Positions 1-64,000 of a stretch of 64,000 nt of DNA are shown piece by piece; the stretch's first letter is position 1, and each line of letters begins with the position of its first letter. The position numbers and the translations under genes are program-made. A model generated the notes under the pieces. The model did not search any database. It saw nothing but the letters and a program-made list of their open reading frames with translations, and was not told the origin of the DNA. The stretch is from Candidatus Latescibacterota bacterium. Lineage in GTDB: Bacteria > Krumholzibacteriota > Krumholzibacteriia > WVZY01. The stretch spans positions 320,001 through 384,000 of the forward strand of contig CAWBQK010000011.1 of NCBI GenBank assembly GCA_963791045.1, written 5' to 3'.

Positions 1-7
1 GGAGGGC

Positions 8-3000
8 ATGGCCAAACAAGAAAAATCACGTAAACATATTCTGGCGGCGCTTCGGGAGCGTGCCAAGGAACTCAACTGTCTCTACGCGGTCGATGAGATA
101 CTCAGTGAGCCGGATCAGGATATAGAAAATGTTATTCGTGCGATAGCGGAGGCACTCCCTGCGGGATGGCAGTACCCGGAGATTTGCCGTACCCGGGTGG
201 CGCTGCTCGACAGGGTTTATCAAACAGAAGATTTTGTGGAAACCGAGTGGAGACAATCGGCCGGAATTACAGCTCAAGGTGACGGCGTTGGCAAGGTCGA
301 AGTTTTCTATACGGATGAAAAGCCTAAGCTCGACGAAGGTCCTTTCTTGAAGGAAGAACGACGGCTCGTCGATGCCGTGGCGGAGCGAATCGGACTCTTT
401 GTTGTACAAAAGCGGCTGCGATCGGCCCATAAGAGCTGGGAAGACGCCGTCGAACAGATTTCAGACAAGTCGCACAACGACTGGATCGTCATTCTGGATT
501 TTCTCCGGCGGACCGATCAAAAACTTCTCATCCGCGTCACTCGAAAAATGATCAACCACCTTTGCTGGACTGGTGTGGATGATGCGGAGGATCTGCTTCA
601 AGAGTTTCTGTCGGAAGGTGAAGAAAGCCGGCCAACCGATGAGAACAAGCCTCTTCAGCGGTCGCGCCTCCGGAACCTTTCTGAATTGACCGACAAAACA
701 TTCAAAATTGCAACCGGTCATTACAGCGATGGTGAAATCCTTGCGTTTCTCCAGAAGTGGATTGAGGAGGACAAGACATCCGTGCTTATCGATACGCTCG
801 AGAATGCGGACAGTGATCTGGCACAGATATCGGACGCCGTCGCAAAATTCGAGACCACCGGTGTCAAAGAGCCCGAACTTTCCGTCGCGGTTCAGAAAAC
901 ACTCCGCGTGTCGCTTCTTCAGAGGCTCTTTACCGACCACATGGCATTTATCGACGTCGCAAAAAACTTCGTCGAGGTTCAGGATTTTTATGAAATTCTA
1001 CGGCACGTGATATATCCGTCCCAAAGTCACGGAAAACTCGGTGGAAAGACCGCCGGCATGTTTCTCGCCTCACAGGTTGTAAAAAAGTCGACTGAGCACT
1101 CCGAACTCTTTGCAAACCTCAAAACGCCCAAATCGTGGTTCCTCAGCTCGGACTGTCTTCGACTGTTTATGCATTTCAATAACCTCGAGGATGTTTACGA
1201 CCGTAAGTACATTGAAATTGAACGTATCCGCCAGGGCTATCAACATATCGTTCAGGTGTTCAAGAACTCACTGTTTCCACCAGAAATTGTCAAAGGTCTT
1301 GCGTCGGCACTCGATGATTTCGAAGACCGCCCACTGATCGTCAGGAGTTCAAGCCTTCTTGAGGACCGTACGGGTTCGGCGTTCTCAGGAAAATACAAGA
1401 GTCTTTTCCTTGCCAATCAGGGTACTAAAAAAGCTCGTCTTGAGGCACTTCAGGATGCAATAGCCGAAGTTTACGCATCGGTTTTCGGGCCGGACCCGAT
1501 CGAGTACAGGGCCGAAATGGGATTGCTCGATGTTCATGAAGAGATGGGGATTTTGATCCAGGAGGTTGTTGGGTCCAGAGTGGGGAAATATTTTTTCCCC
1601 GCATTTGCCGGTGTCGCATACAACAACAATGAGTTTCGCTGGTCGGCACGAATCAAGCGTGAGGACGGTCTCGTCAGGATGGTGCCCGGTCTGGGGTCCC
1701 GCGCCGTTGACCGGTTAAGCGACGATTACCCCGTGCTCTTGGCTCCGGGGCAACCGGGGTTGCGGGTCAATGTCACATCAGACGAGGTAATCCGGTACTC
1801 ACCAAATAAGATGGACGTGATCAATCTCGAGGCAAACGCGTTCGAGACGGTGGAAGTCGAAAAGCTGGTCGCAGAATGCGGTGACGATTACCCGATGGCG
1901 AAGCAGATCGTTTCCATAATAGAAGGCGATAGGGTTCGGCGGCCGGTGGGGCTCGAACCGGAGTGGGGCAAAGACGACATTGCGGTGACATTTCAGGGTC
2001 TCTTTGCCGACACAAATTTTGTGTTACAGATCCGTACGCTGATGGATCTGCTTTTGGAAAAATTCAACGCTCCGGTTGATATAGAATTCGCTCACGACGG
2101 CAAGGATTTCTATCTACTTCAGTGTCGTGCGCAGAGCCATACAGAAAAGTACGGCCCGGCTTCGATTCCCCGTAATTTGCCCGAGGATAAAGTCGTTTTT
2201 TCAGCCAACCGCTACATTTCGAACGGATACGTACCGGACATTTCGCACATCGTCTACGTCGATCCCGAGAGCTACTGCGACATCGATGATTTTCAGGTGC
2301 TCAAGGAGATCGGACGGGTGGTTGGAAAGCTCAATAAATTGTTGCCAAAACGCCAGTTTATCTTGCTGGGGCCGGGACGATGGGGCAGCCGGGGGGATAT
2401 CAAGCTTGGTGTGGATGTGACTTACTCAGACATCAATAACACGGCCGTTCTGCTCGAGATCGCGAGGCAGAAGGGCAAGTACCTTCCGGAGCTTTCTTTT
2501 GGAACCCATTTTTTTCAAGATCTCGTCGAAGCGGATATCCGATACATCCCGTTGTATCCCGATGAGCCAGATGTAGTTTTCAACGAACCGTTCCTTAAAC
2601 GGTCAAGAAACATCCTTCCCGATATTGCTCCGGAGTTCTCTCATCTTGCCGATACCGTCCGGGTCATCGATGTTCCCCAACAGACCAACGGTCAGGTTCT
2701 CCGCGTGTTGTTGAATGCTGATCTCGACGAAGCCGTGGGGATTCTTGATCTGCCGGATAAGGGGGACAAAATCGAATTTTTCGAGACTTTCAGAGTCGAT
2801 GCAACACCCGAGGAACACTGGCGATGGCGCTGCCGGATGGCTGAAAAGATTGCTGCAAACCTCGATCCCGAACGTTTCGCCGTAAAAGCCTTTTATGTAT
2901 TTGGAAGCACAAAAAATGCGACCGCCGGCCCAGGGAGCGATCTCGATATCATAATCCATTTGGACGCGAATAGCCGTCAGAGGGCGGACCTATCTTTGTG

Positions 3001-3202
3001 GCTTGATGGGTGGAGTCGTTCGCTCGCTGAAGTCAACCATCTCCGAACTGGTTACGAGATGGAAGGACTTCTCGATATTCACTATGTAACGGACGAAGAT
3101 ATTAAGAATAAATCGAGTTTTGCGGCAAAAATAGACGCCGTCACGGATGCCGCGCGTCCGCTCGTCCTGGGAAGTCGTTCGCGGAAGGACCAATGCAGGT
3201 GA
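8..3202 (+). CDS. GAF-like / PEP-synthase(PPDK)-like ATP-grasp / nucleotidyltransferase fusion protein (copy A)
   Basis: GGAGG RBS. N-terminal LRERAKELNCLY...GPFLKEE module. PPDK_N motifs GKLGGK, VRSSSLLED, FSGKYKS, IQEVVG, PGLG, DIEFA...LQCR. Then a GPGRWGS...GTHFFQDL domain and a C-terminal FGSTKNATAGPGSDLDI Pol-beta NTase motif. No pyruvate-binding barrel. Confidence 0.85.
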   Translation: MAKQEKSRKHILAALRERAKELNCLYAVDEILSEPDQDIENVIRAIAEALPAGWQYPEICRTRVALLDRVYQTEDFVETEWRQSAGITAQGDGVGKVEVFYTDEKPKLDEGPFLKEERRLVDAVAERIGLFVVQKRLRSAHKSWEDAVEQISDKSHNDWIVILDFLRRTDQKLLIRVTRKMINHLCWTGVDDAEDLLQEFLSEGEESRPTDENKPLQRSRLRNLSELTDKTFKIATGHYSDGEILAFLQKWIEEDKTSVLIDTLENADSDLAQISDAVAKFETTGVKEPELSVAVQKTLRVSLLQRLFTDHMAFIDVAKNFVEVQDFYEILRHVIYPSQSHGKLGGKTAGMFLASQVVKKSTEHSELFANLKTPKSWFLSSDCLRLFMHFNNLEDVYDRKYIEIERIRQGYQHIVQVFKNSLFPPEIVKGLASALDDFEDRPLIVRSSSLLEDRTGSAFSGKYKSLFLANQGTKKARLEALQDAIAEVYASVFGPDPIEYRAEMGLLDVHEEMGILIQEVVGSRVGKYFFPAFAGVAYNNNEFRWSARIKREDGLVRMVPGLGSRAVDRLSDDYPVLLAPGQPGLRVNVTSDEVIRYSPNKMDVINLEANAFETVEVEKLVAECGDDYPMAKQIVSIIEGDRVRRPVGLEPEWGKDDIAVTFQGLFADTNFVLQIRTLMDLLLEKFNAPVDIEFAHDGKDFYLLQCRAQSHTEKYGPASIPRNLPEDKVVFSANRYISNGYVPDISHIVYVDPESYCDIDDFQVLKEIGRVVGKLNKLLPKRQFILLGPGRWGSRGDIKLGVDVTYSDINNTAVLLEIARQKGKYLPELSFGTHFFQDLVEADIRYIPLYPDEPDVVFNEPFLKRSRNILPDIAPEFSHLADTVRVIDVPQQTNGQVLRVLLNADLDEAVGILDLPDKGDKIEFFETFRVDATPEEHWRWRCRMAEKIAANLDPERFAVKAFYVFGSTKNATAGPGSDLDIIIHLDANSRQRADLSLWLDGWSRSLAEVNHLRTGYEMEGLLDIHYVTDEDIKNKSSFAAKIDAVTDAARPLVLGSRSRKDQCR

Positions 3203-3233
3203 GGCTCACCGGTTGATGTCCTCTCAACGTGTA

Positions 3234-4094
3234 TTACAATATTTCCCGTGTTGCTTTATCCAATTCTCCAGGGTCGAAACTCACAAGCGATAGCTCGGGG
3301 CCATCGTGGGCGGCCGTGAACATGTGGGTTCGGCCGATAGTGTCTCTCCACGACCCCGTTATCCGTGCTGACTCGTGTATGTGTCCGTGAAGGGTGAGTA
3401 GTGGCCGGCGGGCTTCTATAAAACGCCGTACGGCGATGCTCCCGACATGAAGGTCGAAAGGAACGCTGTCGATCATTTTGCCGTCGAGTCCCACACGATC
3501 AAGCGCCGTCTCGTGCGGCGGTGTGTGGAAGAGCATTATCGCATTGACCAACGGTGAATCGCCGGCGAGTTCCTTGAGGTCTTTTTGGATGGTGGCGTGT
3601 CTGATGATATGGGCGGGCAGGCCGTCCGAGCGACTGCCTTCTTCGGGTGACACGGATCCGGGGGGGGTGTAGCGCGACACGTCATATCTCTCCCAGTCCT
3701 TGATCATGAACGGTGTGGGCGGAACATACGCGTAACCAAACACCTGGAAACTCCCGAAAGAGATGCGCTTTCCATGCGCATAACGCCACAATCCCTCCTC
3801 TTCGAGTCTTCGACAGGTGTCCTCTTCGGTTTTCCCGTCATCGTTGCCGAGAATGACAAACACGTCGGGGTATAGATCGCCCATTTTGGCGCGGGCGTCA
3901 CGAAGTCGCGTTGCGAGGTACCCGCCGACAAAGTCGTCCAACTCCGGATCTCCTGTGGGGTTCGAGGCGAAAGCGTGGGGCAATATATCCCCTCCGATGA
4001 ACACACCATTGGGTTCGCGGTTGACGATGGCGTCGAATAACTTGTCGAAACGGTCCACTCGTCCATGAAGATCCGAAACAAACAGGCATTTCAT
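3234..4094 (-). CDS. Calcineurin-like metallophosphoesterase (Icc-related)
   Basis: Motifs SDLHG, GGD, GNDD, FHTPP, HGHIHE. Confidence 0.9.
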   Translation of the reverse strand: MKCLFVSDLHGRVDRFDKLFDAIVNREPNGVFIGGDILPHAFASNPTGDPELDDFVGGYLATRLRDARAKMGDLYPDVFVILGNDDGKTEEDTCRRLEEEGLWRYAHGKRISFGSFQVFGYAYVPPTPFMIKDWERYDVSRYTPPGSVSPEEGSRSDGLPAHIIRHATIQKDLKELAGDSPLVNAIMLFHTPPHETALDRVGLDGKMIDSVPFDLHVGSIAVRRFIEARRPLLTLHGHIHESARITGSWRDTIGRTHMFTAAHDGPELSLVSFDPGELDKATREIL

Positions 4095-4327
4095 TGATTG
4101 TGTCCTCGGCAGATCGGTTTGAGATCATTGGCCCCATCGGAGCGCTCTGATGATAGCTCTTTCAGCGGCGGCGCTCAACGCCCTTGAGAAAGTGTTGGAT
4201 CTAGGGGGGCCGTGCCGGGTTCGTCCCCAAGGGGCCTTTTCATTATGAAATAGTTACCGAGCGTGTCCGTCGGACGATCACGCCGTAACCATCTGGGGAA
4301 TAGTCCGTTATCCTGTTGTCTGGCCGG

Positions 4328-4342
4328 TGGCACGGCTGTTGC
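4328..4342 (+). promoter_or_regulatory. sigma54 (-24/-12) promoter upstream of pat-cydAB
   Basis: TGGCACGGCTGTTGC matches TGGCACG-N4-TTGC exactly; intergenic, about 120 nt before the pat start. Confidence 0.75.
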
Positions 4343-4464
4343 GATGTCCCCTGTAAACCAGAGCCAAAACTTTTTGCGGCCCGTCCGTGCGAGTGCCGGG
4401 GCAGAGGTGTTGAAGAGTGGCTGGGAATGTCGGGCGGGCCGCAATTGCCTAAATGGAGGAAGTT

Positions 4465-7143
4465 ATGGGACCACATTATCTAGAAAAAATATTTGCCCCC
4501 GAATCCGTCGCCGTTATCGGCGCTACGACAAGAAAAGACTCCGTGGGGGACAGGGTTTTTCAGAACATGATTGATGCCGGGTATTCTGGCGAACTCTACG
4601 CCGTCAACCCGAGGTACAAAGAGGTCCATGGAAAGAAATGTTACCCGTCCATCGAGGCGATCGGCAAACCGATCGAACTCGCCGTCATTGTGCTTCCTGC
4701 CAAGGTTGTGCCCGATGTAATCCGCCAGTGCGGGGAAAACGGTGTGCGCGGTGTTGTGGTGATTTCAGCGGGATTCCGTGAGGTGGGTCGCGAGGGCGCG
4801 CGCCTCGAGGAGCAGATGATCGAGCAGGCGCGGCGTTTTGGGATCCGTATCATTGGGCCGAACTGTCTTGGAATCATGAGACCGTCGGTGGGCCTGAACG
4901 CCACGTTTAGTCTAAACGCTGCGCTTCCAGGCGAGCTTGCGCTAGTGTCGCAGTCCGGGGCGTTGTGCACATCGATTCTCGACTGGGCGCTCCACAACAA
5001 AGTTGGGTTCTCGACAATGATTTCGATGGGGGCGTCGGCCGACGTTGACTTTGGCGAGGCCCTTGACTACCTGGCCGCCGATGCGAAAACAAAGAGCATC
5101 CTCGTCTACATCGAGGGCATTCGAATGGCGCGGCGTTTCATGAGCGGGCTCCGCGTGGCCGCGAGAATGAAGCCGGTTGTGGTTGTCAAGGCGGGTCGCT
5201 ACGCCGCCGGTTCGCGTGCGGCGATGTCGCACACGGGCTCGATCGTTGGTTCGGACGATGTGTTCGATGCGGCGCTCAGGCGCGCCGGTGTCGTCCGGGT
5301 GATAACGATCGGTGAGCTTTTCGCCTCCGCGGAAATTCTGTCGAGTGGAAGCCGGGTGAACGGCAACAGGCTGGCCGTTGTTACCAACGCCGGCGGACCC
5401 GGGGTCATCGTGGCCGATTGTGCGGTCGAACGAAACGTGTCGATTCAGGATTTTGATGAAAAAACAATGGGACAGTTGGACAAGATTCTTCCGCCGCAAT
5501 GGTCGCATGGCAATCCCGTGGATATTCTCGGAGACGCACCGCCCGAAAAATACGGAGAAGCAGTCGCGATATGTCATAAAAACAAAGACATCGACGGCGT
5601 GGCGGTGATGCTGACTCCCCAGGCGATGACACGGCCCACCGAAGCGGCCCAGCGGGTTATTGAAGCGGCCAAAAAGACCAAGAAACCGACGCTCGCTTGT
5701 TGGATGGGCGAGGATCAGGTGGAAGAGGCCCGTCGTCTGTTTACCGAAAACAGAATTCCAACATTCCGGACGCCCGAGTCGGCGGTGGCCGCATTCTCGT
5801 ACCTCGCCAGGTACAACCGGAGCCAACAGCTTCTCCTACAGGTTCCCGGTCCGCTCTCCGAACGGCACGACCCCGATGTTGACGGCGCAAAACTGGTTAT
5901 CGAAGGCGCCATAGGGGAAGGCCACAAGGTGCTTTCAACGACCGAGTCCAAGGCGCTTCTTACCGCGTTCGGAATTCCCACGATGCAAAGTGTTGAAGCC
6001 AGGTCGGCCAACGAGGCGCTGGTCGCCGCGCAGTCGCTGGGTTTTCCCGTGGCTATGAAGATCGCTTCTCATGATATCACCCACAAATCCGATGTGGGCG
6101 GCGTACGTCTCAACATAAACAGTGCCGCCACCGTGAGATCGGTCTACAACGATCTTATTTTTGCGGCAAAAAAAGCGATGCCCAAGGCGGATATCCGGGG
6201 TGTCACCATCGAGAAAATGTGCCGGAAACCCCACGGCCGCGAGCTCATGGTGGGTGTGGTCAGGGATTCAGTGTTCGGACCGACGATCAGTTTCGGGGCG
6301 GGTGGGACCACCGTGGAGATTATGAAGGATCGCGCCGTGGCGTTGCCTCCGCTCAATCAGTATCTCGTCCAGGACATGATCAAACAGACAAAGATCTCCA
6401 AGCTTCTCGACTCATTCCGCAACCTTCCCGAAGTCGACAAGGGCGCTATCGAGACGGTTCTGCTCAGAGTCTCGGAGATGGTGTGCGAGCTTCCGCAGAT
6501 CCAGGAACTCGACATCAACCCGCTTATCGTCGATGAAAACGGGGCGATGGCCGTCGACGCCCGCGTGGTGGTTGAGCACCAATCCCCGACGATGGGGCGG
6601 TACGACCATATGGCGATACACCCGTACCCGTCTCATCTCGAAAGCAATATGCAACTCCCCGACGGGAGAAACATAGTGATTCGACCCATCCGCCCGGAGG
6701 ATGCCGAGATCGAGGACACATTCGTCAGAAATCTGTCGCCGGAGTCAAAGTACTTCCGCTTCATGCATACGCTTCAGGAGCTCACCCCCAAGATGCTCGT
6801 GCGTTTTACCCAGATCGATTACGATCGCGAGATGGCGTTCATCGCGACGACCGATGTTGACGGGCGGGAAGCGGAAATCGCCGTCGGCCGTTATGTGACC
6901 AATCCCGACGGGGCCACGTGCGAGCCCGCGCTGGTCGTGGGCGATGAGTGGCGCCGGATGGGGATCGGGACAAAAATCATGGCGAGCCTTATGGACGTCG
7001 CCAGGAACAGGGGACTCACACTGATGGAAGGTGAGGTTCTCTCGGATAACTCGACAATGGTTTCGCTTGCGCGGAAGATGGGGTTCATCGTCCAAAGCTG
7101 TGATACCGATTCGAACTGCAGCTTCATGTCGAAACGGTTGTAG
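4465..7143 (+). CDS. pat: Acetate-CoA ligase (ADP-forming) family / GNAT acetyltransferase fusion (Pat/PatZ type)
   Basis: CoA-binding N-terminus (PESVAVIGA), GPNCLG, SQSGA, SHTG, NPVDILGDA, ATP-grasp HKSDVGGV/ELDINP, C-terminal GNAT (IRPIRPED, QIDYDREMA). GGAGG precedes ATG 4465. Confidence 0.92.
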   Translation: MGPHYLEKIFAPESVAVIGATTRKDSVGDRVFQNMIDAGYSGELYAVNPRYKEVHGKKCYPSIEAIGKPIELAVIVLPAKVVPDVIRQCGENGVRGVVVISAGFREVGREGARLEEQMIEQARRFGIRIIGPNCLGIMRPSVGLNATFSLNAALPGELALVSQSGALCTSILDWALHNKVGFSTMISMGASADVDFGEALDYLAADAKTKSILVYIEGIRMARRFMSGLRVAARMKPVVVVKAGRYAAGSRAAMSHTGSIVGSDDVFDAALRRAGVVRVITIGELFASAEILSSGSRVNGNRLAVVTNAGGPGVIVADCAVERNVSIQDFDEKTMGQLDKILPPQWSHGNPVDILGDAPPEKYGEAVAICHKNKDIDGVAVMLTPQAMTRPTEAAQRVIEAAKKTKKPTLACWMGEDQVEEARRLFTENRIPTFRTPESAVAAFSYLARYNRSQQLLLQVPGPLSERHDPDVDGAKLVIEGAIGEGHKVLSTTESKALLTAFGIPTMQSVEARSANEALVAAQSLGFPVAMKIASHDITHKSDVGGVRLNINSAATVRSVYNDLIFAAKKAMPKADIRGVTIEKMCRKPHGRELMVGVVRDSVFGPTISFGAGGTTVEIMKDRAVALPPLNQYLVQDMIKQTKISKLLDSFRNLPEVDKGAIETVLLRVSEMVCELPQIQELDINPLIVDENGAMAVDARVVVEHQSPTMGRYDHMAIHPYPSHLESNMQLPDGRNIVIRPIRPEDAEIEDTFVRNLSPESKYFRFMHTLQELTPKMLVRFTQIDYDREMAFIATTDVDGREAEIAVGRYVTNPDGATCEPALVVGDEWRRMGIGTKIMASLMDVARNRGLTLMEGEVLSDNSTMVSLARKMGFIVQSCDTDSNCSFMSKRL

Positions 7144-7329
7144 CGCGGTTTGGCGGCGATCTGGCCGCGGTTGGATGGATCCTCAAACACGACCGGACAC
7201 GGGTGGGATGTTCTCCTGGATGACGGAGGCTCTCGCCCGTGTCTTTTTGTGCTCTTCGGTCAAACCAAAATGAATTGAACGCCTTCTGCGAGTCAACTAT
7301 ATTCTCATGAACAACAATGGAGGAAGCGA

Positions 7330-8661
7330 ATGGACGCTGTATTTTTGTCCCGAATTCAGTTTGCCATCACAATCGGGTTCCATTTTATCTTTCCGCCGAT
7401 TTCGATCGGTCTGGTGTGGCTCCTGGTGATTGCCGAGTATCTCGGTTGGCGGAAGAATGATGAGACCTGGGTCAATCTGGGGAGATTCTTTGCGAAGCTC
7501 TTAGCGTTGACGTTTGCCGTGGGTGTTGCAACGGGAATCGTCATGGAATTCCAGTTTGGCATGAACTGGGCGAAGTACTCGGAGTTCGTCGGTGACATCT
7601 TTGGCGCACCGCTCGCCGCAGAGGGCGTGTTCGCCTTTTTCCTCGAGTCGAGTTTTCTCGCGCTCTACCTGTTTGGCCGGAACCGGGTGTCAAAAGGCGT
7701 TCACTGGTTCTCTGTGCTCATGGTGGCCGTGGGAGCGACGATATCTGCTTTTTGGATTCTCGTTGCCAATTCGTGGCAGCAGACCCCCGCCGGATATGTT
7801 GTTCGCAACGGCCGAGCGGAGCTTACGAGCTTTTCCGAAGCGGTGTTCAACCCGTCAATGTTCCAGCGTTTCTTTCATACCGTCGATGCCGCGCTTATTG
7901 CCGGTGCGTTTTTTATGGCGGGTATCGCCGCATTTCTTCTTCTGAAAAACAAAGACAATGTTGTTGCCAGAAAGGCAATCAAGCTCTCTTGTATCTTCGG
8001 AATCATCGTCTCTGTCCTCGCCGTATTTCCGACGGGCCATGAACACGCCCGGCAGGTCGCGCGGACACAACCGGAGAAATTCGCCGCGATCGAAGGGCTT
8101 TACACGAGCCAGACAAACGCGCCGCTGGTGCTATTCGGTCTCGTCAATCATCTGCCGCCCGAACTCGGCGCCAAGGTCGAAATCCCAGGGATGTTGAGTT
8201 GGATGGCGTTTGGAGACACGAATGCCCCTCTGGTGGGGATTTCAGATTTTCCGGCGGATGAGATCCCGCCGCTGTGGCCGACATTTGTGTCGTTCCACAA
8301 TATGGTCATTCTCGGAATGTACTTTATCGGGGTTATGGCGCTGGCGCTGCTTCTTCTTTGGCGCGAAAAGATCTGGGACAACCGTCTGTTTTTGAAGCTC
8401 CTCGTGTTTTCCCTGCCATTACCTGTCGTCGCGATTCAGTTCGGCTGGGCGGCCGCTGAAATCGGCCGGCAGCCATGGATTGTTTACAAGCTCCTGAGAA
8501 CGAGCGAGGCGGCCTCGGTCAACGTGAGCGCCGGCGAGATTCTTTTCTCCATCATTCTCTTTAGTGTCGTTTACCTCTTCCTGGGTGCGCTATGGGTCTT
8601 TTTGCTTGTGCGAGAGACCAATCATTTTCATGAAGCCACCGCAAAGGAGGTGCAGTCATGA
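7330..8661 (+). CDS. cydA: Cytochrome bd quinol oxidase subunit I
   Basis: SRIQFA...FHFIF, GIVMEFQFGMNW, AFFLES, ANSWQQTP, QPEKFAAIEG, EIGRQPW. Confidence 0.97.
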   Translation: MDAVFLSRIQFAITIGFHFIFPPISIGLVWLLVIAEYLGWRKNDETWVNLGRFFAKLLALTFAVGVATGIVMEFQFGMNWAKYSEFVGDIFGAPLAAEGVFAFFLESSFLALYLFGRNRVSKGVHWFSVLMVAVGATISAFWILVANSWQQTPAGYVVRNGRAELTSFSEAVFNPSMFQRFFHTVDAALIAGAFFMAGIAAFLLLKNKDNVVARKAIKLSCIFGIIVSVLAVFPTGHEHARQVARTQPEKFAAIEGLYTSQTNAPLVLFGLVNHLPPELGAKVEIPGMLSWMAFGDTNAPLVGISDFPADEIPPLWPTFVSFHNMVILGMYFIGVMALALLLLWREKIWDNRLFLKLLVFSLPLPVVAIQFGWAAAEIGRQPWIVYKLLRTSEAASVNVSAGEILFSIILFSVVYLFLGALWVFLLVRETNHFHEATAKEVQS

Positions 8662-9677
8662 TCGATCTCAACACGATCTGGTTTGTCTTGTTTGGTGTCC
8701 TTATTGCCGGGTACGCGATCCTCGACGGGTTCGATCTCGGTGTCGGGGTGCTGCACCTCTTTGGCCGGAGCGACAACGAGAGGCGAATTCACATAAACGC
8801 AATCGGTCCGGTGTGGGACGGAAACGAAGTGTGGCTCCTCACCGCCGGTGGGGCGCTTTTTGCTGCCTTCCCGAGGGTCTATGCGACGGTTTTTAGTTCG
8901 TTCTACCTCGCGCTGGTGCTGCTTCTCGTCTTTCTCATCATGCGGGCCGTGTCCATGGAGTTCCGTGGAAAGGTCGAGTCGCTCGGGTGGCGGAAATTCT
9001 GGGACTGGTCGTTTGGACTTGGGAGTCTTGGGCCGGCGCTTCTCTTTGGTGTCGCGGTGGGGAACATCCTCCGCGGGATACCGATTACGGATGACCGGGT
9101 GTTTACGGGCTCATTCTTTGGGCTGTTGAACCCCTATGCGCTTCTTATTGGTGTACTGAGTCTTGTGATGTTTACTATGCACGGGGCGCTCTACATGACA
9201 CTCAAGACTGACGGCGATCTCCAGGAGCGAATGAAAGCGTGGGCGACAAAATCATGGGTCGCATTTGTTGTTTTGTATGTTGCCGCCACCATCGCGACGT
9301 TTTTTGTGTCATCGTTTCTCTTTGAAGGGGTTCTCGGGAACGCGATCTTCTGGATCTTCTTTGTGTTGTTGCTCGTGTCGATCCTCTATATCCCGGTGGC
9401 GACAAACGCGAGACGGTACTGGGCGGCGATGCTCGCGAGCGCTCTCACCATTATCTCGATGATAGGGCTTGCCGCGGTGAGTATGTTCCCGGTGCTCGTT
9501 CCGTCGACGCTTGATCCCGTATACAGTTTGACGGCATACAACGCCGCTTCGACGCCAAGGACGCTCACAGTGATGCTCGTTATAGCGCTCGTCGGAATGC
9601 CGATTGTGATCGGGTACACGATTTACATTTATCGCGTGTTCAAGGGAAAGGTCGTGATCACCGAGGATAGTTATTGA
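8658..9677 (+). CDS. cydB: Cytochrome bd quinol oxidase subunit II
   Basis: LDGFDLGVG, IGPVWDGNEVWL, FAAFP; ATGA overlap with cydA. Confidence 0.97.
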   Translation: MIDLNTIWFVLFGVLIAGYAILDGFDLGVGVLHLFGRSDNERRIHINAIGPVWDGNEVWLLTAGGALFAAFPRVYATVFSSFYLALVLLLVFLIMRAVSMEFRGKVESLGWRKFWDWSFGLGSLGPALLFGVAVGNILRGIPITDDRVFTGSFFGLLNPYALLIGVLSLVMFTMHGALYMTLKTDGDLQERMKAWATKSWVAFVVLYVAATIATFFVSSFLFEGVLGNAIFWIFFVLLLVSILYIPVATNARRYWAAMLASALTIISMIGLAAVSMFPVLVPSTLDPVYSLTAYNAASTPRTLTVMLVIALVGMPIVIGYTIYIYRVFKGKVVITEDSY

Positions 9678-9703
9678 GATGTGAATGATCTGATAGGAAC
9701 CTG

Positions 9704-11485
9704 TTGCGTATGAATTCTGACGATATCACCAAAAAGCAAGCCGATCATTTGAAGTACGCCGGGCCGTCGGTTCGGACCGACGACCGATATTTCCGTCTCC
9801 TTAGTTACGAGCTGCTCAAGCTCTCGACCAGGGGGCTGTTAAGGAGAGATTTTCTCCCCAAGGTCGCAGAGATGATCAGGAAACACTGTGGATGCGAGGT
9901 GACGGAAATTTGGGTCAAGGAGGGATCGGATAAACATTTTCGATGCACAGTGAGCGGTCTGAAAAAGATGCCCTTTGGTTTTATTCTCGTGCCCTGCCCG
10001 TTGGGCGACGAGACGGATGCGTCCTTAGATGATACAGGCGAGATGAGTATTGAAAGGGTATGCTGTGAGGTGATCAAAGGGCGCGCGGCGGGTTTGTTTC
10101 CCCAGGTTACTAAACGAGGCAGCTGCTGGGATAACGGTGCCGAGGACGTGGTGGGGTCAGACGATCCCGCCGGACAAACCTCGGTGGCGAGGGTCACGCG
10201 GCGCCAAGGTTACTACAAAAGCAGGGCGTTGATTCCCATCCAACTGGAAGGGGAATGCGTGGGGCTCTTGCAGCTAAAGAGTCAAAACGCGGGGTTTTTT
10301 GCGGCGGATGATATTGGGTTTTTCGAGGACATTTCGGCTGTGCTCGGGATTGCACTCTCACATCAGTATGCCCACATCGAACTAAGGGAGCGGATCAAGG
10401 AGCTTACCTGTCTATACGGAATCGCCCGTGTGATTGCACAACCGGAGAGTTCGCTCGACGAGATTATTCAAGGGATCGTTGATCTGCTTCCACCCGCGTG
10501 GTTATACCCGGAGATTGCCAGCGCCCGCATAGTTTTGAACGACCGTGAATACACGACGGACGGTTATCGAGAGACACCCTACCGTCTCGTGTCGGACATC
10601 ATCGTGAACCGGCAGAAGATCGGTTTCGCGGAAGTTGCCTATCGTGAAATAAAGCTCACGCTGGACGAGGGTCCTTTTCTGTCCGAGGAGAGGAAACTCC
10701 TGGACAGCGTGGCTCGTGAGATTGCCAATTTCTTCGAACTTACAAAGGGTGAAAAAGAAAAGACCCTACTTCAAGACCAGCTGAGACATGCGGACAGGCT
10801 GGCAACCATCGGACAGCTTGCCGCTGGCGTGGCCCATGAACTGAATGAACCCCTGGGCAACATCCTTGGTTTGGCTGAGCTGGCTAGGAAGTCGCCGGAC
10901 CTTCCCGCACAGCTCGAAAAAGATCTGGAGGACATTGAAGCCGCATCGCTTCATGGCAGAGAAATCATCAAAAAGCTTATGACATTCGCGCGTCAGCTTC
11001 CACCACAGAAAGTTCTCGTCAACCTGAACGATGTCGTGTCCAACGCCTTGTACTTTTTCGAGGCCCGCTGCGCAAAAGCGGCAATCGAAATCGAGTATAG
11101 ACTGTTCCCCGATTTGCCAAAGATCACGGTCGATCCGGGGCAGATACAGCAGGTTCTGGTGAACCTGGTTGTCAATGCCATTCAAGCAATGCCGGGAGGG
11201 GGCGTGCTTACGGTGGAGACACGAGCGGTTGACGGGGGAGCCCGTCTGAGCGTTGGAGATACCGGAGAGGGAATCAACGATGAGAACAAGAGCCAGGTGT
11301 TCTTGCCGTTCTTTTCGACGAAAGACGTGAACGAGGGCACCGGCTTGGGCCTTGCGGTGGTTCATGGTATCATTCACGCGCATGGTGGTGAGGTCACGTT
11401 CGAAACAACGATCGGAAAAGGCGCGAGATTTGATGTTTATCTGCCGCTGGCGGCACCCAACGGATCCGAACGGATGAGCGAATGA
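9704..11485 (+). CDS. Cytoplasmic sensor histidine kinase (GAF + GAF-like module + HisKA/HATPase, NtrB-like)
   Basis: H-box [13 protein letters not shown]-box [11 protein letters not shown]1 DTGEG, G2 GTGLGL; no TM helices; contains the [12 protein letters not shown]...GPFLSEE module. Confidence 0.92.
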
Positions 11486-12834
11486 AAAACGAGACAGAGC
11501 GAGAGCACATTCTGATAGTGGACGACTCTCCGAAAACATTGGAAATGCTCGAACGGCATCTCCGGTCCGAGGGATACGAGGTAGTAGCAGCTACGGGTGT
11601 TGCGGAGGCTATCACTCTACTCGACGATACGGCTGTGGATCTGGTGATCACGGATTTGAAGATGCCCGAAATCTCGGGAATGGACCTGGTTCGTTACGTC
11701 CGCGAGAACCTGAAGACAACCGAAGTGATGATGATCACAGGTTACGCCACCGTTGAGGGTGCCGTCGATGCGATCAAGGCGGGTGCTGAGGAGTATCTGA
11801 CGAAACCTTTTACTGCGGACGAGCTCTTTTCCGCCGTCCGGCGGGCTCTCGATAAACTCAAGCTTCGAATGGCCAGCCTGGATCAGACACCACAGGATAT
11901 CAGATCTCAATACGGCATTCTCGGTGAATCGGAACCCGTCAACAAGGTGTTGAAGGCTATTACCAAGGCGGCGTCGACTGCGGCTACGGTGTTGATCACC
12001 GGTCAGAGTGGCACCGGCAAAGAACTGGTGGCCAGAGCGATACATTACAGCAGCAAACGTGTGTCAGCGCCATTCGTGCCGGTCAACTGCGGAGGAATCC
12101 CGGAGAGCCTGTTGGAAAGCGAGTTGTTTGGTTACGTCAAAGGTGCCTTTACGGGGGCGCTGGAGTCCCGGGCGGGTTTCTTCCAAACCGCCGATGGCGG
12201 TACGATTTTTCTGGATGAAGTCAGCGAGACGAGTCTCGCCATGCAGGTCAAACTCCTCAGGGTTCTTCAGGAAAGGGAAGTTTGCATGGTCGGCTCCGCG
12301 CAGTCGAGAAAAGTCAACGTGCGGGTTCTCGCAGCCACGAACAAGGATCTCTTGAGCCTGGTCAAAAAAGGCACCTTTCGCGAGGATCTTTTTTATCGGT
12401 TGAACGTGATCGAAATAGCGATTCCGCCGCTGCAGGCGAGGGGAGACGACATCATTCTTCTCACCAATCATTTTACGCGCAAGTACTCCAAGGAGGCGGA
12501 GAAGACGGAGCCTCGCTTCTCGGACAAGGCGCTGGAAATATTAAGAAACTATGCCTGGCCGGGAAACGTCCGAGAACTCGAAAACATGGTGCACAGCGTT
12601 GTCGTGATGGCGGATTCCGAGTTCATCGATGTGCCCGATCTCCCCGCACTGATGCATCATTCGGACGTGCCGGAAAAAGGGGTGCACAGGACACTGGTCG
12701 AGGTGGAGTCTGAACACATCCGCAATGTGCTGGCGTCAGTGAGTGGCAACAAGGGCCGTGCGGCCTCCATTCTTGGCATCGACCGGAAAACCTTACGGCG
12801 GAAAATAAAAGACCTCGAAGAAGACGCTGTGTAA
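11482..12834 (+). CDS. sigma54-dependent response regulator (NtrC family)
   Basis: REC (IVDD, DLKMP, KP), AAA+ GQSGTGKE, ESELFG, GAFTGA, FLDE, WPGNVREL, Fis HTH LGIDRKTL. Confidence 0.95.
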   Translation: MKNETEREHILIVDDSPKTLEMLERHLRSEGYEVVAATGVAEAITLLDDTAVDLVITDLKMPEISGMDLVRYVRENLKTTEVMMITGYATVEGAVDAIKAGAEEYLTKPFTADELFSAVRRALDKLKLRMASLDQTPQDIRSQYGILGESEPVNKVLKAITKAASTAATVLITGQSGTGKELVARAIHYSSKRVSAPFVPVNCGGIPESLLESELFGYVKGAFTGALESRAGFFQTADGGTIFLDEVSETSLAMQVKLLRVLQEREVCMVGSAQSRKVNVRVLAATNKDLLSLVKKGTFREDLFYRLNVIEIAIPPLQARGDDIILLTNHFTRKYSKEAEKTEPRFSDKALEILRNYAWPGNVRELENMVHSVVVMADSEFIDVPDLPALMHHSDVPEKGVHRTLVEVESEHIRNVLASVSGNKGRAASILGIDRKTLRRKIKDLEEDAV

Positions 12835-12875
12835 TTCTTCGCCCTCTTTCCCCTACGCAATCCGCGGGTCGTGGC

Positions 12876-12928
12876 CACATGGGACATTTAGTCCCATGTG
12901 GGACAGAATACCCCGGACATACTGTCCC
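12876..12928. promoter_or_regulatory. Candidate enhancer (UAS): three tandem GGGAC-N5-GTCCC-type palindromes
   Basis: Perfect CACATGGGAC-ATTTA-GTCCCATGTG (12876-12900), then GGGACagaatACCCC and GGACatactGTCC; 140-190 nt upstream of a sigma54 site. Confidence 0.65.
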
Positions 12929-13068
12929 TTCCTCTTTACGCCCAATCGTCGATTAAAGAGAATCTCTCGTCAATTGATCCTCGCAAGAAGCGGATAAATC
13001 ACAAGTTGCTTCTTGCGATCGTTCGGATTTGACTTGGTGCCGTGACCGTTTCGACGCGGGATTTTTGC

Positions 13069-13084
13069 TGGCACGTCACTTGAT
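13069..13084 (+). promoter_or_regulatory. sigma54 (-24/-12) promoter of the redox/glutamate operon
   Basis: TGGCACGTCACTTGAT: perfect -24 element, GG-N10-GA variant at -12; directly downstream of the sigma54 activator gene. Confidence 0.65.
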
Positions 13085-13218
13085 ATACAAAGCGGTTGCC
13101 GGGGTGTGCACACAGTGAACGACATCAAAGAATCAGGTTCTTCTGATGGTCCAACCAGGCAACAACTGATCAGTACGAGGAAGCAAAACAAACCTTTTCG
13201 CTGAGGAAAAAGAACGAG

Positions 13219-13416
13219 ATGGTTCGCGATCCCTCTGGAATGCGGAAGGACGATGAGGGGCAACCCGAAAGCAACCGTACGCATCATGAAGAACACGCGA
13301 AAGACCGAAAGGTTTACAAGGGTTTGTGTGCGAGCTGCGCACACCGTGAAACCTGTCTTTTGCCCGAGGCCGAGGGTGGGGTGTGGCACTGTGAACAATA
13401 TGTTGAAGAGTGTTGA
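13219..13416 (+). CDS. Small Cys-rich protein (CxxC-x5-C...HC), possible metal/FeS-binding
   Basis: GLCASCAHRETC...GGVWHCEQY; first ORF after the sigma54 promoter; start uncertain. Confidence 0.55.
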   Translation: MVRDPSGMRKDDEGQPESNRTHHEEHAKDRKVYKGLCASCAHRETCLLPEAEGGVWHCEQYVEEC

Positions 13417-13464
13417 TGTCGTGAAACGCGATGGAGTTTTGGTACAGACGAGAAATGGGACGAC

Positions 13465-14316
13465 ATGAAACCAAATGACTCAGCCGCCGCCGTTGATAAA
13501 GCTGTAGGAGAAGAAGAGGGTCTCATAGCCCGAATGGAACGTATCCAGGCAACGTATGGCTATCTCCCGCAAGAGAAGCTGGAAAAACTCGCCGAAGAAA
13601 CAGGCCGCTCCCTCGTGGATATCTATGGAGTAGCCACTTTTTATAAGGCATTCAGTTTGAAACCGAGGGGAAAACATCTCGTTTCCGTTTGTCTGGGTAC
13701 GGCCTGTCACGTTCAAGGCGGTCCAAGGATCGCGGAGGCTTTCCAAAAAGAACTGGGAATTCAATCGGGGGAGACCACAACCGACCGCGAGTTCTCTCTG
13801 GAGACCGTCAACTGTCTGGGTGCGTGTGCTCTGGGCCCCGTCGTCGTGGTGGATGGCCATTACTTTTCCAAAGTTCGAACGACCGAGGTCAAGGGGATCA
13901 TTGAACAAACCCGTAAGGGGCTGGATCTCGTGGAAATCGAAACGGATGAACGTGTTTTCCCGGTTGAGGTGAGCTGCTCGCGCTGCAATCACAGCCTCAT
14001 GGATCCACGGCATGTCATCGACAGTCACCCGTCCATTCGCGTAACTGTTTCTTTTGGTGACAAGCACGGTTGGTTGGCTCTTTCGGGCCTGTATGGAAGC
14101 TACCGAGTGGCGTCAGAGTATGAGATACCGATCGACGAGGTCGTGCATATGTTCTGTCCCCACTGTCATGCGGAGTTCATTGGCAGCAGCCGCTGCAGCG
14201 ACTGCGCGGCACCGATGGTTCCCATGATTGTACGTGGCGGAGGGGTCGTCCAGATCTGTGCCCGCCGCGGCTGCCGGGGTCACATGCTGGATCCGGGTGG
14301 CGTGCCTCTGGAATAG
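13465..14316 (+). CDS. NuoE/HydC-like [2Fe-2S] subunit with C-terminal Cys-rich extension
   Basis: VATFY, CLGTAC, CLGAC; extension with CSRC, CPHC, CSDC, CARRGC..H. Confidence 0.88.
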   Translation: MKPNDSAAAVDKAVGEEEGLIARMERIQATYGYLPQEKLEKLAEETGRSLVDIYGVATFYKAFSLKPRGKHLVSVCLGTACHVQGGPRIAEAFQKELGIQSGETTTDREFSLETVNCLGACALGPVVVVDGHYFSKVRTTEVKGIIEQTRKGLDLVEIETDERVFPVEVSCSRCNHSLMDPRHVIDSHPSIRVTVSFGDKHGWLALSGLYGSYRVASEYEIPIDEVVHMFCPHCHAEFIGSSRCSDCAAPMVPMIVRGGGVVQICARRGCRGHMLDPGGVPLE

Positions 14317-14357
14317 ACATTTTGTTCGTTTGAACACTCATAGAGAGAGGTGTAGCG

Positions 14358-17300
14358 GTGAACAGGGTATCAAGCGTCTTGGAGTTTTCCGGGCTTCGTG
14401 AGCGCATTCAAGATGACAAAAAGATCCAGTATGAAAAACCTACCCTGGTTGTGTGCGCCGGTACGGGAGGGCAGGCCAGCGGGTCGAACGACGTCTTGCG
14501 GATAATCAAGCGATACATCCTCGACCGGAGTCTCCAGACAAAGATCGGGCTGAGGGTAACGGGGTGTCAGGGTTTTTGTGAAATGGACCCGTTTATCGTC
14601 GTGGAGCCCGGACGGCATCTATATCCGAAGCTCAAAATGGAGGATGTCCCGCACGTGATCGACGCCGCGGTTGGTGGATTTGTTGATGAAAGTCTGATCT
14701 ACAGAGACCCGCATGAGAAAAAGCAGTACCACAACCAGGACGACATTCCCTTCTTCAAAAAGCAAAAACGTTTGATTCTGGGGGACAACCAGAAGCTCGA
14801 TCCCATCCGGATCTTCAACTACATCGAATTGGGTGGGTATGCGGCGACGGAAAAAGTGTTATCGAACCTCGATCCGGAATGGATCGTCGAAGAAGTAAAA
14901 AAATCAGGATTGCGGGGGCGTGGTGGAGCCGGTTTTCCGACGGGGAAGAAATGGGAGCTTGCCCGGGCTTCCGGAAGACCGGATGAACAAAAATACATCG
15001 TCTGTAATGCCGACGAAGGAGACCCCGGAGCCTACATGGACCGCAGCCTATTGGAAGGCAATCCCCACGCAATCATCGAAGGGCTGCTGATCGGTGGGAT
15101 CGCGATCGGTGCCACCAGGGGTTGATTTATGTTCGCAGCGAGTATCCGATCGCCATCAAACACAGCATCATAGCGCTTCGGCAGGCTCGTGACATGGGGA
15201 TTCTGGGAACAAACATTCTTGGGACTGGGGTTGATTTCGACATCAAGATAGTTCGCGGTGCGGGTGCATTCGTATGTGGGGAGGAGACGGCACTCATAAA
15301 ATCCGTCGAGGGATTTATCGGTGAACCGCGGCAGCGGCCGCCTTATCCGATCGAAAAAGGGATCGGGGGACATCCCACATGTATCAACAACGTCGAAACT
15401 CTCGCCAATATTCCCGTCATCATCGATCCGGAGTGGCGGGGATGCCTACGCGAGGATTGGCGTCCCTGGAAACACGGGCACAAAGATCTTCTCTCTTGTC
15501 GGTAAAATCCAGAACACGGGTCTGGTGGAGGTCCCGCTGGGAATCAAGATATCGGAAGTCGTTTATGACATTGGCGGCGGAGCCTCTGGAAAAGCCAAAA
15601 TCAAGGCCGTTCAAACCGGCGGACCGTCGGGAGGATGCATTCCCGCCCGAATGTTCGATCTACCCATCGACTATGACAGCCTGGTGAAGGCGGGTTCCAT
15701 CATGGGATCGGGCGGCATGATCGTCATGGACGAAGAAACATGCATGGTGGACGTCGCCAAATATTTCATGGGTTTTCTCAAGGATGAATCCTGCGGCAAG
15801 TGCTTCACGTGCCGTAAAGGCACACAGCGTATGTACGAGATCCTCGACGACATTTCAAAGGGCAAGGCGACCCTTGAGGATCTGGATTTACTCGAAGAGC
15901 CTGGCCTATGTCGTCAAGGATACGACGATGTGCGGTCTCGGCCAGTCCGCATCGAATCCCGTGATCAGCACGCTGCGCTATTTCCGGGAAGAGTACGAAA
16001 GGCACATCGTCGAAAAGCGTTGTGATGCCTACGTGTGCAAGGATCTGGTCGGTGCTCCGTGTCAGTCCGCGTGTCCGTTGGGAACCGAGGCGTGGCGATA
16101 CGTCGCCCATATCGGACACGGTGAATACGAGGAAGCCTATCGAGTGATCCGTGAGGCCAACCCCTTCCCGTCGGTCTGTGCTCGAGTCTGCGATCACCCG
16201 TGCGAGACGAAGTGCCGTGCCGGCGCCACGGGCGGCAGCTCGGTGGCCATACGGGCTTTGAAGCGTTTTGTCGCCGATCGTGTCGATCCTTCGGTTTTCA
16301 ACCCGGTGGCGGAGGATTGGTCGGAAGGGACTCCACCGAGGGTCGCCATTATTGGCGCAGGGCCCGCCGGGCTGAGTGCGGCGCACTATTTGTCCCTCAA
16401 AGGTTGCAAGGTCACGGTATTCGAAGCGGAAAAGGAACCCGGCGGCATGCTGACCTGTGCAATCCCTTCATATCGTCTGCCGCGTGAAGTGATCGAAAAA
16501 GAAATCGATGCGCTGCTCGATGGAAATATCACGCTCAAGTGCGATGTTGCTCTGGGCCGAGACATCGATATCGATGGGTTGTTCGAGGAGGGTTACCAGG
16601 CGGTTCTTCTCGCGATCGGCGCTCACAAAAGCAAGCCGCTCCAGCTCGAAAATGAAGATGTCGAGGGTGTCTATCCCTCGATCGAATTCCTGAAGGCTTT
16701 CAATCTTCAGAAGCAACAACTGGCAAAGGGCAATGTTGGTGTGATCGGCGGCGGTAACTCGGCCATCGATGCCGCCCGTATGGCGCTCCGTCTCAAGGAC
16801 GTCGATAAGGTCACAATCCTTTACCGGCGAACCCGAGAGTGAGATGCCGGCGTTCGCCGAGGAGATCGAAGCGGCGGACCAGGAAGGGATCCACATCGAT
16901 ACCCTTGTCTCGCCCGTCGGGATAGTTAGCTGAAAGCGGACGCCTGACAGGACTCGAATGCATCCGTAACGAGCTTGGTGATGCGGATGCCAGCGGCCGG
17001 CGCAGGCCGGTTCCGATTGCCGGCACTGAACACGAAATCGAACTCGATACGTTGATCGTTGCTATCGGGGAAGATACCGGCATCGACGCCATCACACCGG
17101 CGAAATCGAGCCAGCTCGAAATCACCTCGTGGAACACGGTTCGGGTCAACCCCACAACAATGCAAACCAATCGCCCCGGTGTTTTTGCCGCGGGGGATGT
17201 CGTCCGCGGACCCAACACGGTGGTCGAAGCAATCAGCGACGGCAAGAGAGCGGCTGTCATGATCGAGCGGTTTCTCAAAAAAGAACCTTTGCTCCAGCCG

Positions 17301-17549
17301 TTCCAACCAAACATTCCCCGGGTCTACGTCGAACCGGTTCTCGACGAAGCGGCGTTAGCCGTTGACCGGTCGGAGACGCCCCGCGCGGCGGCGGATTGGC
17401 GCAAACGCAACTTCGCAGAGGTGGAGGTGTCAATGTCTCAAACGGAAGCCGCGCGGGAGGCCCGGCGATGTTTGCGGTGCGATCTCGAGTTCACCGGCCA
17501 AAAGAAAGAAAAAGATAAAGAATCCAAAACGGGGAGGCAGAGCGCGTGA
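14358..17549 (+). CDS. NuoF/HydB-like FMN/NAD-binding subunit fused to a GltD-like FAD/NAD(P)H oxidoreductase (about 5 apparent indels)
   Basis: [53 protein letters not shown]; then [45 protein letters not shown]. Frames switch near 15121, 15428, 15900, 16840 and 16930. Confidence 0.82.
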
Positions 17550-18254
17550 TTACCGTCAGGATAAATGGATTGGATGTGTCGGTAGAGAAGGGAACGACGC
17601 TTCTGGAAGCCGCTCAGTTTTTGGGATTTCCGATTCCCACGCTGTGTCACATGGAGGGACTGTCGCCTTACGGAGCCTGTCGACTCTGTGTAGTTGAGAT
17701 CGGAGAGGGAGACAGAGCAAAACTCGTGACATCCTGCACCCATCCGGTTCAAGAGGGGCTGGTTGTCAGGACCGCATCATCGCGCGTGGTGAAGGCCCGC
17801 AAGATGATCATCGAGCTGCTGCTGGCATCGTGTCCGCAATCCAAGGTGATACAGGATCTGGCGGCAAAACACGATGTCCGACACGCAGCGGTTCAAACAA
17901 GAATACGAAGACTGCATTCTCTGCGGTTTGTGCGTGCGGATGTGTGAAGAACAAATGGTTGCAAAGGCAATCGGTTTTCAAGGCAGGGGGGATAATCGCA
18001 CCATCGGTACCCCTTTCAATATCAAGACGGAGGTTTGCCGCCAGTGCGGCGGCTGCATATACGTCTGTCCCGCTTGCTCGCTTCGTTGTACGTACAACGA
18101 ACCGGAAAAAGCGGTTTGCGGGGGGTGTGCGAATCTCGGCCCTCCGTGCCTGGAAAAGGATCAGTTCGACGACATGATGTGCTACATGGATCCCTGTGTG
18201 GCCTGCGAGATAGTAAAAGACGACAATAAGTTGTCCGAGAAAAAGAAAAGCTAG
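17546..18254 (+). CDS. NuoG/HydA N-terminal-like FeS subunit ([2Fe-2S] + 2x[4Fe-4S]); one indel near 17885
   Basis: IPTLC, GACRLCVV, TSC; CILCGLCVRMC, CRQCGGC.YVCP; extra C-terminal Cys; no H-cluster or Mo/W domain. Confidence 0.82.
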
Positions 18255-18273
18255 CGAAAAGGAGCAGAACAAA

Positions 18274-19864
18274 ATGTCTCAAACACTGTCTAGAGTCAAC
18301 TCTTCCGCGGCGACTCTGACCAAGAACAGGACAGAAGGATTCCGTCACACCAGGCTCCGGCATGTGCGTCACCTGTGTGGATGGTTGTATCGGCATGTGC
18401 GAGATCGGCAAGTCCGCTTACCGGGGGCATGAGGTCATCTACCCGCAGCCGTTTGGCGTGATTACGACCGCATCGGAAAAAGTGTATCCGGTCGACTATT
18501 CTCATTTCAACATCATGGGTACCGCCGTGGGAGCTCATGGTATCGAGGCGGATTCGGATAAAGCTATCTTTCCGGCTGTAAACCTCGAAGTGCATTTTGG
18601 TCACGACAAAGGAATCAAGTTCCGGCTCCCGTGGATTATTCCCGGCATTGGTTCCACTAACATCGCCAAAAACAACTGGGAAGGGCTGGCCATCGGGTCG
18701 GCATTGGCCGGCACCGGTCTGACCATCGGCGAAAATGTTGTTGGGATGGATCCCGAGGCGATTATTCGAGATGGGCAGATCGTTGACACGGTGGATCTGA
18801 AAAGACGTGTGAAGCTTTATCAGGATCATCAGCGCGACGGCTACGGCGCGATTATCGTCCAGGCCAACGTGGAAGACACGAGGCTGGGTGTCCAGGAGTA
18901 TGCCGTAAAGGAGCTGGGTGTCGAAGTCGTTGAGTTGAAGTGGGGGCAAGGGGCCAAAAACATTGGCGGCGAGGTCAAGATCACGGATTTGAAGAAAGCC
19001 CAGCTGCTCTACGAACGCGGATACGTTGTGCTTCCCAATCCTACCGACCCTCATGTCATCGAGGCATTCGAACGAGGTTCGTTCAAAGAGTTCGAAAGGC
19101 ATTCGCGAGTCGGTATGGTGACCGAGGAGTCCTTTGCCCAACGAGTAGAAGAACTACGGAAGGCCGGCGCCAAGTACGTGTTCTTGAAGACGGGTGCTTA
19201 CCGGCCCGCCGATCTGGCACGGGCCGTAAAATTTTCTTCCAAATACAACATCGATCTTCTCACGGTAGACGCGGCCGGCGGCGGCACGGGAATGAGTCCG
19301 TGGCGAATGATGAATGAATGGGGAATGCCGCCTGTCGAACTCCATTCTCTCCTCTACGCCTACACGAAGAGACTGGCCGACAGGGGAGAGCATGTGCCGG
19401 GACTTACGGTGGCCGGTGGGTTCACGTTCGAAGACCAGATCTTCAAAGGCCTGGCGTTGGGCGCACCGTTCGTAAAACTCGTAGGCATGGCGCGTTCTCC
19501 GATCGCCGCGGCAATGGTGGGCAAAACGATTGGGCGGACCATTGAGGATAACGAAATCCCGGTGTATGTGGAGCGTTTTGGCAGCACCAGGGACGAGATC
19601 TTTGTCACCGCGCCCGAACTGCGCAAAGAGTTGGGTAACGAAATGTTTGAAAAGATTCCGACGGGAGCGATCGGCCTTTACACCTATTACGAACGCCTTG
19701 CTCAGGGGCTGCGCCAGTTGATGTGCGGATCGCGTAAATTCGATCTGAGCCATATCACGCGTGACGATCTCGCCGCATTGACGCGGGAAGCCGCCGATAT
19801 CAGCGGAATCAAATTCTTGACGGACGTGGACCGCGAAGAGGTGAACGAGATACTCGACACATAG
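18274..19864 (+). CDS. FMN-binding glutamate synthase family protein (stand-alone GltB FMN domain); one indel near 18337
   Basis: GGAG RBS and ATG 18274 give MSQTLSRVNSSAATLTKNRT, which joins SVTPGSGMCVTCVDGCIGMC after a frame change; GENV, ELKWGQGAK.IGGE, DAAGGGTG, AGG, KGLALGA. Confidence 0.85.
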
Positions 19865-19939
19865 GATGGCCGGGGAGTTTGTGACGGGCATATGGTGCGG
19901 GGACCTCGGCTATCCACCATCCGGGAACAGGTGGGTATT

Positions 19940-21694
19940 ATGGCGGATAAAAACAACGGCTCCAACCCCCGGAAAACTCCGGGTTCCGACACAACCTCAA
20001 CCGATGGTCGCGGTTGCTTTCGCATGATCGGAACTGGAGAGATCGGAGGAAAGGCGGGGGGGCTCGCGCGGCTCGAGGAGATACTTGCACGCGACCTGGA
20101 CAGGGGCGTTTGCGCGGATGTTGAAGTAGAGATTCCGTGGTTTTGGGTGGTAGCCACCGACTGGTTCGACATGTTCATGGAAAAGAACCGGCTATACGAC
20201 ATCGCCCTGTCGGATGCCAAGGATCAGCATATCGCCAGCGCGTTTCAACGGGCGGAATTGCCCGAGGAACTGGTTCAGGAGTTAAAGAACCTTATTGCCG
20301 AGGTTCACACTCCGCTGGCTGTCAGATCCTCGGGACTTCTCGAAGATGCCCTCAACGAACCGTTTGCCGGTGTTTACGGGACCAAGATGGTTCCCAATAA
20401 CCAGTTCAGCGTGGACGGGCGTCTCCGCACCCTCATCGAGGCGATCAAGTTTGTTTACGCCTCGACTTTCTCCCGGGATGCCAAAAGCTACCGCGAAGCG
20501 ATGGGCCGTTCGCACGATGACGAGAAGATGGCGGTCATGATCCAAGAAGTGGTAGGTTTGCGCCACGGTGACCGTTTCTATCCGAATCTTTCAGGCGTGG
20601 CACGCTCGCACAACTTCTATTCGTTTGGCGGTGCCCGGCCGGAGGAAGGCGTCGTCAGCCTGGGGCTGGGTTTGGGAAAGACTATCGTGGATGGGGGAAG
20701 GAGTTGGACTTACTGCCCAGCCTACCCAAAGGCGAAGCCGCCCTTTGGATCCACAAAAGAACTTCTCGAGCAAACCCAGACGCTATTCTGGTCCGTGAAC
20801 ATGGCTAAACCACCGACATTCGATCCGATCCAGGAAACGGAATACCTTTTCGAGGGAAACCTTGCCGATGCCGAGAAAGACGGGGTACTTCCGCCAATGG
20901 CATCGACATATGACCCGCAATCCGACCGAATCACGATCGGTACGGGATCGCCCGGACCCCGCGTACTGGACTTTGCTCCATTACTCGTACTCAACCAAAT
21001 CCCGTTGAACGATCTCGTCAAACACCTTTTGAAGATTTGTGAGAATGATCTGGGCAATCCCGTCGAGATCGAATTCGCCGTTGATTTCGAGCCAGGCTCG
21101 GCGAAGCGCGCGCGGTTTGGTTTTCTCCAGGTGCGTCCGATGTACGTCTCAGAAGATCAAGTGGTAATTGAAGAGGCTGAGCTTTGTGGGGAGAATGTTT
21201 TCGTCGCATCGGAGCAGGTTCTGGGTAATGGGCAACTGGATTCGATAAAGGACGTGGTTTATGTAAAACCAGATGCCTTCTCATCGAAAGATACATGGCT
21301 CATCGCGGGGGAGTTAGAAGAGATGAACCGACATCTCGTCAAAGCGGTACGCCCATATCTCCTTGTTGTATTCGGCCGCCTAGGCACCTCGGATCCGTGG
21401 CTGGGGATACCCGCGACGTGGGGCCAGGTGTCCGGTGCGAAGGCAATCGTTGAGTCATCGACGAGCACGATGAATGTGGACATGAGTCAAGGATCTCACT
21501 TTTTTCACAACGTCACGTGTCTCCGTATCTTCTATTTTTCGGCAGACAAGACCGGGCGACTTCCCGTCGATTGGGAATGGTTGGAGCGCCAGCAGGAGGT
21601 CCGTCAGTCACGGTTCGTCCGTCACGTGGAGTTGGATGATCCGCTCCACATCAAGGTTGACGGAAACAGTGGCCGGGGGGTGATCGGTCATTAA
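19940..21694 (+). CDS. PEP-synthase/PPDK-like ATP-grasp protein, stand-alone (copy B)
   Basis: GEIGGKAGGL, AVRSSGLLED, FAGVYGT, IQEVVG, GLGKTIVDG, EIEFA, LQVRP, GRLGTSDPWLG, SQGSHFFHN. Confidence 0.85.
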   Translation: MADKNNGSNPRKTPGSDTTSTDGRGCFRMIGTGEIGGKAGGLARLEEILARDLDRGVCADVEVEIPWFWVVATDWFDMFMEKNRLYDIALSDAKDQHIASAFQRAELPEELVQELKNLIAEVHTPLAVRSSGLLEDALNEPFAGVYGTKMVPNNQFSVDGRLRTLIEAIKFVYASTFSRDAKSYREAMGRSHDDEKMAVMIQEVVGLRHGDRFYPNLSGVARSHNFYSFGGARPEEGVVSLGLGLGKTIVDGGRSWTYCPAYPKAKPPFGSTKELLEQTQTLFWSVNMAKPPTFDPIQETEYLFEGNLADAEKDGVLPPMASTYDPQSDRITIGTGSPGPRVLDFAPLLVLNQIPLNDLVKHLLKICENDLGNPVEIEFAVDFEPGSAKRARFGFLQVRPMYVSEDQVVIEEAELCGENVFVASEQVLGNGQLDSIKDVVYVKPDAFSSKDTWLIAGELEEMNRHLVKAVRPYLLVVFGRLGTSDPWLGIPATWGQVSGAKAIVESSTSTMNVDMSQGSHFFHNVTCLRIFYFSADKTGRLPVDWEWLERQQEVRQSRFVRHVELDDPLHIKVDGNSGRGVIGH

Positions 21695-21710
21695 AAAAGA
21701 AACACAGTCG

Positions 21711-24700
21711 GTGATCAATCTTCTCGAATCCCTCACTGAGCGGGCCAAGGAGTTGACCTGTCTCTATGCCATTGAAGAGGCGTTGAAAGAACCGGATGCG
21801 GATATCGATCGGGTTTGTGAACGTATCATCGAAGCGATTCCGCCGGGATGGCAATACCCGGACATCTGTGTCGCCGAGATCATTTTGGAGGGCATACAGT
21901 GCTGCCGTTCTCCTAATTTTGAAGAAACTCCCTGGCATTTGAAAACAGACATCGTTCAACAGGATCATGTGGTTGGGTCCATCGGAGTATATTACACCAA
22001 AGAGATGCCGCCGGTCGATATCGGTCCCTTTCTTAACGACGAGCAAAAGCTTATCGAGTCTATCGCAGACCGACTGAATCATTTTGTAATTTACAAGAAA
22101 ATGCAGCACGTTCTGCAGGAATGGCGGAACGGAAAAGGGGCGTTGTCGGAGACGGGCCGCGCGGATTGGGAGGCGGTGTTAGACCTTGTTCGCCAGACAG
22201 ACCATGCGCTTTTTCTTCGAATCGCCAACAAAATGCTCAATCATCTGTGTTGGAGCGGTATCGAAGAGGCAGAGACTCTGCGGCCGATGGCCGACACCCA
22301 GAAAATCGCTGCCGGCAATCTGCAGGATGGTGACGTTGAGGGGCCGCGGTTGAGCCGGTTATTGGATTTCTCTGCCGAGTTTACCGAGAGGCTTTTCCGG
22401 ATCGCAGCAAATAATTTGAGCGGGGAAGAAATTCTTTCCCGTATTCAAATGTGGATACAGGAAGACAAGATTGGTGCATTGCACCGGACCGTGCGCCGCC
22501 GTCTCCCTCTCTCCGAGGTTTCCAGCAGGTTGCGGCACTACTTTTTTACGACCCGGGACGAATCGTACGATCGTTATCCCGTCGCCAGAGGTTTAAAGGT
22601 TCTCCTTATCGAGTCGGTTCTGTCAGACCGGCTGGAATATATTGATGCGGCGAAGGATCATGTCGATATCGATGACCTCTACCATCTTCTCCAGAAGGTA
22701 ATATTCTCCGCGGATAGCCACGGAAAGCTCGGGGGAAAGAGTGCCGGGCTCATTTTGGCGTCACAGATTTTGAAGAAAACAAACGGTGGAGGAAATCCGG
22801 CGTTCCGCTTTCCCAAGACGTGGTATATCTCTTCGGACATGATGCTCGAGTCTATTCACTACAACAACATGGATGAGGTTATCGAGCAGAAATACAAAGA
22901 CATCGAAAGAGTCCGGCTCGAATATCCACACGTGATCGAAATGTTCCAGAAAACAGTTCTGCCCCCCGAAATGGTCAATGGTTTGTCCGCGGCTCTCGAC
23001 GATCTCGGAGAAAACCCCATCGTTGTACGCAGTTCATCGCTTCTTGAGGACCGTACGGGAGCGCCATTTGTTGGGTTGTACAAAAGCGTGTTTCTGGGAA
23101 ACCAGGGGCCGCGGGAGGAACGTCTCCGCCGTTTGATATCAGCGGTGACCGAGGTTTACGCGTCGAATTTTGGCCCGGATCCGATCGAGTTTCGAGCGGC
23201 CCGCGATCTGTTGGAATTGAGCGAGCAGATGGGCATCATGATCCAGCAAGTTGTAGGGGAGCGAGTCGGGCCGTATTTTTTGCCCGTGTATTCGGGGGTG
23301 GCAAGCAGCCGGATGGGGTTTCGATGGCTTCCCGATGTTGCGGAAGACAGCGGTATTGTACGCATCATGCCTGGACTTGGGACTGGAGCCTTGCGTCGAA
23401 ATCGCGAGGAACACCCCGTACTCGTTATTCCCGGGCACCCGTCGGCCGCGGTCTACGGATCTTCGGAAGAACGTATTTGTGAGGCGCCATCAAAAATCGA
23501 TGTGATCAATCTCGAGACCAACAGTATCGAAACGATCAAGATCAGCGAATTGATGACGCAATATGGAAGTGAGTTTCCGCTCGTGGAACAGATCATGTCC
23601 GAGTACAAGGACGGCGAGCTATTGCCTGTATCACCGGCTGAAAATCCGTTTAGCCTCGAAAACCAGAGACTGGTGGTCACATTCGATGGACTGCTCACAC
23701 GCAGCCCGTTTGTAGCCCAGATCCGAACTCTTCTTCGAACACTCGAGGAAGAACTCGGATCGCCCGTTGAGGTCGAGTTCGCATCGGATGGCAAGCACCT
23801 GCACATTCTACAATGCCGCACCCAAACCCCGGCGGGGATGCCCCGGCCGGCTCCTATACCCAAGGAACTGACCAGAAACCAGCTCGTCTTCTCGACGAGA
23901 CGATTTGTGTCGAACGGGCGGGCATCTAATATCACACACACCGTCTATGTGGATCCGGAGTCTTACGCCAGTATCGAAGACCCGGCGGACCGCGGCGCCA
24001 TAACACGAATTGTTTCGAGACTAAACGAATTGCTTCCCAAGAGACAGTTTGCGCTCATCTGGCCCGATCGGTTTGCCACCCATCGAGATGAGGGCGGAGC
24101 CAGTATATGTCATCGTGATTTCGATAACGCCGCCGCCCTGATTGAATTGTCCGAGCCCGAAGAAGAGAACAGCGGAAAAGCGCCCGTCGGTTTGCATGTC
24201 CTCCACGATCTCGCGGAGTCCGGAGTTCTTTATCTTCCGTTGACACCGGGTGACGAAGGGACAACGTTCAACGAACGCTTCCTCAGGCGTTCCCGCAATG
24301 TCTTCCCAGAGCTTTTTCCCGAGTATGCTCACCTTGCCGATGTGGTTCATGTGGTCGATGTTCCGAAGGTGACGGACGGAAAAGTCTTGCAGGTGTTGAT
24401 GAACGCTGAACTTGGCGAAGCCGTTGGATTGCTTTCGGATCCTGGAGAAAAGATGGGATACCCCGAGGAAAGGGAGCCCGTCGAAGATGGACGCCCCGAA
24501 GATTACTGGCGTTGGCGTCACCGCATGGCCGAACAGATTGCCGGGCAGTTGGATCCGGTACGCTTCGGGGTCGAACGTATTTATCTTTTTGGCAGCACGA
24601 AGAACGGTACCGCAGGCCCGGGAAGCGATATCGACATTCTGGTTCACTTTAAGGGTACGAAATCCCAGAGAGAATTGCTCGTCCAGTGGTTGGAGGGTTG

Positions 24701-24884
24701 GAGTCTTTGCCTCGATGAAATCAACTACCTTCGGACGGGATACCGAGCAGGCGGCTTGCTCGACTTTCACATCATCACCGATAAAGATATCGCAAAGAAG
24801 ACAAGCTATGCCGTCAAAATCAACGCCGTCACTGATGCGGCGCGTCCGTTGAATATGAAAGAAACCAGCGATGATGCACGGTAG
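21711..24884 (+). CDS. GAF-like / PPDK-like ATP-grasp / nucleotidyltransferase fusion protein (copy C, paralog of 8..3202)
   Basis: ERAKELTCLY...GPFLNDE; GKLGGKSAG, VRSSSLLED, PGLG, EVEFA..LQCR; FGSTKNGTAGPGSDIDI; collinear with copy A over its full length. Confidence 0.85.
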   Translation: MINLLESLTERAKELTCLYAIEEALKEPDADIDRVCERIIEAIPPGWQYPDICVAEIILEGIQCCRSPNFEETPWHLKTDIVQQDHVVGSIGVYYTKEMPPVDIGPFLNDEQKLIESIADRLNHFVIYKKMQHVLQEWRNGKGALSETGRADWEAVLDLVRQTDHALFLRIANKMLNHLCWSGIEEAETLRPMADTQKIAAGNLQDGDVEGPRLSRLLDFSAEFTERLFRIAANNLSGEEILSRIQMWIQEDKIGALHRTVRRRLPLSEVSSRLRHYFFTTRDESYDRYPVARGLKVLLIESVLSDRLEYIDAAKDHVDIDDLYHLLQKVIFSADSHGKLGGKSAGLILASQILKKTNGGGNPAFRFPKTWYISSDMMLESIHYNNMDEVIEQKYKDIERVRLEYPHVIEMFQKTVLPPEMVNGLSAALDDLGENPIVVRSSSLLEDRTGAPFVGLYKSVFLGNQGPREERLRRLISAVTEVYASNFGPDPIEFRAARDLLELSEQMGIMIQQVVGERVGPYFLPVYSGVASSRMGFRWLPDVAEDSGIVRIMPGLGTGALRRNREEHPVLVIPGHPSAAVYGSSEERICEAPSKIDVINLETNSIETIKISELMTQYGSEFPLVEQIMSEYKDGELLPVSPAENPFSLENQRLVVTFDGLLTRSPFVAQIRTLLRTLEEELGSPVEVEFASDGKHLHILQCRTQTPAGMPRPAPIPKELTRNQLVFSTRRFVSNGRASNITHTVYVDPESYASIEDPADRGAITRIVSRLNELLPKRQFALIWPDRFATHRDEGGASICHRDFDNAAALIELSEPEEENSGKAPVGLHVLHDLAESGVLYLPLTPGDEGTTFNERFLRRSRNVFPELFPEYAHLADVVHVVDVPKVTDGKVLQVLMNAELGEAVGLLSDPGEKMGYPEEREPVEDGRPEDYWRWRHRMAEQIAGQLDPVRFGVERIYLFGSTKNGTAGPGSDIDILVHFKGTKSQRELLVQWLEGWSLCLDEINYLRTGYRAGGLLDFHIITDKDIAKKTSYAVKINAVTDAARPLNMKETSDDAR

Positions 24885-24926
24885 TTATTTTAACAACAAG
24901 CACGAACCACAGAGGGGAGCCAATAA

Positions 24927-26291
24927 ATGGCCTCGTATGTTCAAAAGCTGATGGCCGAGGTTCGATCGAAAAACCCCGCCGAACTCGAATTTCACGAGGT
25001 CGTCCAGGATCTTGCCGAGTCTCTGATCCCTGTCCTGGAGCGCAACCCCCACTACGCCGAAGCCAGGATTCTCGAACGGATAATTGAACCTGAACGGACA
25101 CTGGGGTTTCGCGTTTCCTGGGTGGACGACGCGGGCCGCATCCAGATCAACCGCGGTTACCGTGTTGAAATGAACGGTTCGATTGGGCCCTACAAAGGTG
25201 GCCTTCGATTTCATCCCTCGGTCAACCAGAGCATCTTCAAGTCCCTCGCTTTGGAGCAAGTGTTCAAGAACAGTCTCACCACGTTACCGTTGGGTGCAGG
25301 AAAGGGTGGGTCTGATTTCGATCCTAAAGGAAAGAGCGATCATGAGGTCATGCGTTTTTGCCAGGCCTTCATGAACGAGCTGTATCGTCACATCGGCCCG
25401 AACACCGATATTCCGGATGGTGACATTGGTGTTGGCGGCCGTGAAATCGGGTACCTGTTCGGCCAATACCGCAAGCTCAAGAACGAGTTTACGGGTGTGT
25501 TGACCGGAAAAGGGCTCGGTTGGGGAGGCTCGGTGATGCGGCCGGAAGCGCCGGGTTACGGTGTCGCCTATCTCGCCGAAGAGATGCTTGCCACAAAAGG
25601 CGAAGCCCTCGAAGGCAAGACGTGCCTGGTTTCAGGGAGCGGGAAAGTAGCACAGTTTGTCATGGAAAAGCTAATCGATCTTGGCGCGAAGGTTGTTACG
25701 TTCTCGGATTCAAGCGGTTGTGTATACGATTCGGATGGTGTCGACCGCGAGAAACTGGAATGGCTCAAGGAACTCAAGAACGTACGCAGGGGCCGCACGA
25801 TGGATTATGCAAAGGAATATCCGAGCGCCGAGTACCTGTCGGCGGATGCGGGTGATCTCGACGAAAATGCTATTTGGACCCGAAAAGGGGATTGTGCCTT
25901 TCCCTGTGCCACACAGAACGAGATTAGTCGTAAAGATGCCGAGAATCTTCTTCAAAACGGAATCCAACTGGTTTGCGAAGGGGCTAGCATGCCCACGACG
26001 CCTGAAGGGATAAAGCTTTTTATCGATCGGCGCGTTCTTTACGCCCCGGGAAAAGCGGCGAACGCGGGTGGTGTGGCGGTATCGGGTCTGGAAATGGCGC
26101 AGAACAGTGCTCGCTACCCCTGGACTCGTGACGAGGTGGATACGCGGCTCCGATTGATCATGAAAGGAATCCACGATGCCTGTTTGACGGCTGCCGTGGA
26201 GTATGGCACGCCGGGCAATTATGTGAACGGCGCAAACATCGCCGGGTTTATCAAGGTGGCTGATGCCATGCTCGACCAGGGAGTGGTCTGA
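24927..26291 (+). CDS. gdhA: Glutamate dehydrogenase, NADP-specific GdhA family (divergent motifs)
   Basis: GPYKGGLRFHPSVN, FKNSLT, GKGGSDFDPK, GDIGVGGREIG, PCATQNE, PGKAANAGGVAVS, GANIAGF. Confidence 0.9.
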   Translation: MASYVQKLMAEVRSKNPAELEFHEVVQDLAESLIPVLERNPHYAEARILERIIEPERTLGFRVSWVDDAGRIQINRGYRVEMNGSIGPYKGGLRFHPSVNQSIFKSLALEQVFKNSLTTLPLGAGKGGSDFDPKGKSDHEVMRFCQAFMNELYRHIGPNTDIPDGDIGVGGREIGYLFGQYRKLKNEFTGVLTGKGLGWGGSVMRPEAPGYGVAYLAEEMLATKGEALEGKTCLVSGSGKVAQFVMEKLIDLGAKVVTFSDSSGCVYDSDGVDREKLEWLKELKNVRRGRTMDYAKEYPSAEYLSADAGDLDENAIWTRKGDCAFPCATQNEISRKDAENLLQNGIQLVCEGASMPTTPEGIKLFIDRRVLYAPGKAANAGGVAVSGLEMAQNSARYPWTRDEVDTRLRLIMKGIHDACLTAAVEYGTPGNYVNGANIAGFIKVADAMLDQGVV

Positions 26292-26305
26292 TTAGAAAAA
26301 GGATG

Positions 26306-27436
26306 TCATGAATTTGGAAATGACATCGCGGAGGCGATGGCATGACCACCTGGATGCGTGACGACGACGCGGTTTTCGGTATCAAGGCAAGCGAGACCAA
26401 TGAAAGCCAGAAAGACGATGGCTTCTTTTCCTGGGGAATAAGCAGCAGACGTAATTCGCCCCAATTTCCTGCCGTGCGCTACGGATCCATGCTGCGCGTC
26501 TGAAAAACGGAAAATAGGTGTATCCGGCAACGCACGGCTGTTGTATTGCTGCAATTCGACGACAGAATCGAACGCATCCGCGTCGATGGACCATCCCGAT
26601 AGCACACGGTTGACACGTCCCTGATGATGAAGTCTCCCCAGCGTCTCCTGTCCGCGAAAACATCCCTTCGTATAGCTCACTGCATGGTCGAGCCTGACTT
26701 CTTGTGGAAAGTTATCGCCCGTGAAATCGATTCCGTACCACGGCAGTCCGTTTTCGACGCGCAGCGTTTCCCATGCGTCGTACCCTACGGGTAGCCCACC
26801 CGAAGCATAGGCCGCCTGAGCGAGGTAGGCGCGGATGCGGGCGACGTGATCGGCGGGAACTATGAGATGATAGCCCGGCACTCCCGTCGCCGTGGCATTC
26901 ATCACGGTGACGGAGAAATCATCGAACTCCCGGTTGACCCATTCCACCTGTCCTTTTGGGAGCGGGCCCATTCGGAGAACCCGGGGAAGGACGGCGCCGG
27001 CTTTCGGCCCCTCGATGGCGATGATCCCGTACGCGTCCGACACATCTGTGATCGCTACGTCCTCGGAGATGATGTGTTTTTCGAGAACAGACACAGTTTC
27101 CACGAAATCACCCTGCGCGACGACCACCATGTGCCGCTCTTTCCCCGCCAGGACGAACAACTCCGAGATGATCTTGCCTTTCGGCGAAGTCATCAGCGCG
27201 TGACAACCCATGCCGTCTTTGAGCGAGGCGACGTCGTTGGTGAGCATCGCATTCAAAAAACTCGCCCGATCCTCGCCGGTAACTTCGAGTACATGCCGGT
27301 GGGTGAGATCGATGATGCCCGCCGCCTCGATAAGAGCATGGTACTCATCATTGCGGTCGGTGAATTCCCGCGGATACTCGACGCCAAACGCGTCGACCAT
27401 CTTGATCCCGGCCTTCTTGTAATAATCAGCAAGCAT
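26306..27436 (-). CDS. ygfZ: YgfZ/GcvT-family folate-binding protein
   Basis: GEDRASFL..LTND, LRVENG, KGCFRGQE (YgfZ signature KGC[YF]xGQE). Confidence 0.85.
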   Translation of the reverse strand: MLADYYKKAGIKMVDAFGVEYPREFTDRNDEYHALIEAAGIIDLTHRHVLEVTGEDRASFLNAMLTNDVASLKDGMGCHALMTSPKGKIISELFVLAGKERHMVVVAQGDFVETVSVLEKHIISEDVAITDVSDAYGIIAIEGPKAGAVLPRVLRMGPLPKGQVEWVNREFDDFSVTVMNATATGVPGYHLIVPADHVARIRAYLAQAAYASGGLPVGYDAWETLRVENGLPWYGIDFTGDNFPQEVRLDHAVSYTKGCFRGQETLGRLHHQGRVNRVLSGWSIDADAFDSVVELQQYNSRALPDTPIFRFSDAQHGSVAHGRKLGRITSAAYSPGKEAIVFLAFIGLACLDTENRVVVTHPGGHAIASAMSFPNS

Positions 27437-27492
27437 GGGGCTCCATTTCCGGCGCCGCAGATTGGTATTTCGGTCAACGGCGGCGGGGTCGA

Positions 27493-28431
27493 TCAGGATG
27501 GATCTTGTTTGTAGCTTTCTCGCGAATAACTCGCCGGGACGAGGAAGGGCATCGCATCGTGGATCACTTCGGCCAGAAACGGCGTTGTTCCCAGCGGATC
27601 ACCGTCGATCTCGACGGGGAACGGCGGGTCGGAGGTAACGCGAATCCTGCTTGCCTTTACGTGTTTCAAATCGGGGAAGCCGTGGAAGCGTCTGGTGAGA
27701 ATCCGCAGGACCATCTGCAGAGTTCCCCACCATGATCGAGTCGACATAATTGAGATATTGAGTTTTCCGTCGTGCGGGTCGATGTCCGGGGCGAAGGAAA
27801 ACCCGAGACTCTGAATGCTCCCGATGTTTATCACCATTACCGTGTGCGCCCGCAGGTGTTTGACCTCATCGTCGATCTCGAGTTCCATCTGGACGGGGCG
27901 AACCGAGGGGGCGTTTCGTATTCCGAACATCACATAGCCGATGAATCCGAGTTTCTTCTTCAACTCGGCTGGGGTGTCGTGGATCAACCTGCCGTCGTAG
28001 CCGGTTCCCATGATGAATACAAAGTAACGATCGTGCTCGGGGAGGTATCCAATGTCGAACCTCTCGGATTTACCCGACTCGATCAAGCCGAGCGAATCGC
28101 GAATGCTCATGGGAATCGAGAGGGCGCGCGCGGCAAAATTTGTGGTTCCCGTCGGAATCTGCGCGAGCGTGACACGACCGCCGCTGCGCATGATTCCATC
28201 GGCCGCCTCGCTCACCGTTCCGTCGCCTCCCGCCGCAGCAACGAGATCGAAGCCTTCGGCCACCGCGGACCGTGCCCAACGGCTCGCGTCGCCCCGCTCC
28301 TTGCTTTCTCGGAGAACGAAGTTGTGCCCCTTCTCCATCATGAAGGACTCGATCACGGAGCGGATTCTGGCCGTGTTGCGCTGTCCCGCGGTGGGGTTGA
28401 GTATAACGAGTATTTTGTTGAAAGCAGTCAT
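27493..28431 (-). CDS. Diacylglycerol/lipid kinase family protein (YegS/DAGK)
   Basis: LNPTAG, GGDGTVSE, PTGTTN.A, DGK, EIDGD. Confidence 0.9.
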   Translation of the reverse strand: MTAFNKILVILNPTAGQRNTARIRSVIESFMMEKGHNFVLRESKERGDASRWARSAVAEGFDLVAAAGGDGTVSEAADGIMRSGGRVTLAQIPTGTTNFAARALSIPMSIRDSLGLIESGKSERFDIGYLPEHDRYFVFIMGTGYDGRLIHDTPAELKKKLGFIGYVMFGIRNAPSVRPVQMELEIDDEVKHLRAHTVMVINIGSIQSLGFSFAPDIDPHDGKLNISIMSTRSWWGTLQMVLRILTRRFHGFPDLKHVKASRIRVTSDPPFPVEIDGDPLGTTPFLAEVIHDAMPFLVPASYSRESYKQDPS

Positions 28432-28596
28432 ATCCACACTGCTTAAAAACTACCCGCCTGCGAATCAAATTGCAAGCGGGTAGTCAGTGCCACAGCTGCA
28501 CTTCGGACTATGTGGGAGGCGATGGGCGGGAACGGCCCCGTTGTCTGGACCGTCCCGTTCTGGTATTTCAGGGCTGTTCTCCGCCCAGTCGCATAA

Positions 28597-28974
28597 CTAC
28601 TTCTTCTCGATTTCTTTCTTTTCGAGAGTCGACGACACGAGGAGTCCGATTCCGATCGCGAGTGGGATGAGTCCCCAGACGCCGCCCTCGGCGCCCGCGG
28701 GCACCCAGATGGCGATGGTCAGCGCGATGCCGAGGAATGTCATTACCAAACCGGCGGACCGGTTCTGGAGATGCGCCGGACGCTTGGGTTCGAGTGGAAG
28801 CTCGGGCAGCCTGACGCCTTTTTCCATCGCGGTGAGGCGTTCTCTGTGTTCGAGTTCCTTTTTGCGTCCCGACATTATGATGGCGACGATGGCGACGGCG
28901 ATTCCCCCAATGATAGTTACGATCGGGATCATTATCGCGAGTGTCTCTGGTCTGAGTAGTCCAAACATCGGCAT
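28597..28974 (-). CDS. Small membrane protein, DUF6249-like
   Basis: 3 TM segments, HRERLTAMEKG motif, GLIPL.IGIG; GGAAAGGAG RBS; divergent from the ECF sigma. Confidence 0.7.
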   Translation of the reverse strand: MPMFGLLRPETLAIMIPIVTIIGGIAVAIVAIIMSGRKKELEHRERLTAMEKGVRLPELPLEPKRPAHLQNRSAGLVMTFLGIALTIAIWVPAGAEGGVWGLIPLAIGIGLLVSSTLEKKEIEKK

Positions 28975-29064
28975 GGTAACTCCTTTCCCTGTAATCCATT
29001 CAATTAATGCGAAGAGTAAATCCATATACGGAATCCTTTTGTTTTTGTGAGCTCGTTCGAACAG

Positions 29065-29095
29065 TAAGACAGCCACCCGTGTCGGTTTGTTTCAA
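29065..29095 (-). promoter_or_regulatory. ECF-type promoter of the DUF6249-like gene
   Basis: TTGAAACAAA-N15-GTCTTA on the minus strand; same boxes and spacing as 29265-29295. Confidence 0.7.
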
Positions 29096-29119
29096 CTTTC
29101 TTTCTTCGGTGCGGGTGTC

Positions 29120-29232
29120 CGGTGGGGTCTTCCTCGGGCCCTCGCTCCGCTTCGCTCGACTTGACTGTCGGCTTCGCCGACAGTGGATTCTCGCTCGCTC
29201 CCGCGAAAGGGCCTTTCGAAAGACCCACCGCC
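29120..29232. repeat. Structured intergenic repeat (REP/MITE-like), copy 1
   Basis: Shares GGTGGGGTCTT..GGCCCTCGCTCCGCTTCG...CTCGCTCCCGCGAAAGGGCCTTTCGAAAGACC..CACCGCC with 52127-52241; terminal inverted repeats. Confidence 0.8.
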
Positions 29233-29264
29233 CTCTTCGTCTGAAGGGATATCGAGGAAATTAG

Positions 29265-29295
29265 TTGAAACAAAACGGGTCTCGGGCCACTCTTA
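29265..29295 (+). promoter_or_regulatory. ECF-type autoregulatory promoter of the sigma gene (probably leaderless mRNA)
   Basis: TTGAAACAAA-N15-CTCTTA ending 5 nt before ATG 29301; no SD. Confidence 0.7.
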
Positions 29296-29300
29296 TATTT

Positions 29301-29891
29301 ATGGAAAGGACGACTCAACGAGGTGATAACGATGCAGAACTTGTGGCCAAATCGCTCAGCGGAAGTGACAAAGCCTTTCGTACGCTCGTTGAGCGGTATC
29401 AGCCCCTCGTTTATTCCGTGGTCCGAGGGGTGCTCGGAGACAGCGATACCGCGGAAGACGTTGTCCAGGAAGTATTTATCAAGGTTTTCAAGGGGCTGCA
29501 CACCTACCGTGGGGATGCCAAGCTCTCGACCTGGATGTATCGGATCGCGCGAAACGAGGCGGTCAACGCCGGACGCCGGACGCCGCCTCCAACGACACCC
29601 GTCGAAGATGTCATCCTCGAAGCGCCCGCCGGAGAGGGCCCCGATGAGGCTTTCCGAAAAAAAGCGATTCGGGAAAATCTCGATCAGTCGCTCGCCCGGC
29701 TCGAAGACAATTACCGTCTCGTGCTCGAGCTCCGTTACATGGGCGAAATGTCTTACAACGAAATCAGCGACGTTATGGAGCTTCCGATCGGGACTGTGAA
29801 GACGTATATTCACAGAGCAAAGGTCGAACTCAAGAGGGTAATGAGCCGCGAACAATTTGTAGAGGAACACAAGAGACACCATGACATGTGA
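29301..29891 (+). CDS. ECF RNA polymerase sigma-70 factor
   Basis: Region 2 AEDVVQEVF, STWMYRIARN; region 4 SYNEIS...GTVKTYIHRA. Confidence 0.93.
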   Translation: MERTTQRGDNDAELVAKSLSGSDKAFRTLVERYQPLVYSVVRGVLGDSDTAEDVVQEVFIKVFKGLHTYRGDAKLSTWMYRIARNEAVNAGRRTPPPTTPVEDVILEAPAGEGPDEAFRKKAIRENLDQSLARLEDNYRLVLELRYMGEMSYNEISDVMELPIGTVKTYIHRAKVELKRVMSREQFVEEHKRHHDM

Positions 29892-30399
29892 CAAATTCGA
29901 AGATCTGCTTCCGTTCTACGCCGAGGGCGACATCGCCGACGATGACCGCCTCAGGGTAGACGAGCATCTCAAAGGGTGCGCGTCGTGCCGCGAGTCGCTC
30001 GCGTTCTTCGAAGATCTGGAAACCGCGCTTGTCTCGCGGAGCGAGATCCGCCCTCCAGCGCGCCGGACGGCGGCCGCTGTCACAGAACGTCTCGGGCTCG
30101 ACACCCGCCGTCGCTGGTATTCCATATCATGGGCCGGTGCGCCTGCGCTCGCCGGAATCGCGCTTGCTCTCGTCGGCGTGCTGCTTCTTTTTGTCCGGCT
30201 CCCGATCCCGGAAATGCCGTCGCTTACAAACAGCGATTTCTTCCTTTGGTTTACCGCGCTCATCGAGAAGTGGACGCTGGAAACGGCGCAGCTCGGGAGC
30301 GGCGGCGACGAATGGGTGCTCCTCACCGTTTACTCGACTCTCTTCGCAATGATTCTGTTTTCTGGAAGCTGGATGGTACTGAGGTTCGTCCGCGACTAG
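29881..30399 (+). CDS. Zinc-finger (ZAS/zf-HC2) membrane anti-sigma factor
   Basis: MTC...HLKGCASC (HxxxCxxC), two TM segments; overlaps the sigma gene. Confidence 0.88.
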   Translation: MTCDKFEDLLPFYAEGDIADDDRLRVDEHLKGCASCRESLAFFEDLETALVSRSEIRPPARRTAAAVTERLGLDTRRRWYSISWAGAPALAGIALALVGVLLLFVRLPIPEMPSLTNSDFFLWFTALIEKWTLETAQLGSGGDEWVLLTVYSTLFAMILFSGSWMVLRFVRD

Positions 30400-30409
30400 A
30401 CCCGCCCCG

Positions 30410-31093
30410 TTAGAACCGATATCCCACGCCAAGCCGAGGTTGCAGGTAGTTCGCGTAGATTACGTGTGCAAAGATTTCAAGATGTGACCAGAAGAGGAAA
30501 TCGGTCCCTACCGCAATCCCAAGATTGGTTATGCTTTCCTTCGTGCCGCTGAGGCAGGCGCCCCCGTCATAGACTTGATTGTCCACGAAGTATCCCGGGC
30601 CCCACCACCCTGTGAACTCGTGCTTGGGCCCGATCTCCCAGGTTTTTCCCACCTGTATGAGCCCAGCGAAATGCCGTGTCATGCTATGGCAGTTCGACTC
30701 CTGGTTGTCATGCTGGAAATTCTCGAAATAATTGAGCAGCGCGCTGATATAGAAATCCTCGGTTTCGAAAATCAAAACGGTCGCGCCCACACCGAGATTT
30801 ATGTGTCGGTACGACGTGCCTTCGTTGTGCGGGTCGCCGTTCAATATGGCGAACTCAAAATACCCTGTGAAGCGTTCGTGAAATCCATATTTCGCCCAAA
30901 AGGTCCCGAGGTTGTACTTGTCTTCGCTTTTTCCCGATCCGTCGGTCCACTCCGTGTCGCGGTGGAGCCACATTTCCTGCGCGCCAAACGTGAACTTTCC
31001 TTTTTTGGCGGGGGGCGTAAGCAATATCGCCCGGGCGTTTTCCGTTATGAGGGCCGCCGCGAGCAGAATTATGACGAAAACAAACCGTCGCAT
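30410..31093 (-). CDS. Secreted putative outer-membrane beta-barrel protein (paralog 1)
   Basis: Signal peptide, amphipathic strands, C-terminal QPRLGVGYRF beta-signal. Confidence 0.7.
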   Translation of the reverse strand: MRRFVFVIILLAAALITENARAILLTPPAKKGKFTFGAQEMWLHRDTEWTDGSGKSEDKYNLGTFWAKYGFHERFTGYFEFAILNGDPHNEGTSYRHINLGVGATVLIFETEDFYISALLNYFENFQHDNQESNCHSMTRHFAGLIQVGKTWEIGPKHEFTGWWGPGYFVDNQVYDGGACLSGTKESITNLGIAVGTDFLFWSHLEIFAHVIYANYLQPRLGVGYRF

Positions 31094-31101
31094 GTTAAAT
31101 C

Positions 31102-31779
31102 CTAAAACTGGAACCCAGCGCCGAGGCGCGGCTGAAACGCGTCCGCGTATACACCGTGCGCGAACAGATCCACGCGTTGAAACACCACCGCGTTTACGCC
31201 GACGACAAAACCAAAGTTGTTCGAGGTCTCATCCTTGACCGGGTTGGATGTGCCCCATGGGTACTGGCGGCTCTGGTCATAAACAAACGCAGGACCGCCC
31301 CAGACCACGAGCCTCTGTTCTCTGATGTCGAACGCTTTTTCGACCTGGAGAACGGAGGTGATGTCGCGAGTGTTTTTGTGGAGCTGGCTGTCGGTCCGGT
31401 CGTGGTCGAATATTTCGCTGTAATGGCCTGAGAGCGACAAATCGACCCACTTGCCCCGGTAAAGTTTTGCTGTTATCCCGCCGCCGATGGTGTAGCGGCG
31501 GTAATCGTTGTCGGGGAAGTCATCATGATGAACCGTTGAGATTCCGCCTTCGAAATCGAAAGTCGCCCACCGGCACGCGCCGTATTTGAAATAAATCGCT
31601 CCCGCCGACCAGTCCACCCGTCCGAGATAAGTCGATTCGAAATCGCGTTCGTACCACTTGTACGTAACCCCAACCTCGAGTTGGTGCCGGTCGAGGATCG
31701 GCCCCATCACCTGGGCCTGGGCACAAACCGCCGTGAAGACGACGAGGGTTAAAAGTACGAATGTGATTCTTTGCATCAT
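31102..31779 (-). CDS. Secreted putative outer-membrane beta-barrel protein (paralog 2)
   Basis: Signal peptide (AQA), C-terminal QPRLGAGFQF; similar to the neighbouring paralog. Confidence 0.7.
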   Translation of the reverse strand: MMQRITFVLLTLVVFTAVCAQAQVMGPILDRHQLEVGVTYKWYERDFESTYLGRVDWSAGAIYFKYGACRWATFDFEGGISTVHHDDFPDNDYRRYTIGGGITAKLYRGKWVDLSLSGHYSEIFDHDRTDSQLHKNTRDITSVLQVEKAFDIREQRLVVWGGPAFVYDQSRQYPWGTSNPVKDETSNNFGFVVGVNAVVFQRVDLFAHGVYADAFQPRLGAGFQF

Positions 31780-31798
31780 TTCCTTGTTTGCCGTTTTG

Positions 31799-33598
31799 CT
31801 ATTTTCTCAACCGGAGTATCCGCCCCCGGTCGCCCACGCCGATGATGTCGTTAGCCGAACTCCCCCACAGCCCCCAGAAATTTGTGTCCTGATCAAAAAA
31901 CATTTGCGTCCACAGTACACCGTCGAAGTGAAGAATGTCGCCTTCAAAAGACGCCGCATACACATCGTTGAACGCCGTCCCCCAAACGGAGGTTAGTGTC
32001 TTGAGTCCGCCGCCCGTCATGGGTTCCCATGTGGTTCCGTCGAAGAAAAGAATGGTGCCCTCAACACCTACGGCAAAGACGGCATCATCGCTCGGCCCCC
32101 AAAGACCCATGATTCCCTTGTTGGTTCCACTCGACAACTTGTGCCACGCGGAGCCGTCGTACCGAATGATCCCGCCCTCATCGCCCGCAATAAAAACATT
32201 CTTGTCCGACGTGCCCCAAACCACCCATGGGTCGAAATCTATTCCCGTATCAAGCGAGTCCCATCCCGCCTCGCTGTAGTGAAGGACCGTTCGCTCGCTC
32301 CCCACCGCATAGACATCAAACGGACCGTGTCCCCAGATACTCCACAGCCTTGCCAGGGATCTCGTATTTTGCAGACTCCAAACCGCCCCATCAAAGTGGT
32401 AGGCGATGCCCTCGTCGCCAACGGCGAAGACATCGTTGGCGCTCGATCCCCAGATGGCCTGGATCCCGCGTTCGGTCTGCAAGAAGATCTCGTTCCAACG
32501 CGATCCGTCGTACTGAAAGAGAAGCCCGAAGTCGGCCACGGCATAGGCATTGTCCGGGGAGCTGCCCCAGATGCCGTTCAGGTTGACCGCGGCGCCGCTG
32601 CACAGAGCATCCCAGGTCGAGCCGTCGTAGCCGATGATTTTTCCGAAGTTGCCCGCGGCGATCATATTGCCCGAGGGCGTTCCCCAGATGCCTGACATGC
32701 CGAAAATGGTCCCCGTGTCCATCTGCCCCCAAGCGTTCCCGTCATATTTGAGAACGCGGCCACCCCATCCCGCCGCGAACAACCCGCCCGTCTCGTTGCC
32801 CCACACGCTGTATAAATTTTCCATAAATGATTGATAGCCGATCGACTCCCAACTCATCCCATCGTATTTGTAGGCGACTTGCCCTTCACCAACGACATAG
32901 ATCTCATCGCTGGTTCGACCCCAAATGTCCTCAAGGTCCCACCACGAGAGTGTGGTTACCGCCTCCCATGCCGATCCATCAAAGTGAACGACAGCCCCGT
33001 TTCGCCCAACCGCCCACACATCATCCCTCGAGGTTCCCCATACGGCATGGAGCCGCGCCGGCCCCGGCAAGTCCAATCTTTCCGGCGGAGTCGATTCGGT
33101 CCAGGTATCTCCGTCGTAATAGAGTATCGAATCTCCCACGGCAAAGATCTCGCCGGTGTCGGCGACCCATACGTCTCGGAGAACCGATGCTGATTCCGCG
33201 CCGAGGAGCAACCAGCTCTCGCCATCGTAGTGATAAATTTGACCCGCCCAGTATGTATGCGGTTTGGCCACTGCGTAGATGTCGTCCGCGTCGCGCCCCC
33301 ACACACTGTAGAAATCGACAAACCCCGGGCACCCGTCGCAGTTCATGTTTTCAAAAGAAGAGCCGTCGTAATGGAGAATGGTGCTGTAGTTCCCGACGAG
33401 GAACCAGTCCGAGTCGGACGCGGCCCATACGCTCCGGATTGGCTCACGCGTGGGAAGAGGGGCTTCCAAGACCCAATCGGCCTGTTGCGGCCTGGGCGCC
33501 GGCGCGATGGGCTTCTGCCCGCAGCCGAAACGAGAGGGAGAAGAGGGTAATGATGATGAATGCGAACTTGAATTTGCATTGTTCGAGCACGGAGCCAC
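31799..33598 (-). CDS. Beta-propeller repeat lipoprotein (W-G-x-S..D.YAVG..I.HYDG repeats), paralog 1
   Basis: About 14 repeats of about 40 aa; FGCGQKP lipobox; the hydrophobic signal peptide appears in another frame (probable indel near 33540). Confidence 0.78.
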   Translation of the reverse strand: MAPCSNNANSSSHSSSLPSSPSRFGCGQKPIAPAPRPQQADWVLEAPLPTREPIRSVWAASDSDWFLVGNYSTILHYDGSSFENMNCDGCPGFVDFYSVWGRDADDIYAVAKPHTYWAGQIYHYDGESWLLLGAESASVLRDVWVADTGEIFAVGDSILYYDGDTWTESTPPERLDLPGPARLHAVWGTSRDDVWAVGRNGAVVHFDGSAWEAVTTLSWWDLEDIWGRTSDEIYVVGEGQVAYKYDGMSWESIGYQSFMENLYSVWGNETGGLFAAGWGGRVLKYDGNAWGQMDTGTIFGMSGIWGTPSGNMIAAGNFGKIIGYDGSTWDALCSGAAVNLNGIWGSSPDNAYAVADFGLLFQYDGSRWNEIFLQTERGIQAIWGSSANDVFAVGDEGIAYHFDGAVWSLQNTRSLARLWSIWGHGPFDVYAVGSERTVLHYSEAGWDSLDTGIDFDPWVVWGTSDKNVFIAGDEGGIIRYDGSAWHKLSSGTNKGIMGLWGPSDDAVFAVGVEGTILFFDGTTWEPMTGGGLKTLTSVWGTAFNDVYAASFEGDILHFDGVLWTQMFFDQDTNFWGLWGSSANDIIGVGDRGRILRLRK

Positions 33599-33610
33599 CG
33601 AACGCCGGGT

Positions 33611-35389
33611 TTATTTCTTAAGACGGAGTATCCGCCCGTGATCGCCGATTCCGACGATGTCGTTTGCCGAACTTCCCCAAAGTCCCCAGAAATTCGTGTC
33701 CGGGTCCGAAAACATCAGCGTCCACAATACACCGTCGAAGTGGAAGATGTCGCCTTCAAAAGACGCGGCATACACATCGTTGAATGCCGTTCCCCATATC
33801 GCGGTGAGGGTTTTGAGTCCGCCGCCTTTCATCGGGCTCCAGGTCGCGCCGTCAAAAAAGAGAATCGTTCCCTCGACACCAACAGCGAAGATCGCATCCT
33901 CGCCCGTTGCCCCACATACTCATGATTCCGCGGTCGGTCCCGCTCGTCATCTTTTGCCAGATGTAGCCGTCGAAGCGGATGATCCCGCCTTCGTCACCCG
34001 CGATAAAAACATTTTTCGATGAAGTCCCCCAGACAACCCACGGGTCGAAATCAATCCCCGTTTCGATCGGCTTCCCATTCGGCGCCATCGTAGTGAAGAA
34101 CCGAACGGTCACTCCCAATCGCGTATACGTCGAGTGGGCCGCTGCCCCACACACCCCAGAACCTGTCGTATTCCCAGTAGGATTGCACCCACCAAACCGA
34201 ACCGTCAAAATGACAAATCAACCCGTCGTTGCCGACGGCAAAAACATCATTTGCGCTCGATCCCCATATTGCCTGGAGTACATTCGGGGGACGGGGCGGC
34301 ACCTCGTTCCAGACATTTCCGTCGTACTGATACGTGATCCCGTAATCGGCGACCACATATATGTTGTCCGGCCCACTACCCCAAATTCCGTTAAGGTTGG
34401 TCGCCGACCCGTTGCACAACGCCTTCCACTCAACGCCATCGTAACCAATGATTTTGCCATATCGTCCCGCGGCGATCATTTTACCGGAAGATGATCCCCA
34501 GATTCTGGTCAATTGAAAATTGGTCCCCGTGTTCATATCCCGCCAGGTGTTTCCGTCGGATCGGATCACCTCGCCGTTAGAGCCCACGGCAAAAAAAACG
34601 CCCTCCTCATTGCCCCAAATACTGTGAGCGTAGGGTCCGTTCAACGGTTCCCATGTCTGGCCGTCGAAGGTGTGTATCAGCAACCTTCCGCAGAGGTAAA
34701 CTTCGTTGGTCGCCCGCCCCCAGATGTCCTCGATATTTCCGTCTTCGTCTAAGGAATGATCCTCCCACTCGGAGCCGTTGAAGTGGATGAGGAAGCCATC
34801 TTCACCGCCCGCCCATACGTCGGTCGGCGAGGATCCCCATACGGCCTTAAGCCGCGAGCCCAATTCCGTGTTGGATCTTTCAGGTGGGGTTGTTTCTGTC
34901 CAAACCGTTCCGTCGAAGTGGAGAATCGAATCCCCCACGGCAAAAATCTCGCCGGAGTCAGCGACCCAGATGTCTTCAAGGACTGAAGATGATTCCACGC
35001 CGAAGAGCGTCCAGCTCTCCCCATCGTAGTGATAGATGCGGCCTGAAAAATTGTTGCGAGGGTTTCCCACCGCGATAAACATCATCCGCGGCGCGTCCAA
35101 AGACATTGTAGAAGTCGACAATCCCCAGGCACCCGTCGCAATTCATGCTCTCAAAAGAAGAGCCGTTATAGTGGAGAAGGGTGCTTTGATCCCCGACGAG
35201 AAACCAGTCCGTGTCCGATGCGCCCCAAACACCTCGAATCCAGCCGGGGGCGGGATACGGGGCTTCGAGGACCCAATCGGCCTGTTGCGGGTTGGGTGCG
35301 GGCGCGATGGGTTTCTGTCCGCAGCCTGGGGTGAGCACGGCGAGGGCGGCAAGGAGAACGAGAAACGCGTATTTTGCTGGTCGATCCAT
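33611..35389 (-). CDS. Beta-propeller repeat lipoprotein, paralog 2 (several apparent indels)
   Basis: MDRPAKYAFLVLLAALAVLTPGCGQKP lipoprotein signal; ORF fragments 34976-35389, 34051-35121, 33852-34208 and 33611-33832 are collinear with paralog 1. Confidence 0.75.
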
Positions 35390-35507
35390 TGTTGTTGATG
35401 TGCCTCGCCGATGCCGCAATAACAGCCAAAAATAACTCAGGTGTGGCAGAGTGGGCTGGAATCCAATACTATCGGGGAAGCAAGGCCGTGGCCAGAGGAA
35501 AACACGA

Positions 35508-36536
35508 ATGCCGAAATCGAAAAAAACGAGCGAAAAAGAATTGATCGAAGGATTTGCCCGGACGATCGCCGCCGCTAAGTCCAAAGCTCCCGGGATAGTT
35601 GTCGGCGTCGGTGACGATGCGGCGGTTCTTCGTCCAAAACCCTCTCAGGATCTTCTGGTTACGACGGATATAATGGTCGAAGGCCGCCACTTCGAAAAAC
35701 GCTGGTTCACAGGCCACGCCCTCGGCTGGCGGCTTGCCGCGGTCAACCTGAGCGATATCGCTTCGATGGGCGGACGGCCGCTTTACGGGCTGCTTTCGTT
35801 CGCTCTGCCCAGGGGTTTTGACGAGCGCTATATCCATGCGGTCGAACGGGGCGTGCGCGATCATCTCGCCACATACGGCGCGTCAATAGTAGGCGGAAAT
35901 GTGTCGGGGATCGAATCGACACTCGTTTGCGATCTCACGCTAATCGGATCGTGTGCAAAGGACAAGGCGTGGCGGCGGACGTGCCGCCCGGGGCGGGACG
36001 CGATTGTCGTGGCCGGTCATCTCGGCGACGCCCGCGCGGGCCTCGAGATGTTAAAGCAAACGCGAGGCGAGAAGCGGTCATCACCGCGGCTGGTTGGCGC
36101 TTTCAAAAAACCGGTTCCTCGTCTCGACGTCGCGGAGCTTCTTAGTTGTAATGCCCCGATACACGGCGCGATCGATGTGAGCGACGGGCTTTCGACCGAT
36201 CTCATTCATATGTGCGAGGCGAGCGGAGCCGGTTGCGAAATCGACACGGAGAGGCTGCCGTTGTCGCGCGCGCTCCGATCGTTCTGCACGAACCGCGGTC
36301 TCGACCCGATCGAGTTCGCGCTAGCCGGCGGCGAGGACTACGCGCTGGTTCTCGCGGTAGACGCCGGAAAGGCCCAGGCCACTGCGGCGCGTATCGAACG
36401 CGCACTGAATATTCCCGCCGTGGTTGTTGGCCGATTTACAAAAAAGAAAAACACATATTGTCTCGTTGATACCGACGGCTCGCGACGCGTGTTCAAACCC
36501 GAGGGGTGGGACGCGATCCGAAGCCCATCCTCTTGA
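35508..36536 (+). CDS. thiL: Thiamine-monophosphate kinase
   Basis: GVGDDAA, TTDIMVEG.HF, NLSDIASMGG, GGN, IDVSDGL, GGEDY. Confidence 0.95.
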   Translation: MPKSKKTSEKELIEGFARTIAAAKSKAPGIVVGVGDDAAVLRPKPSQDLLVTTDIMVEGRHFEKRWFTGHALGWRLAAVNLSDIASMGGRPLYGLLSFALPRGFDERYIHAVERGVRDHLATYGASIVGGNVSGIESTLVCDLTLIGSCAKDKAWRRTCRPGRDAIVVAGHLGDARAGLEMLKQTRGEKRSSPRLVGAFKKPVPRLDVAELLSCNAPIHGAIDVSDGLSTDLIHMCEASGAGCEIDTERLPLSRALRSFCTNRGLDPIEFALAGGEDYALVLAVDAGKAQATAARIERALNIPAVVVGRFTKKKNTYCLVDTDGSRRVFKPEGWDAIRSPSS

Positions 36537-36549
36537 GAACGGAGAGTCC

Positions 36550-38046
36550 ATGAAATTGCCCCACCGATTCACGATGCTAGCGGTTTTTGTGTCGGTTTTG
36601 ATGTGGTTGAGCGCCGCTGCCGGTCCGGTGGCCGCACAAGCTGACCCCGCCGCGGCTTCGGCTTGCGAGTGTCTCGATACCTCCAACCCCGAAGACAAAG
36701 CAGCCGTGGTCTGGCGTGGGCCCTCCCCAAGTCTATCCCTTCCGGAGCTTGCTACACTCGTCGCGCCTGTCCTTTGGTATTCCGTCGACGAGCCGTTGGT
36801 AGTTATGGGTGATTTGCCACTCCCGCACGCGCATCCCTGTGACGATCCGGCCGAGTTGGGGGTGACCTATTATCAGGTGACCAAGATTATGCTCAGGCCG
36901 GGCGCCGACGAGGTGACGATACCTGAACAGGAAGACGCAGCCTTTTTTGAAAAGACCGACCAGTTCACCGTCAGGTACTATTTTTACTACCATCAGGACT
37001 ATGGTATGAACGGGCATGTCCACGATCTCGAGGTCGCCGAGTTCGAGGTCTCCCTTGCCGAAACCGATTCGGGCTGTTTTGAAGTTGAAATATTGCGGGT
37101 CACGGCGTTGGCTCACGGCACCGACTGGTATTCGAACGAGCTTCAGATCAATGGCGAATTCGTCAGGACTCCTATTGTCCTTTTTGTCGAGGAAGGCAAG
37201 CATGCCACTTGCCCCGACCGGAACGCCGACGGTATTTACACCCCGGGTTACGATGTCAATGTGAGAATCAACGACGCCTGGGGAGTTCGCGATGTCTTTG
37301 GCGCCGGCTGGCTCATCGCTCCCGGATACACGGCATCGATGACCAAACCCCGTCATCTCCGGTTCAGAGTTTTGCCGCCGGATTCTCCTAATCGCTGCGA
37401 CGTTGATGTTTTTTCCTCCTCCTTGAGGGATACGACTGATTTGGACCATTACGAGCTTCGGGCGGCCAATACCGTCGTCATGTGTGAAGACGTTCCACCG
37501 GATCGGGAATTTCTCATCGAAATGATGACGAAACATCATTTTGGCGGGGGGAACGAACCCGAGCAGCTCAAATCGGGGAGCGTCAAGAAACTCGCCGACC
37601 CATTGCTCGGATCGGGTAGGCTGCCGTCGATCAATCTTCGGTGGGACCGGGGTCTGGGTGTGTCTTTTGCGGCGCAGGGTCTGCCAATCGAGGCAATCTA
37701 TCTCGTGCCCAGGGCAACCTGGATCTTCGATACTGGTGAAGTGAGTGCCGAGGGGCTCATTAGCACATCGGCCTCGCGGTTTATGGGAAGTTACCTCAGC
37801 GCCGGCGCCGCTTACGAATACGATCGGTGGAGAAATTCGAGCGGTGGTATCGAGAAAGCCACGGACAAACGGTGGAACTTCGTCGCCGAGACGGGGGTCA
37901 AGTTCCGTTTTCGCATATCGGGCAAATTACGGTTCGCCACGCTGGGTTACCAGTTCGCCGGTGTTCGTTTCGGAATTAGAGTCAGCGGGTTCGACAGCTT
38001 CAAGAACGGACGATTCATTGCCGAGATCGGTGGCGGTGTGTGGTAA
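36550..38046 (+). CDS. Secreted hypothetical protein; NPP1/Vps62-like N-terminal region and beta-strand-rich C-terminus
   Basis: GGAGAG RBS, signal peptide, YYFYY...GHVHDLE...AHG...GKHA; ends EIGGGVW. Confidence 0.6.
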   Translation: MKLPHRFTMLAVFVSVLMWLSAAAGPVAAQADPAAASACECLDTSNPEDKAAVVWRGPSPSLSLPELATLVAPVLWYSVDEPLVVMGDLPLPHAHPCDDPAELGVTYYQVTKIMLRPGADEVTIPEQEDAAFFEKTDQFTVRYYFYYHQDYGMNGHVHDLEVAEFEVSLAETDSGCFEVEILRVTALAHGTDWYSNELQINGEFVRTPIVLFVEEGKHATCPDRNADGIYTPGYDVNVRINDAWGVRDVFGAGWLIAPGYTASMTKPRHLRFRVLPPDSPNRCDVDVFSSSLRDTTDLDHYELRAANTVVMCEDVPPDREFLIEMMTKHHFGGGNEPEQLKSGSVKKLADPLLGSGRLPSINLRWDRGLGVSFAAQGLPIEAIYLVPRATWIFDTGEVSAEGLISTSASRFMGSYLSAGAAYEYDRWRNSSGGIEKATDKRWNFVAETGVKFRFRISGKLRFATLGYQFAGVRFGIRVSGFDSFKNGRFIAEIGGGVW

Positions 38047-38274
38047 CCCGAAACAAGGGTCGCACGCGCTGATATTCTGCGTATAGGGGTCAAATTCTTA
38101 TCAGGTTAGCGAGCCGCGATTCGCGCTCCCGCAGCGGGCTGCGCCTATTCGCGGCTTTCTTTTTGCCCTCTTATTTGTTATAGTTCTGGAACGATACGCC
38201 GCATGGGCGCCATTCATAACCAATTGTAATATATAACGATAGACTAATCCCTCTCCTCGCGTGGAGTCCTTCTT

Positions 38275-39666
38275 ATGACGTACACGGTGTCGTTCGAGAC
38301 ACTCGGCTGTCGGCTCAATCAGGCCGAGACGGCGGTCTTTACCCGGCAGTTTGTCGGGCAGGGGTACCGTCTTGTCGACGACAGCGCCGAGGCCGATCTC
38401 TGCATCATCAACACGTGTACGCTCACGCACTCCGCGACATCGAAGTGCCGACGGCTGATTCGTTCGATCATCCGGCGCAATCCCGATGTCTGTATTGCCG
38501 CCGTGGGGTGTTACGCGCAGACCGCCGTTGAGGAACTCAAGGCGATTGCCGGGCTAGACTATATTGTCGGGACGGCGGACAAGATGCGTTTGCCTGAAAT
38601 TATTCCGTCGCCGGTCAAGCTTCTCGAACCCGTTGTCGTCCGGCGGGCGGCGGCACGCGAGCGTTTCACGATCGACGCGGTGGGGTACTACCCGTCGCAT
38701 ACTCGCGCCAACCTCAAGGTTCAGGAAGGGTGCAATTTTGTTTGTTCGTACTGCATCATTCCCCGGAGCAGAGGGCCGGCACGAAGCCGCGATTTTGACA
38801 ATGTGATTCATGAGGCCGGTGCGCTCGTCGACGAAGGACATCGTGAGCTTATCGTCACGGGCATAAATGTCGGCACATACGAAGACGACGGACGGTCGCT
38901 CGTCGAAATGGTCGACGCGCTCGATCGTATTGATGGGCTCGAACGGATACGATTGAGTTCGATCGAACCGACGACCATAGCGGATGAATTGCTCGAACGC
39001 ATGGCGGACGGCGGAAAGTTGTGTCCGTACCTCCACATCCCGGTTCAAAGCGGTGACGATGGCGTGCTCGCGAGGATGCGCCGCAAGTACACCGTGGGGG
39101 AATACATCAACTATGTTGATCGTGTTCTCGAACGCGTTCAGGGAATTGGTCTCGGGACCGACATAATGGTGGGATTTCCCGGCGAGGATGACGCGGCCTT
39201 CGATAAAAGCTGCCGCGTGATCGAACGATCGCCCTATACAAACGTACATGTATTTAGTTTCTCCGCGCGGAAGGGGACGGGGGCGCAGGGTATGCTCGAT
39301 CATGTTCCGGGAGATGTGATCGCCGAGCGTAGCCGCGAAATTCACCGGATAGCGAACACGAAGAAACACGAGTACATCGAAAAGCAAAAGGGTCTGCGGC
39401 TTCGGGTGCTTTTCGAAGAACCGCTTTCGAATGGGTACTTCGTCGGTTTTTCGGACAACTATGTAAAGGTCGGTGTGCCCGTCGTTGAGAACGAAGACCT
39501 TTCCAACCGAATTGGTGTTGTCGAGGTCACGGGCGTTTTGTCGTCATCAGATCGCGCTGGAGCTCTTCTAGCCACCGGCGAGCTTATCGAAATCGAACCA
39601 GGCGGTTCTGGAGTTAACACCGCCGCGCTCAGCGCGCACGACACAACCGGTCGAACGTCGAATTAA
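38275..39666 (+). CDS. mtaB: tRNA ms2t6A methylthiotransferase
   Basis: TLGCRLNQAE, NTC, GCYAQ, KVQEGCNFVCSYC, SSIEP, FS.RKGT. Confidence 0.9.
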   Translation: MTYTVSFETLGCRLNQAETAVFTRQFVGQGYRLVDDSAEADLCIINTCTLTHSATSKCRRLIRSIIRRNPDVCIAAVGCYAQTAVEELKAIAGLDYIVGTADKMRLPEIIPSPVKLLEPVVVRRAAARERFTIDAVGYYPSHTRANLKVQEGCNFVCSYCIIPRSRGPARSRDFDNVIHEAGALVDEGHRELIVTGINVGTYEDDGRSLVEMVDALDRIDGLERIRLSSIEPTTIADELLERMADGGKLCPYLHIPVQSGDDGVLARMRRKYTVGEYINYVDRVLERVQGIGLGTDIMVGFPGEDDAAFDKSCRVIERSPYTNVHVFSFSARKGTGAQGMLDHVPGDVIAERSREIHRIANTKKHEYIEKQKGLRLRVLFEEPLSNGYFVGFSDNYVKVGVPVVENEDLSNRIGVVEVTGVLSSSDRAGALLATGELIEIEPGGSGVNTAALSAHDTTGRTSN

Positions 39667-39681
39667 CAACAAGGAAGCGCG

Positions 39682-41011
<1,330 letters not shown>

Positions 41012-41021
41012 AAAGAAAGGA

Positions 41022-42187
41022 ATGAGGGACATGTCGGATGATATGTGGGCGCTGGTGTTCGATCGGTCAAAGGACGAATGGGAAAAAGTCGGGGGTTGCG
41101 CAAGGTGCGAGTCAAAAAGCCGATTCTCGATGAAAAAACCCGCTCGACGCCGAGCGCGTCGTTATAAAGGTTCTTTACTCAGGTGTGTGCGGGTCGGACA
41201 AGGGGATCTGGATCGAAATGCGTTCAAGGATATGATTTACGATTCGCTCGATGAGGAACGCAAGGATGTCCGCATAACCGGGCACGAGTTGCTCGGCCAG
41301 GTTGTCGATGCGGGGTCGCTCGCGGATAAACACTACGGGTTTCGCGCGGGAGACATCGTTACCACCGAATCGCATATCACATGCGGCAAATGTCTCCAAT
41401 GCCGGATCGGGCAACGCGAGGTTTGCCAGGACGAGTTGATTATTGGTTTTTCGCTCGATGGGTGTTTTGCCGAATACATCAAGCTTCCCGCCGAGGTGTT
41501 GTGGAAGAGCGATCCCAAGAAGATCCGCAAGGAAGTCGGCGCGATCCAGGAGCCCTTTGGCAATGCGGTTCACGCGTGCACGAAGGTTGATCTGCGAGGC
41601 AAGAGCCTGGCGATCTTTGGATGCGGGACGATCGGGATGTTTACCGATTCTAACCGCCAAAGCGCTGGGCGTATCAAGGATCATCGGCATCGAACCCAAC
41701 GAAGACAACGCAGAGCTCGCCGAACGGATTGGTGTCGACAAGGTCGTGCGTTTCAAACCAAGCGATGATTGGAGAGCAACCCTGCTGTCGTCAAAGAGGT
41801 TCGGGAGTTTGGCGGCGACGGCGTCGATGTGGCGATCGAGATGGCTGGATACAATTCATCGGTGAATAACGCATTGCGGTCGGTGCGCATGGGTGGCGAG
41901 GTTGTGTTGTTTGGCATCAAGAGCGGGGATTTTCAGATCGAAGAGTTCTCGCATGTGATCGTGGCGGGGAATCACGATGTACAGCGTGATTGGACGGCGG
42001 ATTTTTGAGACGTGGAATATTTCGACAAATCTCCTCGAAGCACGAGAGAATCAAAATTCAGGACAGGATATTCAATGTAATCCTGAACGAAGGCAAGGAC
42101 ACGGTGATCCCGATCGAAGACTACGATCCCGAGGATTTCGAGAAACGGATGATGTCGCATCCGAAAGTTCTAATCAAGTGGTCATAA
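41022..42187 (+). CDS. tdh: L-threonine 3-dehydrogenase-like Zn-dependent dehydrogenase (apparent indels)
   Basis: VCGSD, GHE, ESHITCGKCLQC...C, EPFGNAVH, GCGTIG, GRRIFETW; directly upstream of kbl. Confidence 0.8.
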
Positions 42188-42217
42188 GCGGCGAACAGAT
42201 ACTAAGGAGGAGACAGA

Positions 42218-43411
42218 ATGTACGGTGCGTTGAAAGAGGTGTTGGGTAAGGAGCTGGGTTCGATCAGGGATGCGGGGCTTTTCAAGGACGAACGGATGAT
42301 CCTCAGTCCGCAGGCCGCGAAAATAAAAGTCAAGGACGGGGATGTCATTAATTTCTGCGCGAACAACTATCTCGGGCTTGTCGTCGCATCCGCAACATAA
42401 TCGAAGCGGCGCACCACGGGCCTCGACGGCTGGGGGTTTGGAATGTCTTCCGTGCGGTTTATCTGCGGAACCCAGGACATCCACAAACAGCTCGAGGCGA
42501 AAGATCGCCGACTTTCCTCGGCATGGACGACACCATCCTCTACACGTCATGTTTTGACGCCAACGGCGGTCTCTTCGAAGCAATCCTCGGCGAGAAGGAC
42601 GCATCATCAGCGATCAGCTCAACCATGCGAGCATCATCGACGGCGTCCGTCTGTGCAAAGCGGACCGCAAGCGGTACCTCAACAGCGACATGAACGATCT
42701 CGAGGACAAACTCAAAGAATCCAAAAACCAACGTGTCTGAGACTGATCGCCACCGATGGCGTGTTCAGCATGGACGGATTACATCGCAAAGCTCGGCGAG
42801 ATCTGCGATCTCGCGGAAAAATACGACGCGCTCGTTATGGTGGATGATTCCCACGCCACGGGTTTTGTCGGCAAAACGGGCCGCGGCACTCCCGAGCATC
42901 GCGACGTCATGGGCCGGATCGACATCATTACATCGACGCTTGGCAAAGCGCTTGGCGGCGCCTCGGGCGGGTTTACCGCGGCGACGGCAAGAGATCATCG
43001 ACTTTTTCCGCCAGCGTTCGCGTCCTTATCTTTTCTCGAACACGCTGGCGCCGTCGATCGTCATGGCGGGGCTCGACGTCTCGATCTTCTCGAGGAGACG
43101 ACAGAGCTTCGCGACAAACTCGAAACAAATACCACTTATTTCCGCGAGCAAGATGACAAGGCGGGATTTGACATCAAAGAAGGCACTCACCCGATCGTTC
43201 CTGATCATGCTCGGTGACGCCAAGCTCGCCGCGGATATTGCCAGCCGATCTTCTCGGTCAAGGAATTTATGTGATCGGATTTAGCTTTCCCGTGGTGCCG
43301 AAGGGTGAGGCGCGGATCCGCGTTCAGATTTCCGCGGCGACACGAGCGCGAACATCTCGATCAAGGCCGTTGAGGCGTTCACCAAGATGGGCCGCAAACA
43401 CGGCGTCGTAA
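42218..43411 (+). CDS. kbl: 2-amino-3-ketobutyrate CoA ligase (glycine C-acetyltransferase; apparent indels)
   Basis: [79 protein letters not shown]. Confidence 0.9.
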
Positions 43412-43433
43412 GCTGATCCGGCGGAGACGGAAG

Positions 43434-44353
43434 ATGAGTATGAGATCAGAATATTCTGCGCGTAGTTTTGTTGCCGTCGTCGTGATGTGCGCGCTTCCCG
43501 CTGCGGGAGCCGCGCAAGTTGATTTCAGCAGTCACTGGCATGACGGCAAAGCCGAGTTCGATGGTTACCGGCTCGTCGTCGAGCCGGTACGGCAGGAGCG
43601 AGCGGGAACCTGCGTGATGATTTATGTCACCGAACCGTTCAGCGAATCCAGGCGGGTCAAGGTCGACGATCCGGACAAAAATCCCGGAGACACGTTTGAC
43701 GTCTTGAAACTCAACCTCGTTCGTGATTTCCAAACGGGGATCTATGATTACAACACCATGGTGTCTGTTTTTTCCCGGACGTCCGACTTTTCTCCGGCGA
43801 AAATACGTTTACGAGCGCCGAGTGGTGTGGTCACGTGTTCGAGAAACTTCTTTTCTATCCCGAAAACATCACCGGCTACTACCACAGCTATTTCGAGGAC
43901 GAGTCCGGTGAACGACGCTTGAAAAACCACGCCAACGGCGTGGTTGAGGATAACCTGTTCATCCTTCTCAGGGGACTTCGCGGACACTATCTCGAGCCCG
44001 GCGCGTCAAAAAGTGCGCGGCTTTTGCCGAGCGTTTACTACGGACGGCTCACGCACAAATCGCTCGAGTGGGAAGACGCGGAGATCTCGAGGCTCGACAA
44101 GACCGAGACGATTACGGTTCCCGCCGGTTCTTTCAAAACGATCGTTTACAAGGTCAAGACCGGTGACCGCAATGGGACGTACTATGTTGAAAGCGAGTAC
44201 CCACACCGGATCGTTCGCTGGGAAATGCTTCCCGACATCAAGGGAGAGCTGACCGGTTCGAAACGGATGGCGTACTGGGGGCTCAACAAAAATGGAGACG
44301 AAATCCATCTCAACGATATAGGACTCGGGACTCCTGTCCCCACAGGGAAATAA
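43434..44353 (+). CDS. Secreted conserved hypothetical protein (indel near 43805)
   Basis: Signal peptide; W.DGKAE, YVTEPF, VLKLN, FQTGIY.Y, EWCG, SYFE, YWG motifs across ORFs 43434-43922 and 43835-44353. Confidence 0.65.
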
Positions 44354-44378
44354 CTCTTCAACCAGAGGGAGGCTCGCG

Positions 44379-45203
44379 ATGCGAAACGCGAAACTGGTTC
44401 TCGGTAGCCTGTTGGTTCTCACATTCGCCTTGTCCGCCGCACACGCCGGTACGGTCATGGTCGTCGATACCTGGGCGTACGATCAGTTCTCCGATAGCGG
44501 TACGCACACCTGGTATTTGGAGCCCACCATGGCGCGGATCGAGTTCAAGACGGATAGCGAAGAAACCTGGGTCATTTATGACCTCTCGAACAGGGATGAG
44601 CCGGTGATGTTTATCATCGAGCCGGCCACGAATTCCTATATGACGCTGGACAAGAAATCGCTCGATAAGGCTGAGGGAAAAATGCGTGAAGGCATGGAGA
44701 TGATGGAAAACTACATGTCCAGTATGCCCGCCGAACAACGCGATGCGATCAAAAAGCAATACGGAAAACAGATCCGTCAGGCGGAGAAGATGATGTATTA
44801 CGAAGACAGAATGAAAAAGATGAAGTATGAAAAAGTCGCCGGCGGAGAAAAAATAGAAGAGTGGACGTGCGATCATTACAAGGCCACGTTCAAAGATGAA
44901 GTCTACAAAGAGATCTGGGTGGCGCCGTGGGACGGGCTTGGAGTTGGATATGACGACCTCGCCGTTCTGGCTTCGATGGCCGAGATGTTCAAAGGTTTTG
45001 CCGGCGAGATGATTCCCTTTATGGACAAGAAGGCGGAAGGCGACAGCGGAGCCATAACAGGCTTTCCTGTAAAGACATACATGTTTGATGACGGCAAAAA
45101 GGTTGTCAAACAGGAAGTCAAGGAAGTGCGGAAAGAAGATATCGACGCCAAGCTGTTTGAATTGCCCGAAGGTTTTGACGAAAAGGAACCGGTCTTTCAA
45201 TAG
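44379..45203 (+). CDS. Secreted DUF4412-like protein (paralog 1)
   Basis: Signal peptide AHA; E.I.EWTCDHY, EIWVA, GFPVK, LFELPEG. Confidence 0.7.
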   Translation: MRNAKLVLGSLLVLTFALSAAHAGTVMVVDTWAYDQFSDSGTHTWYLEPTMARIEFKTDSEETWVIYDLSNRDEPVMFIIEPATNSYMTLDKKSLDKAEGKMREGMEMMENYMSSMPAEQRDAIKKQYGKQIRQAEKMMYYEDRMKKMKYEKVAGGEKIEEWTCDHYKATFKDEVYKEIWVAPWDGLGVGYDDLAVLASMAEMFKGFAGEMIPFMDKKAEGDSGAITGFPVKTYMFDDGKKVVKQEVKEVRKEDIDAKLFELPEGFDEKEPVFQ

Positions 45204-45252
45204 AGCCGGATGATGTTTAATTTTGAACGAGTTTATTGGAGGTTCATTCTTA

Positions 45253-46080
45253 ATGATCAGATCAATCAATGTTCACCGCAGCTGTTTGCTCCTCCTTGTT
45301 GCGGCGGTCATGACGGTTCCGGTGTTTGTTTCGGTGGCGACGGCGGGAACCGTGGTCACGCTCCACACTGAGTATTTCAGTCCCGACCGGGCCGACGAGA
45401 ATGCGACGGTCTATTTCGACAAGAACTGCGTGCGATTCGACGCCATGCAGGACGATCAGGACATCGCGCTGATTTTCAGGAACGATCTCGACTCTGGTCC
45501 GGTCTGCTGGGTGGTCGACAATACGAAAGGCACGTACTTCGAGGTCAATGAGGAAACCGTCAAGGAGATTCAGGAACAGATCGTGCAGGCCAAGGCCATG
45601 ATGGAAGAGCAGCTGAAAAACGTTCCGCCGGAAACCCGCGCGCAGTACCAGAAAATGATCGAAGAGAAGATGGGAAAGGTCGGCCGCACCGATCTCGACA
45701 TCGAATTCAAGGAAGTCGCGTCCGGAGTGAAAGTCAACGCCTGGAAATGCAAACAGTACGAGTCGTTTGTTGATGGGGCAAAACACGAAGATGTGTGGGC
45801 GGCGCCGGCCGGGGATCTCGGGCTGACCAACGCAGACCTCCAGGTGCTTCGTGGGATGAGCGAGCTCTTTTCGGGGATCAGCCCCGAGACGAACGCGTTT
45901 TTCCAGGTGGGCAAAGAGGGCAAGCGAGGATTCGAGGGATTTCCCGTTCTGGTTGTCGAGTACATGGATGGCGAGAAACATGAGAAATCGGAAGTAAAAT
46001 CGGTCGTTCAAAGAGACCTCGCCAAACATATCTTCGAGCTTCCCGAGGGCGCCAAAAAACAGGTGCTGCCCGGGCAGTGA
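45253..46080 (+). CDS. Secreted DUF4412-like protein (paralog 2)
   Basis: Signal peptide; WKCKQY, DVWAA, GFPVL, IFELPEG; collinear with paralog 1. Confidence 0.7.
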   Translation: MIRSINVHRSCLLLLVAAVMTVPVFVSVATAGTVVTLHTEYFSPDRADENATVYFDKNCVRFDAMQDDQDIALIFRNDLDSGPVCWVVDNTKGTYFEVNEETVKEIQEQIVQAKAMMEEQLKNVPPETRAQYQKMIEEKMGKVGRTDLDIEFKEVASGVKVNAWKCKQYESFVDGAKHEDVWAAPAGDLGLTNADLQVLRGMSELFSGISPETNAFFQVGKEGKRGFEGFPVLVVEYMDGEKHEKSEVKSVVQRDLAKHIFELPEGAKKQVLPGQ

Positions 46081-46188
46081 TTTTTTTAGCCGCGCCCGTC
46101 TGAAAACAGGCGATCGGGTTTGATTGCAACTTTTTGCGCGAGCCTCGCGTAGACATTGTATCCCGTTCGATTCCAGTTGGAGGCTGAA

Positions 46189-47199
46189 ATGCGCCCCTTT
46201 GAGATGCTCGTGAAGTCGCTTGTGTCTATTGTTGTCCTCGCTTTTGCGGTTGTGTGCCTCGCGCCCGTCGCCGAAGCCCGCTCGTTCGACATCGCGTATA
46301 AAGACGTTGGAATCGGCTTCGGAAATTCCAAGAGACTCACCGGGCTCCGTTTCAATCTCAGAGACCGCGGCGTCGAAGAAATCAACGGGATTAACGCAAC
46401 CTTTTGGCTTCCCGGCGAGAACCCCGATGCGACTATTCGCGGATTGTCGCTCGCCCTCTTAGGAATTGATGCCTACAAACTCCAGGGTGTGAATCTTGGC
46501 CTGATCGGTCTGTCGGGCGGCTATGTGTCGGGAATCAGTGTGGGGCTCATCGGCCTGGCTGCATCAGAGCGTCTCGACGGGATCGGCATCGGGGGTATCG
46601 GTTTGGGTGGCGGCGATTTCCGGGGGCTCATGATCGGCGGAATCGGACTTGGCGGGGATAACATAACCGGCGTCGCCATCGGTGGAATCGGTGTCGGTGC
46701 GACATCGATCCGCGGTCTTGGTTTCGGCCTGATCGGCGTGGGTGCGGAAGAAGTCCGGGGCGTGTGCATCGGCGGGATCGGTGTGGGCGGCGAAGGAATC
46801 AAGGGCGTGTGCATCGGTGGAATCGGCGTGGGCGCGGAGGAGTTTTCGGGCGCCGGCCTGGGACTCATCGGCGTGGGCGGTGAGGCCCTTACCGGGTTTT
46901 TTGTTGGCGGAGTAGGTGTCGGGGCCGAAGACCTCAGGGGTGTCGGTCTCGCGATTGTCGGCACGGCCGGCCAAACACTCAAAGGCGGGGCCGCTGCAGC
47001 CATTTGGACCCAGTTCGACGATGCGCGCTGGTTTACGGCGGGCGGGGTCAACCGCGCGAGGTACCGGATGACCGGGCTGCAGATCGGTATTATCAACACC
47101 GCGAGAAATCTCCACGGCATTCAGATTGGTCTTATCAACCACGCGGGCAACAACCGCAAGTGGCTTCGTTACCTTCCCTTTATTAACATGCATTTATAG
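46189..47199 (+). CDS. Secreted Gly-rich 15-aa repeat protein (LA_2272-like beta-solenoid)
   Basis: Signal peptide AEA; repeats GxxIGGIGVGAEEx; C-terminal GLQIGIIN/GIQIGLIN...LPFIN. Confidence 0.75.
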   Translation: MRPFEMLVKSLVSIVVLAFAVVCLAPVAEARSFDIAYKDVGIGFGNSKRLTGLRFNLRDRGVEEINGINATFWLPGENPDATIRGLSLALLGIDAYKLQGVNLGLIGLSGGYVSGISVGLIGLAASERLDGIGIGGIGLGGGDFRGLMIGGIGLGGDNITGVAIGGIGVGATSIRGLGFGLIGVGAEEVRGVCIGGIGVGGEGIKGVCIGGIGVGAEEFSGAGLGLIGVGGEALTGFFVGGVGVGAEDLRGVGLAIVGTAGQTLKGGAAAAIWTQFDDARWFTAGGVNRARYRMTGLQIGIINTARNLHGIQIGLINHAGNNRKWLRYLPFINMHL

Positions 47200-47212
47200 C
47201 GTCTGTGTCAGT

Positions 47213-48391
47213 TCAGTCGGTGGGGACTTTGCGTGGGCCGCGCCAGATCGAACCCGATCCAAAACGTTCCTGGAGATTGTCGAGAAGATGATCCATCTTC
47301 TCGCGCGTTTCTTCCTTTGTGTCCGGAAAGAGTTCCGGCTGTTCCTGTGCCGGTCTCACCAGGTGTGACACAGACACGCCAACCAGACGAAGCGATCGGT
47401 TGCCGCGCTCGAGCCGCGCGTCGAAAAGCTCGCGCGCTGTTTCCTGAACCGCCTGGGTTGAAGCGGTGGCCGCGGGGAGTGTCAGCGCCCTTGTGACCGT
47501 TGTGAAATCAGCATAGCGGGCTTTCAGATGAATCGTGTGCGCCCGGTATCCTTCAGCTCTCAACCGTTTTGCGACACGCTCTGAAAGCGTTTTGATGTGG
47601 CCGTGCAGTATGTCCGCCTCGCCGATATCCTCGGCGAATGTCGTTTCCGCGCCGATTGATTTGGACTCGTCGCCGACCACCACGGGACGGTCGTCGTTGC
47701 CCTGTGCAAGTTCGCGTAGCTTCCGCGCGTGCGATCCCACAATCGCCTCGAGCTGTGTTTGAGGACAACGCAGAAGATCAGAGATGGTTTTGATTCCCTC
47801 GGCTGCCAGATGCTTTTGAGTGACTTTCCCCACGCCCCACAACCTTTCAACGGGGAGGGGTGCGAGTCGCGCCGCGGCTTCGCCGGGACGGATCACAACA
47901 AGTCCGTCCGGTTTTTCCAGATCGCTGGCCAGTTTCGCCAGGAACTTGTTTGTCGAAACTCCCACCGAGGCAGTCAAACCGGTTTCGTCACGTACTTTCC
48001 TTTTGATCATCTTCGCGATTTCCGTCGCGGGTCCAAAGAGTTTGCGGCTGCCGGTCACATCGAGAAACGCCTCGTCTATTGATATAGGTTCGACGAGCGG
48101 TGTGTATTCGCCGAAGATAGCCCGGATCTCCTTTGCGACAGTCACATAATGATCCATGCGCGGGGAGATCACGATCAGTTCGGGGCAGGCTTTGAGCGCT
48201 CGATACGCGCTCATCGCGCTGTGGATACCATACTTGCGGGCTTCGTACGAGGCGGCGGCGACGACGCCCCGCCGCTCCGGCGTTCCGCCGACGACAACGG
48301 GTTTCCCTTCGAGAGCCGGGTTGTCCCGGATTTCGATTGAGGCGTAAAACGCGTCCATGTCGACGTGTAGGATTGCTCTGATGTCGCTCAT
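47213..48391 (-). CDS. dinB: DNA polymerase IV
   Basis: HVDMDAFYASIE, ASYEARKYG, SIDEAFLD, NKFLAKLAS..KPDG, KSIG.E.TF. Confidence 0.96.
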   Translation of the reverse strand: MSDIRAILHVDMDAFYASIEIRDNPALEGKPVVVGGTPERRGVVAAASYEARKYGIHSAMSAYRALKACPELIVISPRMDHYVTVAKEIRAIFGEYTPLVEPISIDEAFLDVTGSRKLFGPATEIAKMIKRKVRDETGLTASVGVSTNKFLAKLASDLEKPDGLVVIRPGEAAARLAPLPVERLWGVGKVTQKHLAAEGIKTISDLLRCPQTQLEAIVGSHARKLRELAQGNDDRPVVVGDESKSIGAETTFAEDIGEADILHGHIKTLSERVAKRLRAEGYRAHTIHLKARYADFTTVTRALTLPAATASTQAVQETARELFDARLERGNRSLRLVGVSVSHLVRPAQEQPELFPDTKEETREKMDHLLDNLQERFGSGSIWRGPRKVPTD

Positions 48392-48544
48392 CGGCCGATC
48401 CTAGCACAACGCGATTGTGTCGTCGCCACTTTCCCATTACTTCACCTTGTGATATGCTCAATCGGTTGACCTGTTGTGGTCAATCCGCCGATCGCACAAA
48501 CCCTGGAGCACGCGATCCCACCCAAACCCCCGAGAGAGGCCCAA

Positions 48545-49579
48545 ATGAGCGCCTTACCCAAACGTTTAATTCTGATTTCCATAGTTGTGTTAATCGCCGG
48601 CGTTCTTTCGTGCGCACAGCAGGAAAAAACGACGCGGCCCGACTTCGTCCTTGTTGTTCATGGAGGGGCGGGAACGATTCTCAAAGAAAATATGACGCCC
48701 GAGCAGGAGCGCGCATACACAGAGAAACTCACCGAGGCCATGAAGCGCGGTTATGAAATTCTCGACAACGATGGGACTGCGCTAAGCGCGGTCGAGGCGA
48801 CGATCCGCGTTCTCGAGGATTCGCCGCTTTTCAACGCCGGCAAAGGCGCTGTGTTTACCGGCGAGGGAAAAAACGAACTCGATGCTTCAATAATGGACGG
48901 CGAAACGTTGAACGCAGGCGCGGTAGCGTCGGTGACGACAATAAAACATCCGATCAGCGCGGCGCGCACCGTCATGCTCGATTCAGAGCACGTTCTTCTT
49001 GTCGGCGCCGGAGCGGAAATGTTTGCCGCGGAACAGGGGCTCGAAATCGTCAAGCCGGATTATTTCTTCGATCAAAACCGCTGGGATCAACTTCTCAAGG
49101 CGAAGGAAAAAGATAAGATGTCGCTTGCGCCGTCGACGGAGAAGAAGAAGGACAAGTATGGCACGGTGGGCGCCCTCGCGCTCGACCGCAAGGGAAACCT
49201 TGCCGCCGGGACATCGACTGGCGGACTCACGAACAAACGCCACGGGCGCGTGGGAGATTCACCGATCATAGGTGCCGGAACATATTCAAATAACAAGACT
49301 TGCGCTGTTTCCGGGACCGGACAGGGCGAGTTCTTCATGCGGCACCTCATTGCCTATTCGGTGTCGGCGATTATGGAGTTCGAGGGCGCTAGTGTCGATG
49401 AGGCCGCGAACAAGATCATCCACGAAACGCTGACCGGGGACAAAGGGGACGGTGGGATCATCGCTCTCGACAAGGATGGCAACTTTGCGATGCCCTTCAA
49501 CACTCCGGGTATGTACCGCGGTTGGGTCGAGGCGGGCGGCGAAATTCACGTATTGATGTATGAGGAAGATGCAAAATAG
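48545..49579 (+). CDS. iaaA: Isoaspartyl peptidase / plant-type L-asparaginase, lipoprotein
   Basis: VLSC lipobox, HGGAG, FNAGKG, GTVGA nucleophile Thr, TSTGG, GRVGDSP, SGTGQGE. Confidence 0.93.
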   Translation: MSALPKRLILISIVVLIAGVLSCAQQEKTTRPDFVLVVHGGAGTILKENMTPEQERAYTEKLTEAMKRGYEILDNDGTALSAVEATIRVLEDSPLFNAGKGAVFTGEGKNELDASIMDGETLNAGAVASVTTIKHPISAARTVMLDSEHVLLVGAGAEMFAAEQGLEIVKPDYFFDQNRWDQLLKAKEKDKMSLAPSTEKKKDKYGTVGALALDRKGNLAAGTSTGGLTNKRHGRVGDSPIIGAGTYSNNKTCAVSGTGQGEFFMRHLIAYSVSAIMEFEGASVDEAANKIIHETLTGDKGDGGIIALDKDGNFAMPFNTPGMYRGWVEAGGEIHVLMYEEDAK

Positions 49580-49608
49580 CCGGACGGGCAGTCACAAGGG
49601 GTTGGGCA

Positions 49609-51465
49609 ATGTGGACGATACTGATTTCAACAATAAGGTTTAAAAATCGGAAACGTACGGCGCTCGGAATCGCCGTTGGAATTCTCGTTTTATCGATACT
49701 TCCACCTGCCGCGCGAGCGGCGGGCGACGAAAAAGACTGGATCACGTATTTCGAGGAGTCCGGGGGCAAGGCGACTCCGCGCTACGAAGAGACGATTGAG
49801 TACTGCCGGAGAATGGCCGATGCGTCGCGGTGGATTCATTTTACCTCCTTCGGCACGAGCCCGCAGGGGCGCGAACTCCCCCTTCTTATTGCGAGCAAGA
49901 ACAAGGCGTTTTCTCCAACGAAAGCGGCCCGGTTTCGCGAAAAAGGTGATCCCGTAGTGCTCATCCAGGCGGCGATTCACTCGGGTGAGTCGGTGGGGAA
50001 GGACGCGGGGCTGATGCTTTTCCGCGATATCGCCGTGACGGGTAAGTATCCGGAACTGCTCGACAATGTCACCGTTCTGTTTATTCCTATATTTAACGTG
50101 GACGGCCACGAGCGGTTTGGCCCACACAACCGGATCAACCAGAACGGCCCGGAGGAAATGGGGTGGCGGACCACCGCGAACTCGTTCAACCTCAACCGCG
50201 ATTTTCTCAAAGCCGACGCGCCGGAGACCCAGGCGTGGCTTGAGATGTTCAACGAATGGTCACCTGACTTCTTTATCGATTGCCACACGACCGACGGCGC
50301 CGATTACCAGTACGTCATCACCTACATTCTCGATATTTTTGGGAACATGGACGAGGACCTCACCGCGTGGACACGCGATGTGTACCTCGAAAACATAACC
50401 AAAACGATGGACGGAGTGGGGTTCCCGATTTCACCCTACGTTTTTCTTGTCGAATGGCCGAACCCGAAACGAGGAATTATAAGCTGGGTCAGCACTCCGC
50501 GCTTTGCGCAGGGGTACACGACGATGCGCAACCGTCCCGGGCTTTTGATCGAAGCGCATATGCTGAAGGAATATTCCGAGCGTGTCGCGGGGACGTACGA
50601 GATGCTGAGACACACGCTGGCGTTTTTGAACAAGGAGCGAAGCGGGCTACTTGACACGATTGACGAGGCGGAGGCGTACGCGGCGAGCCCCGCTTTCAGG
50701 GATAAGCCGTTTCCCCTCCGGTTCTGGGTCGACAAGTCGGACAGCGTAATGATCGATTTTCTTGGCGTTTCATACGAATGCGTGGAGAGCGATCTTACCG
50801 GCGGCAAGTGGTACAAGTTCAGCGGCGAGCCCGAGACGTTCAAGCTCCCGTTTTTTACAAAACAGAAAATCCTTGCGACGGCGGATCTTCCCGAAGCGTA
50901 TATCGTCCCGGCCGAGTGGACGACCGTTATCGACAAACTCGATCTCCATGGTGTTGAGTTTCACAGAACCACCGAGCCCGTTACGCTCACCGTTGGAAGC
51001 TATCGCTTTTCGGACGTCAAATGGCAGGAACGCCCGTACGAAGGCCGCCACCCCGTGAGGTTTGATGTCGAGCCCATCGAGGTGGAAATGGAGTTCGTCG
51101 CCGGCTCGGTCGTCGTCGACATGAATCAGAGCCGTTCGCGGGTTGCGGCGCATTTGCTCGAGCCCAAGGGGCCAGATTCTTTTGTTTCCTGGGGATTTTT
51201 TGATACGATTTTTGAGCAGAAAGAATACGCGGACACGTATGTTATGGAAAAGGTGGCCCGCGAGATGCTCGAGCGTGACCCGGACTTGAAGAGGGAGTTT
51301 GAAGAGAAGATGGCGGAGGATTCCGAGTTCTCATCGAACCCGCGCGGGATTTTGAACTGGTTCTACGAGCGTACACCGTATTGGGATGAGCGCAAAGACG
51401 TCTACCCGGTGGGGAAGATATTCGACCGGCGGACGATCGAAGAGCTGAATAAAACTCGGAAATGA
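49609..51465 (+). CDS. Secreted M14 zinc carboxypeptidase family protein
   Basis: IHSGE (HxxE), NVDG, NLNRD, DCH; signal peptide. Confidence 0.88.
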   Translation: MWTILISTIRFKNRKRTALGIAVGILVLSILPPAARAAGDEKDWITYFEESGGKATPRYEETIEYCRRMADASRWIHFTSFGTSPQGRELPLLIASKNKAFSPTKAARFREKGDPVVLIQAAIHSGESVGKDAGLMLFRDIAVTGKYPELLDNVTVLFIPIFNVDGHERFGPHNRINQNGPEEMGWRTTANSFNLNRDFLKADAPETQAWLEMFNEWSPDFFIDCHTTDGADYQYVITYILDIFGNMDEDLTAWTRDVYLENITKTMDGVGFPISPYVFLVEWPNPKRGIISWVSTPRFAQGYTTMRNRPGLLIEAHMLKEYSERVAGTYEMLRHTLAFLNKERSGLLDTIDEAEAYAASPAFRDKPFPLRFWVDKSDSVMIDFLGVSYECVESDLTGGKWYKFSGEPETFKLPFFTKQKILATADLPEAYIVPAEWTTVIDKLDLHGVEFHRTTEPVTLTVGSYRFSDVKWQERPYEGRHPVRFDVEPIEVEMEFVAGSVVVDMNQSRSRVAAHLLEPKGPDSFVSWGFFDTIFEQKEYADTYVMEKVAREMLERDPDLKREFEEKMAEDSEFSSNPRGILNWFYERTPYWDERKDVYPVGKIFDRRTIEELNKTRK

Positions 51466-51482
51466 GATTAGCGATTTAAGAC

Positions 51483-52070
51483 ATGGAGGTTCCGGTGCGT
51501 TTTTCTATTTTGAGAATCATGACACTTCTTTTGATATTCATCGTGACGGCGGCGCCGGTCTTTGCCGCTGACAAGGCGCTTCCGGCGGGCCATCAGTGGT
51601 TTTTGTTCGGGCACTTTCTTGGAATGATCCTTCTTATGGGGAATGTTGTCGTTTCTGCGCTGTGGATGGCGCAGGCTCGGAAAACGGCCGACCGCGGGAT
51701 TCTCTTCTGCGCTTCTAAATCGGTGGCGCGGGCGGATTGGTTGTTTACGGTGCCCGGTCTTCTTCTGATTCTCGTGCCCGGGATAGCGACGGTGGGTCCG
51801 TGGGGCGGTTTTGGCCGCGCAAGCTGGGCGGAGCTGTCGCTCGCCCTCTTTGCCCTCATCGGTCTTATCTGGGTCATGTTTCTCTTTCGGTATCAGAGAC
51901 GAATGCTCCATCTGACACGCGAGGCCGCCGAACTCAGGATCGGTCTGTCGAACGAATTTTCCAAAGTCGTGCGCCGCTGGTCGATGTGGAACGGGATCGT
52001 CACGCTGATTCTGTTGGCATCGCTCTATTTGATGGTGTTCAAACCGCACCTCTGGGGCCCGGTCGACTAA
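51483..52070 (+). CDS. DUF2269-family membrane protein
   Basis: H..G...GN, ADWLFTVPG, C-terminal LYLMVFKP; 4 TM segments. Confidence 0.75.
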   Translation: MEVPVRFSILRIMTLLLIFIVTAAPVFAADKALPAGHQWFLFGHFLGMILLMGNVVVSALWMAQARKTADRGILFCASKSVARADWLFTVPGLLLILVPGIATVGPWGGFGRASWAELSLALFALIGLIWVMFLFRYQRRMLHLTREAAELRIGLSNEFSKVVRRWSMWNGIVTLILLASLYLMVFKPHLWGPVD

Positions 52071-52126
52071 TCATGCGAGAAAAAAGACGCAATTCTGTCA
52101 CACGCGCCTGCGTCAATGGTTCTTGT

Positions 52127-52241
52127 GGAGGCGGTGGGGTCTTTCTCTGGCCCTCGCTCCGCTTCGGTCGGCTAGCCGCCTGCGGCGCCGGATCCTCCCT
52201 CGCTCCCGCGAAAGGGCCTTTCGAAAGACCACACCGCCTTC
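52127..52241. repeat. Structured intergenic repeat (REP/MITE-like), copy 2
   Basis: GGAGGCGGTGGGGTCTTT...AAAGACCACACCGCCTTC inverted termini; homologous to 29120-29232. Confidence 0.8.
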
Positions 52242-52244
52242 AGA

Positions 52245-53260
52245 ATGAACCCCGCGCCAGGTGGATCGCACTCGCGATTCTTTTCCTGTGGGTGTTTGTC
52301 CCCGACAGCGTGTGGGCGGAATTCGAAGACGCGGACAGGATCCGCATCCGCGAGGCGGTATGCATCGCTGAACAAATGGGTGACGATTTGTGGCCGGGGT
52401 GGAGTGACGCGCCGTTCGCGGTCCTTCTCGTGACATCCGGCACCGAATATCTTGTCAATCATCCGCGGCCGTCGGATGATTTCGCGCGCGAGGGATATGA
52501 CACGCTTCTCGCGAGCGCCGTGTGGTCGCGTGAACGCGTTTTTGACAAAAATCTGCTCGCCACGTTTCCCGCCGTTTCAGGTATCCCAACCGTGGTGATC
52601 GGTCAGCCGCGCAACACTGCCGCAAGCCGGTCGACGCGTTGGGTGGCAACGCTCCTCCACGAACATTTTCATCAGTGGCAGCAGTCACGGCCCGATTACT
52701 ACTCGGCCGCCGCATCGCTCGGACTTGCCGGAGACGACTCGACGGGCATGTGGATGCTCGATTATCCGTTTCCGTACGATTCGCCGGAGGTGAACGAAGC
52801 GTTCTCAGAGTTATGCGAGAGTTTGCACGATGCGGTGAAAGCGATAGGCCGCGGCGAAACCGATGAAAAGCGTGCCGCTTACAGAGACGCGAAGAGACGG
52901 TTCAAGAAATTGTTGTCGAGGGATGATTATGCGTACTTCTCGTTCCAGCTCTGGCAGGAGGGAATTGCTCGATACACCGAATACACAATGATGAAAAAAG
53001 CGGGCGCGGCATACACGCCGACACCCGAATACAAAAACATCCCCGATTATGTTCCGTTCAATGAGGATGCGTCGGAGACTTTCAAACACTTATTGACCGA
53101 GTTGTCCCGGTTGTCGCTCGAAGACGCGCGGCGAACGGCTTTCTATCATGTGGGCGCCGCAGAGGGGATACTGCTTGATGCGGCGAATCCCAACTGGCGG
53201 ACCCGCTATCTCACAGAGATGTTTTCAACGGATACTTACTTCGATTCGGGGAAAAACTAG
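52245..53260 (+). CDS. Secreted HExxH putative zinc metalloprotein (start uncertain)
   Basis: Signal-like RWIALAILFLW...VWA; LLHEHFHQWQ; downstream QEG.A.Y as in gluzincins. ATG 52245 needs a homopolymer indel. Confidence 0.6.
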
Positions 53261-54333
53261 TCTTTCAGCCGGCTTCTGATCTCTTTTTCGAGTTCGTCGA
53301 CGAGTTCTTCCTCGGGGACCTTTCTTAGAACCTTCCCATCGACAAAAATCTGTCCCATTCCCTTGCCTCCCATAATGCCGAAGTCCGCTTCGCGCGCCTC
53401 TCCGGGGCCGTTGACCGCGCACCCCATGACGGCGATCGTTACCGGTTTGCGGAGGTCCGACATCCGTTGTTCGACCTCTTCTGCAATTCTGAAAAGATCG
53501 AGGTGATTTCGCGCACACGACGGACACGAAATTATCCGTGGAATATTCGAGGCCAGATTGAGCGCGGCGAGGATCTTGCGGCCGACCCGGACTTCCTCGA
53601 CGACATCGGCGGTAAGAGAGACGCGAATCGTATCTCCAAGACCCTGGTTGAGAAGAATTCCCAATCCCACGGATGAATAGATCGAGCCGCTGGCGAGCGT
53701 TCCCGATTCGGTAATCCCGAGATGGAGGGGATAGTTCACTTTCGTCGCGAGAAGCCGGTATGATTCCGTGGCGAGTGGCACTGATGACGCTTTGACAGAT
53801 ATTACGATGTCGTTGAATTCCAGATCCTCGAGAATCTTGACGTGCCGCATTGCGCTCTCCACCATGGCCTCGGCCGTCGGATATTCGTATTTTTCAAGGA
53901 GATCACGCTCGAGAGAGCCGGCGTTGACGCCGATGCGAATCGGGATTTTGTTCGATCTGGCTTTCTCAACAACTTTTTCGACTTTGTCGCGACTGCCGAT
54001 GTTGCCCGGGTTGATCCGAAGTTTGGCGATGCCGATATCGGCGGCGAGAACCGCGACGCTGTGATCGAAATGGATGTCGGCGACGATCGGAACCTTTGTT
54101 CGCGGAATGATCTTTTCGAGCGCAACAACACTTGGCCGGTTCGGAACGCTTACCCGCACGATGTCGCAGCCGACGTCTTCAAGTCTTTTGATTTCATCGA
54201 GTGTCGCATCGACGTCGGTGGTTTTTGTTGTCGTCATCGACTGGACGGACACCGGTGCGCCACCGCCGATGGCCACATCGCCGACCATCACGCGTCTCGT
54301 TTTGTCTCGTGTGAACATCTCTGTTATTCTCAC
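53257..54333 (-). CDS. ispG: (E)-4-hydroxy-3-methylbut-2-enyl-diphosphate synthase
   Basis: VQSMT.T.T, ADIHFD, RINPGNIG, RIGVNAGSL, LHLGITE, GDTIRVSL, CPSC.R, MGC.VNGPGE. Confidence 0.97.
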   Translation of the reverse strand: MRITEMFTRDKTRRVMVGDVAIGGGAPVSVQSMTTTKTTDVDATLDEIKRLEDVGCDIVRVSVPNRPSVVALEKIIPRTKVPIVADIHFDHSVAVLAADIGIAKLRINPGNIGSRDKVEKVVEKARSNKIPIRIGVNAGSLERDLLEKYEYPTAEAMVESAMRHVKILEDLEFNDIVISVKASSVPLATESYRLLATKVNYPLHLGITESGTLASGSIYSSVGLGILLNQGLGDTIRVSLTADVVEEVRVGRKILAALNLASNIPRIISCPSCARNHLDLFRIAEEVEQRMSDLRKPVTIAVMGCAVNGPGEAREADFGIMGGKGMGQIFVDGKVLRKVPEEELVDELEKEIRSRLKD

Positions 54334-54473
54334 CCTTCTCGATTGGGTCGAACGCCATCGCCACGGTCATAGATACATAATAAGACGAACGGGGGAGGCC
54401 TGCAAGCACCCCGGTTGTGTTATATTCCTATCGCCCCCGTGAAATTCCAACAGTTCTCCAGGTGGATCGATTG

Positions 54474-56318
54474 ATGACGCGAAATGCTCTCTCGAAAAAG
54501 ATCGGCCGGCAGGTCAAAAAGCTCCCCATGGAACCTGGTGTCTATATTTTTAAGGATGCCAGGGACAGGGTGATCTATGTGGGCAAGGCCAAACAACTGC
54601 GCAACCGTGTGAGCAGTTATCTTCGCGAAGGCGGCGACGGACGCCATCAGATCCGTTTTCTGCTCGAAAAAGCGGAAGGTCTCGAATACATGGTCACCGG
54701 GACCGAACAAGAGGCGTTGATTCTAGAGAACAACCTGATAAAGAAACACCGCCCGCGTTACAATATTTTTCTCCGGGACGACAAAACCTACGTCAATGTC
54801 CGCCTGAATGTCGATCACCGCTTCCCGCGGCTCACAGTTGTTCGCCGGCCCCGTAAGGACAAGGCCAGGTACTTCGGGCCGTATGCATCGGCCGGGTCGG
54901 TTCGTGCGACGCTGAGGATGCTCGGCAGAATTTTCCCGCTGCGAACCTGCACCGACGCCGAACTGGCGGGCCGCAAGCGGCCGTGTCTCTACTACCATAT
55001 AAAAAGGTGCCCCGGACCATGCGTGGGGCTTATCGACGAACAGGCGTACGGAGAGACGGTCAACAGGGTGACCATGTTCTTGAAGGGCCGTGGAGAAGAA
55101 CTGATAAAGACGCTCAAGGACAGAATGGATTTCGAAGCGGCCGAGCGCAGGTACGAGTCCGCCGCGAAAATCCGCGACCAACTGTTCGCCCTTCAAAAAA
55201 CGCTCGAAAAGCAGCGTGTCACATCGCCGCAGCAGGCCGAACGCGACATCGTCGGCGTTTGCAGGGAAAAGGAGCGGCTGGCGATTCAAATCTTTCACGT
55301 GCGGGACTGGGAGCTTTCGAGCGGGAGCGCTCACTATTTCGAAAACGCGAACCTGTCCACGGCGGAACATCTTTCATCGTTTCTGGGGCAGTACTATCAA
55401 AGCGGCGCGGCGATACCCAGCGAAGTCGTCGTTTCGGAGGCACCGGACGATGGAGAGATATTGAAGGACTATTTGACGTCGAGACTGGAAAAGGCCGTGC
55501 GAATCATCGTCCCCAAAAGGGGTGAGCGCCGGCGCCTTCTTGATCTCGCCCTCAAGAACGCAGAGACGGTTCTTGAAGACCGCGGCGGAATGTCGCGTAA
55601 CAGGGAACTCCTCGAGGAGCTCCAGGACATTTTTACTCTCGAACAGTTTCCCCGGCGGATCGAGTGTTTCGACGTCTCTAATTTCAGAGGCAGTGAAGCT
55701 GTTGCGTCGCGTGTCACGTTTATCGACGGCGAGGCCGCCCGGAGTCTCTACAGGCACTATAAGATTCGCACCATCAAAGGTTCGGACGATTACGGGATGA
55801 TGATGGAGGTCATCGAACGAAGGATCGCACGCGGGATAAAGGAGGGTGACCTTCCCGATCTCCTCGTGGTTGATGGCGGAAGGGGGCAAATGGGGGTCGC
55901 ACTGAAAGTGCTCGACCGTTTGGGTGTCGACGGCACGAGTGTGCTCGGGATCGCCAAAGTGCGGACCGACGACCGGAAACGCCGAATAAGAGGCAAAGAA
56001 AGGATTTACGCCCCTAAGTTCCCTGAGCCAATCCTTCTCGAGGACAACACGGGGCCCCTGCATCTGCTCGAGCGGATTCGGGACGAGGCGCACCGTTTCG
56101 CCGTTACCTATCACAAGAAGCTCAGGAGCAAGCGAATAGAGACATCCGTTCTCGATGCGATCCCCGGTGTTGGGCCAGTGCTCAAACGGCGACTCCTTGC
56201 AGCCTTTGGGAGCGTCAAGGGCGTTCGAAATGCTGGAACCGGCGAACTTGCTTCCGTGCAAGGGGTTTCGCCTGATTTGGCCGCCCGGATACGGGAGTTT
56301 CTGGACTATGGGCCTTGA
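54474..56318 (+). CDS. uvrC: Excinuclease ABC subunit C
   Basis: PGVY...YVGKAK.LR.RV.SY GIY-YIG, PRYN, C...CPGPC, RIECFDVS, VDGG.GQ, RDEAHRFA, HhH. Confidence 0.97.
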   Translation: MTRNALSKKIGRQVKKLPMEPGVYIFKDARDRVIYVGKAKQLRNRVSSYLREGGDGRHQIRFLLEKAEGLEYMVTGTEQEALILENNLIKKHRPRYNIFLRDDKTYVNVRLNVDHRFPRLTVVRRPRKDKARYFGPYASAGSVRATLRMLGRIFPLRTCTDAELAGRKRPCLYYHIKRCPGPCVGLIDEQAYGETVNRVTMFLKGRGEELIKTLKDRMDFEAAERRYESAAKIRDQLFALQKTLEKQRVTSPQQAERDIVGVCREKERLAIQIFHVRDWELSSGSAHYFENANLSTAEHLSSFLGQYYQSGAAIPSEVVVSEAPDDGEILKDYLTSRLEKAVRIIVPKRGERRRLLDLALKNAETVLEDRGGMSRNRELLEELQDIFTLEQFPRRIECFDVSNFRGSEAVASRVTFIDGEAARSLYRHYKIRTIKGSDDYGMMMEVIERRIARGIKEGDLPDLLVVDGGRGQMGVALKVLDRLGVDGTSVLGIAKVRTDDRKRRIRGKERIYAPKFPEPILLEDNTGPLHLLERIRDEAHRFAVTYHKKLRSKRIETSVLDAIPGVGPVLKRRLLAAFGSVKGVRNAGTGELASVQGVSPDLAARIREFLDYGP

Positions 56319-56343
56319 CAGTCAATCGCCTAAACCGTAATAT
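56315..56343 (+). promoter_or_regulatory. Candidate sigma70 promoter
   Basis: TTGACA-17 nt-TAATAT overlapping the uvrC stop, ahead of an AT-rich leader. Confidence 0.5.
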
Positions 56344-56487
56344 TTTATATCATTGAAGTTGTGCTCGATTTGAGCGCCTGCCTTGTTACACATGGCTCCC
56401 CACCAAACCAGAGAACGGCATATATACAGGAATCTCATGACGCGTTGAATTAACCGCATCGATGAGGATGAGATTGGGAGGTTTCTT

Positions 56488-57582
56488 TTGTACGTCCTAA
56501 GAACAGTGAAAATCCTTGTGTTCGCCCTTTTGGCTGTTTGGGTATTTGGGTGCAGCGATGACGAGAAAAACATTCAGGCGCCAACGCCCCCCCCGAATAT
56601 AAACCTGCAAGTGATCGACGGTCTGCCGAGCGACGATGTGTGGGATGTTTTTGTGGATAGCATGGACCGTGTGTGGGTCGCCACAAACGAAGGTCTCGCG
56701 ATGTTCGAGGACTCAGAAGAAATGAAATGGTTCACCAGAGCCAATGGTCTTCCCAACCGCCAGTGCCGCTGTGTGGAGGAACTCAACGGCAAGATCTTTA
56801 TCGGCACATGGGGTGGAGGGTTTGCCATCGCTGATTCAGAATCGATCTACGATGTGAACACAAATTTCATTTCGGTCAGTGTGACCGAGGGGCTCGTCAG
56901 CGAGCGAATTTTTGATATTGCCGCCGACCCTGAAGAATCATCGATCTGGATCGCAACAGTCGCGGGCGTCGACCAGTATGTTGATAATGAAGCGCTTGAA
57001 GTTGAAGATCGTATCATAGGACACAACGGCGAATTCGGCGCGGGTGTCTTCTCTTCCATTCTTGTTCACAAGAGCACAAGCCGGGGAACCGAGATCTGGG
57101 TATCTGAGAAAATACACGATGAAGGCGGAACGCTTATTCCAGGGGGAATGAGGGTCAAGCGGTTCCCGGGTTTTCAGTGGTTCAATCCCGAAACGAGCGG
57201 CATTCCCAGTGACGACGTGAACGAAGTTGCCTACGATCCGGTTCGGGATCTCGTCTGGTCCGCTCACGCCACTTTCGGCGCCGCCTCACTCGATGTTGAT
57301 CCTCGGATCTGGTCAAGTTTCACCAGCGAAGACGGGTTGCGGAGCAACCTGGCCGGCTCGATTGCAGTCAATCACACCGGAGCAAAATGGGAGGCCGGAA
57401 CGGTTTGGCTGGCGACCCAGGCTGGTGTGAGCCGGGTGAGCCCGGCGGGCGCGGTCACCAACTACATCGAGGGTAGTGGTCTGCCATTCGAGCGAGTGCG
57501 AAAGGTATACGTCGACAACAACGACGATGTATGGCTTATATTCGTCGAACGCGGTGCCGGCAAAGTTCTCGGCGCCCAGTAG
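56488..57582 (+). CDS. Lipoprotein with two-component-regulator-type beta-propeller repeats
   Basis: VFGC lipobox; GLPSDDV, GLPNRQ, GLVSE, GIPSDDV, GLRSN repeats with W.AT..G. Confidence 0.75.
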   Translation: MYVLRTVKILVFALLAVWVFGCSDDEKNIQAPTPPPNINLQVIDGLPSDDVWDVFVDSMDRVWVATNEGLAMFEDSEEMKWFTRANGLPNRQCRCVEELNGKIFIGTWGGGFAIADSESIYDVNTNFISVSVTEGLVSERIFDIAADPEESSIWIATVAGVDQYVDNEALEVEDRIIGHNGEFGAGVFSSILVHKSTSRGTEIWVSEKIHDEGGTLIPGGMRVKRFPGFQWFNPETSGIPSDDVNEVAYDPVRDLVWSAHATFGAASLDVDPRIWSSFTSEDGLRSNLAGSIAVNHTGAKWEAGTVWLATQAGVSRVSPAGAVTNYIEGSGLPFERVRKVYVDNNDDVWLIFVERGAGKVLGAQ

Positions 57583-57599
57583 CGGGCATCGAGTCCACT

Positions 57600-58751
57600 T
57601 TATATTTCGAGGAACTTCGGGATTCGCGTCAGATTCTCGATGCCCGAACGCGTCACAAGGATCGTGTCCTCGATTCTAACTCCACCAATCGGATAGTAGT
57701 AGAGTCCTGGCTCAACGGTCAGGACCATTCCCTTTTCCAATGTGATGTTGTTGATCGCAATCCTTGGCGGTTCATGGATTTCGAGCCCCAGGGCGTGTCC
57801 AGTTGAATGGAAGAAGCCCTGCATCCGTCCGTCTTTTTCCCCCGTATGATACCCGTTCTTCTCAAAGAGTTTCTGGATGGCGCGATGGACGGCCCGGGCT
57901 TTCGCCCCGTGCTTGACGAGGCTCAAGCCCAGTTTCTGTCCATCGTAGACGGTCTTGTACATCTTCTTGACCTCGTCGGATGCTTTTCCCCTGACGACGG
58001 TCCGTGTGATGTCTGCGAAGTAGCCCGTTGATTCGGCGCGCGGGAACACGTCGATGATTATGGGCTCATTCGCTCGGATGACGCCAGAACCCCGGTCGTG
58101 CGGATCACACCCCTGTTTTCCAGGTGCGACAATCGTACCGCTCGGTATGTGTCCCAGCGAGAGTATCGTGGTATTGATGACGTTCCGGAGGATTTCCGCG
58201 GTCAGCCTCTTTCCCTTGTAGTAGAGGTAGCCTTTTTTGATCTTGCTTGCCTTCAGTGCGTCGAATGCCGCCTGGATACCTTTTTCGGTCACACGCATCG
58301 CCTTCTTGATTTCGGCGACTTCCGCGGGTTTCTTATAGATCCGCTCGGGGAAGAAAGGTTCGGGGAGCGGTGTTACCCTGATCTTGAGTTTGCGCAGCCC
58401 CTCCGCGATTCCCAGAGGGAAGTTTTCGGGCACGGTCACGCTTTTGATTCCAAAGTCACGAAGAACCGTCGCCAAGATTTCGGGAATTCCCGGTGTCTTC
58501 TTGAATTTCTTTTTTGCAAGATCCATGTAACCGGCGAGCGAGTGTACCTTGTGCGCACTCGACTGCTTTTTTGCCCGGTCGATTTCCAGATCGCTCATCA
58601 CAAGATGCCGCTTACCCTCCGCCGTACGGATAAAGATAAACGGATCGGGGCACGAGAAGTTTGTCGCGTAAAGCATATTCGCATCGAATTCGCTGCACGC
58701 GTACATCAAGATGTTTTTGTTTTTGTGTCTGATCTTGAATCCTGAATTCAT
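57600..58751 (-). CDS. Xaa-Pro aminopeptidase (M24B)
   Basis: DPH, IID, YFADITRT, HSTGH.LGLEIHE, TVEPG.Y, GVRIED. Confidence 0.93.
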   Translation of the reverse strand: MNSGFKIRHKNKNILMYACSEFDANMLYATNFSCPDPFIFIRTAEGKRHLVMSDLEIDRAKKQSSAHKVHSLAGYMDLAKKKFKKTPGIPEILATVLRDFGIKSVTVPENFPLGIAEGLRKLKIRVTPLPEPFFPERIYKKPAEVAEIKKAMRVTEKGIQAAFDALKASKIKKGYLYYKGKRLTAEILRNVINTTILSLGHIPSGTIVAPGKQGCDPHDRGSGVIRANEPIIIDVFPRAESTGYFADITRTVVRGKASDEVKKMYKTVYDGQKLGLSLVKHGAKARAVHRAIQKLFEKNGYHTGEKDGRMQGFFHSTGHALGLEIHEPPRIAINNITLEKGMVLTVEPGLYYYPIGGVRIEDTILVTRSGIENLTRIPKFLEI

Positions 58752-58978
58752 GACGAGTCCTTTCGCTGGCAAAACAAGGGCAGCCGGATGCGTTCCGGTT
58801 GATAGCGTGTGTGTTGATCTTTGCAATTTTGTTTTTGATTGTAAAGACGAAAAGCGTTATCCTCCAGGCAGCCTGGACGACAGCCAAGGAGAAGTGGCAT
58901 CGAAGCGATCCTTGCTCTCCTGACCGAACCTTGAAATCCGATCATATCCGTTTTCCGAAACCGACGACTGGAGCATCC

Positions 58979-59803
58979 ATGCGTATCGATCTCCACATGC
59001 ACTCGACATTCTCAGACGGTTTGAAATCACCGACAGAGCTTGTGGAGATGGCGAAGAAAAAGGGACTCGCCGCGATCAGTTTGACCGACCACGATTGTCT
59101 GGACGGAACCAACGAGGCAATCGAAGCGGGCAAGGTGAAGGGTGTCGAGATTCTCTCCGGTGTCGAGCTGAGCTCGGAATACGGAGGACGCGATCTTCAT
59201 ATTCTCGGATATGGGATCGACCCAAATCATGATGAGTTCCAGGATATGCTCAAGCGCTTCCGGGACACGAGACACTCTAGAGGATTGAAGATCATCGAGA
59301 AGCTGAAAGATCTGGGTTTGGAGATCAGCGTTGACGACGTGATGGAAAAGAGCGGTGACGGCGCGCTTGGCCGCCCGCACATTGCGGCGGTTCTTGCGGA
59401 AAAGGGACTCGTGTCGACTCAGGTAGAGGCGTTTGACAAGTACATCGCCGACGGCGGCCCTGCTTACGTTCCAAAATACAAGATGAGTCCGCAGGAAGCG
59501 ATCACATATATACGCAAGGCTGGAGGCTTGGCCTTTATGGCTCATCCAGGCATCTTCCTGAGCAATGTGAGTGATTTCAAGGAACTGCTGGGCGAAGGTT
59601 TTGACGGGGTCGAGATTTATCATCCGAAACACAATAAGAAAATGGCGGCGGCGTTGAAGGCGATAGCCGACGAAAACGGAATGTTGGTGTCGGGAGGATC
59701 GGACTATCACGGTTTCTCCGGCCGCGATCTGCCTCTCGGTGGCCTCGACATCTCGTACGACGTTCTCGCCGATATCAAAACCCGCCTCGCACAAACGAAT
59801 TAA
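58979..59803 (+). CDS. PHP-domain phosphoesterase (TrpH/YciV-like)
   Basis: DLHMHST.SDG, TDHD, GVELS, HILGY, GRPH, AHP, GGSDYHG. Confidence 0.92.
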   Translation: MRIDLHMHSTFSDGLKSPTELVEMAKKKGLAAISLTDHDCLDGTNEAIEAGKVKGVEILSGVELSSEYGGRDLHILGYGIDPNHDEFQDMLKRFRDTRHSRGLKIIEKLKDLGLEISVDDVMEKSGDGALGRPHIAAVLAEKGLVSTQVEAFDKYIADGGPAYVPKYKMSPQEAITYIRKAGGLAFMAHPGIFLSNVSDFKELLGEGFDGVEIYHPKHNKKMAAALKAIADENGMLVSGGSDYHGFSGRDLPLGGLDISYDVLADIKTRLAQTN

Positions 59804-59819
59804 CAAGAAGGAGGTTGGA

Positions 59820-60278
59820 ATGGTCGAAGTTGGAAAGAAAGCGCCCGCGTTTTCGCTTTACGCGGACGACGGCAGCAAAGTGGCGCTCAAGGATCTCCTC
59901 GGCAAAACCGTGGTCCTCTATTTCTACCCCAAAGACAGCACCCCCGGCTGAACGACGCAATCCACCGATTTCCGTGATGAAATCAAAGCGTTCGAAGCCG
60001 CAAATGCGGTCGTCATTGGCGTCAACAAAGACAGCGTCGAGACGCATCAGAAGTTTAAGTCAAAGCACAGTCTGCCGTTTCCGCTATTGAGCGATCCCGA
60101 AGGCAAGATCTGCGACAAGTACGGGGTCATCAAGGACAAGAAACTCTACGGCAGGGTTTACAAAGGGATCGACCGGAGCACGTTCATCATCGATGACAAA
60201 GGGAAAGTAGCCCACGTCCTCCGTGGGATAAAAGTCCGAGGGCACACTCGCAAGCTTCTTGAGATTCTCAACGGCTGA
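59820..60278 (+). CDS. bcp: BCP/PrxQ peroxiredoxin, probable selenoprotein (in-frame TGA at 59949-59951)
   Basis: GGAGG RBS; FYPKDSTPG-TGA-TTQ continues in frame to DFRD...LPFPLLSDP...RSTFIID; TGA occupies the peroxidatic Cys position. Confidence 0.85.
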
Positions 60279-60960
60279 GGACGCTGTAACGGAGGAATAC
60301 TTCGTCGCCGCGTCGCCGGCTCGATACCAATTTGAGGTGCAGGTGCGATTCGGCAAGGAATCCCGCCCCGTCCACCGGTGTCGGCGCGCCGCTGCCGCCG
60401 AGAATTCGCGGCGTGACCGTGACGTACAGCTCGTCCACGAGATTTTCACGGAAGAACGAGTAGTTCAGGGTGCCGCCGCCCTCGACGAGGACTTTTTTGA
60501 TCTTGCGCTCGGCCAGGATTGCTAGCACATCGGTCGGGCGCACCCGCATTCGCGGAACCACAACCACCTCTGAAATCTTCTCAAACTTTTTGATTCTTCG
60601 TGGCGTCGCTTTTTTTGACGTTATGATGAGTTTTTCGGTTTCTTCGAAGGCAAAAAACTGAGCGCGCGCCGGCAGGTCGAGATCCGTGGACACAACGACA
60701 TTCAGGGGGTGTGGTGTCTTTCGACGGGTGATTCGTTTTTGCCTGATCTCATCGTCCCGAACGCGGATGGCCCATCCGTCCAAAGACAGCGTGCGCGCGC
60801 CGATCACGACGGCGTCGGTTTTCGAACGGAGAACATCCATCAAGTAACGGTCGTTGCGCGATCCGAGCGAAAATGTCTGGCGGCGGTATGTCGATATCTT
60901 GCCGTCAGCCGACATGGCCATATTGATCGTGACATGGGGCTTTTTGAAGGTCTCTGGCAT
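60268..60960 (-). CDS. RibD C-terminal/DHFR-family reductase
   Basis: AMSADGKI, LRS..DAV.IGA.T, LVEGGG.L, LVDEL...P.ILGG. Confidence 0.85.
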   Translation of the reverse strand: MPETFKKPHVTINMAMSADGKISTYRRQTFSLGSRNDRYLMDVLRSKTDAVVIGARTLSLDGWAIRVRDDEIRQKRITRRKTPHPLNVVVSTDLDLPARAQFFAFEETEKLIITSKKATPRRIKKFEKISEVVVVPRMRVRPTDVLAILAERKIKKVLVEGGGTLNYSFFRENLVDELYVTVTPRILGGSGAPTPVDGAGFLAESHLHLKLVSSRRRGDEVFLRYSVLSR

Positions 60961-61075
60961 AGTTGCTTTGGTGGTTGTTTGGTGTCCTGAGAATATATCA
61001 AGGTGCGCCCCCCCCTGGAAACACTTTCTTCACACCGGGGCGACATTGACGTATAGTTGTCGCGGAGGAAGTATT

Positions 61076-61501
61076 ATGAAATCAGGACTCGCCATTTTTC
61101 TGCACAGTCACAGCTACGACCGGGTCTACCAGGCGGTGAGCATGGTGCTTTCCGCTTCGTCGCTCGGTTGGCCCTCGCACCTGTTCCTCTTCTACCAGGC
61201 GCTGGCCACATATATTGACGGCACGTGGGATGATGTCAGGATAGGAGATGGCCCGCGAAACCCCGGAGGACTCGGTGTGAGGCTCGAGGAGGGTTTCGAG
61301 GCGGCCAATCTGCCCTCACTGTACAAAATGCTGGAAAAAGCCCGTGGTGAAGAGGGTGGACTAAGGATATACGCCTGCAGTTCCTCCATGAGAGTGCTTG
61401 GCGCGGATATGACGGCGGTCCGCGAACAGGTGGACGATATAGTCGGTCTGACGTCCATGCTCAAAATTGCAGATTCCGTAAATCAAGTACTATACGTTTA
61501 A
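61076..61501 (+). CDS. DsrE/DsrF-like protein
   Basis: GGAGG RBS; LFLFY.AL, IYACSSSM, DDIVG; fold-typical length. Confidence 0.7.
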   Translation: MKSGLAIFLHSHSYDRVYQAVSMVLSASSLGWPSHLFLFYQALATYIDGTWDDVRIGDGPRNPGGLGVRLEEGFEAANLPSLYKMLEKARGEEGGLRIYACSSSMRVLGADMTAVREQVDDIVGLTSMLKIADSVNQVLYV

Positions 61502-61506
61502 GCGGG

Positions 61507-61851
61507 TTATGCCCGTTTGTCCGCCTGTACCATTATTCGAAGTTGGCGTTTCAGTATGTGAATCCGCCTCCTGAGAAGACCGGCCTTTTTGGTGTCTCCC
61601 GCCGTGCGTGCTGTGTCTCTTTCGCTTCTGAGCGCCGTGATCCTCTGTTTGAGGCCTTCCTTCGTTTTCGGTGCACCGGGACCTGATTTTTTTGCCTGTT
61701 TCTTTTCCGGGACGTCGATCCCCAGGTGGTCGACGAGAAGCGCGATGAGTTCATCCTTCTTTAACCCCGTCGAACTCTTGGCATCGGGAATCTTTTTGAC
61801 TTCTTCACGGAGCTTGATCACCGTCATGTTCTCCAGAGCGTGGTAATCCAT
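61507..61851 (-). CDS. Small basic protein with Rho-N-like helical N-terminus
   Basis: LENMTVIKLRE...GLKKDELI; C-terminal RRRIHILKRQLR; AGGAAGGGG RBS. Confidence 0.65.
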   Translation of the reverse strand: MDYHALENMTVIKLREEVKKIPDAKSSTGLKKDELIALLVDHLGIDVPEKKQAKKSGPGAPKTKEGLKQRITALRSERDTARTAGDTKKAGLLRRRIHILKRQLRIMVQADKRA

Positions 61852-62032
61852 GACACCCCTTCCTTTGCATGTTGATAATTGACGATCCGGATTTACGATA
61901 CACCAAACATCCCGGTAAGATCAACGGCCATTCCTTGAACATCACGAGAGTCAAAATAATAATTTCACATGAACTTTTTTGTGGCGAGATTCAGATGCTT
62001 CGGCTATATTACTTTCGACAGCCATAAGGAAA

Positions 62033-62149
62033 GCCGGTATCGTTTTTATACCTCCCTTCCTGGAAAGAGTAGTCGGTTCTACTCTCCTCCATTTCGTGCT
62101 CATGTGCCGAGTTACCTCCCTGGTAGAAAACGATACCGGCCCTTTTTTT
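62033..62149 (+). ncRNA. Candidate structured small RNA with CCUCC motifs (strand uncertain)
   Basis: 14-bp perfect inverted repeat GCCGGTATCGTTTT/AAAACGATACCGGC enclosing three CCTCC motifs and a 7-bp hairpin, followed by T7. Confidence 0.4.
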
Positions 62150-62285
62150 GCCTCTTTTTCCCCTCCCACTTTTCGGTTATCATCACCACACACACCGCTG
62201 GAAATCGATTCATTAGTCCGACCGCCCGGCGCTTTTGTCAGCTATTCAAAATGGTAACTAGTTAGTTTACAGGAGGTTCTTCCCC

Positions 62286-62831
62286 ATGATCCATTACGAT
62301 TTCATGTCCGGGACCATCGTTGGTAATGTCTGTCTGGCCGCGTCCGGTGAGGGGCTCTGTGCCGTGCTTATCGGTGATCGGACCAGGAAGGCGTTCAGGG
62401 AAGAGCTCGCCGGGATGTTTCCCGGGGAGTCCTTTGCGGCGGACGCCGGGAAGCTCAAAGCCTACCGCCGAGAACTCGAGGAGTACTTTGCCGGCAAAAG
62501 GGCCCGTTTTACCGTGCCTCTCGATCTCTCCGCTGTTCGGGGGCCGTTTCGGCGTAAAGTGCTCAGGAAGCTCATCGCTTTGCCTCTGGGTAGCGTGATT
62601 AGTTATGGTGCGCTCGCGAAGCGTTCCGGCTCGCCCGGCGCGGCACGTGCGGTCGGGACCGCCATGTCGACAAACCCAATATCGCTCGTGATACCGTGTC
62701 ACCGCGTCGTCGGCGCCGGCGGCGGGTTGGGTGGATACTCCGCGGGGTTGCCGAGAAAGAAAAAACTCCTCATCCACGAAGGCGTCGAGCCGACGCGGGC
62801 CAATCTCACCAGGGCCGGTAAGAGACGCTAA
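62286..62831 (+). CDS. ogt: Methylated-DNA--protein-cysteine methyltransferase
   Basis: SYG.LA..G.P.AARAVG, NPI...IPCHRVV, LGGY; AGGAGG RBS. Confidence 0.95.
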   Translation: MIHYDFMSGTIVGNVCLAASGEGLCAVLIGDRTRKAFREELAGMFPGESFAADAGKLKAYRRELEEYFAGKRARFTVPLDLSAVRGPFRRKVLRKLIALPLGSVISYGALAKRSGSPGAARAVGTAMSTNPISLVIPCHRVVGAGGGLGGYSAGLPRKKKLLIHEGVEPTRANLTRAGKRR

Positions 62832-62861
62832 AGAAGCCCCGCAGGGGTGCAGGTGTGGAGA

Positions 62862-64000
62862 TCAGGGGTAGTCGGGATTATAGATCGACATGTCGATCCG
62901 CGTTGGAAGCGCCTCATGCAACTGCACGACGCGGACCTCGGGATCCGAGAGGTCGTCTGGGATCGGTTGCCCCGCCCACATGAGGAACGTACGATCATCC
63001 ACGTGTCCCAGGGAAATCGTGTGGCCGAATTCGTGGAGAAATATCTTGTGGACGATTGCATCATTCGTAGCCGAATTGACTATCCAGATCTGATCGGTTA
63101 ACGGATGTCCGTCGTCGTCGCGCGTGTGTCGCGTGATGCCGACGCTCGTTCCTATTTCCGCTTTCGATTTGTATACGATAATTACTCCGGTGTCGGGCGG
63201 TGCGTCGACGAACGTAAAAAGCGATTCGCCCGTGCGGTCCATCCAACGCTCCGCGGCAAGTTTCGCCTGTGCGGCATAATCGATTCCCTGGTCGTTGACA
63301 TAAGCCGGGATATAGCAATCAACGGGGCGTTTACGCCATTTGGCCAGAGTGGTGGAGCCGGTCATGGATCCGTTTTCGATACCGAAGAAGTTGACGAAAT
63401 CATTGAATAGCGAGAGCAGGTTGGGCGACCAATCGGGCGTGACGTTCTCCACGGGGATCATGTAAAAGGTGTGCGCGAGATCCGCGTCGAGTGTGAACGT
63501 CTGGTTTAGCGAGTGGTAAGGGGTTGAGACGGCGCCAGTATTGATTTCGACATGGGTGACACCGCCGTCGAGACCGAGTTCGAGCGTAAATTCCCCATCA
63601 GCATCGGTTTGAAATTGATGGGCGACGCCGATCGATACCGTGACATCAAGACCGGCGATGGGTGTTTTCGAGAACACATCGACACATCGTCCCGAGAACA
63701 CATAACCGGGTATGTAAATGTGTGCAAGCTCGCCCGGCTCCGACCGGTTTCCCGCTTCGTCCACGCTTCGGATTCCCAAATAGAGATCCCTTGCCCTCAA
63801 TGGGACCTCAAATTCGAATTCTTCGCTCGTTCCGGGGAGGGCGGGTTTGGGTGGTTCCGCAACCGGGATCGACAAGTTCCAGAAATCAGGCGGATAGTAA
63901 TCGCGCGTAAACGAATAACGGATTTCATAGGCGGTGGTGGCCTCGGTCGGTGAGTCGTCTGCCGGGGCCGTCCACTCGAGATGCACCTCGCCGGTCTCGC
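62862..64000 (-). CDS. Secreted FN3-like + matrixin-type (metzincin) metalloprotease, 5' end outside window
   Basis: LEWTAP..D...AYEIRYS...DEAGNRS FN3-like domain; HEFGHTISLGH plus a downstream Met-turn (FLM). Confidence 0.75.
   Translation of the reverse strand, partial: ETGEVHLEWTAPADDSPTEATTAYEIRYSFTRDYYPPDFWNLSIPVAEPPKPALPGTSEEFEFEVPLRARDLYLGIRSVDEAGNRSEPGELAHIYIPGYVFSGRCVDVFSKTPIAGLDVTVSIGVAHQFQTDADGEFTLELGLDGGVTHVEINTGAVSTPYHSLNQTFTLDADLAHTFYMIPVENVTPDWSPNLLSLFNDFVNFFGIENGSMTGSTTLAKWRKRPVDCYIPAYVNDQGIDYAAQAKLAAERWMDRTGESLFTFVDAPPDTGVIIVYKSKAEIGTSVGITRHTRDDDGHPLTDQIWIVNSATNDAIVHKIFLHEFGHTISLGHVDDRTFLMWAGQPIPDDLSDPEVRVVQLHEALPTRIDMSIYNPDYP

Follow-up and report, generated by a model that had tools for sequence, protein, structure and literature searches.

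The enzymes closest to the proteins described here are PEP synthase, PPDK and rifampin phosphotransferase (RPH), with which they share an N-terminal nucleotide-binding ATP-grasp domain and a conserved histidine in the domain after it. The proteins of our cassette, a conserved unit around glutamate dehydrogenase (GDH), are however devoid of the PF00391 swivel domain and of the PEP/pyruvate barrel; what follows the ATP-grasp is instead an alpha/beta domain marked by GRWGS and G[ST]HFF motifs, without fold match in the PDB, and sensor, helical and nucleotidyltransferase (NTase) domains are added in the long protein. The GlnE and GlnD systems are similar in logic only: here too a Pol-beta-superfamily NTase and a hydrolase lie beside a nitrogen-assimilation enzyme, with sigma54/NtrC-type regulators nearby in this genome. 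GlnE and GlnD act on GS and PII, whereas the enzyme of the cassette is GDH, its NTase is of a minimal type of ~120 aa and the link to GDH outlasts loss of the NTase; no GlnE- or GlnD-specific, HD or ACT domain was detected, Pfam giving NTP_transf_2, Polbeta and MTPAP-like matches only. MntA/MNT, the type VII toxin-antitoxin antitoxins that AMPylate HepT, and ANT/AadA resemble this NTase in fold and in a GS...DxD motif. The NCBIfam match to MntA_antitoxin is however weak (20.6 and 26.3 bits, under the cut-off of 60), the NTase is fused to a 930-aa protein, and Pfam reported no HEPN family for the 20 ORFs scanned in the window, that is the whole 64,000-nucleotide stretch of DNA analysed. Dedicated protein partners also operate at carbon/nitrogen branch points, as AceK does in controlling isocitrate dehydrogenase. 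According to PMC12301742, Thermus thermophilus GDH works with a regulatory GdhA subunit and an AMP-binding APRT homologue; the likeness lies in a dedicated partner controlling a branch-point dehydrogenase, and in a catalytically impaired GDH paralogue that may be a regulatory subunit. The partner families of Thermus GDH and of AceK are unrelated to the cassette proteins. Lastly, the pathway of Cj1418 of Campylobacter jejuni belongs to a capsule locus, and the step that comes next in it is catalysed by a nucleotidyltransferase of a different class. Cj1418, formerly annotated as PEP synthase/PPDK, is described in PMC10971088 and PMC6429109 as an L-glutamine kinase, so that here too an enzyme with a PEPS/PPDK annotation has a substrate from among the amino acids of glutamate metabolism. 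Unlike the cassette, this pathway is not known to include a GDH, a sensor or a phosphodiesterase.

The gene content originally reported for the window is real and was confirmed by a Pfam scan of 20 ORFs: two paralogues of ~1060 aa and a third PPDK_N protein of 600 aa, a metallophosphoesterase (MPE), Pat and cydAB, along with a histidine kinase (HK), a sigma54 activator and gdhA. The features are the following:

8..3202, + strand: long protein A (P0001, 1064 aa), canonical cassette type; Pfam, alignment, AF2 model, Foldseek
3234..4094, - strand: MPE of 286 aa, convergent with long protein A; Pfam
4328..4342, + strand: exact sigma54 -24/-12 match TGGCACGGCTGTTGC, 111 nt 5' of the pat start
4453-7143: Pat-like gene (CoA-ligase/ATP-grasp_5 + GNAT); Pfam
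7330-9677: cydAB; Pfam
9704..11485, + strand: HK with GAF, long-protein sensor module (residues 227-343), HisKA and HATPase_c; Pfam
11482..12834, + strand: NtrC-type sigma54 activator with REC, Sigma54_activat (AAA) and HTH_8; Pfam
13069..13083, + strand: weak sigma54-like site TGGCACGTCACTTGA, ~400 nt 5' of nuoE, -12 GC changed to GA
13465-14316, + strand: NuoE-like gene
14358-~17549, + strand: NuoF-GltD fusion, frameshifted
17546-18254, + strand: NuoG-N-terminal-like gene, frameshifted
18362-19864, + strand: GltB-FMN-like (Glu_synthase-like) gene; Pfam
19892..21694, + strand: short protein B (P0003, 600 aa), PPDK_N only by Pfam
21711..24884, + strand: long protein B (P0002, 1057 aa), with the domains of A in the same order; Pfam
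24927..26291, + strand: gdhA, E. coli-type NADP-GDH (454 aa), immediately 3' of long protein B; Pfam, NCBIfam

The locus runs on 5' of the window, where a sigma54 activator of the XylR type, another gdh and a further PPDK_N protein of 586 aa, the fourth of the locus, immediately precede 8-3202. The GDH/short/long triad is present in two copies in this genome: a canonical cassette, made up of the upstream gdh, short A, 8-3202 and the MPE, and a second, divergent one (short B, long B and gdhA), whose long B-gdhA arrangement recurs in loci L008-L010.

Long protein A starts with a GAF-like sensor module (residues ~10-135) and a helical region (~158-335), followed by the PPDK_N ATP-grasp domain (343-720), the alpha/beta domain (~720-930) and the minimal Pol-beta NTase (~935-1057); its AF2 model has a pLDDT of 79.8. 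Long protein B is 44% identical to it. PF01326, whose cut-off is 27 bits, matched the three PPDK_N proteins of the window with scores of 172, 141 and 143 (E 2e-50 to 9e-41), and Pfam gave additional NTP_transf_2/Polbeta matches in both long proteins. Together with the alignments, these matches bear out the original prediction that two of the three fuse an ATP-grasp domain to a sensor-like module and a Pol-beta NTase. No Pfam family matched residues 1-336 of the long protein even at E 10, and the N-terminal module gave a weak Foldseek match to the GAF domains of PDE5A/PDE6C (E 2e-2). The sensor module was also rightly said to be common to the HK, whose residues 227-343 are 36% identical to residues 8-125 of the long protein (E 1e-22). 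The alpha/beta domain of long A bears GPGRWGSRGD and SFGTHFF motifs, with His747 and His834 invariant in the alignment, and its NTase has the motif G966-S967...D978-x-D980. The ATP-grasp GGK/RSSS-LED/EF-LQ motifs, both histidines and the NTase GS...DxD are conserved in alignments across phyla, G966, S967 and D978 being invariant and D980 present in at least 90% of the aligned sequences; in the clade of long B and L008-L010 the GPGRWGS motif is relaxed and the His, ATP-grasp and NTase motifs are retained. By Foldseek the NTase matched 2rff, 7ae9, 7bxo and AadA (E 6e-3 to 3e-2, prob 0.9-1.0), its nearest folds being the protein-AMPylating MNT antitoxins and ANT/AadA.

Short protein B consists of a PPDK_N ATP-grasp domain and the same alpha/beta domain (GRxG...SQGSHFF), and corresponds, as a paralogue, to residues 338-842 of the long one; this His domain is family-specific and common to short and long proteins. 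For the ATP-grasp part, the best fold matches were 5hv3/5hv1 (RPH), 2ols (PEPS) and 1dik (PPDK). PF00391 was absent from all three PPDK_N proteins of the window and, in a search of the whole genome, was found only in three other proteins; Foldseek of residues 715-1064 returned no swivel domain either, and searches with PF00391, Foldseek and hhalign detected no relative of the His domain with a known phosphohistidine function. As had been claimed, the pyruvate-binding barrel is missing: Pfam gave no TIM-barrel match in the PPDK_N proteins of the window or of the upstream locus, and NCBIfam PEP synthase models scored 17-57 bits against cut-offs of 598-1063, over the ATP-grasp domain only (in one case 44.6 against 883). 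The databases name the family generically ('pyruvate, water dikinase', 'PEP/pyruvate-binding domain protein'). In the databases and literature searched, this architecture had neither a name of its own nor a Pfam or NCBIfam model nor a published description, in line with the earlier statement that no characterised protein of this kind was known.

The neighbourhood of the long protein was compared in 80 loci from different species of more than ten phyla. The short paralogue was found in 64, GDH in 63 and the MPE in 51, and an unbiased clustering of all flanking ORFs revealed no other neighbour family in more than 8 loci. The short gene lies directly 5' of the long one in 57 of the 69 loci with enough flank, and the commonest order is gdh, short, long, apparently in one operon. 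When at least 5 kb was available on both sides (n=33), GDH lay within 10 kb in 32 loci, and GDH, short and MPE were all present in 21. In the phylum to which the window belongs, 82 of 121 genomes encode the long protein, 77 of them with a cassette-type GDH and 5 without, while one had this GDH only and 38 had neither. Related genomes are non-independent samples. Copies of full length are also present in Zixibacteria, Aminicenantes, Ignavibacteria, Planctomycetota, Calditrichota, Cloacimonadota and others. The MPE, which matched PF00149 with 30.6 bits (cut-off 21.5), follows the long gene within 600 nt in 45 of 69 sufficiently flanked loci, and 63 of the 65 MPE-bearing genomes of the 121 also have the long protein. 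Its metal-ligand motifs DxH, GD, GNDD, H and GHxH are invariant (D8, H10, D36, N84, H190, H238 and H240 in all 41 sequences compared); GNDD takes the place of GNH[DE] as motif III, and the closest named relatives are YfcE/aq_1956-type phosphodiesterases. These results show that gdh, the short and long genes and a convergent YfcE-like phosphodiesterase gene form a conserved functional unit around GDH. The linkage originally proposed holds for gdh and the phosphoesterase, and fails for the other genes of the locus considered below.

The GDH of the cassette forms a distinct clade, with two insertions missing from seven non-cassette GDHs of the same phylum and a clade-specific loop, S[CS]WDQx[DE]xxSY, that adjoins the coenzyme site. 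Linked GDHs fall into two classes only ~30% identical to each other, 53 archaeal-type and 10 E. coli-type. The gdhA of the window scored 700.8 bits with PRK09414 (cut-off 536); both gdh copies of this genome have both ELFV domains, and the upstream one retains the GGxKGG lysine (K129), which we take to be the catalytic residue. This lysine is replaced in 10 of 46 cassette GDHs although overall identity is still ~68-70%, and the role of the cassette GDH is therefore not simply catalysis. The lysine-less copies adjoin an E. coli-type GDH. No GDH-PPDK_N fusion was seen among the best 120 of 125 longer GDH forms.

Variant architectures each have a GDH copy of their own: gdh is directly 5' in 8/8 loci of type ii, and lies inside the locus (9.7-16.3 kb fetched) in 7/8 of type iii, which has no NTase. 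The persistence of the GDH link in NTase-less variants means that NMPylation by the NTase cannot be the core of this link, and its persistence in variants lacking both NTase and MPE makes NMPylation and erasure at most accessory. A natural short-long fusion (P0093, 1634 aa) suggests that the short and long proteins act together. The short-type module also makes up the C-terminal end of the proteins of a large family of response regulators (~990 aa), PF00072 being found in 105 of 120 homologues among the matches listed; this receiver-fused family and the sensor module of the HK suggest a signalling character for the long and short proteins.

On this basis, we tentatively favour an ATP-dependent post-translational control of GDH by the cassette. 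The short and long proteins would form a complex which, upon binding of a metabolite to the GAF-like module, would spend ATP to load the invariant histidine; phosphate, or NMP by way of the NTase, would then be passed onto GDH and switch its activity, with the clade-specific loop beside the coenzyme site as candidate modification site, and the phosphodiesterase would remove the mark. Such a logic would resemble that of AceK or GlnE/GlnD, with unrelated enzymes. Synteny, the phyletic profile, the pairing of variants with GDH, the short-long fusion, the signalling domains, the conserved catalytic motifs of ATP-grasp, NTase and MPE and the distinct GDH clade speak for this control. The absence of GDH-PPDK_N fusions among the forms compared, of a detectable phosphohistidine relative of the His domain, and of NTase and MPE from some GDH-linked variants speaks against it. 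Moreover, 1:1 pairs of regulator and target in one operon are unusual, and a metabolic pathway explains operon membership more simply.

An unlikely but real possibility is a small-molecule pathway in which GDH would supply a metabolite derived from glutamate, glutamine or 2-oxoglutarate, the PEPS-like proteins would phosphorylate it, the fused NTase would convert the phospho-compound to an NDP derivative and the phosphodiesterase would degrade the product, a metabolite or alarmone. Second-messenger systems usually pair a synthase with a phosphodiesterase, a layout to which the cassette would correspond. PEPS-like ATP-grasp enzymes acting on small molecules are known, with rifampin phosphotransferase and HpeI as top fold matches here, and the NTase fold is also like that of the small-molecule adenylyltransferases ANT/AadA. 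The L-glutamine kinase Cj1418 offers a precedent (PMC10971088 and PMC6429109). However, GDHs that have lost the catalytic lysine keep their place in the operon, the flanking-ORF clustering disclosed no further pathway enzymes, some variant cassettes dispense with NTase and MPE, and the fusions to GAF-like and REC domains point to signalling as the output more than to a biosynthetic step. There is also a broader version of GDH control, rather doubtful as a whole: PPDK_N and the GRWGS/G[ST]HFF His domain may together be a new kind of output module in signalling, a phosphohistidine (di)kinase that uses ATP and that GAF-like sensors would drive in the long protein and receivers in the ~990-aa family. 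In the gdh cassettes it would covalently switch its dedicated GDH at the clade-specific loop, the lysine-less GDH serving instead as a glutamate/2-oxoglutarate sensor.

Regulation might instead be non-covalent, which we find distinctly unlikely: the short and long proteins would be ATP/AMP- and metabolite-sensing partner subunits that bind GDH and tune it allosterically, and the GDH of the cassette, which in some lineages would be a pseudoenzyme, would act as a sensing or regulatory subunit. The one ATP-grasp partner that goes with every GDH copy (1:1), the lysine-less GDHs beside an E. coli-type GDH and the Thermus precedent (PMC12301742) are consistent with it, but the catalytic residues of ATP-grasp, NTase and MPE are invariant across phyla, which argues for chemistry and not for binding alone, and mixed GDH hexamers are improbable because the two GDH classes have diverged so far.

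The original prediction joined the whole 26-kb locus, from pat-cydAB, HK/RR and two sigma54 promoters to the NuoEFG-like/GltB-FMN genes, gdhA, PPDK_N-NTase and phosphoesterase, in one glutamate/redox circuit. Every listed gene is present, HK/RR stand immediately 5' of gdh-short-long in L035 and L070, and a NuoEF-GltD/GltB cluster accompanies GDH cassettes in the close relatives L008-L010 and L097, and only there. In the 80 loci, however, pat and cydAB were never found, GltB-FMN occurred in 3 and nuoE in 4, and the HK and sigma54 activator (4 and 5 loci) are lineage-specific neighbours outside the conserved cassette. Of the two putative promoters, the one before pat at 4328 is the sole exact TGGCAC-N5-TTGC match; that at 13069 is weak (TTGA at -12, one mismatch). 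Another one-mismatch site precedes the upstream gdh; sites with at most one mismatch are at chance level (3 observed, 3.4 expected), and no -24/-12 site was found 5' of gdh in 45 other loci. A single circuit is thus very improbable. Within this region, the NuoF-GltD gene has ~5 frameshifts, probably assembly errors, and the NuoG-like gene one; both are single ORFs in relatives (1059-1061 and 232-248 aa). Finally, that these are ordinary PEP synthase/PPDK paralogues placed beside gdh by chance or hitch-hiking, as their database names and weak ATP-grasp matches might suggest, seems almost certainly wrong, being already contradicted by scores far under every PEP synthase cut-off, by the missing swivel and TIM barrel, with PF00391 in separate proteins of the genome, and by linkage to gdh and phosphoesterase and co-occurrence maintained across phyla.

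GDH stands where the metabolism of carbon meets that of nitrogen, and it serves as entry point of amino-acid catabolism for many anaerobic sediment bacteria that degrade protein. To our knowledge no dedicated enzyme system exerts covalent control on a bacterial GDH, and none was found in the literature searched; the gdh-linked cassette points to an undescribed control of this central nitrogen-metabolism enzyme. Once worked out, its function would give a role to thousands of 'PEP/pyruvate-binding domain protein' entries, reveal the chemistry of a new response-regulator output domain and provide a testable model of how glutamate oxidation is gated against assimilation. If PPDK_N and the His domain do form an output module, they would represent a widespread nitrogen/carbon control, without characterised counterpart, in many mostly uncultured phyla.

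Pfam scans of the window confirmed the gene list of the original prediction:

8-3202: long protein A (P0001), 1064 aa, with a PPDK_N ATP-grasp domain in the middle and a C-terminal NTP_transf_2/Polbeta nucleotidyltransferase (NTase)
3234-4094, minus strand: metallophosphoesterase (MPE)
19892-21694: short protein (P0003), 600 aa, PPDK_N only
21711-24884: long protein B (P0002), 1057 aa, with the same Pfam architecture as P0001
Also in the locus: Pat-like acetyltransferase, cydAB and histidine kinase (HK) genes
Also in the locus: NtrC-type sigma54 activator, NuoE-like and GltB-FMN-like genes
In the window: E. coli-type gdhA (NCBIfam PRK09414, 700.8 bits)

The two long proteins are 44% identical over their full length, and P0003 can be aligned to residues 338-842 of P0002 (26% identity, E 4e-36). 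Pfam found neither the PEP-utilizers swivel domain nor the PEP/pyruvate barrel in P0001, P0002 or P0003, and a whole-genome search for PF00391 retrieved only three proteins, none of them among these. The predicted sharing of a sensor module between the HK and the long proteins was also borne out, HK residues 227-343 matching P0002 residues 8-125 (36% identity, E 1e-22). The window covers positions 320001-384000 of contig C11 in a genome bin of 3.66 Mb in 21 contigs, 81% complete. Directly 5' of the window it encodes an XylR_N/V4R sigma54 activator, a 450-aa second GDH (glutamate dehydrogenase) of archaeal/Bacillus type and, as the fourth PPDK_N protein, one of 586 aa whose gene stops 38 nt before that of P0001; this genome therefore has twice the triad made up of gdh, a short PPDK_N gene and a long PPDK_N-NTase gene. 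Further upstream features include an Rnf-type cluster (L007:2886-11475) with RnfC/D/G/E/A-like genes, a GltD/FeS fusion, ApbE and a multihaem cytochrome c3-like gene. Within the window, a small Cys-rich ORF (about 65 aa, CxxC...C...WxC pattern) lies at about 13219-13416 on the plus strand, between a weak sigma54-like site and nuoE.

A homologue scan with one genome per species gave at least 579 confirmed stretches, some of which may be kinases because the search patterns sit in the sensor module. Neighbours were counted by tblastn of every window protein against the best 80 of these stretches, all near-full-length (query residues from 1-8 to 1044-1057) and labelled Zixibacteria, Aminicenantes, Ignavibacteria, Planctomycetota, Calditrichota, Cloacimonadota, Eisenbacteria, Bacteroidota, Gemmatimonadota and others. 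The long gene had a short PPDK_N neighbour at 64/80 loci. The predicted linkage to gdh (63/80; 53 archaeal-type, 10 E. coli-type) and to the MPE (51/80) was upheld, whereas that to GltB-FMN (3/80), nuoE (4/80), the HK (4/80) and a response regulator (5/80) was not; pat and cydA/B, which had been proposed as members of the same circuit, were neighbours at 0/80 loci. The 53 archaeal-type cassette GDHs are 67-79% identical to the product of the upstream gdh. Carriers of the cassette include loci labelled Melioribacter and Caldithrix (L047, L053, L071). With cut contigs allowed for, the short gene lay directly upstream of the long gene on the same strand at 57/69 loci, gdh just 5' of the short gene at 38/65, and the MPE gene at most 600 nt downstream of the long gene, mostly convergent, at 45/69. 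In the 33 loci flanked on either side by 5 kb or more, GDH was found at 32, the short protein at 28, the MPE at 23 and all three at 21. Unbiased clustering of 925 flanking ORFs put the same three families on top (79, 57 and 47 loci), followed by a family found at 8 loci. We estimate that a genome of 3-4 Mb with one to three gdh genes would by chance have one of them no more than 10 kb from a particular gene in about 2% of cases. An extra short-type paralogue of about 555 aa, which shares 24-25% identity with the upstream short protein, was seen 3' of the MPE gene in the Aminicenantes loci L020, L022, L024, L030, L044 and L058 (about 16.3-18.3 kb, minus strand).

The association was also followed in 121 genomes sampled from the window's own phylum, where a long-type protein (E <= 1e-50) was called in 82. 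GDH matches were bimodal (65-81% versus 51% and below), the high class being present in 78/121 genomes. The long protein and this GDH occurred together in 77 genomes, the long protein alone in 5, this GDH alone in 1 and neither in 38, counts that overstate independence because the sampled genomes are related to one another. The MPE was found in 65/121 genomes, 63 of which also have the long protein.

Shorter architectures emerged from the phylum search, and 16 variant loci were fetched, eight of each of two types. Type ii loci are ordered short', gdh, long', with a long' that is devoid of the GAF-like module; gdh was directly upstream of long' in 8/8 and short' was 5' of that gdh in 7/8, an additional E. 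coli-type gdh was present in 4/8 and the MPE in 0/8. Type iii proteins (about 776 aa) have neither the GAF-like module nor the NTase; a cassette-type gdh, mostly convergent and adjacent, was present in 7/8 of the fetched loci (9.7-16.3 kb), the MPE and the short protein in 0/8. What stays with GDH throughout is thus the core made of the helical, ATP-grasp and His domains; type i, the commonest version of the cassette, also has the NTase, the sensor module and the MPE. A natural fusion of short and long proteins was found in P0093 (1634 aa), whose residues 23-573 share 53% identity with the upstream short protein. We take this fusion to show that short and long proteins act together. Of 125 longer GDH forms 120 were listed, and none of these is a GDH-PPDK_N fusion. 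Other GDH fusions (P0257, P0258, P0272-P0303) carry HD_5/GGDEF or REC/PAS/HD signalling domains or, in Scalindua/Brocadiia, phosphoglycerate kinase. A fifth PPDK_N paralogue, on contig C12 of the window's genome (L006; L088:9633-12017), was rejected as the genome's PpsA, being a receiver-fused short-type protein truncated where the contig ends. Homologues of full length measure about 990 aa, and in 105 of the 120 listed a receiver domain (PF00072) precedes the short-type module. These homologues make up a large response-regulator family with an uncharacterised output, some members being named 'histidine kinase' or 'CheY-like'. The module of the short and long proteins serves signal transduction.

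The AF2 model of P0001 had a mean pLDDT of 79.8. Foldseek matched its centre to rifampin phosphotransferase (RPH), PEP synthase (PEPS), HpeI and PPDK, and its N-terminus weakly to PDE5/6 GAF domains; no Pfam model matched residues 1-336, even at E 10. Residues 715-1064, modelled separately (pLDDT 85.1), matched only minimal NTases, namely 2rff, the MNT antitoxins 7ae9/7bxo and AadA/ANT (E 6e-3 to 3e-2). The His domain (720-930) had no PDB fold match in Foldseek and no match to PF00391, and its best ESM Atlas score was 0.85, the fragments matched being all unnamed or labelled 'putative PEP synthase'. Using hhalign, nothing was found against Pat, and nothing over the domain against the genome's 883-aa PF00391-bearing protein, probably its PPDK, which gave one weak match in the ATP-grasp region (probability 24%). 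The long-protein profile matched only the ATP-grasp of RPH/PEPS among PDB sequences. The ATP-grasp motifs GGK, RSSSLLE and EF...LQC, residues His747 and His834, and G966-S967...D978 were invariant in 72 long proteins, as were GRxG and QGxHF across 58 short proteins. In P0002 and its three closest relatives the GPGRWGS motif is relaxed, and the His, ATP-grasp motifs and NTase motifs are kept. The MPE keeps all metal ligands, with GNDD as motif III, and the named proteins closest to it are YfcE/aq_1956-type phosphodiesterases; its single sequence gave 0 matches to PDB sequences, and its profile gave only 2yvt (E 0.0097) and 1su1 (E 0.1).

The cassette GDH can be aligned over its full length with Thermococcus/Pyrococcus GDH (E 5e-120) and is strongly conserved, the columns of a 46-sequence alignment averaging 73% identity. 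Two insertions set it apart from seven non-cassette GDHs of the window's phylum, one of 6 residues, S[CS]WDQx[DE]xxSYx[FY], and one of 4 residues; both are also found in the two GDHs of about 50% identity that adjoin long genes. The strand just before the 6-residue insertion ends, in GDH structures, at the coenzyme-specificity position. At the lysine of GGxKGG, which we take to be the catalytic residue, 10/46 cassette GDHs have S, T, H or N instead, eight from loci labelled Aminicenantes (L020, L022, L024, L030, L037, L040, L044, L058) and two from Eubacteriales (L026, L029). These GDHs may be pseudoenzymes; in the tblastn counts an E. coli-type GDH also appears at eight of the ten loci, in part at L058 and not at L037. 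A complex prediction for GDH and long-protein residues 715-1064 scored 0.00, without controls, and counts neither for nor against an interaction.

Two sigma54 promoters had been predicted. That before pat stands as an exact site (4328, 111 nt before the gene), whereas at 13069 the C of the -12 element is missing, and sites with at most one mismatch occurred at chance number (3 seen versus 3.4 expected). The upstream gdh is preceded by TGGCATGTGAGTTGC; such a site was found within 350 nt of gdh at 0/45 other loci, and sigma54 control is therefore at most a feature of this lineage. The NuoF-GltD gene, a single ORF in L097 (1059 aa) and L008 (1061 aa), changes frame in the window (region 14358-18254) near 15.1, 15.44, 15.9, 16.84 and 16.93 kb, and the NuoG-like gene near 17.9 kb, giving about six frameshifts in two genes whose relatives are intact. 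Near-identical short contigs from the public sequencing run X4 are missing four letters at 15415-15424 and one at 17882, at a depth of 2-4; among public runs over 14300-18300, no RNA run was listed and the DNA runs listed had small shares only. Local assembly error is likelier here than real decay. A second cluster of split genes, with short plus-strand ORFs in shifting frames at 39800-44400, includes a zinc-ADH divided between 41022-41768 and 41443-41865 and a radical-SAM fragment at 40353-40814, and suggests local indel errors of the assembly.

P0002 has at least 5295 relatives at E <= 0.001 among 8000 candidates scored. The best 120 measure 898-1634 aa, with query coverage of at least 84%, and are named, if at all, 'pyruvate, water dikinase', 'predicted nucleotidyltransferase', 'PEP/pyruvate-binding domain-containing protein' or 'hypothetical protein'. 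The NCBIfam PEP synthase models match the ATP-grasp alone (best 44.6 bits against a cut-off of 883), and by the tests that define these families the cassette proteins are neither PEP synthase/PPDK, nor GlnE/GlnD regulators, nor MntA. Literature searches on the PPDK_N-NTase architecture, its response-regulator-fused relatives or the link to GDH and MPE found nothing relevant; in PMC3281104, PPDK_N appears solely as a kinase-like outgroup. None of the curated families, database names or papers found covers the architecture or its link to GDH, in line with the suggestion that it has no characterised counterpart. We rate the architecture and its GDH link as new against these sources; the function we infer.

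Our tentative proposal, possible rather than probable, is that the invariant His would be loaded in an ATP-dependent manner, that phosphate or NMP would be passed from the loaded protein to GDH, and that the phosphodiesterase would reverse this mark. A pathway that phosphorylates or nucleotidylates a small molecule, in the manner of the glutamine kinase described in PMC10971088 and PMC6429109, is an unlikely alternative. That short and long proteins are non-covalent regulatory subunits, for which the Thermus GDH is a precedent (PMC12301742), appears improbable. Reversible modification of GDH, our preferred reading, would be the task of a widespread and tightly co-inherited unit, which joins GDH to PEPS-like ATP-grasp/His-domain proteins and in most cases also includes a sensor/NTase extension and a phosphodiesterase.

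Follow-up and report, generated by a model that had tools for sequence, protein, structure and literature searches.

A widespread operon joining a predicted Bfu-type core to a remote member of the Glu_synthase family

The locus considered here lies in a 64,000-nt stretch of DNA from a Candidatus Latescibacterota bacterium (GCA_963791045.1 CAWBQK010000011.1:320001-384000; hereafter the window), in which genes for NuoE-like (A), NuoF-like (B) and short BfuA-like (C) proteins precede one for an FMN-type TIM barrel protein (D). It raises two questions: (i) whether A, B and C make up a core of the Bfu (HydABC-like, electron-bifurcating) kind; and (ii) which substrate the apparent partner protein D would act on. 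We found no published description of such an operon or complex, which may represent a so far unstudied connection of glutamate metabolism with the redox carriers of the cell.

Layout and spread of the operon

The features of the locus are collected in Table 1. The operon is widespread and very conserved across many phyla. D is the most conserved of its proteins, with 80-91% identity across 80 related loci from many phyla, and abundance reaches at least 8000 clusters (90% identity level) at E<=1e-20. A reading of the window from sequence alone (the sequence-only reading) had taken D to be the partner of the A-B-C triad, and wherever the flank is long enough the two co-occur without exception: C lies directly 5′ of D in 77/77 loci, B precedes D in 63/63 and A in 61/61. 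Within the phylum the operon is patchy (13/151 genomes).

Table 1. Features of the locus, in window coordinates
Feature	Position	Strand	Basis
Sensor histidine kinase (GAF, HisKA, HATPase_c)	9704..11485	+	Pfam
Sigma-54-dependent response regulator (receiver, Sigma54_activat, HTH_8), NtrC/AtoC-like	11482..12834	+	Pfam, NCBIfam
Sigma-54-type -24/-12 promoter-like site, ~400 nt 5′ of A	13068..13084	+	Sequence reading
Small Cys-rich ORF, 65 aa, four Cys	13219..13416	+	tblastn conservation 5′ of A
Subunit A, BfuC/HydC/NuoE-like, gene intact	13465..14316	+	Pfam
Subunit B, BfuB/HydB-type NuoF core plus GltD/Nfn-type module	14358..17549	+	Pfam, DNA alignment, ligand conservation
Subunit C, short BfuA/WorA/HoxU-like, in two pieces	17546..18254	+	Pfam, solved relatives
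Subunit D, FMN-type TIM barrel, Glu_synthase (PF01645) family	18274..19864	+	Pfam, model, motifs
PPDK_N (ATP-grasp) domain protein, 600 aa, often operon-linked	19892..21694	+	Pfam
Sensor-domain/PPDK_N/nucleotidyltransferase protein, 1057 aa	21711..24884	+	Pfam, domain in common with histidine kinase
NADP-specific glutamate dehydrogenase (GDH)	24927..26291	+	NCBIfam NF006929, 700.8 bits vs cut-off 536
Indels (positions approximate)	B: 15125 (-1), 15427 (+4), 15900 (+1), 16839 (+1), 16931 (+1); C: 17881 (+1); D: 18340 (+1)		DNA alignment

Among the 50 loci whose upstream flank is 9 kb or longer, 28 have a histidine kinase upstream and 30 a sigma-54 response regulator. In 16/52 loci the 1.2 kb 5′ of A contain a relaxed -24/-12 pattern, whose frequency over all loci is 0.023 matches per kb. 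The small Cys-rich ORF has a tblastn match (E <= 1e-4) just 5′ of A in about 40 of the 51 loci with any match. Many loci have it as a protein of ~100-150 aa with two tandem repeats (two-repeat ORFs in 19 loci); it matches no family in Pfam or NCBIfam, and the clusters closest to it in the Atlas are hypothetical proteins with no name. A PPDK_N protein falls within the flanks of 21/80 loci. Residues 227-343 of the histidine kinase form a ~118-aa domain that recurs in the PPDK_N/nucleotidyltransferase protein (BLASTP 36% identity, E 1e-22), a paralog of which lies at 8-3202.

The predicted Bfu-type core

The sequence-only reading described a HydABC-like triad devoid of a hydrogenase, and this is borne out: the ORF listing and Pfam place no hydrogenase or molybdopterin domain in the operon. 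B, in five reading-frame pieces here, has Complex1_51K, SLBB, NADH_4Fe-4S, Fer4_20 and Pyr_redox_2 domains, and its core comprises a three-Cys thioredoxin-like N-domain, an FMN/NADH site, the B1 cluster and the B2-site ligands. Residues 1-572 score 526-652 bits against solved bifurcating HydB/BfuB/NfnB chains (A. mobile NiFe-Bfu HydB 652.5, 9mqx_B of WorABCSL 626.8, HydB 7q4v 624.2, NfnB 9n5u 610.5, T. maritima HydB 525.9), whereas non-bifurcating relatives reach at most 378 (FdsB 377.9, NuoF ~357). The Cys of B1 and the Cys/His-x5-Cys-x4-Cys of the B2 site are kept in 63/63 loci. An Ala/Met pair beside the FMN site, called Bfu-specific in the accessible part of Schut et al. (PMC9304861), is present in 52/52 long forms and 9/9 scored short forms. 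By these sequence criteria the triad is a genuine HydABC/Bfu-type core. Because the B2 and B5 sites of solved Bfu enzymes may hold Zn, according to the available portions of their descriptions (PMC12018979, PMC12318220), ligand conservation is no proof of clusters in B.

At the N-terminus of B, the position of the second Cys of the FeS motif, which had been read as replaced, is indeed occupied by Gly; across the family the four-Cys set is complete in 0/63 loci, with Cys at position 33 or 37 and never at both. At the C-terminus, a GltD-like FAD module had been proposed to stand in place of the usual two-[4Fe-4S] domain. The module is there, a GltD/Nfn-type unit with an eight-Cys two-cluster domain, FAD and a GxGxxA NADPH site, but the two [4Fe-4S] sites are not simply lost: eight Cys are kept at the [4Fe-4S] position in 52/52 long forms, and the very C-terminus supplies two of these. 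Among solved structures the module is closest to 9bov_A (356 bits), followed by NfnA (9n5u_A, 327), NfnB (272) and GltD (203). Together, the NuoF FMN/NADH site and the GxGxxA Rossmann motif of this NfnA/NfnB-like module predict two pyridine-nucleotide sites, in agreement with the earlier proposal. In 10/63 loci a short canonical HydB replaces the long B; it has the canonical C-terminal 2x[4Fe-4S] domain and no NADPH module, and D is still present.

A matches 2Fe-2S_thioredx (Pfam, 153 bits), with HydC 8a6t_C (137.6 bits) and NiFe-Bfu C 7t2r_C (125.5 bits) as best solved relatives, and carries a Cys-rich, zinc-ribbon-like C-terminal extension of ~130 aa with eight invariant Cys (kept in 52-53/53). 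C consists of Fer2_4 and 4Fe-4S dicluster domains (Pfam), with sites for one [2Fe-2S] and two [4Fe-4S] clusters plus a C-terminal eight-Cys region, the Cys being kept in 58-62/62. Its best solved relative is 9mqx_A (128.6 bits), the 247-aa WorA, a short BfuA of a Type-2 Bfu enzyme that recruits the catalytic module through its C-terminal region.

That enzyme, the tungsten aldehyde oxidoreductase WorABCSL (PDB 9MQX), shares a BfuBC-type core with the operon as far as the accessible parts of its descriptions go (PMC12318220, PMC9304861), together with a short BfuA of ~225-250 aa with a Cys-rich C-terminal region and a third-substrate site on separate subunits. It differs in that its third-substrate module is a tungstopterin enzyme, in contrast to the Glu_synthase-family FMN/[4Fe-4S] protein here; in addition, an FAD-NADPH module here replaces the ferredoxin-type C-terminal domain of B in most loci, A has its eight-Cys tail, and the small Cys-rich ORF precedes the operon. 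The available text on an archaeal group F hybrid hydrogenase (PMC11216029) describes, as in B, a NuoF-like diaphorase subunit, there HydB, fused to a GltD-type (GltA) domain, which is proposed there as the low-potential acceptor site. The likeness is by description only, and D stands in the place of the [FeFe] and [NiFe] hydrogenase subunits of that complex.

A further comparison is with NfnABC/Stn (Sporomusa-type Nfn, Nfn-Bfu), which, in the portions of the sources at hand (PMC7483475, PMC12018979), also combines NuoE-like, NuoF-like and Nfn/GltD-type NADPH modules, and in whose StnB the N-terminal thioredoxin-like Cys motif is likewise degenerate (PMC7483475). The same portions place the Nfn/Stn NADPH module at the N-terminus of a NuoG-like A subunit, in the mid-potential path, and describe no D-like subunit, whereas the module here is at the C-terminus of B, the usual end of the ferredoxin branch. 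Since the long form has every one of the modules of NfnABC/Stn, and the neighbouring NADP-specific GDH would supply or use NADPH, the operon might encode an Nfn/Stn-like transhydrogenase of NADH, NADPH and ferredoxin, with D as an accessory electron-storage or regulatory subunit that converts no substrate. We regard this as improbable. The short-form operons keep D without an NADPH module; D exceeds the other proteins of the operon in conservation, and its barrel has invariant residues of the kind typical of an active site; and in one relative (P0131) a D-like domain is joined to an F420 module of the FrhB type, which would suit a catalytic module with varied electron inputs. In our view D is probably the catalytic subunit of a Bfu-type complex.

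Subunit D and its possible substrate

D (529 aa in intact relatives) is a distant member of PF01645 and only remotely GltB-like. The Pfam match (53.9 bits vs cut-off 20.4) covers only profile positions 185-303 of 369, there is no NCBIfam match, and an hhalign comparison with E. coli GltB reaches 62% probability over 83 columns. A phmmer search and a 22-sequence profile at E<=10 retrieved no GltS among PDB sequences. The predicted model is a TIM barrel (pLDDT 83.6) at least as close to IDI-2 (Z 26.6-26.9) and 2-hydroxy-acid oxidases or dehydrogenases (Z ~25-27) as to A. brasilense GltS, which has a Z of 21.4 yet the longest alignment (346 residues). D shares with E. coli GltB a QGAK motif, followed 20 residues later by an Arg, and a GGTGxSP motif; these and the four Cys of an N-terminal CxxCxxxCxxxC are invariant in 69/69 orthologs. 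We take the QGAK/Arg residues to be those that bind 2-oxoglutarate in GltS. The sequence-only reading was also right that D has the N-terminal Cys motif and no [3Fe-4S] motif, the CX5CX4C of E. coli GltB having no counterpart. Public annotation names D an 'FMN-binding glutamate synthase family protein'.

This annotation would suit an ordinary glutamine-dependent GOGAT subunit whose GltB1 and GltB3 partners (glutaminase, GXGXG) are encoded elsewhere, and split three-part GOGATs are present in archaea. A window free of glutaminase and GXGXG domains, as had been noted, was confirmed, and neither domain was found genome-wide (the genome being 81% complete). Among the six operon-bearing genomes, four of them complete chromosomes, GXGXG was found in 0/6 and GATase_2 in 0/6, against 14/14 and 13/14 control genomes in the same searches. 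D is therefore not an ordinary GOGAT subunit, an outcome that would have refuted the sequence-only reading; we give that possibility next to no probability. GXGXG is present in 3/151 genomes of the phylum, and since GOGAT is missing from almost all of the phylum and the operon is itself patchy, the latter is not a general GOGAT replacement.

Our best guess, glutamate/2-oxoglutarate as the substrate of D, draws on the two GltB motifs, the sigma-54 control and synteny with GDH; on this sequence-based evidence it is a tentative proposal that stops short of being probable. GDH is linked in 12/80 other loci (6/32 with full flanks) at varying positions, in some of them inside the operon between the small ORF and A. 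It is near-universal in the phylum (150/151), and no other metabolic enzyme shows recurrent linkage among the 80 loci. In the same Bfu-type assembly D might, at slightly lower probability, act on another substrate, such as a 2-oxo/2-imino acid, a 2-hydroxy acid (lactate, 2-hydroxyglutarate) or an unrecognised metabolite, in which case the GDH and sigma-54 links would reflect shared regulation and not a shared substrate. The structural scores, the shortness of the two motifs that tie D to GltB, the minority of loci in which GDH is linked, and the often-linked PPDK_N proteins, which have no obvious role in glutamate chemistry, all speak for such a substrate. Against it stand the invariance of both motifs, the recurrent GDH and the Pfam placement of D and its relatives, which is in PF01645 only; in the relatives P0002 and P0131 the match spans profile positions 57-309.

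The analysis shows the domain anatomy, that cofactor ligands are conserved, the synteny and that the partner domains of GOGAT are missing; what we infer beyond this is one complex of the four proteins, its bifurcation and transhydrogenation, and the substrate and direction of its reaction. The small ORF, A, B, C and D would form a single soluble flavin/iron-sulfur complex of the Bfu kind under sigma-54 control, with A and the FMN- and NAD(H)-binding core of B as bifurcating core and C as a short FeS wire. The low-potential branch would end in the Nfn/GltD-type FAD-NADP(H) module, and not in a ferredoxin-docking domain, in the long form (including the window copy), and in the canonical ferredoxin-type domain in the short form. 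D would be the third-substrate subunit, with electrons passing in or out through its N-terminal four-Cys cluster to FMN in the barrel. Its reaction would most likely be glutamine-independent, 2-oxoglutarate + NH4+ <-> glutamate by way of a 2-imino acid at the FMN, with coupling to NAD(H) and to NADP(H) or ferredoxin. This explanation as a whole, a Bfu-type complex with D acting on glutamate, 2-oxoglutarate and NH4+, is likewise offered with less than even confidence.

NADPH-dependent GltBD resembles the operon in pairing a GltD-type FAD/two-[4Fe-4S]/NADPH module with a PF01645 FMN barrel that bears the same motifs. In contrast to GltBD, the operon lacks the glutaminase, central and GXGXG domains as well as the [3Fe-4S] motif, D has its N-terminal four Cys and is too diverged for HMMER to reach any GltS structure, and Nfn is a closer relative of the NADPH module than GltD is. 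A GDH beside the operon brings to mind the B. subtilis GltAB-GudB counter-enzyme complex, as presented in the accessible part of its report (PDB 7MFM; bioRxiv 10.1101/2021.04.12.439528). P0131, in which 2x[4Fe-4S], FrhB_N and FrhB_C domains accompany a D-like domain 39% identical to D, and FGltS, which is a prediction only and was proposed as glutamine-dependent, also couple a D-like or GltS-type FMN module to an alternative electron input, but there the input is F420H2 via FrhB and not a Bfu core. A similarly ordered five-gene cluster of G. sulfurreducens, GSU1235-1239, is annotated as a GOGAT operon, ends in a 'glutamate synthase-related protein' and has a predicted RpoN promoter, in the available text (PMC2725144); in the portion at hand of another study, GSU1239 and glnA increased together in one condition (PMC6964889). 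The likeness is by annotation and gene order only, and because the annotation, as given there, names no NuoE/NuoF-like parts, the cluster may be a simpler GltD-type version.

Frameshifts in the window copy

Aligned at the DNA level with its closest intact relative (L001), the window copy has seven frameshifts, all between ~15125 and 18340: five in B, one in C and one in D. They could be real and the operon here a recently inactivated pseudogene cluster, which we consider rather unlikely. For this reading it counts that all seven are confined to B, C and the 5′ part of D, with no indels seen in ~13 kb of flanking genes (histidine kinase, regulator, A, two PPDK_N proteins, GDH) or in three other NuoF-like genes of the same genome, and that they are not within long homopolymers. 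Yet dN/dS relative to L001 gives no sign of relaxed selection, at 0.02-0.14 across the broken segments as against 0.02-0.07 for the intact genes on either side; six of the seven indels are insertions; and a region of high identity among many co-occurring species would be prone to mis-polishing in metagenome assembly. The extra base at 18341 is absent from the contig of a relative, which is not the same strain. The window copy is thus probably intact in the organism, the frameshifts being read as a local assembly error, or otherwise as very recent decay. The frameshift at ~18340 parts the first ~22 codons of D from the ORF at 18362-19864, and the start of D therefore really lies at 18274, behind a Shine-Dalgarno-like site.

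The Bfu-type core and the two forms of its B subunit

Bfu enzymes are central to the energy economy of anaerobes, and the third substrates known for them are H2, formate, NADPH, aldehydes, CO, pyruvate, F420 and aryl-CoA. The operon in the window (see table) joins a HydABC-like set of genes, denoted A, B and C, to a gene (D) for an FMN protein of the Glu_synthase family. The domain content is as the sequence-only reading described it (Pfam, ORF listing), and two further details of that reading hold: the second position of the N-terminal Cys motif of B is replaced, being Gly in the window, and D has an N-terminal CX2CX3CX3C motif and no [3Fe-4S] motif.

Features of the operon and its flanks in the window
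Feature	Position	Strand	Remarks
Paralog of PPDK_N/nucleotidyltransferase protein	8-3202		
Exact TGGCAC-N5-TTGC match	4328-4342		sole match in the window; upstream of the Pat-like gene
Pat-like protein acetyltransferase	4453-7143		ADP-forming acyl-CoA synthetase-like part + GNAT
cydAB genes	7330-9677		3' of the Pat-like gene
Histidine kinase	9704-11485	+	
Sigma-54-dependent response regulator	11482-12834	+	
Leader, 630 nt		+	3' of the regulator gene
-24/-12-like site	13068-13084		in the leader
Cys-rich ORF, 65 codons	13219-13416	+	
A	13465-14316	+	NuoE-like, intact
B	14358-17549	+	NuoF-like core + GltD-like module
C	17546-18254	+	[2Fe-2S] site + dicluster domain
D	18274-19864	+	Glu_synthase-family FMN protein
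Two PPDK_N-domain proteins		+	3' of D, before GDH
PPDK_N/nucleotidyltransferase protein	21711-24884		the second of these two proteins; shares a domain with the histidine kinase
NADP-specific glutamate dehydrogenase (GDH)	24927-26291	+	

By their domains, cluster ligands and nearest solved relatives, A, B and C are a Bfu-type core. B has the Complex1_51K, SLBB and NADH_4Fe-4S domains of BfuB (Pfam), and the Cys ligands of the B1 cluster are kept in all 63 B subunits compared. B scores 652.5 bits against the solved BfuB of A. mobile; its first 572 residues give 526-652 bits against every solved bifurcating HydB, BfuB or NfnB, and at most 378 bits against the non-bifurcating FdsB and NuoF. A survey of the Bfu family describes the B2 site as Cys...His-x5-Cys-x4-Cys after B1, absent from non-bifurcating homologs (PMC9304861); the corresponding ligands C461, H548, C554 and C559 (numbered as in L001, the closest intact relative) align with the A. 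mobile motif and are present in 63/63. Near the FMN site, an Ala/Met pair is also kept.

The B5 site, the N-terminal thioredoxin-like [2Fe-2S] site, departs from this pattern, in that none of the 63 B subunits has four Cys there and most have three. Because Zn is described at B5 in an active archaeal NfnABC (PMC12018979), and at B5 and B2 in newer structures of active enzymes (PMC12018979, PMC12318220), the missing fourth Cys is not disqualifying for Bfu membership, and the weight of the four-Cys feature in defining the family is in doubt. At positions 33 and 37 of B (L001 numbering; about 14454-14468 in the window) there is either Cys at 33 with Gly or Ala at 37, or Ser or Pro at 33 with Cys at 37, and never Cys at both in the 63 subunits, so that a three-Cys site is kept in two alternative ways.

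A carries a 2Fe-2S_thioredx domain (153 bits, Pfam) whose four Cys, the ligands of the C1 [2Fe-2S] cluster, are kept in 52-53 of 53 subunits, and the solved structures nearest to it are HydC and BfuC chains. C consists of Fer2_4 and dicluster domains (Pfam) with conserved cluster Cys; among solved structures it is nearest to WorA (9mqx_A), a protein of 247 aa that serves as BfuA in the tungsten aldehyde oxidoreductase WorABCSL and recruits the catalytic module through its C-terminal region. Both subunits have eight invariant Cys beyond the canonical ligands, at residues ~150-283 of A (13915-14316; 53/53) and ~177-220 of C (~18075-18210; 61-62 of 62). These C-terminal regions are without counterpart in the solved HydC and WorA relatives, and may represent further metal sites or docking elements for D.

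B occurs in two forms. The short form, found in 10 of 63 loci, is a canonical HydB of 616-619 aa with the ferredoxin-type 2x[4Fe-4S] C-terminus that carries clusters B3 and B4 in BfuB (IPR017896; a canonical Fer4 domain in L007, L009 and L017), and at least two switches are required to explain it on a tree of the B core. In the long form, found in the other 53 loci including the window, the ferredoxin-type domain is replaced by a module of ~500 aa comprising a GltD-type eight-Cys two-cluster domain (Pfam Fer4_20) followed by FAD/NADPH domains, and having, besides an FAD site, a GxGxxA site of the NADPH type. The eight Cys are invariant and two of them lie at the very C-terminus, where the Pfam match is to the first 28 positions of Fer4_20; this combination of Pfam match and conservation suggests a circular permutation. 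As judged by scores of 327-356 bits against the NADPH modules of Nfn-Bfu/Stn, 266-272 against NfnB and 155-203 against GltD proper, the module is closer to Nfn-Bfu/Stn and NfnB than to GltD. Its place at the C-terminus of B implies that the branch normally ending at ferredoxin would end at NADP(H) in the long form. There is a precedent in archaeal hybrid hydrogenases, for which a NuoF-GltD-type fusion has been described (PMC11216029). In NfnABC/Stn, by comparison, the GltD-like NADPH module is on a NuoG-like A subunit and there is no further catalytic subunit, whereas here it is B that carries the module, at its C-terminus, with a C subunit of only ~235 aa, and D is always present; the predicted layout is thus not that of NfnABC/Stn. 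The exchange of a ferredoxin-docking domain for an NADPH module amounts to a natural experiment on the low-potential branch of Bfu enzymes.

Spread and gene neighbourhood of the operon

A scan of one genome per species gave at least 594 relatives of D, and the protein database contains at least 8000 clusters at 90% identity, every one of which bears the name 'FMN-binding glutamate synthase family protein' or a comparable one. The module is thus abundant, and it is unusually conserved across phyla: in the best 80 loci of the at least 594, D is present at 80-91% identity, with hosts in Latescibacterota, Zixibacteria, Ignavibacteria, Bacteroidota, Planctomycetota (including an anammox Scalindua), Acidobacteriota, KSB1, Myxococcota and others. 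In a quick B-core tree the phyla are mixed together, a pattern that points to lateral spread.

Co-occurrence of the FMN protein with the triad had been posed as a test by the sequence-only reading, and it is borne out wherever there is enough flank: C lies immediately 5' of D in 77/77 loci, and B and A lie upstream in 63/63 and 61/61. The wider neighbourhood is more variable, with a sigma-54 regulator upstream in 30 of 50 loci, a histidine kinase upstream in 28 of 50, a PPDK_N protein in the flanks of 21 of 80 and GDH in the flanks of 12 of 80. A -24/-12-like site precedes A in 16 of 52 loci, the background being 0.023 per kb. When the 630-nt leader was scanned against Rfam, all matches were at chance level. 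Among metabolic enzymes, only the NADP-specific GDH is repeatedly linked to the operon, often beside a PPDK_N protein, and its position varies between inside, upstream and downstream. It is within the operon in L006, L007, L009, L017, L040 and L045, and the other linked loci are L003, L034, L057, L061, L075 and L077.

Several further features were noted in these flanks. The histidine kinase (residues 227-343) and the PPDK_N/nucleotidyltransferase protein (residues 8-125) have in common a domain of ~118 aa that matches no Pfam family (36% identity, E 1e-22), which suggests a single signal with effects on transcription as well as on a post-translational branch. A small Cys-rich ORF lies upstream of A in most loci; it belongs to no known family (Pfam, NCBIfam) and its nearest Atlas clusters are unnamed. 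The protein has four Cys per repeat, with one repeat in the window and L001 and two in many others (e.g., L056:4530-4865 and L002:4728-5087), and its possible roles are those of a fifth subunit, a metal-binding partner or a regulator. One Bacteroidota locus (L044:12357-17734) carries 3' of D a second, divergent NuoE/NuoF-GltD/NuoG-like set, 36-57% identical to the pieces of the window, without a second D. A paralog of D with 44% identity is on a contig (G145:C610) too short to show its neighbours.

The FMN subunit D and its possible reaction

The relationship of D to glutamate synthase is distant. D matches Pfam PF01645 with 53.9 bits (cut-off 20.4) over profile positions 185-303 of 369 only; two protein relatives, P0002 and P0131, match positions 57-309. 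There is no NCBIfam model for D, PDB sequence searches with D reached no glutamate synthase, and hhalign against E. coli GltB aligned 83 columns around the GGTGxSP motif with a probability of 62%. A phmmer search of 1.84 billion representatives returned only 1075 matches at E<=0.001, so that the D family is compact and separate. AlphaFold models D as an FMN-type TIM barrel (pLDDT 83.6), and the structural neighbours of the model are type-2 IPP isomerase (Z 26.6), 2-hydroxy-acid oxidases/dehydrogenases (~25), IMPDH (22-24) and glutamate synthase (21.4, with the longest alignment).

Two motifs are nevertheless common to D and E. coli GltB at similar spacing, namely QGAK with an Arg 20 residues on, and GGTGxSP. 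The Gln, Lys and Arg of the former are residues that we take to line the 2-oxoglutarate site of GltS. Both motifs are invariant in 69/69 D orthologs, as are four N-terminal Cys. The CX5CX4C [3Fe-4S] motif of E. coli GltB (residue 1102) has no counterpart in D, which instead has its CX2CX3CX3C at residues 31-42.

We propose that D would handle the third substrate of a Type-2 Bfu enzyme. Electrons would pass from the FMN of D through its [4Fe-4S] cluster to the clusters of C, and from there to B1 and FMN(NAD) in B and to C1 in A; the onward branch would lead to ferredoxin in the short form and to FAD/NADP in the long form. Because of the family membership of D, the two GltB motifs, the GDH linkage and the NtrC-type sigma-54 control, the most likely reaction would be 2-oxoglutarate + NH4+ <-> glutamate. 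It is nearly as likely that D acts on a different 2-oxo or 2-hydroxy acid, a reading favoured by the structural ties of D to 2-hydroxy-acid enzymes. A lead, by annotation only, comes from G. sulfurreducens, where the genes GSU1235-1239 follow one another in the same order and an RpoN promoter is predicted for them (PMC2725144), and where GSU1239 rose together with glnA (PMC6964889).

Ordinary GOGAT activity with a glutaminase encoded elsewhere had been named by the sequence-only reading as an outcome that would count against it, and a search of the rest of the genome for GltB1/GltB3 had been proposed. Searches of the window's own genome (81% complete) and of five further genomes that carry the operon, including four complete chromosomes, found neither GATase_2 (class-II glutaminase) nor the GXGXG domain (0/6 for each domain; controls 13/14 and 14/14, respectively), which speaks against ordinary GOGAT. 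Nor is the operon a general replacement for canonical GOGAT: in the window's phylum 148 of 151 genomes lack GXGXG and 150 have GDH, while D and the operon occur in only 13 of 151 (13 of 70 genera). The operon is thus accessory rather than the GOGAT replacement of the phylum. A second PF01645 match in the window's genome (L082) is IMP dehydrogenase.

We put forward only tentatively, as a possibility we consider less probable than its negation, that the operon encodes a 'Glt-Bfu' enzyme, widespread but so far unrecognised, which acts as a glutamate synthase/dehydrogenase independent of glutamine and is electron-bifurcating or confurcating. If so, the amination of 2-oxoglutarate or the oxidation of glutamate would be coupled to NAD(H) and, in addition, to ferredoxin in the short form or NADP(H) in the long form. 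It could provide anaerobes with a sigma-54-controlled, ATP-free uptake of ammonium into glutamate or, alternatively, a low-potential-assisted oxidation of glutamate alongside the co-encoded NADP-GDH. With an FMN subunit of the glutamate-synthase family connected to a Bfu core, nitrogen and amino-acid metabolism would enter the substrate list of these enzymes. Public genomes, and at least one metabolic model (that of G. sulfurreducens), give such genes the label 'glutamate synthase' without evidence, so that settling the reaction would correct many predictions of nitrogen assimilation for sediment, sludge and subsurface bacteria. A literature search (NuoE/NuoF/HydABC with glutamate synthase, the Bfu family, GSU tags) found no description of the operon; the word glutamate is absent from the survey of the Bfu family (PMC9304861) in its main text, and its supplements may list the operon among 17 unassigned clades.

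One relative of D has a different partner. P0131, a metagenomic protein of 800 aa, is a fusion of 2x[4Fe-4S], FrhB_N, FrhB_C and a D-like domain, and is a candidate F420-linked version of the catalytic module. The fusion recalls a predicted F420-dependent glutamate synthase of methanogens (PMC3448663).

Frameshifts in the window copy

In alignment with L001, a Latescibacterota chromosome with 78% DNA identity to the window, the window copy of the operon has seven frame-breaking indels (five in B, one in C and one in the first codons of D), six of which are insertions. There is no frameshift in A, the body of D, the kinase, regulator and PPDK_N genes or GDH, nor in three other NuoF-like genes of the same genome, and Pfam on the other overlapping ORF pairs in the window revealed no further split genes.

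The indels could be real, marking a very recent pseudogene, or errors of the record. The dN/dS values relative to L001 are 0.02-0.14 in the broken segments, close to the 0.02-0.07 of the intact neighbours, so that selection cannot have been relaxed for long. Only two public sequencing runs match the region, each in a small share of its words (0.06 and 0.05); the contigs are short and mostly from relatives, and none from a near-identical strain spans a frameshift site. The extra base at 18341 is missing from one relative's contig. We consider a local consensus error, in a region common to many co-occurring species, to be the probable explanation, and favour it over the pseudogene. In the record of L001 itself, a PPDK_N/nucleotidyltransferase gene is split into overlapping ORFs (L001:13329-15474), which indicates that indel errors or decay also occur in that long-read chromosome.
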